A DNA stretch of 64,000 bases, taken from Chiloscyllium plagiosum (taxonomy: Eukaryota). Position 1 is the stretch's first letter. The number at the start of each line of letters is the position of its first letter. Shown here in pieces: positions 1 through 64,000 of the stretch. The translations under genes and the position numbers were made by a program. The DNA lies in NCBI RefSeq assembly GCF_004010195.1, contig NC_057722.1, positions 39,663,164 through 39,727,163 on the forward strand, written 5' to 3'. The notes beneath the pieces were generated by a model. The model saw only the letters and a list, made by a program, of their open reading frames with translations, was not told the DNA's origin and searched no databases.

Positions 1-178
1 TGTTTCAAAAGTACTTAATTCTTGTTTCTATTTATGCGTCTAAGAGTCTGTATAACGTGTAGGTGGTTTGACAATCTTTCTGGGTCTTGTGATGGTTAAC
101 CTTCACTTGTTTTTTTGGCATGTATATGTCCCATGCACATTGCTACCAGTGTTCATTGTTGCTATGATGATCTTAAGA

Positions 179-545
179 CCATTAGATGTAGGAACAGAAA
201 ATTAGGCCATTCAGCCCATTGAGTCTGCTCTGCCATTCAGTCATGGCTGATAAATTTCTCAACCCCATTCTCCAACTTTCTCCTCGTAAGCCTTGATCTC
301 CTTCACACAAGAACACACTCACAGTCATAAACACACAGTAATTTGGGCTCCACAGCCTTCTGTGGCAATCAATTCCATAGATTCACCACTCTCTAGCTGA
401 AGAAGTTTCTCCTTCACCCTATTCTTCCTTTTACTGTAAGGGTGTGTCCTTGGGGCCTAGTCTTTCCTCCCAGAACAAAAATTTTCCCAACAGCCACTCT
501 GTCCAGGCTATTCAGTATTTTGTATGTTTCAATTAGATACCCCCT
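179..545 (-). mobile_element. CR1/HER1-like LINE 3' end fragment
   Basis: Reverse-complement CR1 3' tail (ggccattcagccc...ttccatagattcaccactctc); same family at 60140-60860 and 51620-52180. Confidence 0.75.
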
Positions 546-546
546 C

Positions 547-1908
547 AGAATAGAACAACAGTGCAGCACCTGTCCTTCAGCCCTCGATGTTGCACCGACC
601 TGTGGAACCAATCTGAAGCCCATCTAACCTACACTATTCCATTCTCATCCTCATTCCTATCCAATGACCATTTAAATGCCCTTAAACTTGGCAAGTCTAT
701 TACTGTTGCAAGCAGGGCGTTCCATGCAACCTACTACTCTGAGTAAAGAAACTCCCTCTGATATCTGTCCTATATCGATCACCCCTCAATTTAAAGCCAT
801 GTCCCCTCGTGCTAGCCATCACCACCTGAGGAAAAAAGGCTCTCACTGTCCACACTATCTAACCCTCTGGTTATCTAATGTCTCAATTAAGTCACCTCTC
901 AACCTTCTCTCTCACGAAAACAACCTCAATTCCCTCAGCCTTTCCTCATAAGACCTTCCCTCCATACCAGGCAACATGCTAGTAAATCTCTTCTGAACCC
1001 TTTCCAAAGCTTCCACAGCCTCCCTAAAATGCGGTGACCAGAATTGTATGCAATACTCCAAGTGCAGCCGCACCAGAGTTTTGTACAGCTGCAGCTTGAC
1101 CTCGTGGTTCTGAAACTCAATCCCTCTACCAATAAAAGCTGCATGCCTTCTTAACAAGGAGAAAGTGAGGACTGCAGATGCTGGAGATCAGAGCTGAAAA
1201 TGTGTTGCTGGAAAAGCGCAGCAGGTCAGGCAGCATCCAAGGAGCAGGAGAATCGACGTTTCGGGCATGAGCCTTCTTAACAACTCTATCAACCTGGGTG
1301 GCAACTTTCAGAGGTTGATGTACATGGACACCGAGTTCTCTCTGCTCATCTACATTACCAAGAATCTTACCATTAACCCAGTACTCTTTATTCCTGTTGC
1401 TCCTTCTGAAGTAAATCACCTCACATATTTCCTCATTAAACTCCATGTGCCACCTCGCAGCCCAGCTCTGCAACTTATCTATGTCCTTCTGTAGTCTGCA
1501 ACATCCTCCTGCGCTATCCATAACTCCACCGACCTGAGCTTCACCTGCAAATTTACTAACCCACCCTTCTACGCTCTCATCCAGGTCATTTATAAAAATG
1601 ACAAACAGATCCTTGCGGTACTCCACTAATAACTGAATTCCAGGATGAACATTTCCCATCAACCATGACCCTCTGTTTTCTTTCAATTACTGATCCAAAC
1701 CACCATATCACCCTCAGTCCCACGATTCTGTATTTTGTGCAACAGCGTACCGTGGGGGATGTTACTGAAATCCATATACACCACATCAACCACTTTACCC
1801 TCATCCACCTGTTTGGTCACCTTCTCAAAGAACTCAATAAAGTTTGTGAAGTACAACCTACCCATCACAAAACCATGTTGACTATCCCTAATCAATATAT
1901 TCCTCTTT
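547..1908 (-). mobile_element. CR1/HER1-like LINE, RT to 3' end, degenerate; interrupted by a Penelope-derived short insert at 1158-1270
   Basis: ORF fragments SQHGF..NFIEFFEKVTKQVDEGKVVDVVYMDFS, FVIFINDLDE..SKFA, LYKTLVRLHLEYCIQFWSP. Confidence 0.9.
1158..1270 (-). mobile_element. Short Penelope-terminal (pLTR) insert with truncated hammerhead motif
   Basis: Matches the terminus of Penelope fragments at 4552-4944 and 43120-43245; flanked by 13-bp duplication gccttcttaacaa (1145-1157, 1271-1283). Confidence 0.8.
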
Positions 1909-1944
1909 AGTGGGCCGGAGGCCCTCTCTCTCCCTGTTACTCAC

Positions 1945-2003
1945 GGGCCGATCCTGAAGCTCCTGCTCAGCTGCAGACACCAGCTCACGACCCGCGCCGC
2001 CAT
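1945..2003 (-). CDS. MRPL47: Probable MRPL47 (39S ribosomal protein L47) coding exon 1; remainder lies left of the window
   Basis: Minus strand AAG ATG GCG GCG... MAARVVSWCLQLSRSFRIG(P), presequence-like (Arg/Ser/Leu-rich, no acidic residues), followed by donor GTGAGT (1944-1939); identity rests on the known head-to-head arrangement with NDUFB5, not on peptide recognition. Confidence 0.7.
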
Positions 2004-2525
2004 CTTACTCCCAGAATGCACTACGTCACCAGTCTCCCGGCAACCGGCCGCCAGAGCATCTCATTGGCCAATATTCACCCAATGTGCCCCCATTAGAGAA
2101 AAAGGTTACATTAAAAATAATCAGTACTGTATACTATCCGAAGTAAATAATCTTTTTTAAGGTCGTTTATGCAACCAGGCCAGCACGCTCCCAATGTCAG
2201 TAAAACAATAATACACTGTGCAGATGTTTCAATCTAAAAATAGAAACAGAAAATATGCTATTTGCATCAACATTCATTTTACCCTTTCACAAAGCGCTAG
2301 AGCATATTTACAGAAAAATGATAGATAATCTAATTTGAAAATTTGTTGGCTGTTTTTTGCACAATGCGTTGTAGTGAGAAATGATTCTGAATCCTTGCCA
2401 TGGTCAAATATGGCGCCTGTTGGTTTACACTTCATGGAATTGCTCAGGCGACCTGGAGAGTATCAAACATGGCGCCTGCCGATTTCCGTCCCTGTGACCA
2501 CTGGAGTCACCGAGGAGTATCAAAG
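2004..2525. promoter_or_regulatory. Bidirectional MRPL47/NDUFB5 promoter
   Basis: Divergent ATGs ~520 bp apart; ZNF143/SBS-like CTCCCAGAATGCAC 2008-2021, RFX-like GTCTCCCGGCAAC 2032-2044, ATTGGCCAAT 2063-2072, CCAAT 2079-2083, YY1-like AAGATGGCG over both start codons; locally CpG-rich. Confidence 0.75.
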
Positions 2526-2643
2526 ATGGCGGTGTTAAGTGTGCTGAGAGCTGCGGCTGCTCTTGTGGCGCGGCGACCTTCTCACAAACTGCAGCGTCTG
2601 GCTGGAAATTCCTTACTCAAGGTTTTTCCTGCAGCTTCTAAAG
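2526..2643 (+). CDS. NDUFB5: NDUFB5 exon 1 (mitochondrial presequence)
   Basis: MAVLSVLRAAAALVARRPSHKLQRLAGNSLLKVFPAASK, donor gtatgg, phase 1 compatible with exon 2. Confidence 0.9.
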
Positions 2644-3487
2644 GTATGGCTGGCCCTAACCGACTCTTAGTTCAGTTCGGCCGTCTGCGTCAGGGAATCG
2701 ATTGACCTTGTAAAGTGCAGCAGGTCACAACAAAAAAAAACTTGCATTTACTTGGCGAACAAATGGTTCATTAAGGCCAATTTTGATGCTCAGCCCATTA
2801 GTGGGTACTGCTTTAGTGCAAGTGGCCAGAAGCTGTATTCAGAGTTTGTTTTAATCAGTGTCTCTAAGGTGGAGAAGGAGCGATGTACGAAAATGGAGGT
2901 AAGATGGACCTCTCAGATTTCAGGACATGAGCATTTAAAAGTACAGCCATGAATGTAGAATGAATAACTCAAGAGGCTAGAGTTAGAGGAATACAGATAT
3001 CTCAGGAGGTTCTGGGATTGGAAGAGACTCCAGATGATGTCATTGGATGGATTTTAAAATTGAGATGTAATTGGAAGTTGTCTTAAGTGTATGAATGTAA
3101 TTGGTGATGGTGAATAAGATCTGGAGTGAGTTGAGACAGAAGCAGAAGAGTTTTTACTTGACTGAAGTTCACAGGGTATGTGTGAGGCTGACCAGAAAAG
3201 TAACAGTCAATACATTCAGATGTTGTTGGAGAAACTTAGTAGGTCTGGCAACATCTGTGGAGAGACAAATGGAATTAATGTTTCAACTTTAGTGACCCTT
3301 CTTCAGAACTGAACAGTCAACACTTGTAACTTGTGAGGGTTCCAACAGATTGGAAAATAACTGATGTGATGCCCCTGTTGAAAAGGAGGGAGGATGTATA
3401 TGCTAGTTAGCCTAATACCTGTCATTAGAAAAATGCTAGAGTCTATTATTAAAGAAGAAATAGCAGTAATTGAGAATAGCTGAACAC

Positions 3488-3581
3488 AGCTGAAAATGTG
3501 TTGCTGGAAAAGCGCAGCAGGTCAGGCAGCATCCAAGGAGCAGGAGAATTGACATTTCAGGCATGAGCCCTTCTTCAGGAA
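3488..3581 (-). mobile_element. Short Penelope pLTR copy with hammerhead motif
   Basis: Revcomp ttcCTGAAGAagggctcatgcctGAAAtgtcaatt. Confidence 0.8.
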
Positions 3582-4220
3582 AGCCCTGCTTGATTGAACA
3601 CAATCAAGCAACAAATGCAATATTATCTCATGAATGATCAGAATAAAATGAGCTGACAATCAAAGCTCTGGAAAAAAAATTTTGAGCAAAACTCAGGGAA
3701 AGTTTAAACTTAAGTGTTTGCATGGTGACAGCAGTTAAGTCCTGTGGAGCAAAATAAGAAAGAGTATTTAATAGATCATGGACATGTGCAAAGGGAGCAG
3801 CTCACTTTTATTAAGAATGTATATTTCTAAAGATTTTTGCATGTAAATATGTTTAATCATTTGTTCAGATGAGTTATGATATACCTTGGGCGCAGCTGGA
3901 ACTTGAACCTAGAACTCCATTCTTTATTTTTAGAAAAATCAATTTGTTCAGGTTTGTTATCATACAGTATGGAGTGGGTTGGATTTGAGCTCAGGTCTTC
4001 TAGCTCAGAGGTAGGACATTACCAGTGTGCCAAAAGGACCCTTTATTTCTCATATATGCAGAGGCACTATATGGCATTTTGTGGTAAGGGAGAACTTTGG
4101 TTTTTGCATGACCGTTTAAATAAATTCTGTTTTTGCTAAGAGTCTGTGTTTTAAATACTTTTCCTTTCTGTCCATTCTAACTTTTTTTTGTAAAAGCTGT
4201 CTTGCTATTTCTTAATTTAA

Positions 4221-4496
4221 GGCGGCACAGTGGCTCAGTAGTCAGCACTCCTGCTTCACAGCGCCAGAGACCAGGGTTTGATTCCACCCTCAGGTGGATG
4301 TCTGTGTGGAGTTTGCACACTCTTCCTGTGTCTGCGTGGGATTCCTTTGGGTGTTCATGGTGTCCAAGGATGTGTCAGTTAGGTGGATTAGCCATGGGGA
4401 ATGCAGTGTTATTGGACGGGATATTCTTCAGATGGTCAGTGTGGAGTCTGGGCCCAATGTCTTGCTGCCACACTGTAAAGAATCTATGTTCTATGA
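4221..4496 (+). mobile_element. HE1-like tRNA-derived SINE
   Basis: A box tggctcagtagtc, B box gtttgattcc, V-domain-like core tgtgtggagtttgcacactcttcc, CR1-like tail ending tctatg. Confidence 0.85.
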
Positions 4497-4551
4497 ACCT
4501 ACGATATTTGGAACTGCATGATTCTCTCCACGGTCAATCCCTGAGTTCTTT

Positions 4552-4944
4552 GAGGAGAAAGTGAGGACTGCAGATGCTGAAGATCAGAGCTGAAAATGTG
4601 TTGCTGGAAAAGCGCAGCAGGTCAGGAGGCATCCAGGTAACAGGAGAATCGACGTTTCAGGCATAAGCCCTTCTTCAGGAATGAGGAAAGTTTGTCCAGC
4701 AGGCTAAGATAAAAGGTAGGGAGGAGGGACTTGGGGGAGGGGCGTCGGAAATGTGATAGGTGGAGAGAGGTCAAGGTGAGGGTGATAGGTCAGACTGGGG
4801 TGGGGGCGGAGAGGTCAGGAAGAAGATTGCAGGTTAGGAAGGCGGTGCTGAATTCGATGGATTTGACTGAGATAAGGTGGGGGGAGGGGAAATGAGGAAA
4901 CTGGTGAAATCCGAGTTCATCCCTTGTGGTTGGAGGGTTCCTAG
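4552..4944 (-). mobile_element. Penelope-like element 3' end (end of GIY-YIG ORF plus pLTR with hammerhead)
   Basis: Minus strand LGTLQPQGMNSDFTSFLISPPPTL, homologous to 42850-43245. Confidence 0.85.
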
Positions 4945-5069
4945 GTTCTGCCCATATGTATGTCTCCAGAATGCCTCTAACACCAGTTGAAAGTCAACTT
5001 TGTTTTAACATGTGTAGCAGACATTGTGGAAGTGTACTTTTCTGAGCTGTTAAGAATTAATCCACAAGT

Positions 5070-5272
5070 TATAGAGTCATAGAGATGTACAGCATGGAAA
5101 CAGACCCTTCGGTCCAACTCGTCCATGCTGACTAGATATCCCAAACTAATCTAGTCCCATTTGCCAGCACTTGGCCCATGTCCCTCTAAACCCTTTCTAT
5201 TCATATATCCATCCAGATGTCTTTTAAATGATGCAATTATACCAGCCTCCTCCACATCCTCTGGCAGCTCAT
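5070..5272 (-). mobile_element. CR1/HER1 3' tail fragment
   Basis: atagagtcatagagatgtacagcatggaaacagacccttcgg, revcomp of the tail at 36600-36677. Confidence 0.8.
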
Positions 5273-6070
5273 TTTAGGGAACCTGATTGGAAAATTGGGA
5301 AGAGGCTTATTGTGCAGGATTTTTATCCACATTTATATTTAACCCTTTTATTTTGGTGTTATTTGCAATGCACCTTTTTTTTATGGGTCTTGTTTTTAAA
5401 TTAGGCTAATACATGTTATAGCAGTCATGGCACATTAATCTGTCTCCCACTGTTTCATAATCTTATCTGAATAAAATAGATGTCTACATTAGTACACTAT
5501 TAAATTGAAAATCTGTGTAATTATGATAAATCTGTTATGGAATTATGATAAATCTGTCATTGAGTGTAGGTAGTGCCCTTAACACAGCCTTGTTTTGACT
5601 CATTGGAGTATAAACTGGAATCATAATAGAAAATCTGCCCCTATTTTCTTTTATAACCTCTTCAAAGTTGTTTTAATTGAAAGTCCATAAAATAGGTAGT
5701 AGTCAAGTCAAAAAGCTTCATGCTAGATGTGTAGTTTTGTAATCATGGTTTCTATTGTTTTAAACAAAAATACATTATTTTACATTCAGCTTGACTCCCA
5801 AATCATACAATAGTCCAGATTTGGACGACAATTTTGATATCACACAGTTACATGGGAAAATATAATTTGGATTGGAAAATGAATCTGCTAAAACCTGAAT
5901 AGCAATATTGTTTATTGAAGTTAAGATATATTTAAAGTTCTGTTTTCTTAAGCATTTAATGTTAAAGTATACAATTTATATCTGCAGCACCAACTTAATT
6001 ATATAGTGTTTCTCACATAATGAAATGTCCCAAGATGCTTAACAGGAGCATTGTAATTCTTGAGATACTG

Positions 6071-6165
6071 AGACGGATGGCCGAGTGGTCTAAGGCACCA
6101 GACTCAAGGAGTGTTAGTCTTTGCTCTGTATCTGGGCTTGTGAATTCTGGTCCCTTTTGTGGGCG
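6071..6165 (+). pseudogene. Truncated intron-containing tRNA-Leu(CAA) pseudogene
   Basis: GGATGGCCGAGTGGTCTAAGGCaCCAGACT-CAA-G (anticodon 6105-6107), 36-nt intron 6109-6144, then TTCTGGTC; degenerate acceptor stem; T-arm replaced by a SINE. Confidence 0.75.
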
Positions 6166-6485
6166 GCACGGTGGCACAGGTGGGTGGCACGGTGGCACAA
6201 GTGGGCAGCACAGTGGCACAGTGGTTAGCACTGCTGCCTCACAGCGCCTGAGACCCGGGTTCAATTCCCGCCTCAGGCGACTGACTGTGTGGAGTTTGCA
6301 CGTTCTCCCCGTGTCTGCATGGGTTTCCTCCGGGTGCTCCGGTTTCCTCCCACAGTCCAAAAAGATGTGCAGGGTCAGGTGAATTGGCCATGCTAAATTG
6401 CCCCTAGTGTTAGGTAAGGGGTAAATATAGGGGTATGGGTGGGTTTCGCTTCGGCGGGTCGGTGTGGACTTGTTGGGCCGAAGGG
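6160..6485 (+). mobile_element. HE1-like SINE with triplicated 5' head; runs into a gap
   Basis: Three ~20-nt gtgggcggcacggtggcaca-like units, then tggttagcactgctgcctcacagcgcc and B box gttcaattcc. Confidence 0.9.
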
Positions 6486-6815
6486 NNNNNNNNNNNNNNN
6501 NNNNNNNNNNNNNNNNNNNNNNNNNNNNNNNNNNNNNNNNNNNNNNNNNNNNNNNNNNNNNNNNNNNNNNNNNNNNNNNNNNNNNNNNNNNNNNNNNNNN
6601 NNNNNNNNNNNNNNNNNNNNNNNNNNNNNNNNNNNNNNNNNNNNNNNNNNNNNNNNNNNNNNNNNNNNNNNNNNNNNNNNNNNNNNNNNNNNNNNNNNNN
6701 NNNNNNNNNNNNNNNNNNNNNNNNNNNNNNNNNNNNNNNNNNNNNNNNNNNNNNNNNNNNNNNNNNNNNNNNNNNNNNNNNNNNNNNNNNNNNNNNNNNN
6801 NNNNNNNNNNNNNNN

Positions 6816-7408
6816 TCGATGTGCTTCTTGATTGAATCTGTGGATGAGTGCCATGCCTGTAGGAATTCCCTGGCTGTTCTCTGTTTGGCTTGTCCTATAA
6901 TAGTAGTGTTGTCCCAGTCGAACTCATGTTGCTTGTCATCTGCGTGTGTGGCTACTAAGGATAGCTGGTCGAGTCGTTTCGTGGCTAGTTGGTGTTCATG
7001 GATGCGGATCGTTAACTGTCTTCCTGTTTGTCCTAATCCGCATCCATGAACACCAACTAGCCAAGAAACGACACGACCAGCTATCCTTAGTAGCCACACA
7101 TGCAGATGACAAGCAACATGAATTCGACTGGGACAACACTACTATTTTGGACAAGCCAAACAGAGAACAGCCAGGGAATTCCTAGAGGCATGGCACTCAT
7201 CCACAGATTCAATCAAGAAGCACATCGATCTAGACCCAATATACCGGCCACTTCAGCGGACAGCTGGAACTGACAACTGGAAGCGACAGATTCAAATCAC
7301 TACAAATGCCGGAGGAAAGATCACAGAAGCACTTCACAGGAGGCTCCCAAGCACTGGGGATGTCACCTAGACAGGGGATGAAACGTCTGCAACACAAATT
7401 CCCAGCTT
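6816..7408. mobile_element. Penelope-like GIY-YIG/pLTR end in inverted arrangement (6816-7035 minus, 7037-7408 plus)
   Basis: GQTGRQLTIRIHEHQLATKR..FDWDNTTIIGQAKQRTAREFL on both strands; hammerhead remnant at 7351-7390. Confidence 0.85.
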
Positions 7409-8483
7409 AGTTTAATAGCTACTCTCTAGAGTTAGATGTATTTATTTGTCTAACTTTTCCAGAACTGTTCAGTCTCCAATTTTTATGGCGACTTTCCAAG
7501 GGTGCCAGGCAAAGTGGATTTGCTCAAAGGAATATTTAAATTGCTGGGCAATTCCTTCTAAGTCTGCTATGATGGAGGTTCTTCAGGGTCCCCTGCACAT
7601 CTCATATCAATGCTGGCATAATGACTGTCTCGCCAGCAAATTACTACCATAAGAGGTCTGATCAGAAGCTTGGGTCAAAATTAGGATTTTAAAGGAGGAT
7701 AATAAGATAGAGAGATGTTGATAAGTATTCCAGAGTGTGGGGCATGGCCACTAGTGGTGGAGTAATTAAAGTTGGGCGTGTGTACAAAAGGCCAAATTTC
7801 AGAAGTAAATATATTTCAGAGGGTGAAAGGGCTGGATGAGGTTACAGATTTGGGAAGGGTGAATTCATATAGGAATTTGAAAGTTACTTAAAAACTTTAA
7901 AATCAAGATGTCCCTTATTTGGGAGCCAATGTAGCGAGCACAAGAATGATAGTGTATCAGGACTTGCTGCAAGTTAGCGAGCAGGCTGCCAAGGTTTGGA
8001 TGATTTAAAGTTATGGAATATGGGAAACAAACCAGGATGCATGGAATGCTTGAGCATTGAAAAAGTGATGGCAGGGATTTTTGAGGCTTAAGTAGCAGAA
8101 GACCTGAGTTTGACATGTAATGTAATGATGCTAGCTAACAGCTGGTCTTTGTGGTGGCATTAAAATGTGGTTAGAAGCTCATCTCAGGGTCAGATGTGAC
8201 ACCAAGGTTACAAACTGGCTTAATCTTGGGCTTATTGCCAAGGAGAGGAATGGAGTCAGTAGTTGAGGAATTAAGTTTGGAGAGGAATCCAATAACAGTG
8301 ACTTCAGTTTTCCCAATATTTAATTTTGAACAAATTCCTGCTCATCCAGTATTGCATGTCAGAAGAGCATTCTGATAATTTATCAATAAAGGAGTCATGA
8401 AGAAAGGTAGTGGTGTTGAACCTAATGTACATTTATTTATTTTCTATTAACTGACAAGTTTTTGTGGTTTTGTTTTATTCTAG

Positions 8484-8569
8484 TTGCAGTTCGTCATGGT
8501 AGTCATGGAAAACAGATGTTTGTTGTCAAGTCCAGTCAATATTATGATACTCGCTTTCTGCGTCTTTTG
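8484..8569 (+). CDS. NDUFB5: NDUFB5 exon 2
   Basis: ttctag | (V)[28 protein letters not shown] | gtatgt. Confidence 0.95.
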
Positions 8570-8954
8570 GTATGTATCAAAGTTGCATCCAAAGTCAGGT
8601 GAATGAATCCACAAACATAGAAAAGATATTCTGCCTGAGATTGAATGGGATAAATTATGTAATTCAAATATAAAGCCATTGGTTAGTAATCAGCATTGAT
8701 AAATAATAACTTCTTAATTCTGGTTACTTATTCGATTGGAATGTGTGGACATAGTGTATACCCAATTATATTGTGCAAAGAAGAACATATGTATTGAGAA
8801 AATTTGTTGTCTTTGATGTAAAGCTTTAGAAATATTTAATGAAAAAGCATTATTGACTTTTCTACCCCAAAGAAAAAATAGTTTATTTTTAGTGCTATAT
8901 AAACCTGAAACCCAATATATATAATTATTCATTTGTTCTCTACTCACTACATCT

Positions 8955-10610
8955 GTGTGTCACCTGTGATGGCATATTATCTGCAAGTGCCTCGAAGTCT
9001 GAGTTGTAGTTGGATACTGCTAGTCATATACAGTCAGGCGCAATATTTAGGCTTGGTTCTCATAATTTTGGAGAGCACTGTCTCTCAGAGCTATGTGGAG
9101 TAAAGGTAAGCCTTCATTTTAAAAGCACAGGATGATAAGAATGGGTATTTTTCTCTTTTTATCAAGTCCGCAAAAATCACTGTCCCTTGAATTAACTTTC
9201 AGCTCAACATCATTTGCATAGTAATTATCTTCATATCAATTCCACTGCTGTATAAATGGAAACACCTCATGGAATTTGGTAGTCAAGACACCAATATCTA
9301 CTTAAGGGGATGGAATTGAGACAAACTTGATGATTTGTTGCATCACAAATTTGTTGCGAATTCCTGAAATCACCTCTTGAATTCCTCTGCCAACTTCTTT
9401 AGGTATGCACAAATATTTTATGGATAAACCATTTTTCTTTATCTTTTTTATTTATTTTTCTAGAATTTTAAGATTCAAGATGTTGCTACGTTTTGTTCTT
9501 TAAGTGGGAAGACCATAGACCCAGTTTCAATTTGAATACACATACAGCACTTAACTGTAGGGAAAGGACAGACACTTTGCATGTAACAGTTCAGCTTGTT
9601 CAGTTTTGACATTGTCTATAAGGAGCCCGAAGTCAAGCAACCACCATTTCATCAGTGAGTTCACGGCACACTTTGTTCCTTGATTTCAGGAAAGTGACCG
9701 TTTCGGGCATCAGATCAAACAATCTTTGCGGGACTTTCCCTTGACTTCCATCTCACATTAGCATGATCAGTTTGTCGTGGGGCTCTGCTCGAATTGAGTT
9801 TACAAACTTAATTTCTATTACATGAGAGAAATCCATAACTTTGTTTGTTAATGCTTGCTTTATTTCAGTGGTAATTAACAAAAAAAGCAAAATCAAGATA
9901 ATATCTGCAAATGCAACAAAACCTGCATTTGAACCAAGCATGGCTAGTGCAAGATCAGTTGTGATGGAAACCAGCGTCTTGATTGGAATTTTTTTTCTCA
10001 TATATATCTTTTGAAATTTTTGCAGATATCCTCCTTTTTACTTCTCTCTGAGGCAAAAATGTGGGACGTTCCTCTTTAATTGTTATGTCCTTAAAATGTT
10101 CGTGAACACAAGTGTAATCAGTTGGGCTGTGTCAGTCATATTTATTGGCTTCGTCTAAATGCAGTGAAAAGCATACATAGTCCTTCAGGTCGTGTTGCAG
10201 TTGTTGAAATTTGCCGTTGCTAGCATGGAAGCATTAAGTGACGTGCTTTGGATTTTTGTTACTATTCTTTGTTTTAAATGTCTTTGAATAAAGTCATTGG
10301 CCACAGTCATTGCTTCTTTAATTACTTTGCCATCTGCAAATTATTATATTATGTTTTGCCAGAGAATGATAAATGTGAAATATGATTCAGTGGAGATCTT
10401 CCCTTTTGCTGCTCGAATAGGGAAATAACTGTTGAGAATTCAAAATGGCCTTCAGCTCATCAACTTCAACTTCATTTGTCTGAAGTATGCTGTTCAAATG
10501 AAAACCATCCTTGAATTTACTTTGCATCATTGTCATTCCACATACCTTTTCACCTATTGATTTACTTCAGTGGCATTTAAGACAAATGGTCTTAATTTTT
10601 ACATGTATAC
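8955..10610 (-). mobile_element. Fossil hAT (SPIN/Buster/GTF2IRD2-like) transposase
   Basis: Frameshifted minus-strand motifs in the expected order: LAKH..FADGKVIKEAM; FSLHLDE..MTDTAQL; LVSITTDLALAMLG (TDGAPAM); FVNSIRA; NVRW..RLFDLMPETVTFLKS; KYPFL..YST; SNYNSDFEALADNMPSQVTH. Confidence 0.8.
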
Positions 10611-10673
10611 AATTTTAAACACACATTGACAGTTGCATTGATAAATTTGAGGAATTTTCAATTCTTTCTGCAG

Positions 10674-10740
10674 ACATTCTACACTTTATTAACTGGAATA
10701 CCAGTGGCTGTTTTCGTCACTTTTGTGAATATTTTTATTG
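10674..10740 (+). CDS. NDUFB5: NDUFB5 exon 3 (transmembrane helix)
   Basis: tgcag | TFYTLLTGIPVAVFVTFVNIFI(G) | gtaagt. Confidence 0.95.
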
Positions 10741-11635
10741 GTAAGTATTTTAGTGGTAGTTACAAATGATGCTAAGATTATTTTTAAATGAATAGTGTAA
10801 TTCAATTGACATTGAAAATAAAATGAGCTAAAATTACTGCATTATGATTTAAAACCTGTCTAATTCATTAATGTCCTTCAGAGAAAGATATATACTGTCT
10901 TTGTCCATCTGGTGTAACCCCAGACCCAAAACAACATAATTGACACTTAATTGCCCTCTGAAATAACCAGAAATCTAATCAGCTGTGTCAAATTTCTCTG
11001 AGAATGACTATTAAGAATAAAACTAAATGTATCAGCTGACATTGACCAAGGAAACTGCTACACCCAACCCAGCCAATCCTGCAAAGTGGTCCTCGCTGAT
11101 AGCTGGGATCTTATGCTAGAATTGGGAGAGCTGTCCAATAGACTCAGGCAATATCTATATACAACTGGGAAATATATCTTAGTTTCTTAACTAGTGTTGA
11201 GTAAAACTCCCTGCGTCACAGCCTGAGGATGTTCCTAAATCTTAGAAGGTGTAATTCAAGGTGTTCACTAATTTTGAGGAGAATTAGGCATAGACCATAA
11301 ATGCTGGCCTTGACCGCAATGCATGCAAAACATGAACAAGTAAGGAGACATGTTCTGTAAATTTTAACTCTGCATTCAAGTGATCACTTTGTGATTACAT
11401 TTACTTTGTGAGGTAAATTCAACTTACCCCAATAAATCTGGCTCTTAAAGCATTATATTCAATTCAAGTATAAATGTTATCAAACTAGGAATTTAACACA
11501 CAATGATGACCAGTGCAGGGCATGCAATGTAAATAAATAATCATATATTTTGCACAAAATGGAAACAGATCAATTATTCTTGGAAGAAAATAAACTGCTT
11601 TTCTAAAAATATATCTCTGGGTTTACATTTCTCAG

Positions 11636-11697
11636 GTGAGGCAGAACTTGCAGAGATTCCTGAAGATTATGTGCCAGAACATTGGGAATACCACAAG
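11636..11697 (+). CDS. NDUFB5: NDUFB5 exon 4
   Basis: ctcag | (G)[20 protein letters not shown] | gtacag. Confidence 0.97.
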
Positions 11698-11894
11698 GTA
11701 CAGTAAGCCTCTTTGTAATCATATTAACTAATGCACTGGGTGTCAACTATAATTTGCAATATTTCCTCAGCACCATTTAGATACAGATTAATTCATTGAG
11801 AGTTGCAATTAGGATTCCTTTGAAGATAAACTCTTTGTTAACTTGTGTATAGAGGACTAGCAGCTATTTGCACCTGAAATAAAATAACATCTGG

Positions 11895-14105
11895 AAAGAA
11901 CAAAGAACCTTACAGCACAGGAACAGGCCCTTTGGCCCTCCAAGCCTGTACCGATCGAGATCCTCTATCTAAATCTTCCACCCATTTTCTAAGGATCTGT
12001 ATCCCTTTGCTCCCTGCCCATTCATGTATCTGTCTAGAAACCTCTTCAATGATGCTATCGATCCCGCCCATACCACCTCCACTGGCAGCGCATTCCAGTA
12101 CCCACCACCCACTGTGTGAAGAACTTTCCCCGTATATCTCCCCTAAACTTTTCCCCTCTCACTTTGAACTTGTGACCCCTAGTAATTGAGTCCTCTACTT
12201 TTTGGGAAAAGGTTTTTTGCTATCCACCCTGTCTATGCTTCTCATGATCTTGTAGGCCTCAATCAGGTCCCCCTTCAACCTCCTCCTTTCCAATGAAAAT
12301 GATCCTAATCTACTCAACCTATCCTCATAGCTAGCACCCTCCATACCTGGCAACATCCTGGTGAACCTCCTCTGTACCCTCTCCAAAGCATCCATATACT
12401 TTTGGTAATGTGGCGACCAAAACTGTACGCAGTATTCCAAATGTGGCCGAACTAAAGTCTTATACAACTATAACATGACCTACCAACTGTTGTACTTGAC
12501 ACCCCATCTGATGAAGAAAAGCATGCCATTTGTCGTCTTGACCAATCTACCAACTGTGTTGCCACCTTCAGGGAACAATGGACCTGAACACGCAGATCTC
12601 TCTGTGCATCAATTTTCCCCAGGACTTTTCCATTTACTGTATTTGCTCTTAAATTGCATCTTCCAAAATGCATCACCTCACATTTGTCCGGATTGAACTC
12701 CATCTGCCATTTCTCTGATCAACTCTCCAATCTATGTTCTGCAGTATTCTCTAACAATCCCCTTCACTATCTGCTACTCCACCAATCTTAGTGTCATCTG
12801 CAAACTTGCTAATGAGTCAAACAACACCTTCCTCCAAATCATTTATGTATATCACAAACAACAGTGGTCCCAGCATGTATCCCTGTGGGGCACCTCTGGT
12901 CACAGGTCTCCATTTTGAGAAGCTCCGTTCCACTACTACTATTTGTCTTCAATTGCCCAACCAGTTCTCTATCCATCTAGCTAGAACACCCTGGACCCCA
13001 TGCAACTTCACCTTCTTCATCAGCCTACTATGGGGAACTTTATCAAACGCCTTACTAAAGTCCATGTGTATGACATCAACATCCCTTCCCTCATCAATCA
13101 ACTTTGTCACCTCTTCAAAGAATTCTATTAGGTTTGTAAGATGTGACCTTCCCTGCATAAAACCATACTGCCTATCACTGATAAGGCGGACATGCGTACT
13201 GCAGATGCTGGAGATTAGAGTCAAGATTAGAGTGGTGCTGGAAAAGTACAGCAGGTTGGGCAGTAACCAAGGAGCAGAACTATCAACATTTCGGGCAGAA
13301 GCCTTTCATCAGGAATGAGCATTCTTGATGAAGGGCTTTTGCCCAAAACGTTGGTTTTTCTGCTCCTCAGATGATGCCTGACCTGCTGTGCTTTTCCAGC
13401 ACCATTCTAATCTATCACTGATAAGCCCATTTTCTTCCAAATGGGTATATATCCTATCCCTTAGTATCTTCTCCAGTAGCTTCCCTGCCACTGACGTCAG
13501 GCTCACAAGTCTATAATTACCTGGATTATCCCTGCTACCCTTCTTAAACAAGGGGGCAACATTAGCAATTCTCCAGTACTCTGGGACCTTCTCCGTGTTC
13601 AAGGATGCTGCAAAGGTATCTGTTAAAGCCCCAGCTATTTGTTCTCTCGCTTCCCTCAGTAACCTAGGATAGATCCCATCCGGACCTGGGGACCTGTCCA
13701 CCTTAATGCGTTTTAGAATGCACAACACTTGATCTCTCCTTATGCTGACTTGACCTAGAATAATTAAAGATCTATCCCTTACCTCAACATTTGCCGTCCC
13801 TCTCCTCAGTGAATACTGATACAAAGTACTCATTAAGAATCTCAATCATTTTCTTTGGCTCTATGCATATCTTTACTCCTTTGCCCTTGAGTGGGCGAAC
13901 CCTTTCCCTAGTTACCCTCTTGCTTATTACATATGAATAAAAGATTTTGGGGTTTTCCTTAACCCTGCTCGCTAAGGATATCTTATGCCCCCTTTTGGCC
14001 CTCTAATTCCTCGTTTCAGATTGGTCCTACATTGCTGATATTCTTCCAAGGCTTCATCTGTCTTCAGTCGCCTTATGTATGCATCCTTTTACCTCAGTTA
14101 GTCGA
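11895..14105 (-). mobile_element. CR1/HER1-like LINE (RT region to 3' end), interrupted at 13186-13411
   Basis: SPGPDGIYPRLLREARE, PGNYRLVSLTSVAGKLLEKIL, QYGFMQGRSHLTNLIEFFE, LVRPHLEYCVQFWSPH. Confidence 0.92.
13186..13411. mobile_element. Inverted pair of Penelope pLTR termini
   Basis: Two opposed pLTR copies meeting near 13320; 14-bp duplication ctatcactgataag (13172-13185, 13412-13425). Confidence 0.85.
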
Positions 14106-15098
14106 GATTAAGTAAAGTGGTGGGGAAAGTGTTTAAACCAGTGTGGTATGAGGGTAGGAAGTCTGTATTTGCAGCTATAGAAGGAGAAGCTTTTGCAATA
14201 GAAACAAATGGTCTTAACTGAAATAAATAATAAAAAATAATATCGAAGAAGAAAGGCAAATGAAGTCTTTGAGATATTGAGAGCTGAAAACATTGCATGA
14301 AAACGATAAGAAATATCAGGAAATTGATGTTTCTTGTGAGTAATCTAATCTAATCTGAAAGAGAGAAATAAGTAAAGATTAATTTTCATAACAAATAGTC
14401 ATGACTGAATGGCATACTTGTGATTTGAAAACAAAATTTGGAATTTAACAGAATCACAGAAGTATTATGATGCAGAAGGAGGCCATTTAGTTGATTGTGC
14501 TGCACCAGCTCATTAAATGGGCATCTATACTGCATGCCAATCTCCTGGTTTTGTTCCATACCCTTTCACATTATCTTTATCAAAATAATCATCCAATGCC
14601 CTCTTGAATGTCTCAATTGAACCTGACTCCACCACACGTTTAGGCAGTGCATTCCACACCTGAAGGACTCACTGAGAAAAGGTTTTCCTCACTTCACTCT
14701 TATTTCTTTTGCAGATTATTTGAAATTAGCACCTCAGTGTTCCTGTTCCTTTTTATGAGCAGGATCATTTTCTCCCCATCTGCTCTATTCAGTTGACTCA
14801 TGATTTTTCACTTCAGAACAATCCCAACCTCTTCAATCTATCCTTATAACAGAAGTTTTTCATCCCTAGAACCATTCTTGTAAACCTCTTCTGCACTGTC
14901 TTCAATGCATTTGCATTCTTCCTTTAATATGGCACCCACAAATGTACGCAATAGTCCTGCTGAGGTCCAACAAATGTCTTGTACAAGTTCAACATCATGA
15001 ATGTCTCCTCTTTGCTCTTGTACTCTATGCCTCTATTAATTAAGTTGAGGTTAGCATATGCTTTATTTACTGCTGTCTATCTGTCCTGTCACTTTTAT

Positions 15099-15720
15099 TG
15101 TTATGGACCGCACCACACCCCCTTCAAATATATCAAGGAACTGGCCGAGAGCCTAAATTTTATCTTATTTAAAGGCAAGTGGAAGGTACTGAGTTCTAGA
15201 TGGAATTCAGTTGGTTACACTACTAAGTTTTAAGCATGACACACTTTATTCTTGCCCTACAGTTAATATACAATCAAAAGAAACTTTAACTCTTGGGAAC
15301 CGTAACAGTATAATAAATTATTTAACTACTATACAGCAACAGTTCGAGTATCATAACATCTCATAAATACCCTTGTCAAAAGCAAAGTCAGTAAAACAGA
15401 TTTTCTCACATGGGATTCTGGCAGCAGTGAGAACTCCAGCTTTTTGTTGTGGCTGAGAGAGATGTAACTGCTTCCACAACCAGCTTCCAAACCCCAACAA
15501 CTATTGAAAGCTAAGGTAAAACTCTGGTTCTGTAGTGGTATGAGCCCAATCATTCATGCTCCATCTATTATTCCAACTTTCTAACAAAAAAATTCACAAG
15601 GCCTCACAAGCTGTTTACTTTATTGGCTTGGAGGTGACAGCTCAATACCCATAGCTCAAAACCTCTCTTTTAAACAAAAAATGGACAAGATGCACCTGTT
15701 AAAACCATAGAATCGTCTCA
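15099..15720. mobile_element. Solo-LTR-like insertion
   Basis: TGTTATG...CGTCTCA termini interrupting a CR1; no clear TSD. Confidence 0.5.
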
Positions 15721-15981
15721 GTTTACACGTACATACCCAGGTCCCTGGCTCCTGCAACAGGCCCCCCCCCCCCTTAGAATTGTACACCCGATTTTATATT
15801 GTTTTTCATTGCTCTTCCTCTTAAAATGCATCATGTCACACTCTATTGAAACATGTGCCACCAGTGTGCTCACTCCACGAACCTATCTGTCTCTGGAGTT
15901 CTATACTATCTCCCTCACAGTTTATGATTCTTCCAAGTTTTGTATCATCTCTGAACTTTTATATTGCCCCTTGTATGACTA

Positions 15982-16325
15982 GCATGATGGCTCAGTGGTT
16001 AGCACTGCTGCCTCACAGCGCCAAGGTTCTAGGTTCGATTCCAACCACAGGTGGCTCTGTGTGGAGTTTGCATGTTCTCCCTGTGTCTGCATGAGTTTCA
16101 TTCAGGTTCGCTGGTTTACTCTCACTGCCCAAAGCTGTGCCTTTTAGGTGAATTGGCCATTCTAAATTGCCCTGTAACATCCAGGAATGTTCAGATTAGG
16201 TAGGTTAGCCATGGTTACAGGAGTAGGGCTGGGGGGTGTGGTTCTGGGTCTGGATGGGATGTTCTTCAGAGGGTTGGTACAGACTCTGTGCCGAATGGAC
16301 TCTTTCCACACTTAGGATTCTATGA
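15982..16325 (+). mobile_element. HE1-like SINE
   Basis: tggctcagtggttagcactgctgcc, B box ggttcgattcc, core and tail. Confidence 0.85.
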
Positions 16326-16554
16326 TTTAGGGTTCCAATACAGACCCTGGGGGAACATTACAAACCTTCCTCCAGCCTGAAAATATCCATTGACTATTAC
16401 TCCCTGTTTACTATCACTCAACTAATTTGGAAGTCATAGCTCTGTAGAATTTCATGGATGAATTAGGGATGTTTTTGTTAAAGCTGTGGTATAGTTCTGG
16501 TAACATCTTTTGTCTCTGAGTTTAAAAAGTTGAAAATTCAAATGCTACCGTGAC

Positions 16555-16646
16555 TTGTGTGCTCCAGATGCTCACTGATGTTACCTAGTATGGTGATGAA
16601 ATGTCTGAAAACTAACCTTCCAGCTCAGCGAGCAAACCTACATCCA
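16555..16646 (+). mobile_element. Penelope pLTR fragment with degenerate hammerhead
   Basis: tcaCTGAtgttacctagtatggtgatGAAAtgtctga...ctcagcgagcaaacctacatc, homologous to 30877-30953. Confidence 0.75.
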
Positions 16647-16757
16647 AATGATTTCTTCCTTCATGCTTTGTAAACTCTGGGGAAGGTGAAAGCTGTAAGT
16701 GCTAGGCACCTTTTTGTTAGTAATCTCATGTCCAGTTATATTATTTTCTACTTGCAG

Positions 16758-16864
16758 CATCCCATAACAAGGTGGATTGTAAAATATCTTTATGACCCAC
16801 CTGAGAAGGGTTATGAGAAAATGATGGCCCTTATTTCTGTTGAAGCAGAGAAAGCAGACCTGAG
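16758..16864 (+). CDS. NDUFB5: NDUFB5 exon 5
   Basis: ttgcag | [35 protein letters not shown](R) | gtacgt. Confidence 0.97.
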
Positions 16865-17553
16865 GTACGTTGTAGCAAATCTAAATATATATAATAAAGT
16901 AATCCGAACAATGCCGTTAAAAGCTTTGTAGTTCAAAATGTATACTAAAATGGAAGTTGTCATGTGTAAAAGGATGTTGGTGTCACTTTGCTAAGCATCC
17001 ACCTTTATGGATCACAGACCTTTTCAAAGATGGGGCAAATGTAACTTTAAAAAATGACTAATGCTGACTGTTTGTAGAATTGAAAACAACTGGTACGGCT
17101 GAGGTCTCATTTACATCTCCTATGCTTATCAACTGTGATTTATTTAGCATAGCACATTGTCTTTCAGTTTGCATCTTTTATATTAGTTTAGGTGAGGAAA
17201 GATCATGAGTGAAAAAGTGCTATTATCAAGAGGCAGATTTATGAAATCCGGCTCATCAAAAGTTGTTATATACCAGATTGTTTTAACTCTTGGGTAATCC
17301 AAAAAAACAGCTAGTAGAAGTTATCCCAAAATAGGCTTGCATATCAGTTGCCGGTTGAGTAAAATTAATGTTGACAGAAGCCTCAAAGAAAACATTCTAC
17401 TAATAGGCTAGGTGAAAATATGATTCTGAAGATTGGGGATTAAAAATTATTGGCAGACTAGGAATGGATTACTATTTTTAGATATACTTTCTAGTTCCAG
17501 AATTGTTTCAACTGCTTGCATTGCTAATTTTAGTTTTGCTTCCTAAATTATAG

Positions 17554-17674
17554 GCTGAAACAACTTGAGGTTCGTCGTCTGATGAGGGAGCGAGGTGATG
17601 GTGCTTGGTATCAATATGAAACTCTGGACAAAAACTTGATCGATAATTCTCATAAATCAAACCCAGATTATTAG
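17554..17674 (+). CDS. NDUFB5: NDUFB5 exon 6 (to stop)
   Basis: tatag | (R)[39 protein letters not shown]; the six exons sum to 561 nt = 186 aa + stop. Confidence 0.97.
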
Positions 17675-17736
17675 GAAGACAAAGATTGCTGGGAAGTGCT
17701 AATTATTAACACAAAGAATGTGAAAACAAGTTCTTT

Positions 17737-17742
17737 AATAAA
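17737..17742 (+). terminator. NDUFB5 polyadenylation signal
   Basis: AATAAA ~60 nt after the stop, with GT/T-rich sequence downstream. Confidence 0.7.
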
Positions 17743-18019
17743 TTATATCATGTCAATATTCTTTTGACAGTGTCTTGTTTTAATTGAAATATTACTTTAA
17801 TCAAAGTTCTCATTTTTTAAAAATTGTACAATTCATAGACTATTAAGTCGTTGACATTCTCTCCTGCAGTTGTCTACGCAGTGAGTTCCTGGTTTTAGCT
17901 AGGTCATGAGTGATATATTTAATGATGAAGTGTTCTCTTGCAATGATAGGATAAATAAAAATGCTTTCTAAGATTTGCTTTTTTTTTTCCTCCTCTTAAT
18001 GATCATTTTAAGCATTTCC

Positions 18020-18620
18020 TGTCTTTATGGGGCATAAGTTAGAGTACTGCAAACATTTCTGGAATCCACTTTATAAAAATAATTGGCACTGGACAAGATG
18101 CAAAAAAAAAAATTGCTGAAGTTGTATCAGAACTACGAACTTAATCTAATTGGAAAGATTTAACAAGTTGGGCTTGTTAGAAAAGAGAAATCAAGGGATG
18201 ACTTGACAGATGTTGACATTATCAAAGGGTTTCATAGGATGAATGTAATAAAAATGTTTCCACTATGGACAAAATGAGAATTTGGAATCAAATATTAAAT
18301 AATCACTAAAACATATAGTAGGGATTTGTGAAACATCTCAGAACAAATCTACCAGCTCAGAGACCAAACTTACAACCTGATAAAATAGGGAATTCAGAAA
18401 AATGTACTTTATCCAAGGAGTGACTAAAATATGGAAATTGCTCTCTCATGGAGGAGTTGATGCCACTTGTAAAAATATATTTAAGGAGAAGCTAGATAAT
18501 CACATAAAGATAGGAAAATAAGGTTCTATGCAGTTAGATGAAGAAGGATGCGAGGAGGTTTGAATATAGCATGAACTTGTAGGAACAAATGAAAAATTTC
18601 TATGCTGTAAGTATTAAGGC
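18020..18620 (+). mobile_element. Old degenerate CR1 3' region
   Basis: CR1 C-terminal remnants (gagtactgcaaacatttctgg...; tttaaggagaagctagat); small pLTR piece at ~18325-18380. Confidence 0.55.
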
Positions 18621-20579
18621 AGTTCTATAAAGATCTGGAATAAAAGCTAGACTTTAATAAAAATTATCATGAAATTGTTGGATAATTGTAAAATCTCAAA
18701 GGATTATACTTGTGTAATTTTAATGGGGAAATTCCTACATCATGGTTTAGTATCTGTGACTCCACTTCCATGCCTGATTATTTCACATTTAACTCCATTC
18801 GAAGTAGCCCAACATCTCACTTGGTTGTGACAAATAACGATGGCGACTGGAAATATGGATTAAATGTTGGTTTCAATGAAGAATCTTTGAATTCAACATT
18901 AGCTCTTTCTCTCTTCACAAATGCTTCCTGACTACCTGCATTTCTCCAGCATTTTCTACTTTCATTTTGGATTTCCAGCATCAGCAGTATTTAGCTTTAA
19001 TTAAATGCTAGTCTTGATACTTACCCTTGAATCCAGAGAATGAGTTTTCTTCTAAATTGAGAAGGGACAGTAAGATGTGGAAGAAAATTTAGTAAATAGC
19101 TTATGAAAAATTGTGTGCTCAGTGCTGGTGTGCTGAATTCTTGAGTTCTTGTGGTAATTATATTGCAACTGGGGTCAATCTGTACTTAACAACAGATTTT
19201 GGAGAAGAAATTTACTGGGGTCTGCAATCATGATTGTCATTCGTCTGTCCCTGTGGACGTGATCAAACTGGGCAATGTCAAATTTTGCTAACTTGTTTAA
19301 TGTCTCCTATCTTCTACTGTATATTTCTCTTTTTCATTTTGTTTTTCTTACACACCCTCATTTCATTTCCTTAAAACCTAATATACTTTTAACATTTCCC
19401 ATTTCTGATAAAAGGTCATAATCTGAAAAGTTAGCTCTGTGTGTCTGCACACACATGCTGCCAGATCTATTGAGTACTTCCAGCATTTTCTGTTGTTATT
19501 TGATTTCTAGAATTCAGTGTTTTGCTTTTACATGTCAAATTAAATTTGATTCTATTGTTAGTAATGGGGTTTTACCAACTAGTTTTAATTTAGCTATCGA
19601 ATAAGATTAAACATGAAGAAAAACATTTTTTTTCAAATAATGGAATCCTTACATAAATGTTATCTCCAATTCTAAAGTCTTTACAAAATTATTTTGTATA
19701 TTATCAAAGCTGTATTTTTACTTGATCAATTTGTATTGTTTGTCCTCCAATATTCCATTAAATTTCCAATTAAATTTTTTATGTGTCTTTGGACATTTGT
19801 TTCAAAAGATTCAGAATAATGGAGACAAAGATATCCATCATGAATGTTTGCTACTTTCCAGTTGATTGTGTATTTTACTACCCCCTACTGTTATAGTTGC
19901 TATGCTACAAATACATAAGATATTTTTATTCCTTTGACAAGTTTATATTTATGACCAGTTGGAAACATAATGTGACCAGGGATTCTACAGCAATTTGATC
20001 AGAAATATAAGTTTGAAACCCAGAAATAATAAATTGCTGTAAATATCCTAGATTTTGGCCTCTCTGAAGCATTTTTATTTTAAAAGACAATCTCTGTAAA
20101 TTGGTGATTTTTTTTTCACTTTGCAATAGGCAATGCATATCATCCTGTCCAGTAGTTTATCAGAAGTAAAAGCTGATGTCTTTCATTGAGCCTGTTTTGC
20201 TGGCATAGTGGTTTTCTGTACATTCCTGATCATCACTGCCAATCAAATTGACTATTTTCAACTTAAGTGGATCTTTTTGACAACTTAAGAATGGGATGAA
20301 GAATGTGGCCATTATTTCTATTATTGTACTACTTATCTTGCACTGCTTCTTAGAAAGTTGCCGTGTGTAATCCGTTTTGTTTCTAATTTTCAGTTTTTAC
20401 TGCCATCTGAGAGTATTAATTTATAATATCCATAGCTTCATTCAATTTAAGAGAGCCCATATTTACATACTGGAAATATTACTGGACAAGATGCTCCAAT
20501 TAATGCTCTACATTCAGAAGTTCAAATGCAGAAATGTAAATTTAAGTAATAGCTGAATCTGGGAAACAAACCTTGTTCT

Positions 20580-22630
20580 CCGAAATGGTGAACATGAGAC
20601 TACCAGTTGTTGTGGAAAAAATAATTGGTCCACTGATATCCTTTTGGGAAAGAAATTTTCCATCTTTACCTGGCCTGGTTTATGTGACTCCAAATGCCCT
20701 CTGAAATGGCTGGAAAGTTACTCAATTGTATCAAATGGTAATAATGGTGTCAAATATGAATAAAATTTGGAGCACCTTGCATTGAGAGCGATGTTAGAAA
20801 TGACTATGGCACACCCTCCCCAGTCAACCCTGTAAAGTTGCCCTTGCTAAGATCAGGAGAGAAGTTCCAACATTTGGAGTGCTATCTCTAACTAGTCAAA
20901 CAACAGTTGATATAATACTGGGACATCGATCACCATCAATGGCTAGTATCGTATTGACTGAGCTAACTGAGACCTAAAGGGCATACCTACTAGATTGACT
21001 TGGACAAAAGCTTACTTGACCTAATTCTCATCAATCTAAATCTCATGGGTGAATCTGTCAACGATATTGTTGGTAAGCCCCATCTTCCTGTTGGTACTAC
21101 CAGCATTCTAAATAGGATAGATACAGAATAAATCTCGAGACTCAACAGGCATCTCTGAGATGGCAAGAGCTATCAGCAGCAGAATTTTATTCAGGGGCAA
21201 TTGGTAATCTTGTGGTTTAGCATATGCCCGACTCTACAACTACCATCAAGCAAGTGAACACTGGTTAAATGAAGAATTCAGGAAAACTTATCACCAACAA
21301 TAGAAGACATATTGAAAAATGAGGGGATAACTTCATTAGTATATAATGCAATTATATTTACTCCCAAATAGTGGAAGCAGCATGCCATGGCAGAGCAAAG
21401 TTATCCCACAGTTAAAAGTATCAGATTAAAATTCTGCAGTCCTGCCACATCAAGTTGTGAATGGTGGTGGAGAACTAAAAGATAGAGGAGCCATCACAGG
21501 CATCCACTTCCTCAATGATGGGGAAGACTGGCATGTGAGTGTGAAAGATAAGATTGAAGCATTAGCAACCATCTTTAGGTGATAAGTTGACAATCCAAGA
21601 ACAAATTGCTGGAAAAATTCAGCATTTCTGAGTTCAGAACCCAGAACTCTGAAAAACTGAACCTAAAACATTAACTCTGCTTTGTTTCTACAGATGCTGC
21701 CAGACCTGTAGTGTTTTTCCAGCACTACAGAGATGTACAGCATGGAAACAGACCCTTCAGTCCATACCGACCAGATATCCCAACCCAATCTAGTCTCACC
21801 TGCTCTGTTTTTGTTTCTGATTTCCAGCATCCACAGTTCTTTGGTTATTTGTTAAGTTGATGATCCACTTTGATATCCTGAGGACCCCACCAGTACACGA
21901 GCCAGTCTTCAATTAATCCAGTTCCCTTTACCTGATATCAAGAAATGACTAGATGTACAAAACGACTATAGGTCCCAAATACATTGTAGTACTGAAGGTT
22001 TGTGATCCACAACTAGTTGCACCTCCACCAGTTTGTTCTGGCACAAGTACATCATTGGTATCTGACCGGCAATGTGGAAAGTTGTGGAGGTATAGATTGT
22101 CCCCACTAAAAAGCAGTTTCGTGTAAATACTGCCCCAGTAGTTTATAATCAATTATCAGCAAATAATGGAAGATGTTGTTGACAGTGCTATCAACGGCTA
22201 CTTACTCAACTATTACATGGTCACTGTTGTTCAGTTTGGGTTCCAGTAGAGCCTCATGGCTCCAGATCCTATTACAACCCTAGTCCTTACATGGACAAAA
22301 AAGTTCAAATCCAAAGGTGAAGTGATAGTAATGCCTTTTGACGTTAAACCAGTGTTTGATCATAAGTAACATCAAGGAGCAACAGCAAATTTGACATCAG
22401 TGGAGACCAGGGAGAAAACCTTTGGTTAGAGACACTAGTACCGAGGTAGCCGATTTTTGTCATTATTTGGAGATCATCATTTCAGTTCCAGGATATTACC
22501 ATTGACCTCCCCAGGATAGTTTCAAAGTGAAATATTTTCAATTGCTCAATGATCTTCCCTCTAATATAAGGCCAGAAGTTGAGATGTTTGATAATGATTG
22601 CACAGTATTCAGTACCATTTCTGACATCTC
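20580..22630 (+). mobile_element. Old CR1/L2-type LINE (5'/RT part) with a nested Penelope/CR1 insert at ~21598-21852
   Basis: Degenerate RT motifs; same family at 27312-27890, 40380-40830 and 53380-54900; insert flanked by taagttga..atcca near-duplication. Confidence 0.65.
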
Positions 22631-22842
22631 AGATATTGAAGTTGATTTATGGATTTACCCCTGGATCAAAGTGTAATGTGAGGTCCACCTCCCCACTCGC
22701 AGTTGAAGCATGTCAAATGGTAGTTAGTAAACTATACTTACAAAGCTGCACTTTGCTTTATATTATTCCTTGTAGTGTAAACACATTCACACTGCTTATG
22801 CTACATAATTTTCCACAAGTGTTTGCAAAAAGCAATTGTAAT

Positions 22843-25519
22843 AGACAATAGGTGCAGGAGTAGGCCATTCTGCCCTTCGAGCCTGCACCACCATTCAATA
22901 TGATCATGGCTGATCATCCTTAATCAGTATCCTGTTCCTGCCTTATCTCCATAACTCTTGATTCCACTATCCTTGAGAGCTCTATCCAACTCTTTCTTAA
23001 ATGAATCCAGAGACTGGGCCTCCACTGCCCTCTGGGGCAGAGCATTCCACACAGCCACCACTCTCTGGGTGAAGAACTTTCTCCTCATCTCTGTCCTAAA
23101 TGGCCTACCCCGTATTTTTAAGCTTTGTCCTCTGGTTNNNNNNNNNNNNNNNNNNNNNNNNNNNNNNNNNNNNNNNNNNNNNNNNNNNNNNNNNNNNNNN
23201 NNNNNNNNNNNNNNNNNNNNNNNNNNNNNNNNNNNNNNNNNNNNNNNNNNNNNNNNNNNNNNNNNNNNNNNNNNNNNNNNNNNNNNNNNNNNNNNNNNNN
23301 NNNNNNNNNNNNNNNNNNNNNNNNNNNNNNNNNNNNNNNNNNNNNNNNNNNNNNNNNNNNNNNNNNNNNNNNNNNNNNNNNNNNNNNNNNNNNNNNNNNN
23401 NNNNNNNNNNNNNNNNNNNNNNNNNNNNNNNNNNNNNNNNNNNNNNNNNNNNNNNACCCTGTAATCTCCTAACATCCTCCTCACATTTCACCCTGCCACC
23501 CAGCTTAGTATCATAAGCAAATTTGCTAATGATATTACTAATACCATCTTCTATATCATTAATATATATTGTAAAAAGCTGCAGTCCTAGCACCAATCCC
23601 TGCGGTACCCCAATGGTCACTGCCTGCCATTCTGAAATGGAGCCGTTTATCACTACTCTTTGTTTCCTGTCAGCCAACCAACTTTCAATCCAAGTTAGTA
23701 CTTTGCCCCTAATACCATGCGCCCTAATTTTGCTCACTTACCTCCTATGTGGGACTTTATCAAAAGCTTTCTGTAAGTCCAGGTACACTACATCTACTGG
23801 ATCTCCCTCGGATGCTGCCTGAATTGCTGTGCTCTTCCAGCACCACTGATCCAGATACTGGATCTCCCTCGTCCATCTTTAGAGTTACATTATCAAAAAA
23901 TTCCAGAAGATTAGTCAAGCATGATTTCCCCTTCATAAATCCATGCTGACTCTGACCTATCCTGTTACTACTATCCAGATGTGTCATAATTTCATCCTTT
24001 ATAATAGACTCCAGCATCTTTCCCATCACTGAGGTCAGACTAACTGGTCTATAATTTCCTGCTTTCTGTCTCCCACCTTTCTTAAAAAGTGGTACAACAT
24101 TAGCCACCCTCCAATCCGCAGGAACTGATCCCAAATCTATCGAACTCTGGAAAATAATCATCCATGTTTTCTCGAGCCACCTCCTTCAGTACCCTGGGAT
24201 GTAGACCATCAGGCCCCAGGTCCATCAACCTTCAGATCTAACAGTCTCTCCAACACCAATTCCTGGCAAATATAAATTCCTTTAGTTCAGGTCCTTTAGC
24301 CACTGTTACCTCAGGGAGATTGCTTGTGTCTTCCCCAGTGAACACAGATCTGAAGTACCAATTCAATTCTTCTGCCATTTCTTTGTTCCCCGTAATATAT
24401 TCCCCTGTTTCTGTCTTCAAGGGCCCAATTTTAGTCTTAACCATTTTTTTGCCTTTCACATAGCTAAAAAAGCTTTTACTATCCTCCTTTATATTATTGG
24501 CCAGTTTACCTTCATACCTCATTTTTTCTCTGCGTATTTCCTTCATATTAATCCTTTGTTGTTCTTTAAAAGCTTTCCAGTCCTCCGTTTTCCCACTTAT
24601 CTTTGCTATGTTATACTTTTTCTCTTTCTCTAATCCAAATTAGACAGGCAGGAGGCTGGAAGAACACAAGAAACCAGGCACCCTGCGTGCTGTGTTCTTC
24701 CAGCCTCCTGCCTGTCTGTATTATATTTAATATCGTATAAAATAAGTACATCTTTACAAGACAAGTTAATGATATCATCACTGCATTATAGAAGTGACTT
24801 GAAGGTATAAAGATTTTAGACCCCATCTTACCCCAAGTGTCACTTGAAACATTGCAACTGGGTCATTCCTGAAGAAGGGCCTGTGCCCGAAACGTCGAAT
24901 CTCCTGTTCCCTGGATGCTGCCTGACCTGCTGTGCTGTTCCAGCAATAAAGTTTCAACTTTGATNNNNNNNNNNNNNNNNNNNNNNNNNNNNNNNNNNNN
25001 NNNNNNNNNNNNNNNNNNNNNNNNNNNNNNNNNNNNNNNNNNNNNNNNNNNNNNNNNNNNNNNNNNNNNNNNNNNNNNNNNNNNNNNNNNNNNNNNNNNN
25101 NNNNNNNNNNNNNNNNNNNNNNNNNNNNNNNNNNNNNNNNNNNNNNNTTTTTTCTCTGCATATTTCCTTCTTAGTAATCCTCTGTTGTTCTTTAAAAGCT
25201 TCCCAATCCTCCGTTTTCCCACTTATCTTTGCTATGTTATACTTTTTCTCTTTTAATTTTATATGTTTTTTAATTTCCCTCGTCAGCCATGGCTACCCAT
25301 GCCTCCTCCTAGGATCTTTCTTCTTTTTTGGAATGAAATGATCCTGCATCTTCTGCATTATACACAGAAATATCTGCCATTGTTCCTCCACTGTCATCCC
25401 TGCTAAGGTATTGCAGCATTGAACTTTGGCCAGCTCCTCCCTCATAGCTCCATAGTTCCCTTTTATCAACTGAAAATATTGTCACTTCTGATTGTACCCT
25501 CTCCCTCTCAAATTGCAGA
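22843..25519 (-). mobile_element. Young CR1 LINE spanning two gaps, with nested pLTR pieces
   Basis: Long ORF pieces (GNYRPVSLTSVMGKMLESII, GVPQGLVLG, SKFAYDTKL); 6-bp TSD tgtaat (22837-22842, 25520-25525). Confidence 0.9.
24865..24900 (+). ncRNA. Minimal type-I hammerhead ribozyme motif in a Penelope pLTR (best-preserved copy)
   Basis: attc-CTGAAGA-a-GGGC-ctgt-GCCC-GAA-ACGT-C^gaat: stem I attc/gaat, stem II GGGC/GCCC, palindromic ACGT stem III, GUC cleavage triplet. Confidence 0.8.
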
Positions 25520-26287
25520 TGTAATGTGATTTGAAAGATGTCGAGATTGTCATACCTGTAGTGAGGTATAGTGTTATTCCGATGATATGAAAGACTAAGA
25601 CCATTCCAGAATTATAAACATCTTAAGCCCCTGAAGCAACTGAAAATTGCATAATATTACAACTGGATTCTGGATGCTTTAGACAGATAAGGACTAGACA
25701 CCATAATATTGCAAACCAATTAACTCTTTACACTAAGTACTGAGAATAGTGCAGAAGGATGTCAGTAGAACCTTCTTAATGTGATCTGCCATTATCTGAT
25801 CACTGATGATGCAATCCAACTATTAGTATTAATCACATATCTTACACCTCCCTGCAAATCTGCTTTACCCATCAACTGTTCACATCATAAACTCCCCCAA
25901 AATATCTTCAAATATTCTTGGCCCATTATGAGTAAATGAATAATGTATTTGCTCTATTATTTTCTCTTTGGCAAAGCAGCTGGAACCTGAGCTACAATAA
26001 TTAATTGAACACAAAGATGGTGAGGCCTGAGTAAGCCAACAATCTGAATTGAGATAGGTTAAAGTGGGAGCCTGAAAAATTAGGACATTTTCAGGTCTTA
26101 ACAAAGAAGTATACAGCTGCATCATTCACTACTGCTGCGATGATGAGAGTTACTCATTGAGGAACCAATCAGAAATTTGGAAAACATTCTGAAGACAATA
26201 TTGAAAATGAATAAATGACAATCTCCCAACTATTCCTAGAGGAACATTTTTTCTTTCTGGGGATACTATTTAGACAGTCTTTTTTAG

Positions 26288-26870
26288 GTCACAGAGTCAT
26301 ACAGCACTGAAACAGGCTCAACTCATCTGTGCTGACCAGGTTTCCAAAACTGAACTAGTCCTCATCTGTCTAAAGCATCCAGAACCCAGTTGTGATTTTA
26401 ATACAGTGTTCAGTTGTTTTGGGGCTAAAGATTTTTAAAATTCTGCAATGGTCTTTGCCTTTCACATCATCGAAATAACACTGCATCTCACTCTATGTGT
26501 GACAGTCTTGATATCTTTCATACTACAATTGCTTTTTGCAAACAAAAATGTCAAAAATTGTGTAACATAACCACGTGAAAATGTCCTTCTCAACCTTTCC
26601 TATTCACGTACCTGTCCAAATGTCTTTCAAATGTTGTAATTGTTCCCACCTCTACCACATCCTCTGACAACTGATTCCATATATGTACCACCCTCTGTGA
26701 AAATGTTACCGCTCTGGTTCCTTTTAAACCTTTCTGCTCTCACCTTAAACTTACGCCCTATAATTTTGGACTCTCCTACCCTGGGGAAAAGACCTTGGCT
26801 ATTTGCCTTATCTATGCCCCCCATGATTTTATAAACTTCTATGAGGTCACCTGTCAGCCTCCAGGGAAAA
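26288..26870 (-). mobile_element. CR1 3' end fragment interrupted by an inverted local copy (26362-26580)
   Basis: CR1 tail sequence at 26288-26361 resumes at ~26583. Confidence 0.7.
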
Positions 26871-27311
26871 AAAGTAGTTAGATTTTTTCCAGATCTTGCC
26901 GAACTTTAATATTCTCAAATTCCATTTGATCTTATCTTTAAGCTTTTTTAAGACACTCATCAGCTGTAGAATGTCTGTAGTTTGAGTCTTTACTGTTTCA
27001 TTTCAAAGAAAAAAATTAGTTCTCCCATAGCTTGCTAATGATAATCAATTGCTGTCTCAGTTTACATTTCCCCATTTAATACTTTTGAATTCTAACAATG
27101 GGCTTTATCCTGTTTGGATTGTAGAGTCTTATTCTTCTGGGACAACCTGCAATTGTAGTTCAACACTACCTTTTGGGAGGTTGATTTTAAGGTTTCAAGC
27201 TTTTCTTTCAATGCATCACAGTCATTTTGACTTTATACTTTGTTGTAGACTGAAGTATGTTAATTTCTACTAATGGAGTTGAGTCATTGTCCACACTATA
27301 TAAACGCTGAT

Positions 27312-27890
27312 CCATATAAATATTGTAGTTATATGTACAGGTCAGGCAGTGGGAGGTTTGCACAAATAACTCACTTCCTGATTCCTCAAAGCCTGTTCAC
27401 CATCCACAAGGCATAATCTAGGAGTGTGATGGAATAATCTCTACTTGCCTGGATGAATGCATGTCCAACAACACTCAAGAAGCTTTCCGAGGCAAAGCAA
27501 AATGCAACCCATGCATTCGCTCCCTCTATGACTAATGGACATTAGCAACAGTGTGTGCCATCTACAAGATGCACTGCAGAAATTCACCAAAAGCTCCTTA
27601 GTAGGCACCTTCCAAAACCACAAGGCTTCCCACCTAGGACAGCAGATATATACTAACACCACAATCTGCACATTCCTCCCCAAGCAATCCTGACTTGGAA
27701 ATATATCTTCATTCCTTCACTGCCATTGGGAACCTTGGAACTGCTGAACAGCATCAGTGAGTCAACCTACACCACATAGGCTGCAGTGGTTCAAGCAATC
27801 AGATTATAGCCATCTTCTCAAAGATAATAAATTGTAGATAATAAATGCTGGCCTAGCCAGTGAAAACCACATCCCATGAATGAATACAAA
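27312..27890 (+). mobile_element. 3' end of old CR1/L2-type LINE
   Basis: caaggca..aggagtgtgatggaata..ccaacaacactcaagaagc...aaatgctggcctagccagtga tail. Confidence 0.7.
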
Positions 27891-28644
27891 GAGCCAACTG
27901 GACCTACAGCATTCCGGTCTTAGTAACCTGAAGGAGTTTCTTTCACAAGGTGTGATTGCAGCTTCTCCAATCGTTAATGTCTTCTTCTGAATGAACAAAC
28001 AAGTTCACCTCCAATGATTTTCCTCAAAAAGCTGGTAGAGATTGCAGGGAGATCATCTGTGCTGCCACATATGTTGATTTTATAAGGTTCACAATCACAA
28101 TTTTCTAATATAGATAATTGACAATTTAAAGCAATTTTCTGATAGTTTATTGAGAAGCAGTCGTTTAGATAGCGCACATTTGTTAAATGGACAAAGAAAA
28201 TAAATATATGATCTGTGACAGATGAGAACACTTTGCCAATCCTGCAACCATTCTGTAAAATGGAGGAATAGGAGCTGTGTACTCCCACACTCTAGATGCC
28301 TTGTGGTCATTTGTGGTAGTCTGGTTGTCTTTGGCAGTCTCTGGTTTAATGGTCTTTGGAGAACTCCTGGTTTTCTGCCAAGGAGATAGTATGGCTTGTC
28401 TGCAAAAATCTTTTTGTTTCTTCTTCCCCGCTTATCCCTGTTAATACAGCTTATTTTGAAGATTAGCCATCTATGCTATATCAATCACCTGTCTAAATCC
28501 TCTTGGTCATTTAACATGGACAGCACCTAATGACATTGAATGACCATTGCCCGCTTATCCGCTTCCATTCGAACATTAGTTTTCATTCACTCTAAGAATA
28601 AAATCTTCCTGTTTTTCAATACAAACAATACAAAATAATTCAGC

Positions 28645-30953
28645 GAGTTTTGAGAAGATTTATAGCTCAGTTTGAGGTTTTGGATGTAGGTTTGCTCGCT
28701 GAGATGGGAGCTTCATTTCCAGACATTTCATCACCTTACTAGGTAACATCTTCAGTGGGCCTCAGGCAAAGCAGTGAACATGATTCCTGCTTTCTGTTTA
28801 TATGTTTGGGTTTCTTTGGGTTGGTGATGTTATTTCCTGTGGTGATGTCATTTCCTGTTCTTTTTCTCAGGGCTAGTAGATGGGGTCTATTTCGATGTGT
28901 TTGTTGATAGAGTTCCAGTTGGAATGCCATGCTTCTAGGAATTCTTGTGTGTGTCTCTGTTTGGCTTGTCCTAAAATGGATGTGTTGTCCCAGTCGAAGT
29001 GGTGTCCTTCCTTATCTGTATGTAAGGATACTAGTGAGAGAGATACTAGTGTAGTGTTTGTTACAGTTCTTGCAAGGTATTTTGTAAATGTCATTAGTTT
29101 TGCTTGTTGTCTGTATAGGGTCTTTCACTCAATACACAAGAAAGGAAAGCACTGGAAAGACTAAAAAAAATAAAAACATTGTTATCCTACCTGTAGACAA
29201 AGGACGCTTGACAGTCATTCTAAATCAAAGAGACTACATTGAGAAAGTGAATGCACTATTTACAGATACCAACACTTACCAACAAGTGGCAATAGATCCA
29301 ACCCCACAACTCAAGACCAAATCATGGCCTTACTCAAAAAACTTCAGAAATTTGGAGAAATAAATAAGACCGACTTCCAAAAAATGAAACCAGATGCATC
29401 CAACACACCATGCTTCTATGGATTACCCAAAATTCACAAACCAGGAGCCCACCTCAGACCCATAGTCTCGCTACCTGGAACACCAACTTACAGATTAGCC
29501 AAGGAGCTACACCAAAGATTGAAATACTTAATAGAAGACTCACGCCACTCCATCCTGAAGACTCACGCCACCCAAGAATTCCTGAAGACCATCAAAGACA
29601 CTAAGATAGAACAGGATGAAATAATGTTCTCCTTTGATGTAACAGCCCTGTTTACATCAATCAACATTAACCTGGCCAAGGAAACACTGACTACACTATT
29701 AGACGACCCAAAGACACATACTCCAAACACCACTAACTTCATCAGCAAGAACAGTATCGTCAAGCTACTGGACCTATTCCTTACCACACACTTCATCTTC
29801 AACAACAAAACCTACAGACAAACCAACAGAACACCCATGGGATCTCCGATATCAGGGTTCTTAGCAGAGGCAGTAACACAGATACTCGAACAAACAACTC
29901 TGCCAACTACCTTTGGATGACACCTTTGTCATCACTAAATGAAACAAATTAGAGGAAATCTTCAAGACCATCAGAAATACCCTTAATGGCATATAATTCA
30001 CTAAAGAGGAGGAAAACAACAATAAACTGCTATTCCTAGATGTCACAGTAGAGCAAACAGCCAATGGGCAACTTCAAACCAGCGTCTACAGGAAAACAAC
30101 AAATATGGACCAAATATTGAACTATAGAAGCAATCATCCCAACACCCACAAACGAAGCTGCATCAGAGCATTATTTCAATGAGCCAACACACACTGCAGC
30201 ACAAAGGAACTACGCAGAGCAGAAGAAAATTACCAATACCGTGTATTCAAAAAGAATGGGGACCCAATGAACACAGTCTGCCAATTTCTCAGCAACAAAC
30301 TTAAACAAGCAGACAAAACACATCCAGAAACACTAGCCACTCTCCCCTATATCAAAGACATGTCAGAAAACTGCCAGATTACTCAGACCCTTTGGCATCA
30401 TGGTAGCCCACATATCCACCAACACACTAAAACTGCAGCTAATGTACCTGAAAGACCCTATACAGACAACAAGCAAAACTAATGTCATTTATAAAATACT
30501 GTGCAAGAACTGTAACAAACACTACATTGCACAAACAGGCAGAAAACTAGCCACCAGGATACATGAATACCAACTAGCCACAAAATGATATGACTCTGTC
30601 ACTAGTATCCTTACATACAGATAAGGAAGGACACCACTTCGACTGGGACAACACATCCATCTTAGGACAAGCCAAGCAGAGACACGCACGAGAATTCCTA
30701 GAAGCATGGCATTCCAAACGGATGTCTCTCCACAATCACATCGAGTGAGACCCCATCTACCACCCCCTGAGAAAAAGATCAGGAAATGACATCACCGCAG
30801 GAAATAACATCACCACCCAAAGAAACCCAAACATATAAATAGAAAGCAGGAATCATGTACACTGCTTTGCCTGAGTCCCACTGAAGATGTTACCTAATAG
30901 GATGATGAAATGTCTGGAAATGAAGCTCCCAGCTCAGCGAGCAAACCTACATC
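28645..30953 (+). mobile_element. Penelope-like element (RT + GIY-YIG), 5'-truncated, with inverted left pLTR (28645-29040)
   Basis: VILPVDKGRLTVILN, FYGLPKIHKPGAHLRPIVS, FDVTALFTSI, TPMGSPISG; GIY-YIG NVIYKILCKNCNKHYIAQTGR; hammerhead motifs at 28718-28759 (-) and 30877-30918 (+). Confidence 0.93.
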
Positions 30954-32687
30954 TGTGAGTCATATAATGTCTCCTCTGTTTTCATTTACGAGAGGTTTGG
31001 TTGTATTTGCAGAAGGATAGTTACCGATATGGCATAGTTAAATGAGGGTTTGTGTTCCACAGAAAATGCCAAATAGGAATGTTAAGTGGACCCAAGTTTA
31101 AGGATATCCCAATTTCTAACAAACAAGTTCAAATGAAGATTCAGAACCTCTTCCTCCAACACATCATCTTCATTTTCGTCTACTTTTTTTCTGAAATAGT
31201 AACGTAAGGTTTACAACATCACCTTTCACCTTTATCTGGGAAGTATTGTTTTCACACCTCTTCTAGCTCCCCCTCAAAGAGAAATGGAAGAACTGCAGAA
31301 TCCACTGGTTCCAGGGTTGGTGTTTTTTTTATCATTTATTACTGATTCACATCATAACGTTTCAACTTCTGCAGTTGATGAATAAAGGAGATTCAAAGCT
31401 ACACAAACATCTCTGTTTAAAAAGGAAAATGCTGATTAGAAGTGACACACAGATTGTGTGTAATCTTTCTCCTATGTATAGCATGCACCTGCCCAGTACT
31501 CTTATTGAAATACCTTCTGCATCCTGAAGTTGAATGGAAGACAGATGGAGAAATTTAGGCTTCAACTAGACTGTGGGATCTGAAAGAATGAATATCCTGT
31601 TCCTTAGTTCTCTTGCCATTCTAGACTTCTGTATTTGCTATTAAGCAAGCTTTCTCACAAATTGACACTTCATTATCTGTAGCACTTTGGCAAATTTGAA
31701 CTGCTTCTGTTATTTCTTGTAAACTTCAGTTTGCAGTACAGATCGTCCACAAACACCAATCCCAGTATTTTTAAACAGTGCATGTCATGATTCTGAGACC
31801 ATTAAAATCTAGGATTGCTGAATCCTGGTTACAGTCAAAAAGCATCTAATTCCCTGTTGGAACAGGACTTGGTGAACAGAAGGCTTAGTTCCAAGAGTTG
31901 ATTCAGAATCACCAATGTTTGTCCACAGGGAATTTTTGTCCAACTGATGCTCCCACTGTTGAGCAGCAAGTTTGCTGTCATAAAAAGTACTTGAATTTTG
32001 AAATCTCACTTTAGGAGAAGTTCAGCTGATAACTCAGCTATTAAAAGAATCAGACTGGTCTCCCGGAAGCTACTAGTCAGTTATCAAAATATTCTTGGCA
32101 TTTCACAAGTCTTTGATTCAAATATACAATCTCAAGTAGAAAATATTCTCATGTTATTATACTTCATCAAACCACATGTGAGATAACTAAATATCTATTA
32201 CTTGCCCCAATTGCTGGCAGTCTTGCTCTATCAGGATATAAATTGGTCTTTCATTTCTTTGTGTAGGAGTTTGTTATGAAATGGTCCACAATCTCCATGT
32301 TAGTTAGAAGTGCTTTAAAATCCAATCCCAAAATCAAACTAGTAGCAGTACTAGGGGAACTGTACTATTGATTTCAATTTTTAGCCACTTGCCTCTAACA
32401 CAATATTATTTCCTATTGCAAGTGATACCTCTGCTATATTGATAGAGGCCTCCTATGTCAAAAAGATAGAATAAGATAATCAATAATCTCAACTATTCAA
32501 CTAACAGTCCGGAAAAATTCAACCACCATCATTAAATTGTTCTGCCTTTATTTAAAAACAAATATTACTTACAGATCTATTTTTAGTTCTATTCTGTGTT
32601 TCACAAATACCTTATGTGTCCTGCATGTAAGTGTCAACACTGAGAGTCATCCATTGTGTAAATGAGTGAGGATAAATGGACCTCCAT

Positions 32688-33029
32688 GGCAGCATGGTGG
32701 CTCATTGGTTAGCATTGCTGCCTCACAGTGCCAGGAACTCAGGTTCGATTCCAATGTTGGGGCGACTGTCTGTTTGCATATTCTTCCTGTGTTGTGTGGG
32801 TTTTCGCCAGGTGTTCTGGTTTCTTCCCACAGACCAAAGATATGCAATTTAGGTGGATTGGTCATGTTAAATTGCCCGTAGTGTTGAGGGCTGTGTAGGT
32901 TAGGTGCATTAAGACTGGAAATGCAGGGTAATAGGGTAAAGGGATGGGTCTGGGTGGGATGATCCTCAGAGGGCTGGTGTGGACTTGTTCGGCCAAATGG
33001 CCTGTTTCCACACTGCAGGAATTCTATGA
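32688..33029 (+). mobile_element. HE1-like SINE
   Basis: tRNA-like head, core and tail. Confidence 0.85.
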
Positions 33030-33079
33030 ATATCTCAACATTAGGTGGTGGTCTTCTTGTTCTGTGATGGAGGGTTAGA

Positions 33080-34820
33080 TCAGAGTACTAGATTTTCCAT
33101 CCATTCAGGTATGATTGAAAAATCCAACCCGTACAGACAATCAATTTCACTATGATACAGATACCCACCTCGATTTGATTCTGTTCTTCTCCAAACTGTC
33201 TTCCTTCTCACTTCTACTATTTGCTTCTAATATTTCTAGTGTTAGCAAGCTCCACATTCTCACTATTCTTTGGATAAAAACCATTCTTCTGAATTCCCCA
33301 TTGGATATTTGGTAACAATCTAATATTGATTGTCCCAGGTTATGTTCTTCCTTGCAAGAAGAAATACTTTCTGTTTGGTCAATCAGTTAAAACCTTTCAG
33401 AATTGTAAATAGATGTCTGTAAATTCACTCTTCAGGCTTCTTTTTATTAAAGAAAAGAAACTCAGCCTGTCAGTCCCTTCCTAATGTTATGTACACATAT
33501 TTCTGGTAGCATTCTTATAAAGCTTCTTTACCCTCTCCAAATCTTTTTCTTATAACATGGGAACCAGAAAAACACAAAGCACTCTCAAGTGCCATCTAAA
33601 TAACGTTCTATACAGACTTAAACACACAGAAATTGTTGGAGAAACTCAGCAGGTCTGGTAGCATCACTGGAGAGCTCTCTCCACAGATGTTTCACACCTG
33701 TTAAATTTCTCAGGCACTTTCTCATTTGTTTCAGATTTCCAGCATATGCAGTATTTTACTTTTATTCTAGGTAGGTTTAGCCTAATTTCTCTATGATTCG
33801 ATTCTATCCCTCTTGAAATAATGCCCGGTATATGGCTAGTTTATTTATAATGGCCTTGCGAATCTATGATGCAGCTTTCTATGATTGATATATTTATACT
33901 CCATGATCTCTTTGTTTCTCTACCCCACTGAGGCCTACACTTTCCATGTAAAAAATGACCTCTCAATTCTTTCAATCAAAATCTATTACCTCACACCTAT
34001 CTGTGTTGATTTGCCAATTATTTGCCCATTCTTCACATTTATTTATGGCTTCTGAAATTTATAGCAGTTTTCCTCAGTATTGACAGACCTCCAATTTGGT
34101 GTTATCCTTAAATTTGGAAATTGAATTAGTTTATTCCAAGATATAAATCATTAAGTACATTGTGAATAGCAGTCATCCCGAAACTATCCTAATGGAACGT
34201 CACTTCCCACTTTCTGCTACTCTTCTTTTTGCTTTGCAACCATCAAGTAATCCCTTCAGTGACTTGAACTCTGACTTAACATTCTTTGAGCTTATTCATT
34301 AGTACCACATTATGGAATGTTGTTTGGGAATACAGAGAAATTGCATTACCCCATTGTTACCTCCTCATAAACTTCAAAACATTTGGTCAAGAAAGATTTC
34401 CCATTTTGAAATCCATACTGACAATTCATAATTATTTATTTCTTTATTTATAGATCTTCTAATATTCTCTCATTTGCTAGGGATTCTATATTTTTCCTGC
34501 CACAGATATTAAGACTAATCCATAATTCTCTGGACATTTTCTGACCTCTTCTTAAATGTAGGAATTATATCATTTATCCTCCAGTATTCTGGCACTATAC
34601 ATTTTTCCAAAAAATTATTAAATGTATCTAGTAATGCCTTTGTTATCTCCAGATTCTTTTGTAATTTGTGGCTGCATTCCATCTGATCGAAGGGCATTAT
34701 CCTCTTTTGGTTTGATTAGTTTGTTCACCATTTTGAAATTTTAAATGCAATTATTCAATCTCTCACCTCATTGTTCAGTGACATGTCTACATATTCTATC
34801 TCCATGTTAAATACTGAAAT
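33080..34820 (-). mobile_element. Old CR1 LINE with a nested inverted pLTR remnant (~33620-33770)
   Basis: VPEYWRINDIIPTFKK and other RT remnants. Confidence 0.6.
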
Positions 34821-34823
34821 ACT

Positions 34824-35121
34824 GCGGCACAGTGGCTAAGTGGTTAGCACTGCTGCCTCACAGTACCAGGGTCCCAAGTTTGATTCCAGCCTCAGCCAAC
34901 TGTCTGTGTGGAATTTGCACATTCTCCCCATGTCTGCGTGGGTTTCCTCCAGGTGCTCCAGTTTCCTCCCATAGGCCAGGTGAGTTGGCCATGGTAAATT
35001 GCCCATAGTGTTAGGTGCATTAGTCAGAGGGAAATGGGTCTGGGTGGGTTACTCTTCGGAGGGTTGGCATAGACTGGTTGGGCCGAAGGGCCTGTTTCCA
35101 CACTGTAGGAAATCTAATCTA
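34824..35121 (+). mobile_element. HE1-like SINE
   Basis: gcggcacagtggctaagtggttagcactgctgcc...aatctaatct tail. Confidence 0.9.
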
Positions 35122-35377
35122 CAAAAAAAAATGAACACAAGTAAACAGAAATAGACTATTTGTCCCCTCAAGCCTGCTCAGCCATTCAATATGATCATGG
35201 CTTAAATTAGTTATTTAATATTTTTGCTATCATTCTATTGTTATCCATGAAACTACCTTTTCTATTTTTCAAAGGCCCTATTCTCAGCTCTTATTTTCAG
35301 TTGATGTGCATGTTAAATACTTATAAAAATGCATATTTTGTTTCATGTTCCTTTATAATTCAATTTCATAATACCAC

Positions 35378-36677
35378 ACATGTATTTGGAAAGGCAAGGA
35401 CTGATTAGGAATAGTCAACATGGCTTTGTACGTGGGAAATCATGTCTCACAAACTTGATTGAGTTTTTTTGAAGAAGTAACAAAGAGGATTGATGAGGGC
35501 AGAGTGGTAGATGTGATCTATATGGACTTCAGTAAGGCGTTCAACAAGGTTCCCCATGGGAAACAAGTTAGCAAGGTTCGGTCTCATGGAATATAGGGAG
35601 AACTAACCATTTGGATACAGAACTGGCTCAAAGGTAGAAGACAGAGGGTGGTGGTGAAGGGTTTTTCAGACTGGAGGCCTGTGTCAGTGGAGTGTCACAA
35701 GGATTGGTGCTGGGCCCTCTACTTTTTGTCATTTACATAAATGATTTGGATGAGAGCATAAGAGGTACAGTTAGTAAGTTTGCAGATGACACCAAAATTG
35801 GAGGTGTAGTCAGTGAAGAGGTTTACCTCAGATTACACGTGTTCTTGATCAGATGGGCCAATGGGCTGAGGAGTGGCAGATGGAGTTTAATTCAGATAAA
35901 TGTGGGGTGCTGCATTTTGGGAAAGAAAATCTTAGCAGGACTTACACATAATGGAAAGGTCCTCAGGAGTGTTGCTGAACAAAGAGACCTTGGAATGCAG
36001 GTTCATAGCTCCTTGAAAGTAGAGTTGCAGGTAGATAGGATAGTGAAGAAGACGTTTGCTTTCCTTTATTGGTCAGAGTATTGAGTACAGGTGTTGTGAG
36101 GTTATGATGCAGCTGAACAGGACAGTGGTTAGGCTATTTTTGGAATATTGCGTGCAGTTCTGGTGTCCTTCCTATTGGAAAGATGTTGTGAAACTTGAAA
36201 GGATTCAGAAAAGATTTACAAGGATGTTGCCATGGTTGGAGGATTTGAGCTATAGGGAGAGGTTGAATAGGCTAGGGCTGTTTTCTCTTGAGTGTCAGAG
36301 GCTGAGGGGTGACCTTATAAAGGTTTATTAAATCATGATGGGCATGGATAGGATAAATAGACAAAGTCTTTTCCCTGGGGTCGGGAGTCCAGAACTAGAG
36401 GGCACAGGTTTAGGGTGAGAAGAGGCCTAAGGGGCAACCTTTTCACGCAGAGGGCGGTATGTGTATGGAATGAGCTGCCAGAGGAAGTGGTGGAGGCAGT
36501 TTTACAATTGCAACATTTAAAAGGCATCTGGATGGGTATATGAATAGGAAGGGTTTGGAGGGATATGGGCTGGGTGCTGGCAGGTGGGACTAGATTTGGT
36601 TGGGATATCTGGTCGGCATGGATGAGTTGGACCGAAGGGTCTGTTTCCTTGCTGTACATCTCTATGACTGTATGACT
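35378..36677 (+). mobile_element. CR1/HER1 LINE, RT to 3' tail
   Basis: [30 protein letters not shown]; tail tctatgactgtatgact. Confidence 0.92.
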
Positions 36678-38172
36678 CTTTGCCTCCTAATCTCTGTATT
36701 TTCACTTAATATGCAGTCCTTTGCTGTCTATGTAGTAGTACATATCTCTTTCCTAAACTCTAACGTTCTCTTCTCCATGGTGACTCACTGGTGTTTAGGT
36801 TGTTCTCTATTTTTTAGAAAAATGCATTTTTTCCTGGACCCTGCTGAACACTGTACAAATGCTGTGATAAATAGTCATTTGCCGATAATTGTTTGAGATC
36901 TGATAGTATTCAAACTTATGAGAGGCATGGACACCACAGACCAGGAAATGCTACTTACAATGTTTGAAGAAAATAAATATAGGATTATCAGTACGATAAA
37001 CAAGTGTTCAGGACTTCTATTTTAATAATGAAGGATTGTTAGTTACAGAATGCGCTACTAGAAAAAAAGATGCAAACTATGTGGAAGAAAATGTGGTAGA
37101 ACACAAGTGAATGTACTTTGCTTTTGGAATTTAATCACATTAAAACATTTGGAATCATTCTAGAAATTGTGGTGGTATAACTGCAGGTTTCTGTAGGAGG
37201 ACATACTTTATAGACAAAATGACCTCCTTCATAAGTCATATTTTGTTTCTTGTTTGATTTTTGGCAAATGTGGTATTCATAATTGCCCAGTCAATTAAAA
37301 ACAAGATATGAAAGACCTAATTTGCAGTCAATGGACTTCTTACTGTTTGTGATGGTCATTTTGTGACTTTTGTGCCATGAATCATATTGGCAAATTCACT
37401 GGATAGTTTTCCCCAGCATTATTTGAATGCAAGTGTGTAGACTTTATCGAAGCCTTATTTGTTTTATTGTCAACGGGTTCTCAGTTTTTCAGTTTTGGTG
37501 CTGTTACTTCCAGACTGATACAACAGTGAAATAATTTGCCTCATGGAAACTTGATTTTGCACTGCATAACAGAGTATCACACTGGTCTTCAGCACATAGT
37601 GCAGAGACATTAAAAAAACTGATAATGACTTTCCCAGATGCTGTTTATGATGAAGTAAACAAGTTTGTTTTTATACAGCTATAATTTATGTTCTTTATGC
37701 ATTTAAAGTTCAGAAATTTTGTAATAGGTGGAATATACAATTATTTGCTATTCACTGATTAGAATGGCAGCTGAAGCCTTCTATCTTCATTAAATTAAGC
37801 AATGTGGAAGAATTGTACAACAGTGCTGTGCAATAAAATTGTAAATCTTTTAGAGATTTGCTGCTATAATGGGGGCAATTAAAGTAATATTAATGTACTA
37901 CAGTATCAATCTATTCTATTAACACTCATTGTTCTCTTGTTTTGACTCAGAGTGGATTGAAGATCTACTCTTTCAATTCAAATGATTAGATAATTGAATT
38001 ATTACTGTGAAAAAATTTATTTTGACTCATCAGTAGATGGCATCAGAATCTAAATTATATTGAATCAAGCATTAGTGTACCAATTGTAACAAGGTCAGGT
38101 AAATAGAATATGAGTTCCCTGATTGGGGCTGTTAAACTGGTCCAATCATAGAGTCCTGGCTGAGGAGTGTCA

Positions 38173-38508
38173 ACACCCTTGATCTATTCAGGGAGAGGTG
38201 GGCACCCGCAGAGAGTGGAGTGTATTGTTTCCCCGTCCAATTCTATTTTGACCTAATCCCTGACCCTCTCCTTCACTGTTTGATCACGCAGCATTGCCCT
38301 TTGATGTGAAGGGCACTGCTTGTCACTGGCCACTTGGTGTTTCTTTTCTTCCTGGTGGTGGAAACTGAATAAAGATTCGTGCACCTTGTGTCTTTCACTG
38401 TGTGTCACACCTGCGCGCACACAACATGGGTGCGGGGGAATAAATAAGCACTACTGCGGTTAGGCGGTAGTGAGGGGTAATAAAAAACTAAAAAAAAAGT
38501 AAAAAAAT
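38173..38508 (+). mobile_element. 5'-truncated Tx1/L1-type retroelement 3' end, copy 1
   Basis: NTLDLFRERWAP..VECIVSPSNSILT* ORF end, 3' hairpin 38449-38472, A-rich tail. Confidence 0.65.
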
Positions 38509-38651
38509 AAACATGAGTGTCAGGCATCCTGTTCACTCTGAGAGCTGGCTCTGGGGGAGCTGGACTGGTGTCGGAGACTCTCCCTTGTTTGTGTCGGGGG
38601 GCGGGGGGGGGGGTTACTGATTCTGGGAAAAAAAAATAAACAGGAGTGTCA

Positions 38652-39000
38652 ACACCCTTGAGCTATTCAGGGCTAGGTGGGCACTGCAGGGAGTGGAGTT
38701 CATATTTCCCCATCCAATTCTATTTTGATTCATTCCCTGCCCTCCCCTTCACTGTTTGATCACACAGCATTGTCCTTTGATGTGAAGGGCACTGCTTGTC
38801 ACTGGCTACAGGGGTGTTTCGTTTCTTCCTGGTGGTGGAAACTGTATAAAGACTTGTTCACCTTGTGTCTTTCACTGTGTCTCACACCTGCACACACGCA
38901 ACATGGGTGCAGGGGAAAAATAAGCACTACCGCAGTTAGGCGGTAGTGTGGGGGAGAAAAAAGAGAAAAACAATAAACAGAAACAAAACCATAAAAACAT
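38652..39000 (+). mobile_element. 5'-truncated Tx1/L1-type retroelement 3' end, copy 2
   Basis: Homologous to copy 1; 14-bp TSD aaacaggagtgtca (38638-38651, 39001-39014). Confidence 0.7.
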
Positions 39001-40162
39001 AAACAGGAGTGTCATAGGTTCTGTTCACTCTAAAAAAAACAGGAGTGTCTGAGATGGTCCACTCTGAGAGCTGGCTCTGATGAAGCTTGATCAGTGGCTT
39101 GATCATGTGAACATGAAAGTAAGAGGTGACTTGATAAAGGGATACCGGCCTCTGTGGTGTTATTTCAATTAGTTTCTCCCTTATAAGCTGCTCCTTGGAT
39201 TACATTTCCACATGTATGCTGACAACAGTCCACTTTACCACATATATCCTCTCTCAACTCTTCCATTGTCTCTTATTGAACTTAAAGCTTAATCATGGAA
39301 ATATCAAAACCATTGTCTTCATTACCTGTTCCTTAGCTACCAAGTCCATCAAAATTGCTACTTGTGACTAAACTGAACTACTATTCATAATGTTGGCATC
39401 AGTATGTCCCTAAGTTGAACTTCTGACCACATATCCACTGCATCAAAACTGCCTTTTTTAAATCAAAATCTCTGCAACACTCCTCTTACTTTCATCATTT
39501 CACCTGCTGTTGAAACCTTCATCTAAGACTCTGTTATCTCTAGACTTAGCTGTTCCAAGGACTTACAGCCAGCCTCCTTAGTTTCCATAAACTTGAGATT
39601 ATGTAAATCTCTTGCTGTCTGTAACTCATATCAAGTCCCATTCACCCACAACAGTTGTGCTTGTTGACCTACATTGACTCACAGTCTGAGAATGCCCAAT
39701 TTTTAATTTTGCTTCTGTATTTTCAAATGCCTTTTATGTCTTAGTGCTATTTGTTCTAGCCCCACAACACCCTAAGTTCTGTGCACTTCAATTCTTGATC
39801 CTTTGTTTATCTCTGATGTTAATCATTTTACTACTGGTGGTTATGCCTTTAATTGCCGAAGAGCTTAGCTCTGAATCAATTAGCATCTCTTTCTCCATGA
39901 GAACATATCCTAAAAGCAGCTTTTAGTCATCTATTGTATCTGACTCAGTATCAAGTTTTGTTTTTGATAGTCTTTTATTCTCATGATGTACTTTGGAACC
40001 TTTACCTCATTAACGTACTGCAAAGGAATTATATAATAATAAATTACTGTTATACTTGTAATAGTTGAATCAGAACTGTTTCTGTAGGATTCTAAGTTGC
40101 ATCCTTTGAAAGTATTAAATACATTTGATAGGTGATAATACTAGAATGATTGCTTTCTAGTG

Positions 40163-40242
40163 GAATGGCTTCTTAGACAAAGTAAAGGATATGAACCTTA
40201 ACAACATTCCCGCTACACCATTGATGACGTATGCTTCATAGC
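40163..40242 (+). repeat. Exact 80-bp copy of 40606-40685
   Basis: gaatggcttcttagac...gcttcatagc is identical at both positions. Confidence 0.9.
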
Positions 40243-41313
40243 ATACGTAGTAAAGCTGTTTTGCAATCTAGATCTCATGACAATTGTTATATATTGAAAG
40301 AAAAAAATATAAACTTTAAAATATAACCAGTACAGATAACTGATTAGATTTTATGTGGAAATTACTGAAAGCAGAAATACTATAGAAGTCCATGAAAACA
40401 ATTAAACTGAAGGTGGAGACTCAACAATCATTCCTCTCCTGGTATTTAATAGATCTCAGCATGCCAGTGAATACAAGTCTGAAGTGTTTGCAATCTTCTT
40501 CAATGAAAAGTGCTGAGTGAATGACCCATCTAAGCTTCATCCTGAGGATCCCTGCATCACATTTGCCAGTCTTCAACAAAATCTATGTACTCCATGTGAT
40601 GTTAAGAATGGCTTCTTAGACAAAGTAAAGGATATGAACCTTAACAACATTCCCGCTACACCATTGATGACGTATGCTTCATAGCTAACCACACTCCTAG
40701 CTGAATTGTTCTAGTAGAGCTAAGACACTGGCATCTAATGAACAATGTGCAAACTATCCAGGTATGTCCTGTCCACAAAAGCAGAACAAATCCATTCTGA
40801 TCAGATACCAGCCCATCAATCTCCTATTAAACATCAACAAAGTCAATTCTAGGAGGAAGAGGCTGTGGAATTTCAAAATCAGATGTCATATTGGAGTATG
40901 TGTGAGAATCAAAAATGACATTCCTTTTGCTTTTCCAACCTAAAGGCTTATTTGCCTTTTTGCTAAAGCATCCAATGAATGATGCAAAGAAACAACTCAA
41001 GGTGTCTCCCATTTCCTGAGTGTTTGTCCATATTCCAACTAACACGTCTTAAAGGTATTACTTTCTTCAAACACAGATGTACTTAGAGAAATAATTTATA
41101 TTCCTTGCAATCTAAAAATTGCTTCTCTATTTTACAGATTAACCAGTTGTTAAGTCTTCGTCTTTTCCTTTTTTTCCTGTTTATCACTGAAAATGAAGAT
41201 TTCGATTTGAGGAATGCAAAAAAAATCTTGATTATTTAGAGTCATGGAGTGATTCATCATGGAAACAGATCTTTTGGTGCAAATAGTCCACTCCGACAAT
41301 GTTCCCAATCTAA

Positions 41314-43245
41314 TTTACGTCGGCTATGTAGAACAGGCCAGCTTCTGGAGTTACACCGGCACCGCTCCGCACATTTCTCTCCGCTACATTGATGACTGCA
41401 TCGGTGCCACCTTGTGCTCCCACTTCATCAACTTCACCAACACATTCCACCCTAACCTTAAATTCACCCGGGCCATCTCTGACTGGAATGGGACTATTTG
41501 GCGCCGCCCTTTTGGCGCTGATCATTTGGCCCCACCATTTTGGCTCTAAACTGATTTGGCGCTGAGCTGTTTTAGTGCCAATACATATAGATAACCATCA
41601 TGTAAAAATTTTGGTTTGTCTCTCTTGCTTAGAATGTTTTCAGCCATTTCTGGTATGGGCTCTACAAGAAAATAGAAAGAAAATTGTATTACAGCTTTCC
41701 AGTGTGAAGACAGAAGGGCTTAAGTATCATCAAGGCAGTAGATGACTATTAACAATTGTTAAATGAGAAAATGATTACAAAACGAGATTTGAATCTAACA
41801 GCGGGTTATTACAGCTTTGACTATCAATTCTTGCTAGTTGAGAAAATTACATCGGGTCGTTAGTCATCCTCTCTTCTTTAACCAAACAAGACTTTTTTAA
41901 ATTCTGAATTGGCACTAAAACAACTCAGCACCAAAGTAATGAGCGCCAAAACAGTTTAGAGCCAAAACGGCGGGGCCAAATGATCGGTGCCAAAAGGGCA
42001 GCACCAAAACATACCCGACCCATCTCTGACACCTCCCTCTCCTTTCTGGACCACTCCATCTCCATCAACGATGACCGACTCAACACTGACATTTTTTACA
42101 AACATACCGACTCCCACAGCTACCTGGATTACACCTCCTCCCACCTCAACCTCCTGCAAAAATGTTAACCCATTTTCGCAATTCCTCCGCCTCCACCGCA
42201 TTTGCTCCCAATATGACCAGTTCCACCACAGAACACACCAGACAGCTGCTTTCTTTAAGCACTGCAATTTCCCCTCCAACGCAACTCATCCACGGCCTGC
42301 ACTTCCCCCCTCGAACCCCACCCCTCTAACCACAACAAGAACAGAACCCACCTGGTCCTCACTTTCCACCCTACCAACCTCCGCATAAATCACATTATTC
42401 GCTGATATGTCTGCCACCTCCAAACAGACCCCATCACCAGGGATATATTTCCGCAAAGACGGTTCCCTCCGTGACTATCTGGTCAGGTCCACATCCCCAA
42501 CAACTCACCCTCCCCTCCTTGAACCTTCCCCTGCCACTGCAGGAATTGCAAAACTGGTGCCCACACCTCCTCCCTCACCTCCATCTAAGGACCCAAAGAA
42601 GCCTTCGACATCCCTCAAAGTTTCACCTGCACTTCCCACCAATGTGATTTATTGTATCCGTAACTCTCGATGTGGTCTCCTCTACATTGGGGAGACCTGA
42701 CGCCTTCTCGCAGAGCGTTTTAGGGAACATCTCCACGACACTCTGAACATTTTGACTCCCCGTCCCACTCTGCTGAGGACATGCAGGTCCTGGGCCTCCT
42801 CCATTGCCACTCCCTCATCACCCAACGCCTGGAGGAAGAATGCCTCATCTTTTGCCTCGGGACCCTTCAACCCCAGGGCATCAATGTGGATTTCACCAGT
42901 TTCCTCATTTCCCCTCCCCCCACCTTACCCCAGTTCCAACCTTCCAGCTCAGCACCACCCTCATGACCTGTCTTATCTGTCAATCTTCCTTCCCACCTAT
43001 CTGCTCCACCCTCCTCTCTCACCTATCACCTTCACACCCACCTCCATCCACCTATTGCACTCCCAGCTACCTTCTCCCCAGCCCCACCACCATTTATCTC
43101 TCCAACCTTGAGGCTCCCAGCCTCATTCCTGATGAAGGTCTTTTGTCTGAAATGCGATTTTTCCTGCTCCTCGCATGCTGCCTGACCTGCTGTGCTTTTA
43201 CAGCACCACTCTAATCTTGACTCTAATCTCCAGCATCCACTTCTG
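41314..43245 (+). mobile_element. Penelope-like element (second family; RT thumb + GIY-YIG + pLTR) inserted into a CR1 tail (41237-43510)
   Basis: LRYIDDCIG, FHPNLKFT, FLDHSI..TDIFYKHTDSHSYLDYTSSH, NVIYCIR..CGLLYIGET; 9-bp TSD ccaatctaa (41305-41313, 43246-43254). Confidence 0.9.
41484..42019. mobile_element. Non-autonomous DNA transposon (MULE/MuDR-like MITE)
   Basis: ~90-110 bp internally repetitive TIRs made of ttggcgc-like units; 11-bp TSD ccatctctgac (41473-41483, 42020-42030). Confidence 0.8.
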
Positions 43246-44076
43246 CCAATCTAAACTAGTCCCAATTGACAGCATTTGGCCCATATCCCTCCAAACTTTT
43301 TCTATTTAAATACTTATCCAAATGCCTTTTAAGTGCTGTAACTGTACCCGCACCCACTACTTCCTCTGGCACTTCATTCCACACTCAAACCACGCTGTGT
43401 AGAACGGTTGCCCCTCATGCCCTTTTAGAAACTTGCTCCTCTCACTATAAAATATGCCCCTAGATCCCTAGTGCCTCCACCCTAGGGAAAAGACCCTTGC
43501 TATTCACTTTACTTTCATTTGTTTTGGTTTGTCCAGAGTATAGATTCACATTGTATTTTACATTGTGCTTTTTTATGCCTCATCTCTTGAAACCACAGTT
43601 TATTATCATTAATTGCTTTATTATTATATAAGACACGTGTTAGACTTCAGCTAGAGTACTGGGTACATCATTGGTAAGATGTGGAGATAGTACAGAAGCT
43701 GTTTACAAGAATGGTTCTAGGGAAGTTAAACATCACTTAGATTGAAAAGGCTGGGACTGTTCTTCAATAAGAAAGGCGAAGAGGAAATCTGAGCGAGGTT
43801 TATAAAATCATGAGCAGGCTGGATAGAGTAGAAAGAGAAAAAAATGTTCCCATCTGTAAAAGGAACATGAACTAGAGGTCATCGATTTAAAGTGATCTGC
43901 AAAAGAAGTGAGGGTAAATTGAGGATCAATGTTTCACTCAGTGAGTAGTTAGGATCTGGAATGCACTGTCTGAAAGGTTCAGTTGAGGCATTCAAGAGCG
44001 CATTTTGGATAAAAGATAATGTGCAAGATGGGTGAGGGAGGCAGGACATTGGCATTAAGTAATGATGCTCATTCCC

Positions 44077-44165
44077 AGTCCTGAAGAAAGGCTACACGCG
44101 AAACGTCAACTTCTGCAACTCCTGATGCTGCATGGCTTGCTGTGTTCTTCCAGCCTCCTGCCCAT
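44077..44165 (+). mobile_element. pLTR copy with hammerhead motif inside a CR1 3' fragment (43640-44240)
   Basis: agtcCTGAAGAaaggctacacgcGAAACGTCaact. Confidence 0.7.
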
Positions 44166-44475
44166 CTACTTAACCAACAGGACCAGGCACAATGGGCCGA
44201 ATGGCCTCGCTCTGCTCTGGGACACTTGATATTATTTGTTCAGACATCCATCTTCTTAAAACAATGCTTTCATTGTCCTCTCCTTCTCCACGTTGAGTCT
44301 GGTTTACTGGGGAGTCGATTGCAATGCAGCGCAGAACCGGTTGGAAAGTTAACTTTCTCTCCATAAACACAGCCTGTCCTGCTGAGTGTTTCTAGCATTT
44401 CCTGTTTATATCCTCAGAATTCTAGTATCTTTTGTATTCATCTGATTTGCAACAAAATTGGGACGATTAACTGAG

Positions 44476-44557
44476 TCTAGATTAGACACAGCACAGCAGA
44501 TCAGGCAGCATCCGAGGGGCAGGAAAATCGACATTTCTGGCAAAAGCCCTTCATGAG
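44476..44557 (-). mobile_element. Short pLTR insert upstream of USP13
   Basis: 11-bp TSD gattaactgag (44465-44475, 44558-44568); degenerate hammerhead. Confidence 0.75.
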
Positions 44558-44842
44558 GATTAACTGAGGACCAGCACAAGGAGATTTGTTGAAACACTGA
44601 TATTTTGTATTTATTGCCAGCTCTCCTTCTGTACAAAGTCTCTGCAACCTCTCCCCCAGTGTCCGGTTTTTTTAAAACAGGAGCAGAAGCGTCAGCAGGT
44701 CCGATGGCTGGAGGGAGGGTGGGCTGCGATTTTGCACTGGTTTAAAAATAGTGTGCCGTCCTGCAGTCTCTGCTCGCCCAGTTCCAGCTCACTTCACAAT
44801 CAATGTCTGCCCTGAACAGCATTCTGGGTTAGGAATGTCAAC

Positions 44843-44953
44843 ATGGCTGCAGACATCGGAGAACTGCTGGTGCCGTACATGCCAACCATCCGAGTCCCTA
44901 GATCAGGGGACAGGGTTTACAAGAGCGAATGCGCCTTCTCCTTTGACTCCCCA
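44843..44953 (+). CDS. USP13: USP13 (ubiquitin carboxyl-terminal hydrolase 13) coding exon 1
   Basis: [37 protein letters not shown] | gtaagt; strong Kozak aacATGg; position next to NDUFB5 favours USP13 over USP5. Confidence 0.95.
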
Positions 44954-45960
44954 GTAAGTAGGCAGGCCGCCCTTTGGGAAGGGGTTGCGCACATGGAGGC
45001 TTTCTCGCAGGAAGTTTTCCAGTTTTCCATTGACACGTGAATGACTGCACAAACTAACGATGCTCAGCTGGATTTAGGAACTTGCTGATAACGGACAGGC
45101 TGTGGCCAGTGTTGGACTTTGTTAAACAAACCAGTGGAGGATGAAAGACCGCAGCAGCTCAGCAACCTATTGGGGCCAGAAAGCAAAAGGGTATGGGGCT
45201 TGACATGTCAGTGGGCGTGTGATCCTGAACATTTAAACCGAAATAAGGAGGAAAGTTTTATAAAGCAAAGCGTCGGAAGGCAGCTAGTATTATAATTTGT
45301 CAGCTACCATGTAAACGAGTAACGTTCATTTTATATAGACCTAAAGAGCAAATTAAGAGTAAGGGTCTTCTTAAATAAGTTTTTAAAAGTTACGGAAAGG
45401 AAGAGAATTAAAGTGAAAGGCGAAGGAAGATACAGTTTTTATAACTGTTTTAAAATTCTTGGTAAATTCTAAAAGATGGCAAATAGAAATGTGGCTTTTG
45501 GTTGTTTGCAAAATTAAATAAAAGTGTAAAAGTATAGTAAAAGGTGACTCAGCTGTTTGGCGTTCATCAACAGTGCCCGAGACAAGTTATTTATATACAG
45601 ATAGTTTGGGGGTCGGGTGTCGAATTTCTTTTTCCTGCCCTGAAGGTTGTGTTCCGACTAGTTTTAAAATATTAATAAATTAATGACGTATTTAACAATT
45701 ATTGATTTTGTTGTAGCAGTAATTTCGAATATATTTTTAGTTAATCTTTATGTTCCTTTTAGTTGAGATGTAATGTGATCACAGTGAAAGTATAGAACGT
45801 GTGTTGTACTCCATCAAGTGGTGAACGAGTAGATGGAAAGTCTTCCCATCCCAGTATTAAATCTAACCCAGAACATGCCATGATTTGTTATAGTACTGTT
45901 TGAATAGTATTTTTTTTGCTGTATCCTCCAGACGGTGTAGTAAAATTTCTTCACTCCCTC

Positions 45961-46095
45961 AGTTCTGGGGAAGGGTCACTGGACCTGAAATGTTAACTCT
46001 GATTTCTCTCTACAGGTGCTGCCAGACCTACTGAGCTTCTTCAGCAATTTCTGTTTTTGTTTCTGATTTACAGCCTCCACCATTCTGTTGGCTTT
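45961..46095 (+). mobile_element. Older pLTR-like short element with degenerate hammerhead
   Basis: agttCTGGGGAagggtcactggacctGAAAtgttaact; related copies at ~3215-3310 (-), 18870-18995 and 19400-19530. Confidence 0.6.
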
Positions 46096-47146
46096 CCTTT
46101 TAACTGGATAGTGAGAATATGAAACTTGCTACCACAAGGAGGACTTTAAAGAAGTAGCGCACATGTATTAAAGGGAAGCTAGATAATTGAGGAAATGTGT
46201 ATATGTTTGGATTACTTAAAGTAGGAGGAAACTCATACATCAACAACAATAACTTGCATAAATGTAACCCTTTCAACAAAGTAAAATATCTTAAAGCACA
46301 ACATAGAAGGGATATAAAACAAATTTGATGCAGAGGTACATAAGGAGATCCTGGAATAAATAACCAAACGCTTGGTCATGGAATTCAATTTTACAGAGCT
46401 TGTGAAAAAAGGGAGAAAGGCAAAAATTTTGTGGAGGGAATTCTCAAACTCAGGCCTAGATGACCAAAGATCTGGTTGTCGATTGTAGGGCAATTAGGAG
46501 AAAGTGAGGACGAGAGATGCTGGCGAGTCAGAGTCAAAAAGTGTGCTGTGGGAATCAAAAGCCAGAATTTGTGATGTGTAGAGATCTTGAAAGACCATGG
46601 ATTAGAAAATTAGTAGTTTTTGTGTAAATCATAATTCCAAGTAAATTAAAGATTGAACATGTAATTATGTTTGTGCTAAAAAAAACTAAGGGCAAATTGT
46701 ATGAATTTAACGTATATTCCTGTGTCTTTACAACAGGAGCTCACAATTTCTAAACTTTTATTACATTTTTGTAAAGTTCTACACAGATAAAGTACATTTA
46801 AGAAATTTTTGCCCAAAATGAATGTAACCTATGTCTATTAGTGACTAATTTACACAATTTGTATTATAATATGAATGTAGGACATTATATAGAAAAGCCA
46901 TTGGAGCAAAATGTGGCATCAAAAAGTAACGTTTGGGAGATAGCTGATTACTGCATGACCCTATGACACAAAGTATGGAAACAGACTGTTCAGTCCAACC
47001 AGTCCATGCCGAATATAATTCCAAACTAAACTAGTTGCACCTGGCGCAGCTCCTGGCCTATATCCCACTAAACATTCCCTATTCACGTACCTATCCAAAT
47101 GTCTTTTAAACATTATAATTGTACCCACATTCATCACTTCCTCAGA

Positions 47147-47447
47147 CATGGTGGCTCAGTGGTTAGCCCTGCTCCCTCAGCTCCAGGGACCCAGATTGGA
47201 TTCCAGCCTTCGGCGACTGTGTGGAGTTTGCATATTCTCCCTGTGTCTGCGTGGGTTTCCTCTGGGTACTCCGGTTTCCTCCTACAGTCCAAAGATATGC
47301 AGGTCAGGTGAATTGGCCTTGCTAAATTGCCCATAGTGTTAGTATGTTAGTCAGAGGGAAATGGGTCTGGCTGGGTTACTCTTCGGAGGGTCGGTGTGGA
47401 CCTGTTGGGCCAAATGGCCTGTTTCCTCACTGTGGAGAATCTAATCT
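47147..47447 (+). mobile_element. HE1-like SINE
   Basis: Head, core and aatctaatct tail. Confidence 0.88.
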
Positions 47448-47756
47448 TAAAAAAAAAAGTTTATTCCATATGCAAACCACCCTCTGTGCAAAAAAAATTG
47501 CTTCGTCTTTTTTATATCTTTCTCCTCTCATCTTAAAAATGTGCCCCTTAATCTTGAAATTCCCCAACGTAGCAACCATTACCTCTATCTATACTCTCAT
47601 TATTTTATTTTTAGTTTATTTTATGACAGGTCGCCTCTTGACCTCCTACGCTGCAGTGAGAAAAGTCTCAGCCTATTCAACCTTTGTTATAATTCAAACC
47701 TTCCGTAACTGTCAACATCCTTGTAAATCTCTTCTGAACCCTCTCCAACTTAATGA

Positions 47757-48222
47757 TGTTAAAAATCACACAACAGCAGGTTAGAGTCAAACAGGTTTAT
47801 TTGGAAGTAGAAGCTTTTGGAGCATTGTTCCTTTGTCAGGTAGCTAGTGGGGCAGGATCATAGGATGCAGAATTTATAGTTAAAGGTTCAAAGTTTCCAA
47901 ATAAAACTTCAAGTTATTTTCAGGAATGTGACTTGAAAGAAGTTCTGGGATTTACATATTAATGAATCAATACCTGCAACCCCATTCTAAGTGATTAAAG
48001 ACTTTACAGCAATCTTGGTTTGTTCAATACATCGCATCAGTTGAATGACACTTTGATCTTTTACTCTAAATTCTGTGTCCTATGATCCTGTACCACTAGC
48101 TATCTGATGAAGGAGCAATGCTCCGAAAGCTAGTACTTCCAAATAAACCTGTTGGACTATAACCTGATGTTGTGTGATTTTTAACTTTGTCCACTCCAGT
48201 CCAACACTGGCACCACCATACC
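47757..48222. mobile_element. Inverted pLTR pair of a further Penelope-like family with hammerhead
   Basis: 47760-47880 is the inverted copy of 48062-48185; tatCTGATGAaGGAGCaatGCTCC-GAA-AGCT-A^gta at 48101-48135. Confidence 0.8.
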
Positions 48223-49528
48223 ACAGCAAATTAATATCCTTCCTATAACTGGGTGACCAGAACTGGATATAGTATTCCAGAAGAGACCTCACCAATGTCC
48301 TGTACAATCTCAACAAGACATCCTAATTCTTATACTCAAAGGACTGAGCAAAAGAGGCAAGCATGCCAAATGCCTTTTTATCCACCCTGCCAAATGTGAC
48401 ACAAACTTCAAAGAATTACATGCCTGCACCCCTAGATTTCTCTATTCTACAACATTCCTCAAAAGCCAAGCATTAATTTTATAAGCCCTACCCTTGTTTG
48501 TCACACCAAAATGCAATACCTCACATTTATTTTCCACTGAAATAGTTTTTTTGAGCTGAATATGCTTCAAAAACTGAACAAAAACTTGAGAAAGTGAGAA
48601 TTGATATTAAGTGGCATATATACCATACAATCTTTTTTTCCAAGTTAGATAAACTTGAACCAAAGTATGACATCTATGCATTACTAAACATATCTCTCTG
48701 ACGTTGCTCATTTGAATGATATTTTATAAGGAAGAATATTCCTGTGTTATAATTCTGCTGAAAATAGAAATGAATTTACTGAAGATTGTAAAACGTAACA
48801 ACAGTAAGTAGAGACCAGAACATTGGTTAGGTTTTGAGAACAACATAATTTGTATTTATATAGCACCTTTAATATGATAAAACACCAGAAGGCACTTCAC
48901 AGCAATGTTAAGAAGCCAACTTTAACACCAAGTCAAATAAGGGGATATTAGAAGGATAGACTAAAAAGCTAGATCACGGAGGTAGGTTTTCAAAGAGCAT
49001 TTTAAAGAACAAAATGAGAGGTAATGAGGAATTCTAGAACCTAGGGCTTCAGCAATTAAAGACCAGCCACCAATGACAGAACAAAAAAAAATGAAGGATA
49101 CTCAAAACATCAGACTGGAAGAGGACAGGAATTTGCTTGTTATATTTCAAGAAGGACTAGGAGCCACAGTTTTTAAACAAGGGCTTTTATTAATGAGGTG
49201 TTCACTGTACGCCCATACAATATCCCTTCCCCTTTAATGTTCCTTCAATGAAAATAATTACAATATTTACCAGAAGATATACAAGAGTTCACAGAAATGG
49301 AAAGAATAATTTATCATTTCACAACTGTTTGGATTTGACTTCGACTTACCAATATTTCTTGGACTGCAGTAGCATGATGCATATAGGTACAGGAGGTCAG
49401 CATTGAATGATATTTGCCTCTTTTTTTTTTAAATTCAACATATCTAGATTAACTGATCACTATCTAGGGGTGGCTGCAATCTTGCTGCTGCACTTCTATA
49501 GACCATACCTTACTTATTCTGGATGAAG

Positions 49529-50860
49529 TCATTGGATCTAGCAGCCAAGGTATCACAACAGCTAAGATCAAGCACGATAGCTCCCAAAATAGTGGCTAAG
49601 TGACCAGGACCAATGCAGACTAAAAACTGCCATCTGAGTGAAAGAAAAACAGATGTCAGCAGCAAACTGTTAGTATAAAGAAGCTTTATGCAGAAACTGC
49701 AGAAAACATGATGCACATCCAACAGACATGTTTGATAAGAAACATGAATAACATATACAGCAAAATTGCATGACCATTCTAGTACACAGGACCAACACCG
49801 AGAGATGTTGCCTACAAATGTGGCAGGCTTAAAATGCTTATTGTAGTGTGAATATTTCAAAAAGACCTCTAAAATTTAAAGCTCAAGTTACTTTTTGCTT
49901 TATACCACATACCAAATTATATAATTAAAAGGTTGTAATGCTCATAACAGGTTTAAATGCTTTCAGTTACATAACAAGTAATTAAACTGAGGCAAATGTA
50001 CAATTTAATTATGATCATCTTCATTTTTGCCATTGTCACAATATGCACCCTACTTGGCAAAGGCTTTGTAGTACCCACCTTGCTTTGGCATGACAATCAG
50101 CAATATCCTTATCATATTTCTCCCTTAGTTTATAAGCTTTGCTGATCAATGACTTCTCTTGTTCACTATATGGATTAGGTTTTTGGTAATGTTCCAAGCA
50201 AATCAAGAAAAAGAAATTCCATCACGCTCAGTGTATAGCAATGGATTGATAGTGACTGTAAAATCACTGTAGAAGTCTTCTAATCCATCCTCCTTCATTA
50301 GTATGATAGGTGTGACCCAATCTCTCACATTTACGGGTTCAAGGACTCCTGCCTTGAATAGTCTCTCAGATTCTGCCTCGACATTTGGTCTGATTACATA
50401 AGGCACTGATCTAGCTTTGCACAATATCTTGCTTGATTCTCATTTTCGATTTTCACCTCCATTCTTACTGGTTTGCCTTTCAGTAAGAGAGGGACCCAGT
50501 ATCAGTTGGTAATGCCAACAATTGTCAGGATATTTAATAACCGCTTCTCTTTGGATTGAGATTCAGAGCTTTGTTCATGCCTTTTTATATCATGTAGAAT
50601 TTATTCACACTCTTCAGTTTCTGTACTTTTGCTGTATCTGTTGTTCATGTTTCCTATCAAACATGGCTGTTAGATGTGCATCATGTTTTCTGCAGTTTCT
50701 ACATACAGCTTCTTTATACTAACAGTTTGCTATTGAGACCTTTTTTTTCACACAGATGGCAGTTTTTAGTCTGTATTGGTCCTTGTCACTTAGCCACTAT
50801 TTTGTGAGCTATTGTGCTTGATCTTAGCTGTTGAGATACCTTGACTGCTAGATCCAATGA
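49529..50860 (-). mobile_element. Gypsy-type gag-pol remnant (~50080-50860) with an inverted copy of its distal part (49529-49770)
   Basis: CKARSVPYVIRPNVEAESERLFKAGVLEPV..DWVTPII..DFTVTINPLL resembles the Gypsy RT N-terminus. Confidence 0.75.
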
Positions 50861-51619
50861 GACTGCTATTTCCAGTGCTTTTTTTAAAGCCCAGGTTCCT
50901 TTCCATCAATAATCACTTCTGGATTACTATGAACTATGTGATACATTTATTAAGTATTCACTTAATTAAAAAGGTGTTCACTTTAAAAGGAAGCAAACTA
51001 GAACAAGTTGTTTCCCTCCAAAATGGTCAATGATGCCATCATGATTTTATGTGTTCAGACTCTTAAAGTGACATTTCAATATACTTGCACAAATACACCA
51101 CAGTTGGATGCAGGAGATTACACAAATAGGGAGAAGAGAGGCCTGAGTGAAAAATGAAAACAAGAGTGAGCATTGCGAAACAGAGAGATTTCTTGAGGAA
51201 CTAATATCAAGCATGGTGTTGATGGGTAAGAGAACACAAGAAGAAGAGTTTTGTATAACATCAAGTTATCATGGGGTAGAACACTTAGGGCTGGACAGGA
51301 CTATGTTGGAATGCCACATTTATTATGAATGCCACAAGGATTAGAGCGTTGCAAAGCAATGGCACTACATAGTGATGGAATGCCTGTCACAAAGATGGCA
51401 CTGCTGACATCATTGCACTGATTACACACATAGCAGTAACAAAATGTCACATGTTTCTGAGGGATCTTGTCTGGCCTAGGCTTCCATTCCTTCTGAACTG
51501 CCATTTGTCCCTCATAGTGAGAAAATAACTGAAAAAAATGTACTCGCTTGGCTTTTCTTTTTCATTAAACTTGCTGAAGTAGTTTGAAGAGGCAATACAA
51601 ACTGGTTTTCCACTAGGGT

Positions 51620-52180
51620 ACATAGAAATATAGAAAATGGGAGCAGGAATAAGGCATTTACCCTTTTGAGACTGTTCTGCCATTCAATAGGATCATCACC
51701 GAGCATCCATCTCAGTACCCACTTAGTTCGCACTTTTGCCCAATATTCTTTGATCCCTTTAACTCATTTAACTCATTCTTGAAAACATCCAATATTTTGG
51801 CCTCATCTACTTTTTGAGGCAGTGAATTCCACAGGCTCACTACTCTCTGGATGAAGAAATTTCTCATTTCGGTCCTAAATGACTTACCCTGTATCCTTAG
51901 ACTGTGACTCCTGGTTTTCAACTCCCTCGGTCATCGGAGCCATCCTTCCTGCATTTATGTTGTATTGTATGGTTAGAATTTTATAGGTTTCTATGAGATT
52001 CAATAGCCCTTACACTATCATTCTTCTTCACCCAAGCGTATAGAGTCTTAACTGATCCTGTATGTTTGCATACTTGCCACCCCAGGAATCAGACTGATAA
52101 ACTTTTGTTGCACTTTCTCCACAGACAGATATCCATCTTCAGATAGGGAGACCAAAACTCAACACACTACTCCAGCTTAA
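51620..52180 (-). mobile_element. CR1 3' end
   Basis: KTRSHSLRIQGKSFRTEMRNFFIQRVVSLWNSLP. Confidence 0.85.
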
Positions 52181-53379
52181 ATTTAAAGATGATGTGCTTC
52201 TCCTGTTGCACATCAATCCACAGATGAAGGGTGACATTACACAATTGGCTGCATGCAGTCCCTGGCCTCAACTCCACTCTAGTTCATTAGACAGATGCAC
52301 ATAAGCAAATGCAGTTGTGGGCCTGTGTTTCCTATTCTGCTCATGCGCCAATGGTGACATTATTACACACAGAACATTGTGACATATTTTCACATGCTCT
52401 GGAGATCATTTTAAGGGCCATCTTTGTATTTGGGCCAATTAGTTTGATGTTAGAACAGTAAAGAGAATACATGGATGAGTCTTTCAGAAGTAAATAAGCT
52501 GAGGCAGAGTGATTGTAAGCTGATGTTTTGGAGGTGGAAATAATAGTCTTTGTGATAGAACAGTAATGTAGTCATCTAGGTTGTGAACAGATTAAATGTG
52601 AACCCGTAGGAAATGGGGGCTGGAGCAGATGGCTCTTTATACTTGCTCTGCCATTCAATAAGTTCATGGCTGGTCTGGTTGTGTAATTTTCTCTACTTTC
52701 CTACTTATTTCCCCCATAACTCTTGAGTTTCCTGTAGTTAAACAATCTGTATTTTTTTGAAGTCTTGAATTTTTCAACTTAGCTCCCAAAATGTAGAGAA
52801 TTAGCACATTTCACAATGGTCTATAAGAAGACATTCCTCCTTATTTTTATGGACAACCCTTTGTTCAGAAACTGTGCCCTCAAAGCTGGAATCCCTCACA
52901 AAGGTGTTTGTTGTATCATTTGCCGGTGAAAGATACATAATTAGTAGCTACAGGCTAAGTTCCCTCTAATTCTTTTCTGTGCAGATCTCCGAGGATAGTG
53001 TGTGGCTGCACCTTCTGAAACTGGAAGTCAGTGCTGAGAATGGTGTCAGCACGCAGATTGAGCACTGATCCTTACAGGGACTGTGCAGCTCAGAGGGAAA
53101 ATGGACAAGGGGTGGACATTAAAGGGGGAATAAAAGATAATGGCTTTGGTGTTCCCAATATTTAAGTGGAGAAATGGTCTTCTCTTCTGGTGCTGGATGT
53201 AAGGTGAAGGGCTACTGCTGCTAATATTTTCTGTGTTTCCAGGATGCTAGTAGAAAACCAGTTTGTACTCAATGCTCCCTATAGTCTTGGTTCAAACATG
53301 GACAAAGGAGCTGAATACTCAAAAAGGTGAGGTGAGACTAACTATAGTTGTCATCAGTTATCTGTAATGAAGAATCAGC

Positions 53380-54900
53380 CCTATGGCCTAATAGGATTAA
53401 GGTGGCTTTACCCAGATTGGTGATGGAAGGAGTGAATGTTTAAGTTGTTGGATGGGGTACTGGTCAAGACGGCTCCTTTGTCCTGTTTGGTATCAGGCTT
53501 CTGGTGTGTTGTTGGAGTTGCATTTTTTCAGGCAAGTGAAAAATATTCCGTCACACGCCTGACATGCCTTGTATGTCGTCGACTCACTCTGGGGAAGACA
53601 GGAGATGCATTTGTTGTCACCAAGTTCTTAGTTCTGACTTGCTTTTGTAGCCACAATAATTATGTGATTTGGTCAGTTTCAATTCACTAGTAATTCCCAA
53701 GATTTTCTCGTGGGTGGTAGTGCTTATAATGCAGTAAATATCAGAGGGAGTTGATAAGATTCCCTCTTTGCAGATAGTCATTGCCTGACACTTGTGTGGA
53801 GTGAATGTCACTTGCACTTATCGATCCATTGATTTGGTTTATTTTTACATGCACCCAAATACAGTGAAAAGCTTTGTTTGCTAGCAGTATAGGCAGATCA
53901 TAAGGTGAAAAAAAAACTTAGACAGAATAAGACATATAGGTTACACCACACAGGCTAGACAGGATCAACATTATTTGAAGTTAGACAGTCCATTCCTCAG
54001 TCTAATAATGGCAGGGAAAAAGCTGCTCTTGAACCTGCTGTTGCATGTGTTCAAGCTTCTGTATCTTCTGCCTGACAGCCAATTCAGCCCAGATTTGAAT
54101 GTTGTCCAATTCTTGTTGCATATGGAAATAGATTGCTTCAGTATGTGAGGTGTTCCAAATGGTTCTGAGCCTTTTGCAGTTATCAGTGAACATCCCTCCA
54201 CCATAAAGTCAGAAGTGGGAAAGGTTATTGATGAAGCCACTGAAGATGGTTGAGTCCAGGATGCTAGCCTAGGAACTCATGCAATGATGACCTGAGACTG
54301 AAGTGTTTGGCTTTCCACAACCACAATCGCTTTCTATTTTCCTAGGTATGTTTCCAGCTAATGGAGAGTTTTCCTCCTAAATTGCATTTGCTTCAATTTT
54401 GTTGGAATGAACTTGGCGTCAAAGGTAGTTATTCTCACCTCAGCTTTTTGAGTGTTCAGCTCTTTTGTCCATGTTTCAACCAAAGCTCCAGAGAGGTTAG
54501 GAGCTGAGTGGCCCTGGCGGAATCCAAACTGCGCTGTGTGATCAGCTTATTATTGTTCAAATGCTACTTGATAGGACTGTCGATGACATCTTCCCCATCA
54601 CTTAAGTGATGATTGAGAGCAGATTAATGAGATAGTAATTAGCTGCATGAGAATTGTCTTGCTTTTTGTGAACATAACATACTTAGGCCATTGTCCATAA
54701 TGTCAGTTAGATGCCAGTATCAGTTGTAAATGTACTGGAACAGCTTGCCTAGTTCTTGGACACAAGTATTCATTACAATTTTTGGGATATTGTCAAGGCC
54801 CACAGCTTTTGCTGTATCCAATGTCTTGAGTAGTTTTGTGATATCACGTGGAGTGAATTAAACTGACTGGGACTGGTATGTTGAAGCCAGGATCTCTCAA
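53380..54900 (-). mobile_element. Old CR1/L2-type LINE with nested Rex1 end
   Basis: QVTFTPHKCQAMTI, HMQQELDNIQIWA. Confidence 0.7.
53826..54077 (-). mobile_element. Rex1/Babar LINE 3' end
   Basis: LSGRRYRSLNTCNSRFKSSFFPAIIRLRN resembles the Rex1 ORF C-terminus. Confidence 0.7.
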
Positions 54901-55230
54901 GTCGGGTTTTAGTAACGTGCACTATTGTTAACTCAACTTTGCTATATTTCACTAAATGAGATTGGCTCATATACTGTAATCAGAAAGGTATTAATGATAC
55001 TTATGGAGGATCATATGTTTTTTTAACCCAGAGGGAAACTGAAAAAAACGTGGTTTAATGGAATTTTTATGTCAGTTGTGCAAAGTGGTTTTTCAGTTGA
55101 ATCTTAACTTGAAGGTTAGTGCATATATAATACTGAAGTTATTTGCCTTTACTGCTGAAAATTTTACATTTTTCATTTATTCTGGTTTTCTCTAAGATTA
55201 AATCAATTTCCTCTTTTGTTTAACTTGCAG

Positions 55231-55356
55231 GAATCTGAAGGTGGTCTTTATGTGTGTATGAGTACTTTTCTCGGGTTTGGAAGGGAACATGTAGAAAGAC
55301 ATTATCGCAAAACAGGGCAATGTGTCTACATGCATCTGAAACGTACCATTAAGGAG
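55231..55356 (+). CDS. USP13: USP13 coding exon 2 (N-terminal ZnF-UBP variant domain)
   Basis: ttgcag | [42 protein letters not shown] | gtaaaa; phase 0/0. Confidence 0.96.
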
Positions 55357-57407
55357 GTAAAAGTGATATCAGTAACAGCCCAGAAAGTTTATTTTGGCAC
55401 GTAGTGAAATTTAAAAGTCACTGTTCACAGCTATCTTTTCATAATTATCTTTAAATGACTTGGATGAATAAAAATATTGCTTATGTGAAAATAATATTGA
55501 AAACTTTGTGATGTACAGGAGTAGTGATGATCAATGTGATTGTGCTTGCATTGTAAGTTGTGAGTATGTTGTTTGATATTCTTTGGTAATTCAAACTTCA
55601 CAAAACAACAATCTCATCCCTTAAAGTAGATTGAATTGTTTACTTTTATGTCACATCATGTTGTGTTGTATTAACTGATCCATTTTAAAATTTCTTTAAG
55701 CTGAATGATTCAACTATATAAGGAACGAAGTTTTGTTTTCCTTTTGTAAACAATCATCTTAATTTTTTTCAATTACCAAGCAAATTAAATTTTCTGCAAC
55801 TTAATTTATAAATTTACAAATTCAATATAGGCACCACTTAAAGGGAGAAAATATTCACTTATGTATGTTTTAAAACAATTGTCTTTTGAGACTTCGTTTA
55901 AAGCCCAAAAGATCCTGAATGGCATTGACCAGTACAACGTGAAAAGGATATTTCCTCTTGGGGTCAGCCTAGAAATAGGGAGCATTATAATAAAATTAGG
56001 GGTCACCTTTATGGGCAGAGACGAGGAAATATTTATCTTCGTCAGTGTTGTGTGACTTTGGAACTCACTTCCTCAGCAGCTGATATTTCTAAGGCAGAGG
56101 AAGATTGACTCCCTTACCTAACAAGAATCGAACCTTACAGGGGATAGATGGGAAGGTGAAATTTGAAAAACAAATAGATCAGCCATGGTCTTATTGAAAG
56201 ACAGAGCAGCTGAATGGTGTACTCCTATTTCATTTGTTTGGATGCATTAATTAATCATCCAGAAACTAGAAGGTGAGGAATCCAACCATATACTGTATTT
56301 TTGGAAGGGAGGTCTGAAGTTGACACATCATGGGTTTGTGCATCCTGACATTGGAATAGTTAGTGATTAAAATTGAAAAATAAGCTGCGATGTAAAACTG
56401 GGTAGTGATCTTTGACGAAATAATGAATTCATTATGTCTACGTTGAAAGGACAATTATTAATGTTGCAGCTCTGTGCAGGAGATGTGGGTCAGGTGGATG
56501 GGGTTGGTCATCGGTGGGGTTCCATCATTAACAATTTGTGTTTGGATTATTTATTTTCATCATCTTTGATAATTGCCTCAGTGAAAACACTGGGAGGACA
56601 ATCTTCTAGCTGATGACTTGAAAAATATGTGAAATCTGTGATCTAAGATAAAATAAATTGTAAGGTAAAGATGTTTGCAGTTGGATCATTTAAGATGGCG
56701 GGTATCTTTCAATGTAAAAAAGCTTGGAATTTTGGATTGGAGTAATTGCAGGCATGCATTTGCCATGAAGCAACGGTTCAAAGACATTAGAGAGGGAAGA
56801 CTTCCTGGAGATTTAGGAGAGAAAATCTCAAAGGTTTTTTTTAAAGAAAAAATTCCAAGTGATAATCCTGAATTTTACATGATTTATCGATTGAGTCATT
56901 GGATATAGTTGACAGCTGATACAGTGCTGAACACCTTTGGTTAACTGACAATAACATTGTTCAAGCAACTTTCTGCTCACTATTGCAGCAAGAGCTCAAG
57001 GCTTGCTGTTTAAACAGAAGCATACAACATTTTATTTTTTTAAAAAGCTACAATTATTTTCTATTGCCATCTTCAGAAGAGTTTGCTGCTGAGTACATAT
57101 TTTTGTTTGAAACTGGTACTTTTTCTATTCCTTTTCCTTGGTGCTAAATTCTACTTTTTGTTTATTTATTTTTATATATATTTATTTGAATGATTTTTCA
57201 TTAACCTTTGATCAATGACTTCATTTAAATGAATATTATGTATCTCTGACACTTAGTTCTTGATGTATAATAAAACTGTGTTTATTTTGAAATTTACATT
57301 TAAAGCTAGATACGGGGAGTTCATGTTTAACCCCATTAGCTTTGCTTTGAGTCATAGAGTTGTACAGCTCAGAAACAGGTCCCTTGGTCCAACTCATCCA
57401 TGCCAAC

Positions 57408-58320
57408 CAAGCCTATTGGATGAAGTCTTAAGTCAGCAATAGAGGCAGTTAGTGTGCTATCAAAGCAATTTTGTTTCATTGATCAGAATTTTTCCTCCTG
57501 GACTCCTGCCAGGTTTTTTAGGTGCTGGATTGTTAACACTTGGCTCAGAGTTTTTGCTTTCGTATTACTAAGTTATTAGGATCAGAAATCATGTTGAGTG
57601 TTGCGGGAGCTTGATTTAAAGTTGTTTACTGCGGTACGTTACGTGATCTGATTGGCTCCATTTGGACATGGCCTCTTTTCTCTATCATACCCGAGATTAC
57701 CCAAAGTCTTCCAACTTGCAGCCTTTCCCCATTCTGCCAAACACAGACTGCATAAGTAGCAGAGATATATTAAAGCTAAAGAGCCTTTCCCATTAAACAA
57801 ATTTTATAATTTCTCATATCCCTATCTACTTTTATATAATAATTTTGTTACTTTCAGTTTGAAAAGAACATTCATGTAACATGGGGCCCGGGCAGCAAGT
57901 GCATCACCTCTGTTATTATTAAGAGGTAAATGTGAAGAGTATCAGATGCTGGTGGAAGGATATGAGGTAAAGATCATAATCTAGGAGCACTTTGAACAAC
58001 TGGAAGAAATGTAATGAGAGTTGAATGACATCAGGGACAAGCAGTCTGATCTCCTGCCTCTGCAGGAGGGGCTTGTTTGGGTATTTCTCATATCTACCAT
58101 CAATATTTTTACAACATAAACAAAATCCTCCATTATTGACTGTGCTTGTCCCCAAATTAACTGGACTTCTCTGGCAAGCCTCTTGAATTAACTGTTAAGT
58201 CAGTCATGGAGACAGTTATTATATGATCAAAGCAATTTTGCTTCATCGATCAGATTTTCTTTTCCCCCTGGACTCCTGCCAGGTTTTTTAGATGCTGGAT
58301 TATTAATACTTGGCTCAGAG
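57408..58320. repeat. Diverged ~140-bp direct repeat (57408-57550 and 58175-58320)
   Basis: atcaaagcaattttg..cctggactcctgccaggttttttag.tgctggatt.ttaa.acttggctcagag in both copies. Confidence 0.85.
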
Positions 58321-58544
58321 ATGATTGGCTTTTTTAAATTTGTCTGTGGTTTAGGGTGTCAAGGTGCTAGAATGTAGTAGAGCAGAATTTTGCTGCCTTG
58401 CTGTCTAGTATCTCTTCTACAGTCAAATTAATGATAATATTAACAATATTATTTGGTTTTCTGCTTATTAAGATGCTAATTTATTGTGAATTTTCTTTCT
58501 GGGATGATCTGTTTTGTAATATTTCCTGAATCAAAATTTGCTTA

Positions 58545-58975
58545 TAACTCTAAACATGGAAGCTGGGAGTTTTTCCTTGAAACATAGGAGACTGAGGGAT
58601 AACCTTATCGAGGTCCATAAAATCATGAGAGGCATAGATAAGGTAGATAGCTGACAGCTTTTTCCCATGGTAAGGGAGTCCAAAACTAGAGGGCATAGCT
58701 TTAAGTGGAGAGAGTAGAGATACAAAAGGGTCCAGGGTAATTTTTTTCACACAGAGGGTGGTGAGTGTCTGGAACAGGCTGCCAAGGGTAGTGGTAGAAG
58801 CGAGTCCAATTTTGTCATTTAAGAAACATTGAGACAGGTACATGGATGGGATAGGTATGGAGGACTATAGACCCAAGTGCAGGGAAACAAGACTAGTTTA
58901 ATTTGTGAAAATTGGGTGGCATAGGCAAGATGGGCCATAGGGACTGTTTCCGTGCCGTAGATCTCCATGACTGTC
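58545..58975 (+). mobile_element. CR1 3' end
   Basis: ggtccataaaatcatgagaggcatagataagg...cacagagggtggtgagtgtctggaac tail. Confidence 0.85.
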
Positions 58976-59163
58976 TGGAAGTAGTGTGCATTGTGAAGAC
59001 AGTAGACTTCAAGAGACCTAGACAAACTGGTGGACCAAATGGCAGATTAAATTTAAGGCATTTACATATGAAATGATACATTTTGGTAGGAAGCACATGG
59101 CAATAAAACTAGAGATGCCATTCGAAAGGGGGTGCAGGAACTGAAAGACCTGGGGGTAGCAAG

Positions 59164-60095
59164 TTTGAAAGGATTTGTAGCTCAGTTTGAGGTTCTGAAT
59201 GTAGGTAAGTCTCCAAACAGCACGCGCACATGCACACGCACACGCACATGCATGCATGCAGCCACAGCCACACACACACAACTTTTTACTGCAACTTTTT
59301 GACAGGTTCCACCTTTGCCCTGTACCGTACAACGTTGGAGAGATTATGTGGGGAAGGGGGGGAGGGGTTTAGGGTACAGCCCTGTGTAGAACTCCAGGGA
59401 AAGTATGGAGGGAGAGAGAGAAGGCAGGCAGACAGTCATTTGGAGACGGTGTCTGTTTAATCACTGTAAACGAAAGACGCGATCACAGTTGGAAACACGT
59501 CTTCGATGTATCGGGGCCTCGAGATCTCCTTAGGATAATCTGATTTTCGGATAATTGGTATTTGGATAATCAAGGTACCCCTGTATAGGTGATTTTCCTC
59601 TGCTCTGTGTAGTTCCTCTGTGCTGCAGTGTATTTTGGCTTGTTGAAATAATATTCTGATGCAGCTTCGTTTGTGGGTGTTGGGATGATTGCTTCTGTAG
59701 TTCAATATTTGGTTCGTATGTGTTGTTTTCCTGTAGACGCTGGTTTGAAGTTCCCCATTGGCTGTTCGAAATACTGTGACATCCAGAAATGGCAGTTTGT
59801 TGTTGTTTTCCTCCTCTTTAGTGAATTTTATGCCAGTAAGGGTATTATTGATGGTCTTGAAGGTTTCCTTTAATTTGTTTTGTTTAGTGATGACAAAGGT
59901 GTCATCCACGTAGCGGACCCAAAGTTTGGGTTCGTTGGTTGGCAGAGCTGTTTGTTCGAGTCTCTGCATTACTGCCTCTGAAGGAAACCTTCAAGACCAT
60001 CAATAATACCCTTTATGGCATAAAATTCACTAAAGAGGAGGAAAACAACAACAAACTGCCATTCCTGGATGTCACAGTAGTTCGAACAGCCAATG
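59164..60095 (-). mobile_element. Penelope RT fragment with a fold-back duplication (59978-60095, +) and a nested DNA transposon
   Basis: PKLWVRYVDDTFVI..IKFTKEEENNNKLPFLDV..VYRKTTHT; same family as 28645-30953. Confidence 0.88.
59207..59583. mobile_element. One end of a Tigger/pogo-like (Tc1/mariner) DNA transposon
   Basis: Revcomp terminus TA-CAGGGGTACCTTGATTATCC with repeated GATTATCC/GGATAAT subterminal motifs; other TIR not found. Confidence 0.6.
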
Positions 60096-60139
60096 TTGAG
60101 AAAGTAGTTAAAAAGTTGTATTGGATCCTGGGATTTTAT

Positions 60140-63100
60140 AAGATCATAATACCAGAAGACAAAGGAGCAGAAATTAGGCCATTTGGCCCATCAAGTCTGC
60201 TCTGCCGTTCAATCATGGCTGATAAGTGAATAACCCCATTCTCCCACTTTCTCCGAAAATCTTTGATCCCCTTGACACTCAAGAACCTATCTTTTTCTGT
60301 CATAAGAATACTCAATGACTTGGCCTTCTTCATCTTCGGTGGCAATGAATTCCATAGATTCACCACTCTCTGGCTGAAGTAATTTCTCCTCATCTCCATT
60401 CTAAAGGATCTTCCCTTTACTTTGGATCCTCGTCTCTCCTGCCAATGGAAAGATCTTTCCAATGTCCACTCTGTCCAGGCCCTTGGCCTTCTTCATCTTC
60501 GGTGGCAATGAATTCCATAGATTCACCACTCTCTGGCTGAAGTAATTTCTCCTCATCTCCATTCTAAAGGATCTTCCCTTTACTCTAAGGCTGTGCCTTT
60601 GGATCCTCGTCTCTCCTGCCAATGGAAAGATCTTTCCAATATCCACTCTGTCCAGGCCGTTCAGTATTCTGTAAGTTTCAAATAGTTCCCCCCCCCATCC
60701 TTCCAAGCTCTATTAGGTATAGACCCAGAGTCCGCAAACATTCTTGATTTGTTAAACCTTTCATTCCTGGGATAATTCTCCAGAATCTCCTCTGGACCCA
60801 CTCCAGGGTCAGTACATCTTTTCTGAGGTATGGGGCCCAAATTTACTCACAATATACAATGTAGAACATTACAATGTAGTACAGGCCCTTTAACCCTCCA
60901 TGTTGTTGTGACCTGTGAAACCAACCTAAAGCCCATCTAACCTACACCATTCCATTATCACCATATGTTTATCCACTGACCATTTAAATGCCCTTAATGT
61001 TGGCGAGTCCACCACTGTTGCAGGTAGGGCATTCCACACCCTTACTACTCTCTGAGTAAAGAATCTACCTCTGACATTTATCCTATATCTATCACCTCTC
61101 AATTTAAAGCTTTATCCTCTTGTGCTAACTATCGTTATCTGAGGAAAATGGCTCTCACCATCCACCCTATCTAATCCTCTGATCATCTTGTAAGCCTGTG
61201 TTAATTCAACGCTTAATCTTCGTCCCTTTAACATAAACACCCTCAGTCCCTCAGCCTTTCCTCATAAGACCTTCCCTCCATACCAGGCATCATCCTGGTA
61301 AATCTGTTCTGCACCCTTTCCAATGCTTCCACATCCTTTCCATAATGCGGCAACCATAAATGTTAGCAATACTCCAAGTGTGGCCGCAGCAGAGTTTTGT
61401 ACAGCAGCATGTCCTCATGGCTCTGAACCTCAATCCCTCTACCAATAATAGCTAACATACCATACGCCCCCTTAACAATCCTATCAACCTGGGTGGCAAC
61501 TTTCAGGGATCAATGCATATGGTCACTGGAATCTCTCGTGACTGAGCATCTTACCATTAGCCCAGTACTCTGTATTCCTGTTGCTCCTTCCAAAGTTAAT
61601 CACCGCAAACTTTTCTGCCATTTCTTTGTTCTCCATTAGGACTTCTCCAGCGGCTCACTGCCCACTTTTGCTTCTCTTTTGCCCTTTATATGTCTAAAGA
61701 AAATCTTGCAATCTCCTTTTCTATTACTGGCTAGCTTACCCTCATATTTAATTTTCTCCCTCCTATTTCTTGTCTTATTGTTGTCAGTTGGTCTTTTTTG
61801 CCTTCCCACTGCCCTTGGTCGAATGATATGCTTTCTCTTTTGCTTTTATGCTATCCCTGACTTCCCCGATCAGCCATGGTTGCCTCATTCTTCTACTCGT
61901 ATGCTTCTTTTTCCTCAGGATGAATTTTTGCTATGTCTCTCAAATTACTCCCAGAAACTCCTGCCATTGCTGTTCATGGTCTTTCCTGCTAGGCTCCTCT
62001 CCCAATCAATTCTTCTGGTCAGCTGCTCCCTCATGCCTCTGTAGTTGCCTTTATTCAACTGTAAACAGTTACATCTGATTCCAGCTTCTCGCTCTCAAAT
62101 TGCAGAATAAATTCTATCATGTTATGGTAGAAATAAGGTAAATAAGCTTGTGGTGTAGTTCAAAATAGGCATGTATGATGTGGCGGGCATCTTGGAGACA
62201 TGGCTGCAAGGGGATCACGAGTGGGAAATAAATATTCAACGATATATATCCTATCGAAAAGACTGGCAGTTGGACAGAGAGGCCTTTTTAGTAAAAGATG
62301 AAATTAAATCAACAGCAAGAAATGTCATAGGATCAGATTATGTATAATCCTAAGGGTTCCTTCACCTTAAGCTTTCTTATCAAGTCTGCCTTATTGCACA
62401 TCACTAAATCCGGAATTGCATGTTCCTGAGTGGGCTCCACCACAAGCTGCTCCAAAAAGCCATCTCGTAGACACTCCACAAATTCTGTTTCTTGTGATCC
62501 ACCTGATTTTCCCAATTCACCTGCACATTGAAGGCCACCATGATCACTGTAACCTTGCCTTTCTAACCCATCTTTTCTATCTCCTGGTGTATCTTGTGCC
62601 CTACATCCTTTCTACTGTTTGGAGGCCTGCATCTAGTTGCCATTATGGTTTTTTCACTTTTGCAGTTCCTCAACTCTACCCACACAGATTATACATAATC
62701 TGACCCTATGTCGTTTCTTGCTATTGGTTTAATTTAATTTTTTTACTAACAAGGCCTCTCTGCCCACCTGCCACTCTTTTCGATAGGATGTAAATCCTTG
62801 GATATTTACCTCCCAGTCCTGATCCCCTTGTAGCCATGTCTCCAAGATGCCCATCACATCATACCTGCCTATTTCAAACTGCAACACAAGCTCATTTACC
62901 TTATTTTGTCTTCTACATGCATTCAAATACAACGCCTTCAGTGATGTGCAGGTCAGGTGAATTGGCCATACTAAATTGCCCGTGGTGTTAGGTGAAGGGG
63001 TAAATATAGGGGAATGGGTCTGGGTGGGTTGCTCTTCAGAGGGTCGATGTGGACTTATTGGCTGAAGGGCCTGTTTCCACACTGTAAGTAATCTAATCCT

Positions 63101-63370
63101 CATCCAAAAATCCTCATGTGCTGACCATCCCTCTTCTCATTGTCATCCCTTTATCCAGTGTGCTTGAAGCTTGATTCCTAACCCCTTTCCAAATGCTCTG
63201 CTGTTTTGTGCACTGGAGACTTTAATAGTCTCACCTGAGTTCTCCTTTCTTTTCAGTTTTTCATATTTTCCAATGCAGTTGAATCCACCCCCACAGATGT
63301 TAACCTGCTGCTTTGTTTCCCACTGGCCATTATACTTCTTGGAGTTTTACCCTTTCCTCCCCCACACACC
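60140..63370 (-). mobile_element. Nested CR1 LINE cluster (two families; endonuclease to 3' end) with a tandem duplication and a SINE 3' half (62942-63098, +)
   Basis: LKALYLNAC..NKVNELV..ILETWLQG (APE domain), EFVECLRDGFLEQLVVEPT, CR1 tails. Confidence 0.85.
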
Positions 63371-63744
63371 ATTTACTAGTTTAGATTCAGGTAGTTGTCG
63401 AGTACAAACATAAGGATGTTATATAAATCTTCTATCAAACATTGATTTAGCCTCGGTGGAGTGTTATATCCCTTTCTGGACACCATACCATCATACCAGC
63501 ATTGGAATATAGTGCAACAAAGACTTATGGGAGTGTTTCCTGGGATAAAGACCTTCAGTTGGGTGAATAGATTGAAGAAGCTGAGGTTGAGAGCAGTTGA
63601 TAGAGGCATTTACAGTTATGCTAGTCTGGACATTGTAGATAGAGTAAAACTATTCCCATTATTGGCAAGGTTGAAAAATAGAATGCATAGATTTAAGATG
63701 GTTGGTAATAGAGCCAATAGTAACAGGCAGAGGTAAAAGTGGTT

Positions 63745-64000
63745 ATGATCTGATCAGGTGTTTCCCGGAACTTTCTGGGAAGCTAGGGAAATGATTGCTG
63801 TGTCCCTTTCTGAGATATTTGTATCATAGATAGCCACAATTGAGGTGCAGAAAAATTGAGGTTGGCTAATGTGGTGCCATTATTTAAGAAAGGCTGTAAG
63901 AAAAAGCCAGGGAAGTAAAGGCCAATGAGCCTTATGTTAGTCGTGGGTAAACTGTTGGAGGGGATTCTGAGTAGCTGTTTGATAGAAAGGATGTTGTTAA
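63745..64000 (+). mobile_element. CR1 RT N-terminal fragment
   Basis: ggttggctaatgtggtgccattatttaagaaagg...aaagccagggaa. Confidence 0.75.

Follow-up and report, generated by a model that had tools for sequence, protein, structure and literature searches.

Minimal hammerhead-like motifs recur throughout the window, i.e. the whole 64-kb stretch of DNA analysed here, and raise the question of whether they are genuine ribozyme motifs of Penelope-like elements and whether the copies in the introns of NDUFB5 and USP13 could cut host transcripts. What hammerheads do in vivo in Penelope elements that carry an endonuclease continues to be described as unclear (PMC8557442). A copy-rich genome could offer a cheap test of this role through intronic strand bias and 5' ends at stem I, for which one window is too small.

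Detection of hammerhead motifs

The motif CUGANGA-N-stem II-GAA-ANNU-H-stem I' was seen at all seven places of the 64-kb window cited in the initial annotation. A strict descriptor with a perfect core gave 4 matches (mean 0.04, maximum 1 in the shuffled window), while tolerating at most one core mismatch gave 8 (mean 0.56, maximum 3); the chance control consisted of 100 first-order shuffles, done in 1-kb blocks. The type I core CUGANGA...GAAA...UH is present, with 4 sites passing the strict descriptor including both stems. The minimal type-I hammerhead motifs in the window are genuine and exceed chance.

Two of the eight matches with at most one core mismatch resemble chance. Descriptor matches at 48430-48465(-), 47887-47926(-) and 474-519(-) fall outside every motif family and were taken as chance.

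With the family searches the total rises to 21 sites, nine in group A, five each in B and C and two in D, a count that replaces the approximately 12 copies, some degenerate, estimated initially. The catalytic core is complete in 9 of the 21 sites and missing or damaged in 12, and only two sites, 24865 and 48101 on the plus strand, keep core, palindrome and both stems. These are also the only ones among the seven originally cited copies for which an intact motif could be upheld: 7351 and 45961 read CUGGGGA (A6 to G), and 16572 is short of three nucleotides of the core box. An Rfam search of the window returned no hammerhead family among 10 matches with E up to 5, and its microRNA matches at 6972, 13266 and 24636 were rejected as lying under the gathering score and overlapping inverted repeats. 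A covariance model built from 12 window copies regained those 12 and 6 other known sites (13317, 44522, 16567, 19397, 1247 and 47804, at E <1 or near), with no convincing new family in the window; its match at 54232-54315 (E 0.026) was discarded because it is without a GAAA box.

Groups A and B and their Penelope-like relics

Groups A and B are located at the 3' ends of relics encoding reverse transcriptase (RT) and GIY-YIG domains, Neptune-like and Poseidon-like, respectively, and in the pseudo-LTR position of an RT plus GIY-YIG element. The following features belong to group A:

24865..24900, plus strand: intact minimal hammerhead with core, ACGT, G10.1-C11.1 and stems I and II of 4 bp each; lies between NDUFB5 and USP13
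41313..43230, plus strand: Neptune-like Penelope relic with RT pieces and GIY-YIG at 42644-42736 (E 1.4e-05)
~43125-43160, plus strand: hammerhead ending the Neptune-like relic, U16.1 lost
4573..4947, minus strand: copy with a Neptune-like ORF end upstream; NDUFB5 intron 1, antisense
4647-4682, minus strand: near-intact hammerhead with core, ACGT, G10.1-U11.1 and one stem I mismatch
3485..3585, minus strand: short copy with an intact core, ATGT and a broken stem I; NDUFB5 intron 1, antisense
13204..13413, no single strand: head-to-head pair that folds into a single long hairpin
13281-13316, minus strand: copy of this pair, core intact, ATGT
13321-13356, plus strand: copy of this pair, C3U and G12A
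1158..1279, minus strand: copy truncated within the CUGA box
44077..44154, plus strand: divergent copy that retains core and ACGT, with breaks in both stems
44488..44561, minus strand: copy with G5C and ATGT

The stems of 24865 are predicted with probabilities of about 0.9 alone and 0.14-0.62 within a 365-nt context. The relic upstream of the group A hammerhead resembles shark proteins, one of them with a CX4CxxC linker; the CX2-5CxxC linker of the Neptune clade is present in the matching shark protein P0147, and in the window relic it is just degenerate and in a shifted frame. Among 289 candidates, no homolog of the 42389-42697 frame was detected at E 0.001. Group B comprises the following features:

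28683..30953, plus strand: Poseidon-like Penelope relic with a broken RT plus GIY-YIG-type ORF at ~29136-30808 (RVT_1 E 4e-07); its left end carries a 5'-truncated copy in inverted orientation
30878..30917, plus strand: hammerhead of the 3' pseudo-LTR, core intact, ATGT, G10.1-U11.1; ATG overlaps A9
28719..28758, minus strand: hammerhead in the inverted copy, with an intact core and ATGT; the tail behind it is ~40 nt longer
6816..7410, plus strand: second Poseidon-like subfamily, inverted and direct endonuclease-end fragments
7351-7390, plus strand: hammerhead of this subfamily, A6G; NDUFB5 intron, sense
16572..16644, plus strand: short copy with a 3-nt deletion in the CUGANGA box, ATGT; NDUFB5 intron, sense
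18305..18377, plus strand: heavily decayed copy, ACAT

Over its full extent the group B ORF matches shark and flatworm Penelope proteins, with 77% identity to a Stegostoma protein, and the element is colinear with proteins P0003, P0006 and P0021, of which P0006 and P0021 combine RVT_1 with GIY-YIG; by eye, no zinc-finger linker was seen between RT and GIY-YIG. Reading from the ATG gives 82% over 34 aa to the N-terminus of P0002. Because this ATG overlaps A9, stem II and the GAAAC box double as the start of the element's protein. The two group B 3' end points lie ~40 nt apart. A metagenome protein scan with P0006 yielded 41 pattern matches and no confirmed relatives.

Groups C and D

45961..46054, plus strand: group C copy, A6G, ATGT; USP13 intron 1, sense
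3217..3312, minus strand: group C copy with an intact core, ACAT and a decayed stem II; NDUFB5 intron 1, antisense
19400..19493, plus strand: group C copy, G8A, AAGT
21645..21728, plus strand: group C copy, core deleted, ACAT
33620..33760, no single strand: two group C-like 3' pieces in inverted arrangement, of which the minus one retains GAA-ACAT only
48101..48135, plus strand: group D minimal hammerhead, core and AGCT intact, predicted cut after 48132; USP13 intron 1, sense
47758..47897, minus strand: decayed inverted group D copy, G8A and G12A; a long hairpin with 48058-48185 is predicted

We infer the Penelope origin of groups C and D, as no coding match lies within ~1 kb upstream of any of four group C or two group D copies. 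Groups C and A are homologous (nhmmer cross-matches at E 5e-10 to 1e-4), which reduces the system to three lineages rather than four independent ones. The proposal of four or more Penelope-related families therefore stands directly for A and B and, through homology to A, for C, while D is left with no coding match. Exact DNA patterns of groups A, C and D occurred in no stretch of the viral contigs, and that of group D in none of the metagenome contigs. Across the window, the sequences support the motifs as minimal hammerheads of the type carried in Penelope-like element pseudo-LTRs.

Conservation and decay of core, stems and palindrome

The stem III box is readable in 18 A/B/C sites, where it reads ACGT in 6, ATGT in 7 (including 30878, 28719, 16572 and 45961), ACAT in 4 and AAGT in 1; none of the window's group C copies retains ACGT. 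The palindromic 15.2-16.2 arrangement without a stem III is present, with AGCT in both group D copies, and 11 of the 18 boxes are CpG deamination products of ACGT (ATGT 7, ACAT 4). The view that stem III is solely the palindrome ACGT or AGCT does not hold for these copies. Similarly, the pairing attc/gaat, initially taken as a family stem I, is the variant of a single copy (24865): the majority form among the six A copies without gaps is ATTC/GATT, which has a U-U mismatch. The tat/gta stem at 48101 includes a G-U pair, and its sister copy has a C there. A single unpaired base between 9 and 10.1 occurs in all 12 aligned copies (A in groups A, C and D; U in B). In the same 12 copies the G10.1-C11.1 position is G-C in 2, G-U in 8 and unpaired in 2; the G10.1-U11.1 pair is consistent with CpG decay of C11.1 ahead of G12.

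Across 12 of the 21 sites, related and hand-picked, 68.5% of the stem cells are paired compared to 52.8 +/- 3.1 in shuffles, and the covariation score for these related, hand-picked sites is 0.487 versus 0.262 shuffled, with slid controls at or below 0.259. Stem covariation between groups, as proposed in the initial annotation, is borne out by these values, and two further measures on the 12 sites were no better than shuffles (330/500 and 461/500). The stems covary between groups, and individual copies decay through CpG mutation. Among the six A copies, core differences (2/60) versus tail differences (16/168) lean toward conservation without reaching significance (p = 0.17).

Copies in host introns

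2526..17674, plus strand: host NDUFB5 coding span with exons at about 2526, 8490, 10690, 11630, 16758 and 17555
44845..55400, plus strand: host USP13, exon 1 at 44845-44955, intron 1, and exon 2 at ~55231 (zf-UBP_var E 2e-15)

One NDUFB5 exon matches Pfam NDUF_B5 (E 7e-16); the remaining exons, assigned from short motifs, are presumed. All three sense copies in NDUFB5 introns carry core lesions, and intact cores were counted in 1 of 5 sense versus 4 of 5 antisense intronic copies, a difference that is not significant (p = 0.21). For 48101, stem I has a predicted probability of 0.0 already in isolation, since AGCUAG pairs with the CUAGCU upstream of it, and together with the upstream inverted copy both stems are predicted at 0.0, with a hairpin of -227.7 kcal/mol over 47740-48250. 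As a dimer, the hammerhead fold reaches -11.9 kcal/mol versus -30.8 kcal/mol for the best alternative, in nearest-neighbour energies that ignore core contacts. The window contains no same-strand AGCT partner for 48101, and its pairing with 45961 in a heterodimer was dismissed on inspection, as the middle positions of AUGU and AGCU do not pair. According to these predictions, a long hairpin with its inverted sister copy traps the USP13 copy 48101. The suggestion that the copies in NDUFB5 and USP13 introns cleave is disfavoured by the lesions in the three NDUFB5 sense copies, by A6G in 45961 and by the modelled stem probabilities of 48101.

Origin and fate of the copies

The locus is very probably explained by minimal type-I hammerheads carried in short repeat copies, some joined to broken Penelope-like genes. 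Selection likely kept the motif only in active parent elements, and copies appear to decay neutrally after insertion. Judging from the literature, the parent RNA would be a partial tandem, and reverse transcription would set in downstream of the motif, at a distance of ~70-110 nt, and in most cases end early, leaving hammerhead-bearing end pieces, short and often inverted, all over the genome. The inverted 5'-truncated arrangement, as described for Penelope-like elements (PMC8557442), is seen at 28683-30953, 6816-7410, 13204-13413 and 47758-48185. In the parent RNA a slow cut after H17 may proceed in a dimer formed through the 4-nt palindrome, or be aided by the element's own protein; published activity of minimal hammerheads (min-HHR) is low or protein-dependent (PMC4209133, PMC11167929). 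Single genomic copies, partnerless and mostly lesioned, likely leave host pre-mRNA uncut.

Some observations count against this explanation, namely the strand skew of intact intronic cores (p = 0.21) and A/C 5' starts that cluster near C3 beyond what random truncation explains. The lower divergence of core than tail in A copies (p = 0.17, not significant) counts against neutral decay.

It is very unlikely that an intact sense intronic copy such as 48101 cuts USP13 pre-mRNA with the help of a Penelope protein or a second RNA, with selection breaking or masking such copies. The intact, sense-oriented 48101 in USP13 intron 1 and the strand distribution of intact cores (1/5 versus 4/5) agree with host-RNA cutting, as do an Anolis ribozyme turned on by its protein (PMC11167929) and the exclusion of retrozymes from Xenopus introns reported in a 2026 preprint, but the strand difference is not significant, and the predicted stem probabilities of 48101, alone and within the -227.7 kcal/mol hairpin, as well as its dimer energies (-11.9 vs -30.8 kcal/mol, core contacts ignored), argue against it. 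Furthermore, intron-internal cuts often leave splicing unblocked. The broader proposal that shark Penelope hammerheads are active in trans, the element protein activating intact copies within host pre-mRNAs, is hardly more probable; sense intronic copies would then survive only through mutation or through masking by a sister copy in inverted orientation, as at 48101, and the copies would provide a genome-wide readout of the in vivo action of these ribozymes.

A likelier idea than trans activity, although still a doubtful one, is that the folded motif, and not its cut, sets the 5' end of mini-elements of ~100-130 nt. Groups A, C and part of B could, less probably than not, be non-autonomous mini-elements whose own RNA starts at stem I and is copied in trans by Penelope protein; this start would be a transcription start, a splice acceptor or a fixed point at the folded motif where reverse transcription stops. 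In 9 of 11 A/C copies, at most 8 nt upstream of C3 are common to any other copy (8 of 10 insertion events once the head-to-head pair is counted as one); 4678 and 43129 have upstream element body in common. In Drosophila virilis, the intron 3' end maps to the helix I 5' end (PMC4209133). As the copies retain the whole core, their 5' end is not the cut site. On the other side, the sample is one window in which upstream sequence could vary by subfamily, the copies were collected partly via the motif itself, and three of four examined B copies and both D copies reach well upstream. Such mini-elements would supplement rather than replace neutral decay of Penelope-derived copies. Finally, chance look-alikes or a protein-coding effect in place of a selected RNA fold, already disfavoured, are extremely improbable: the GAAAC box is in-frame coding in group B, Rfam hammerhead models gave no match and the alignment consists of 12 related sequences chosen by hand, but strict matches far exceed shuffles (4 vs 0.04), an identical core, stem pairing and one unpaired base following A9 are common to groups whose stems are unrelated, and CUGANG lies upstream of the ATG in group B.

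Comparison with known systems

Cervera and de la Pena described minimal hammerheads in pseudo-LTRs of metazoan Penelope-like elements in 2014, with Poseidon and Neptune elements from fishes, coelacanth and Xenopus among the reported carriers (PMC4209133). A term search of the supplement gave 0 occurrences of 'shark', 'Callorhinchus', 'Leucoraja' and 'Squalus', and searches of openly available papers for Penelope hammerheads in sharks showed no report of these families. Non-LTR retrozymes, which are non-coding and carry type I hammerheads from Penelope pseudo-LTRs, were found in one chondrichthyan genome (bioRxiv 10.64898/2026.07.22.740005). They form head-to-tail tandem units with a hammerhead each, whereas the window pairs are inverted; no such tandem units with hammerheads were found here, and none of the seven tandem arrays in the window covers a motif.

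The Anolis carolinensis Poseidon element PAc (PMC11167929) resembles group B in a start codon overlapping A9 and stem II and in an optional 30-40 nt downstream tail, comparable to the group B 3' ends ~40 nt apart. In assays the PAc hammerhead cleaves only with its protein, its cleavage is dispensable for insertion in vitro, and no RNA-seq reads were reported to end at the cut site. The ORFs of the window elements, in contrast, are broken. The sites share with the min-HHR of PMC4209133 the type I topology, the lack of a genuine helix III, the palindromic 15.2-16.2 and the single unpaired base between 9 and 10.1, along with several families per genome, compensatory stems, mostly single and truncated copies and opposite-strand pairs close by. 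They differ in the shark-like host and in the shorter stems of groups A and D (stem II 4-5 bp, stem I 3-4 bp). With these sites, a shark-like genome joins the hosts of the class described in 2014, and its relics are dense there, with 21 sites in 64 kb.

Motif inventory and decay of the copies

A strict descriptor of the minimal type-I hammerhead (CUGANGA, a stem II with 4 or more pairs, GAAA-NN-U-H and a stem I with 3 or more) matches the window four times (24865+, 28719-, 30878+ and 48101+) against a mean of 0.04 (maximum 1) in 100 shuffles, and tolerating one core mismatch gives eight matches against a shuffle mean of 0.56 (maximum 3). Rfam models did not detect the motifs in the window. Collecting the families with BLAST, with nhmmer and with a covariance model made from 12 of the copies yielded 21 sites in which part of a hammerhead can be recognised. 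They fall into four repeat groups (A 9, B 5, C 5, D 2), and tail-only pieces occur besides. The initial annotation had described a system of about 12 copies, which holds as a set of dispersed motifs with this higher count, but three of its seven cited examples are broken, 7351 and 45961 by A6G and 16572 by a 3-nt core deletion, lesions of a damaging kind. Every core base is kept in nine of the 21 sites.

Copies with intact core (position of C3, strand)
3306, minus
3578, minus
4678, minus
13312, minus
24869, plus (motif start 24865)
28755, minus
30881, plus (motif start 30878)
44081, plus
48104, plus (motif start 48101)

The palindromic stem III box is retained in four of these nine and both stems as well in two. 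Among 18 A/B/C copies the box reads ACGT in 6, ATGT in 7, ACAT in 4 and AAGT in 1, a count that omits 43129, where U16.1 is lost. ATGT and ACAT are the two CpG deamination products; they are found on both strands, which would be expected in the absence of selection. Position 11.1, likewise followed by G, has become U in 8 of the 12 copies aligned. Six gap-free A copies differ from their majority at 2/60 core non-CpG positions versus 16/168 in the tail (p = 0.17), which leans towards core conservation, although the tail mixes subfamilies.

In nine of the 11 A/C copies (e.g. 24865, 3582, 13316/13321, 45961 and 3310) the 5' ends cluster within 8 nt upstream of C3, with no more than 8 nt there in common with any other copy, and the two element-attached copies have an upstream body common to both. 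Copies 13312 and 13325 match over 101 nt, a match that is the palindrome formed by the two. Because the A/C copies keep the core, their 5' boundary is not the cut site. Three assembly gaps (6486-6815, 23138-23455 and 24965-25147) are present, two of them adjoining repeat copies. At 60319-60658 a unit of 163 nt is duplicated in tandem almost perfectly, which may be an assembly effect.

Carrier elements

Groups A and B are linked to relics with reverse transcriptase (RT) and GIY-YIG sequences, for which the clade names Neptune and Poseidon, respectively, are provisional. The Poseidon-like relic (28683-30953) contains a broken RT and endonuclease ORF (RVT_1, E 4e-07) that is 77% identical to a Stegostoma protein, runs colinear with proteins bearing RVT_1 and GIY-YIG and is flanked on the left by an inverted 5'-truncated copy. 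Across the window, the named retroelement proteins that match best are from Chiloscyllium, Stegostoma and Rhincodon, which makes the host shark-like. A second group B subfamily (6816-7410) has the same layout. At 59457-60112 lies a further Poseidon-like RT fragment, which contains an inversion and is 85-90% similar to the 28683-30953 element, and at 59164-59206 a tail-only piece lacking the hammerhead.

The Neptune-like relic (41313-43230) comprises RT pieces, a GIY-YIG domain (E 1.4e-05) and an A motif at its end, and the same ORF end lies upstream of 4678-. A stretch of about 520 nt that has 67-nt inverted repeats at its borders (90% alike; 41497-41585, 41925-42008), possibly a small DNA transposon, splits the Neptune-like relic. 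SINE copies with a tRNA head (4222, 6205, 15981, 32691, 34824, 47150) and many LINE RT fragments, which we take to be HE1 and CR1-like, respectively, are abundant. A whale-shark protein that matches the Neptune-like relic includes a zinc-finger linker, as described for Neptune elements in PMC8557442. No coding match was found within about 1 kb upstream of groups C and D, nor were outside loci found with exact DNA patterns for groups A, C and D in viral contigs or with the D pattern and a P0006 protein scan in metagenomes.

Stem covariation and lineages

In the 12 of 21 sites picked as best preserved, 68.5% of stem cells are paired against 52.8 +/- 3.1 in shuffles, a level that none of 500 shuffles reached. 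Covariation scores 0.487, compared with 0.262 after shuffling and at most 0.259 in slid registers, although related sequences can exceed such shuffles anyway. Neither the number of pairs changed on both sides, equalled or exceeded in 330/500 shuffles, nor the number of pair types, in 461/500, shows an excess in this set. The between-group stem pattern is real, as the initial annotation had proposed for at least four families; A and C, however, are homologous over the motif plus the roughly 60 nt that follow it, which leaves three lineages. Compensatory stems between groups already mark the class in a 2014 paper (PMC4209133).

Copies in host introns

Host gene features
2526-17674, plus, NDUFB5 coding span (Pfam NDUF_B5, E 7e-16 for one exon)
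44845-44955, plus, USP13 exon 1, with exon 2 near 55231 (Pfam zf-UBP_var, E 2e-15 for one exon)

The remaining NDUFB5 and USP13 exons are presumed at positions given by short motifs. At about 1945-2005 (minus), a start codon in GC-rich context points away from NDUFB5; assuming vertebrate synteny, it may be MRPL47 exon 1, in which case the truncated copy 1158-1279 would lie in a sense intron of MRPL47.

All three NDUFB5 sense copies are broken (7351, A6G; 13325, C3U and G12A; 16572, deletion), and the sense copies of USP13 intron 1 are 45961 (A6G, ATGT) and the intact 48101. Stem I of 48101 has a predicted probability of 0.0, even in isolation, because upstream CUAGCU pairs with AGCUAG after GAA; together with its inverted sister copy (47758-47897), transcribed earlier, the region is predicted to form a long hairpin in which stem II is also at 0.0. 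Hammerhead dimers reach -11.9 kcal/mol for 48101 versus -30.8 for the best alternative dimer, and -14.3 versus -23.7 kcal/mol for 24865, energies that leave out core contacts and protein. In group D (48096-48134, plus), a second AGCT palindrome lies directly upstream of stem I; in the monomer it pairs with the box of stem III, possibly a built-in off state. Both D copies (48142-48184, plus; the matching part of 47758-47897, minus) have AATAAA about 10 nt past the predicted cut site and then a stretch rich in GU. This may be a poly(A) signal, sense in USP13 intron 1 but within the predicted hairpin. Inverted repeat pairs arising from insertions (13204-13413, 47758-48185, 28683-30953, 6816-7228, 33620-33760 and 24636-24723) would, where intronic, give long double-stranded RNA in pre-mRNA, which may be an editing substrate.

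Selection would maintain the hammerhead fold in the parent elements, whose RNA may cut slowly, aided by a dimer or protein, while genomic copies would leave host RNA unaffected. Reverse transcription of the parent elements may be primed internally, downstream of the motif, and stop early. Against this absence of host effect counts the imbalance of intact cores among intronic copies, 1/5 sense versus 4/5 antisense (p = 0.21).

Comparison with known systems

No paper on these shark families turned up in the literature searched, nor any mention in the 2014 supplement of PMC4209133; a 2026 preprint (bioRxiv 10.64898/2026.07.22.740005) describes hammerhead retrozymes in one chondrichthyan. In the assays of PMC4209133, single minimal hammerheads did not cut and dimers cut at a low level. 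According to PMC11167929, where positions C3 and G8 were assayed experimentally, the Anolis motif cut only with its own protein and no read ends fell at the cut site. In the Anolis Poseidon element, as described there, the ORF begins at stem II, and reverse transcription has two start sites with an optional tail between them. Group B matches this description in both respects: its ATG overlaps A9, the 7351 copy read from this ATG is 82% like the P0002 N-terminus over 34 residues, and copies have one of two end points, which lie about 67 nt and about 105-110 nt past the ATG. Judged by sequence, groups A and B have the characters of the minimal hammerheads set out in PMC4209133, and would be alike in working.

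Follow-up and report, generated by a model that had tools for sequence, protein, structure and literature searches.

The eight intervals between NDUFB5 and USP13 that a sequence-only reading had set apart as free of transposable elements, and had taken for a decayed giant exon of a lost minus-strand gene, are probably very old LINE ORF2 remnants, mostly of CR1 type on the minus strand, that decayed neutrally and were cut by younger insertions. Of that proposal, the decayed coding origin, the minus-strand placement and the cutting up by younger transposable elements agree with the data, but the lost-gene identity does not, LINE ORF2 being the source of the only matches obtained.

The flanking genes were placed within the window (the whole stretch of 64,000 nucleotides analysed). 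On the left, an exon at 16740-16868 matches NDUFB5 in the PDB with an E value of 1.4e-12. The right flank is supported by its PDB match as a gene of the USP5/USP13 family, and we take it to be USP13 rather than USP5, the name coming from synteny. Assignable repeat makes up ~14.5 kb of the 22.2 kb studied; ~7.3 kb lacks a confident repeat match and ~2.4 kb any match. The description of the intervals as free of transposable elements mostly stands at ordinary sensitivity, failing for 448 of their 6,108 nt, which confidently assigned repeats cover. tRNA and Rfam models gave no match in the whole window, and no second copy of the repeat-free pieces was present within the 64 kb. A literature search returned no paper joining NDUFB5, USP13 and synteny, and among the matches listed none on a shark genome together with USP13 or NDUFB5. 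The matches listed in a search of sequencing runs were DNA runs of two organism labels, none being RNA.

Table 1. Features of the stretch, with positions counted from the first letter of the window
Feature	Position	Strand	Details
NDUFB5 (left flank)	2526..17700	+	start 2526; last exon near 17.55-17.69 kb
Short dispersed repeat, presumably SINE-like	19391..19530		adjoins/overlaps first interval; family D1, 8 copies
Weak CR1 RT C-terminal match	19663..19854	-	profile 309-370; E 2.0; reached in 4/150 shuffles
Old LINE copy, second family, endonuclease side to RT	20621..22642	+	copies at 10.9, 40.5 and 54 kb; RT profile 58-211, 38.1 bits against 18.3 at best in 30 shuffles; short repeat inserted near 21.65-21.85 kb; extends into 22.6-22.8 kb interval
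Younger CR1-type copy	22783..25530	-	two assembly gaps; RVT_1 E 2.7e-13, 1.3e-7
Inverted pair enclosing 25.5-26.3 kb interval	25530..26535		arms 25.53-25.70 and 26.35-26.53 kb, ~170-190 nt each, ~80% identical
Weak CR1 RT match, third chain link	26087..26158	-	profile 344-367; 6/150 shuffles
Weak CR1 RT match, second chain link	27074..27259	-	profile 246-307; E 0.46; 2/150 shuffles
Two old LINE pieces, second family	27308..27879	+	
Piece without repeat match, with minus-strand open frames	27900..28620		126 and 105 codons; profile: 57/150 shuffles
Younger RT element, inverted terminal duplicate, presumably Penelope-like	28620..31057	+	RVT_1 E 1.3e-6; I1, I2, I4
Weak CR1 RT match, first chain link	31062..31247	-	profile 165-223; 10/150 shuffles
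Rest of piece with strongest period-3 signal	31248..32652		z 2.65
Old CR1 copy, clearly assignable	33050..34800	-	profile 39-396; period-3 already gone
Younger CR1-type copy	35369..36832	+	RVT_1 E 5.3e-7
AT-rich piece without repeat match, including 37.1-38.0 kb interval	36832..38163		no period-3 signal, no profile match
Old LINE copy, presumably L2-like	39051..40058	+	copies at 7.7 and 2.9 kb
Old LINE copy, second family	40483..40872	+	E 1.4e-12 and 2e-12
Basic stretch read as an NLS, with following Trp; weak CR1 ORF2 linker match	41098..41184	-	7.7 bits
USP13 first coding exon (right flank)	44843..44956	+	matches PDB USP5, E 3.4e-9

Pooled over the nine repeat-free pieces, period-3 power lay above chance, with z values of 3.95, 2.81 and 1.57 at windows of 90, 150 and 240 nt; 12 control pieces gave 0.69, -0.10 and -0.42 at the same windows. 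Among seven periods tested, period 3 was the only one to stand out. A pooled HMM reached 23.4, compared with 4.9±2.6 for 14 shuffles (maximum 10.9) and 6.1 for control introns. Just one of the nine pieces exceeds a z of 2 alone, and leaving pieces out one at a time gave -1.5 for 36.8-38.2 kb, -1.5 for 19.0-19.4 kb, 0.5 for 25.7-26.3 kb and 0.4 for 40.87-41.2 kb. Phase patterns at 19.5 and 26.9 kb resemble minus-strand coding; for the pieces pooled, a generic coding model leaves the strand undecided (z 0.72 plus, 0.73 minus). The four core pieces gave a log-likelihood ratio (LLR) of 21.0 in 3,871 nt, with in-phase stops at 0.96 (minus) and 0.94 (plus) of expectation. Old LINE copies used for calibration gave 14.2 in 3,959 nt and 13.4 in 1,612 nt, with stops at 0.90 and 1.05. 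The pieces and the window's old LINE copies of known origin share one signature, in which period 3 weakens as the window of measurement lengthens and stops are not depleted. Because the periodicity matches in strength that of old LINE copies, which have also lost stop depletion, decayed coding ancestry of the repeat-free pieces is likely. The residual coding periodicity, being shared with LINE relics, is not diagnostic of a giant exon.

Stops and composition behaved differently from periodicity. The minus strand had been described as broken by isolated stops, but its 402 stops compare with 423±13.5 in 300 dinucleotide shuffles; of the two measures that the sequence-only reading had named for comparison with shuffled sequence, stop density is indistinguishable from it and only period 3 rises above it. 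The best parse allowing stops and frameshifts cost 82.5 (84.9±5.3 in shuffles). Open reading frames were longer than chance in 2 of 16 interval-strand tests, one of 126 codons on the minus strand at 27.9-28.6 kb (p=0.007) and one of 67 codons on the plus strand at 22.6-22.8 kb (p=0.01). A disordered exon rich in S/T/N/K/E was not borne out, the composition-fixed model giving a pooled z of 0.11. Simulated exons decayed by 10, 20, 30 and 40% gave mean z values of 10.2, 5.1, 3.2 and 2.1 in four runs each, with an amino acid composition that we assumed. A single non-repeating reading frame across the intervals was not found, in view of the shuffle-like stop parse, one profile region present twice and antisense LINE sequence.

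The link to CR1 comes from an RT profile made of copies from the window and a metagenomic LINE locus, the one locus that a LINE reference search returned from metagenomes (L001); viral contigs and bacterial genomes yielded no further reference. Both profile and chain test were chosen after matches had been seen. Weak minus-strand matches occur in four of eight pieces and are absent from 19.0-19.4, 27.9-28.6, 36.8-38.2 and 40.87-41.2 kb; over all eight, Fisher's p is 0.020 on the minus and 0.875 on the plus strand. The matches at 31.2, 27.2 and 26.1 kb stand in profile order on the minus strand. Of 5000 null draws, 22 and 17 reached the collinear chain score of the eight pieces on the minus strand, and 4136 and 3641 did so on the plus strand, the null being resampled from only 150 shuffles per piece. 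HMMER E values of the weak matches were 0.46-19 among ~2,550 pieces, the lowest being at 27.2 kb; the best of 17 reversed-decoy matches had an E value of 6.2. The match at 19.66-19.85 kb repeats the profile region of that at 26.09-26.16 kb, and two copies are therefore implied. At 41.1 kb there is a weak match to the ORF2 linker of the younger CR1 copies in the window, covering its basic stretch and its Trp motif; its score was reached in 1 of 1500 shuffles, in one of 400 profile-strand-interval tests.

Other methods did not confirm the weak CR1 matches, neither frameshift-aware Viterbi and forward alignments nor position-matched DNA alignments (none of ten under 5%, the best reached by 18 of 200; not significant for 31248..32652). 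None of 18 long frames reached the curated Pfam cut-off, including three frames of a known old LINE, and short frames gave 0/13 and 0/13, with no RT in these pieces. Between profile positions 307 and 344 there are ~320 nt without repeat match where 111 nt are expected. The catalytic Asp-Asp of RT was not seen; its expected place is the break at profile 223-246, which younger elements occupy. Profiles of the APE endonuclease, made from the 61.8-63.1 kb copy and shallow and low in power, gave no ordered match in 31.06-32.65 or 36.8-38.2 kb. In copies this old, a 3' tail and target-site duplication would probably have disappeared. The clearly assignable CR1 copy at 33-34.8 kb is the opposite of the pieces, as it aligns easily yet has no period-3 signal. 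The plus-strand LINE family at 20.6-22.6 and 40.5-40.9 kb has both dispersed copies and RT homology.

All peptides quoted in the sequence-only reading were recovered. Their minus-strand positions are 27095-27232, 31558-31725, 31136-31186, 41152-41181 and 40839-40967. That at 27.2 kb coincides with a weak CR1 RT match, and that at 31136-31186 is off-frame relative to the RT-like reading of 31.2 kb. The end of the 40.9 kb peptide (40839-40865) sits in a plus-strand LINE copy and is antisense LINE, and the 22.6-22.8 kb interval begins inside plus-strand LINE RT. The A content of the intervals on the minus strand is 0.30-0.41, that of the old minus-strand CR1 copy in the window is 0.38, and seven of eight pieces are A-rich on this strand. 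The S/T/N/K/E look of the peptides follows from this base composition: with a sense strand as rich in A as that of CR1, a K/N/E/I-rich peptide can be read in every frame, which explains the impression of a disordered protein.

We infer that one ancient CR1 copy would have run from ~31-32 kb down to 26 kb, carrying RT profile 165-223, 246-307 and 344-367. It would have been split by the 28.6-31.06 kb element, by the LINE pieces at 27.3-27.9 kb, and by a CR1 tail and an inverted arm at 26.3-26.9 kb. The segment 31248..32652 is likely upstream ORF2 of this copy. A second ancient CR1 copy probably left the 19.7 kb piece, and 41.1 kb is a possible linker fragment. The 36.8-38.2 kb piece is probably plain non-coding AT-rich DNA, and the intervals presumably have no function.

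It is unlikely that the pieces are instead relics of coding elements of another kind, whether old L2, a further LINE clade, DNA transposons or LTR elements, lying in mixed orientation, and that the CR1 matches are composition-driven chance. In the pooled pieces the phase pattern hardly differs between the strands and resembles that of the L2-like copies of the window, inverted arms flank 25.7-26.3 kb, and 4 of the 15 best reversed-decoy matches fall in these pieces. Against this, profiles of the second family and of the L2-like and Penelope-like elements gave scattered matches without order, and the CR1 chain is collinear and confined to the minus strand. An L2-type RT suggested by eye at 31.9-32.05 kb on the plus strand received no support. 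Plain non-coding AT-rich DNA, with peptides and periodicity due to chance, is very improbable: stop density and composition scores equal those of shuffles and single pieces rarely show the periodicity, but the pooled HMM lies above every shuffle and the control introns, and period 3 alone stands out.

An exon of a host gene that died before the old LINE insertions must be considered rather improbable. It would draw on the periodicity, the minus-strand-like phase at 19.5 and 26.9 kb, the A-rich minus strand and the sequence left without a confident repeat match, and at this age a coding origin is compatible with the missing stop depletion. The proposed divergent transcription from the USP13 promoter gained no support. 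However, the composition score falls short even of exons decayed by 40%, the sequence matches solely LINE with one profile region present twice, and four pieces give little or no period 3. When one 506-codon frame of 19.1-20.6 kb was compared by phmmer with 1.84 billion proteins, the single match was a Clostridium Ig-repeat protein (P0002), and this bacterial repeat protein was judged a chance match. Two frames free of stops (recognition 1353 and 1185) had no usable match in ESM Atlas, and a PDB search with one 22 kb frame was uninformative. Word-based protein searches with 19929-20396 and 31.2-31.7 kb were blank and carry no weight, because the known LINE RT at 22 kb was also missed. CDCA3 lies head to head with USP5; as for a CDCA3-like paralog here, four short motifs gave one trivial match, inside a repeat. 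It is doubtful that 19.9-20.6, 27.9-28.6 and 31.3-32.65 kb preserve what is left of a large minus-strand exon from a vertebrate gene that once faced USP13 head to head, was lost early in cartilaginous fishes and is intact in another lineage. If true, it would be an unrecorded vertebrate gene beside USP13.

As LINE debris, the intervals are ordinary repeat-filled intergenic DNA, of little importance; in the whale shark, one report gives the genome share of CR1 LINEs as 21.78% (PMC8455134). In this window old LINE ORFs still show period 3 when stop depletion and recognisable homology are already gone, and their A-rich strand is translated into peptides rich in K/N/E. Ancient repeats left unmasked can therefore be mistaken for decayed giant exons.

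Giant-exon germline and scaffold genes can become unitary pseudogenes, for example TEX15- or RAD51AP2-like exons. The pieces resemble these in being multi-kilobase decayed coding DNA with an A-rich sense strand, but they have neither splice structure nor a composition signal beyond nucleotide content, and contain repeated LINE-like regions instead. The second old LINE family (20.6-22.6, 27.3-27.9, 40.5-40.9, 53.4-55 and 10.9 kb), with copies 64-70% identical and RT recognised by profile, accounts for the start of the 22.6 kb interval and the end of the 40.9 kb peptide; because it lies on the plus strand, the peptides there are antisense readings. Compared with CR1 LINEs the pieces are far more decayed, with no piece significant alone and catalytic motif and endonuclease not detected. 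With the ORF2 of this clade (endonuclease-linker-RT) they may share RT homology, in a weak collinear match to profile 165-367, and a basic-plus-Trp linker motif at 41.1 kb; an A-rich sense strand is common to both, and CR1 copies of younger or intermediate age surround them at 22.8-25.5, 33-34.8 and 35.4-36.8 kb.

The eight intervals between NDUFB5 and the gene to its right, which the sequence-only reading took for a giant decayed minus-strand exon of a lost gene, are most likely ordinary nested LINE debris. The analysis used the 64-kb window, one CR1-like metagenome contig (L001) and protein libraries. An NDUFB5 exon at 16.74-16.87k matches PDB NDUFB5, and the right-hand gene is named USP13 on the assumption of synteny. 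By self-comparison, 19,000-41,230 contains about 14.5 kb of repeat, 0.5 kb of N and 7.3 kb without assignment, and the repeat-assigned share of the eight intervals is only 448 of 6,108 nt.

Flanking genes, CR1 reverse transcriptase (RT) matches and an old LINE copy in the window
Feature	Position	Strand	Remark
NDUFB5	start 2526; last exon near 17.6k	+	left flank
USP5/USP13-family gene, first exon	44843	+	right flank
Weak CR1 RT match	31,062-31,247	-	profile 165-223; score reached by 10/150 shuffles
Weak CR1 RT match (first peptide example of the sequence-only reading)	27,074-27,259	-	profile 246-307; 2/150 shuffles
Weak CR1 RT match	26,087-26,158	-	profile 344-367; 6/150 shuffles
Weak CR1 RT match	19,663-19,854	-	profile 309-370; 4/150 shuffles
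Old LINE copy	40,483-40,872	+	E about 1e-12 against copies at 21.85k and 54.6k

The end of the peptide at 40.9k (40839-40865) lies in the old plus-strand LINE copy and is therefore antisense LINE. The 22.6k interval starts within plus-strand RT sequence that belongs to the same family and scores 38.1 bits with the RT profile (maximum of 30 shuffles, 18.3); the sole long frame of the interval is on the plus strand. An inverted pair encloses the 25.5-26.3k interval and makes up part of its sequence; the arms (25530-25698 and 26355-26530) are about 80% identical and lie 657 nt apart, and they may represent two copies of a single repeat or the termini of an old non-autonomous DNA element. Mutual identity among old LINE copies in the window is 64-70%. 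A direct duplicate of 80 nt (40163-40242 and 40606-40685, 100% identical) derives from the interior of an old LINE copy, although identity to the other copies of that LINE is only 64-66%. The duplicate arose either by local duplication in recent time or through a slip in the assembly. An unclassified tandem pair of units of about 380 nt (38163-38539 and 38642-39031, 83% identical) is accompanied by a partial third near 39.0k. The RT element at 28620-31057, presumably Penelope-like, carries a second, inverted copy of its 3' part at its 5' side (arms 90-95% identical). Near-identical duplicated blocks at 60142-60693 and 24522-25253, the former a tandem unit of 163 nt and the latter 106 nt long and present on both sides of an N gap, look like scaffold-junction artefacts.

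Descent of the intervals from CR1-type elements is probable. According to PMC8455134, 21.78% of the whale shark genome consists of CR1 LINEs. A CR1-type RT protein profile, built from L001 and the younger copies in the window, gave four weak matches in the intervals, all on the minus strand, and nothing notable in the other four. Fisher's combination over all eight pieces gave p=0.020 for the minus and 0.875 for the plus strand. The matches at 31.2k, 27.2k and 26.1k follow profile order on the minus strand, with younger elements interposed. With two score offsets, null draws reached the score of the best collinear minus-strand chain over all eight pieces 22 and 17 times in 5000, and that of the chain restricted to the four pieces at 25.7-32.6k 5 and 3 times in 5000; the plus strand gave nothing. 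These tests were selected after the individually weak matches were known. The profile region covered by the 19.7k match is also covered at 26.1k, so a second copy is implied. The proposed nuclear localization signal at 41.15k, together with the Trp after it, aligns to the CR1 linker of the younger copies at its basic stretch and Trp motif; this score was reached in 1/1500 shuffles but was selected from 400 tests. The acidic 31.2k peptide is an alternative frame of the RT-like stretch.

CR1 membership was established only for the clearly alignable copies; in the pieces with short matches, the sequence beyond these matches is assigned by neighbourhood only. The weak matches found no confirmation in frameshift-aware Viterbi or forward alignments, nor in position-matched DNA alignments; the power of these methods is low, since the LINE piece known at 40.5k escaped them as well. 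Pfam found no RT in these pieces, and likewise none in known old LINE. Old CR1-like RT fragments occur at 17900-18500, 45050-45640, 52070-52210, 55230-55400 and 56690-56830, although the match at 55.2-55.4k may be a USP13 exon instead. This DNA first served as "repeat-free" control, so much unmasked CR1 is present in the region.

No assignment of any kind was obtained for 27.9-28.6k, 36.8-38.2k and 19.0-19.4k (2.4 kb), and other decayed elements are a minor possibility as the source of the intervals. A lost host exon, that is a unitary pseudogene, is somewhat less probable still. The decisive feature of a unitary pseudogene is an intact ortholog. One 506-codon frame of 19.1-20.6k, searched with phmmer against 1.84 billion proteins in a library that may not include shark proteins, matched solely a Clostridium Ig-repeat protein; the ESM Atlas gave no usable match, and none of the papers listed ties a shark gene to the NDUFB5-USP13 interval. 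The quoted peptides were all found in place. Minus-strand stop triplets in the eight intervals number 402, against 423±13.5 in shuffles, and are thus not unusually few; parsing the stops and frameshifts costs at least 82.5 (shuffles, 84.9±5.3). A disordered S/T/N/K/E-rich protein model gave z of -1.3 to 1.1 in the seven intervals tested (pooled z 0.11); simulated exons at 10-40% decay gave mean z from 10.2 down to 2.1 (lowest single run 0.6), with four runs per decay level and an amino-acid composition of our own assumption. The peptides appear K/N/E-rich because the minus strand is A-rich, as it is in the old minus-strand CR1 copy in the window. A lost exon failed on the two distinguishing features examined, a single non-repeating frame and composition beyond base content, and its third, periodicity, is common to LINE relics. 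Two overlapping minus-strand frames of 105 and 126 codons lie at 27974-28475, in a piece without repeat assignment; the longer exceeds chance length (p=0.007, one among 16 tests), and the shorter had no match in the ESM Atlas. Pure chance is a very improbable origin for the intervals as a whole.

The unassigned pieces show period-3 power raised at short range, with z of 3.95, 2.81 and 1.57 at 90, 150 and 240 nt, against 0.69, -0.10 and -0.42 in controls; of seven periods compared, period 3 alone was elevated. A three-phase HMM with frameshifts scored 23.4; the 14 shuffles averaged 4.9±2.6, and control introns scored 6.1. The main contributors are 31.06-32.65k, 19.5-20.6k, 26.9-27.3k and 39.85-40.09k, the last being the end of an L2-like copy outside the eight intervals; 36.8-38.2k and 19.0-19.4k are negative. 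A generic coding model did not distinguish the coding strand of the pieces. Old LINE copies of known origin in the window have likewise retained periodicity and lost stop depletion. The refutation by stop density proposed in the sequence-only reading is therefore powerless at this age, and the same combination in the unassigned remainder makes coding ancestry likely there.
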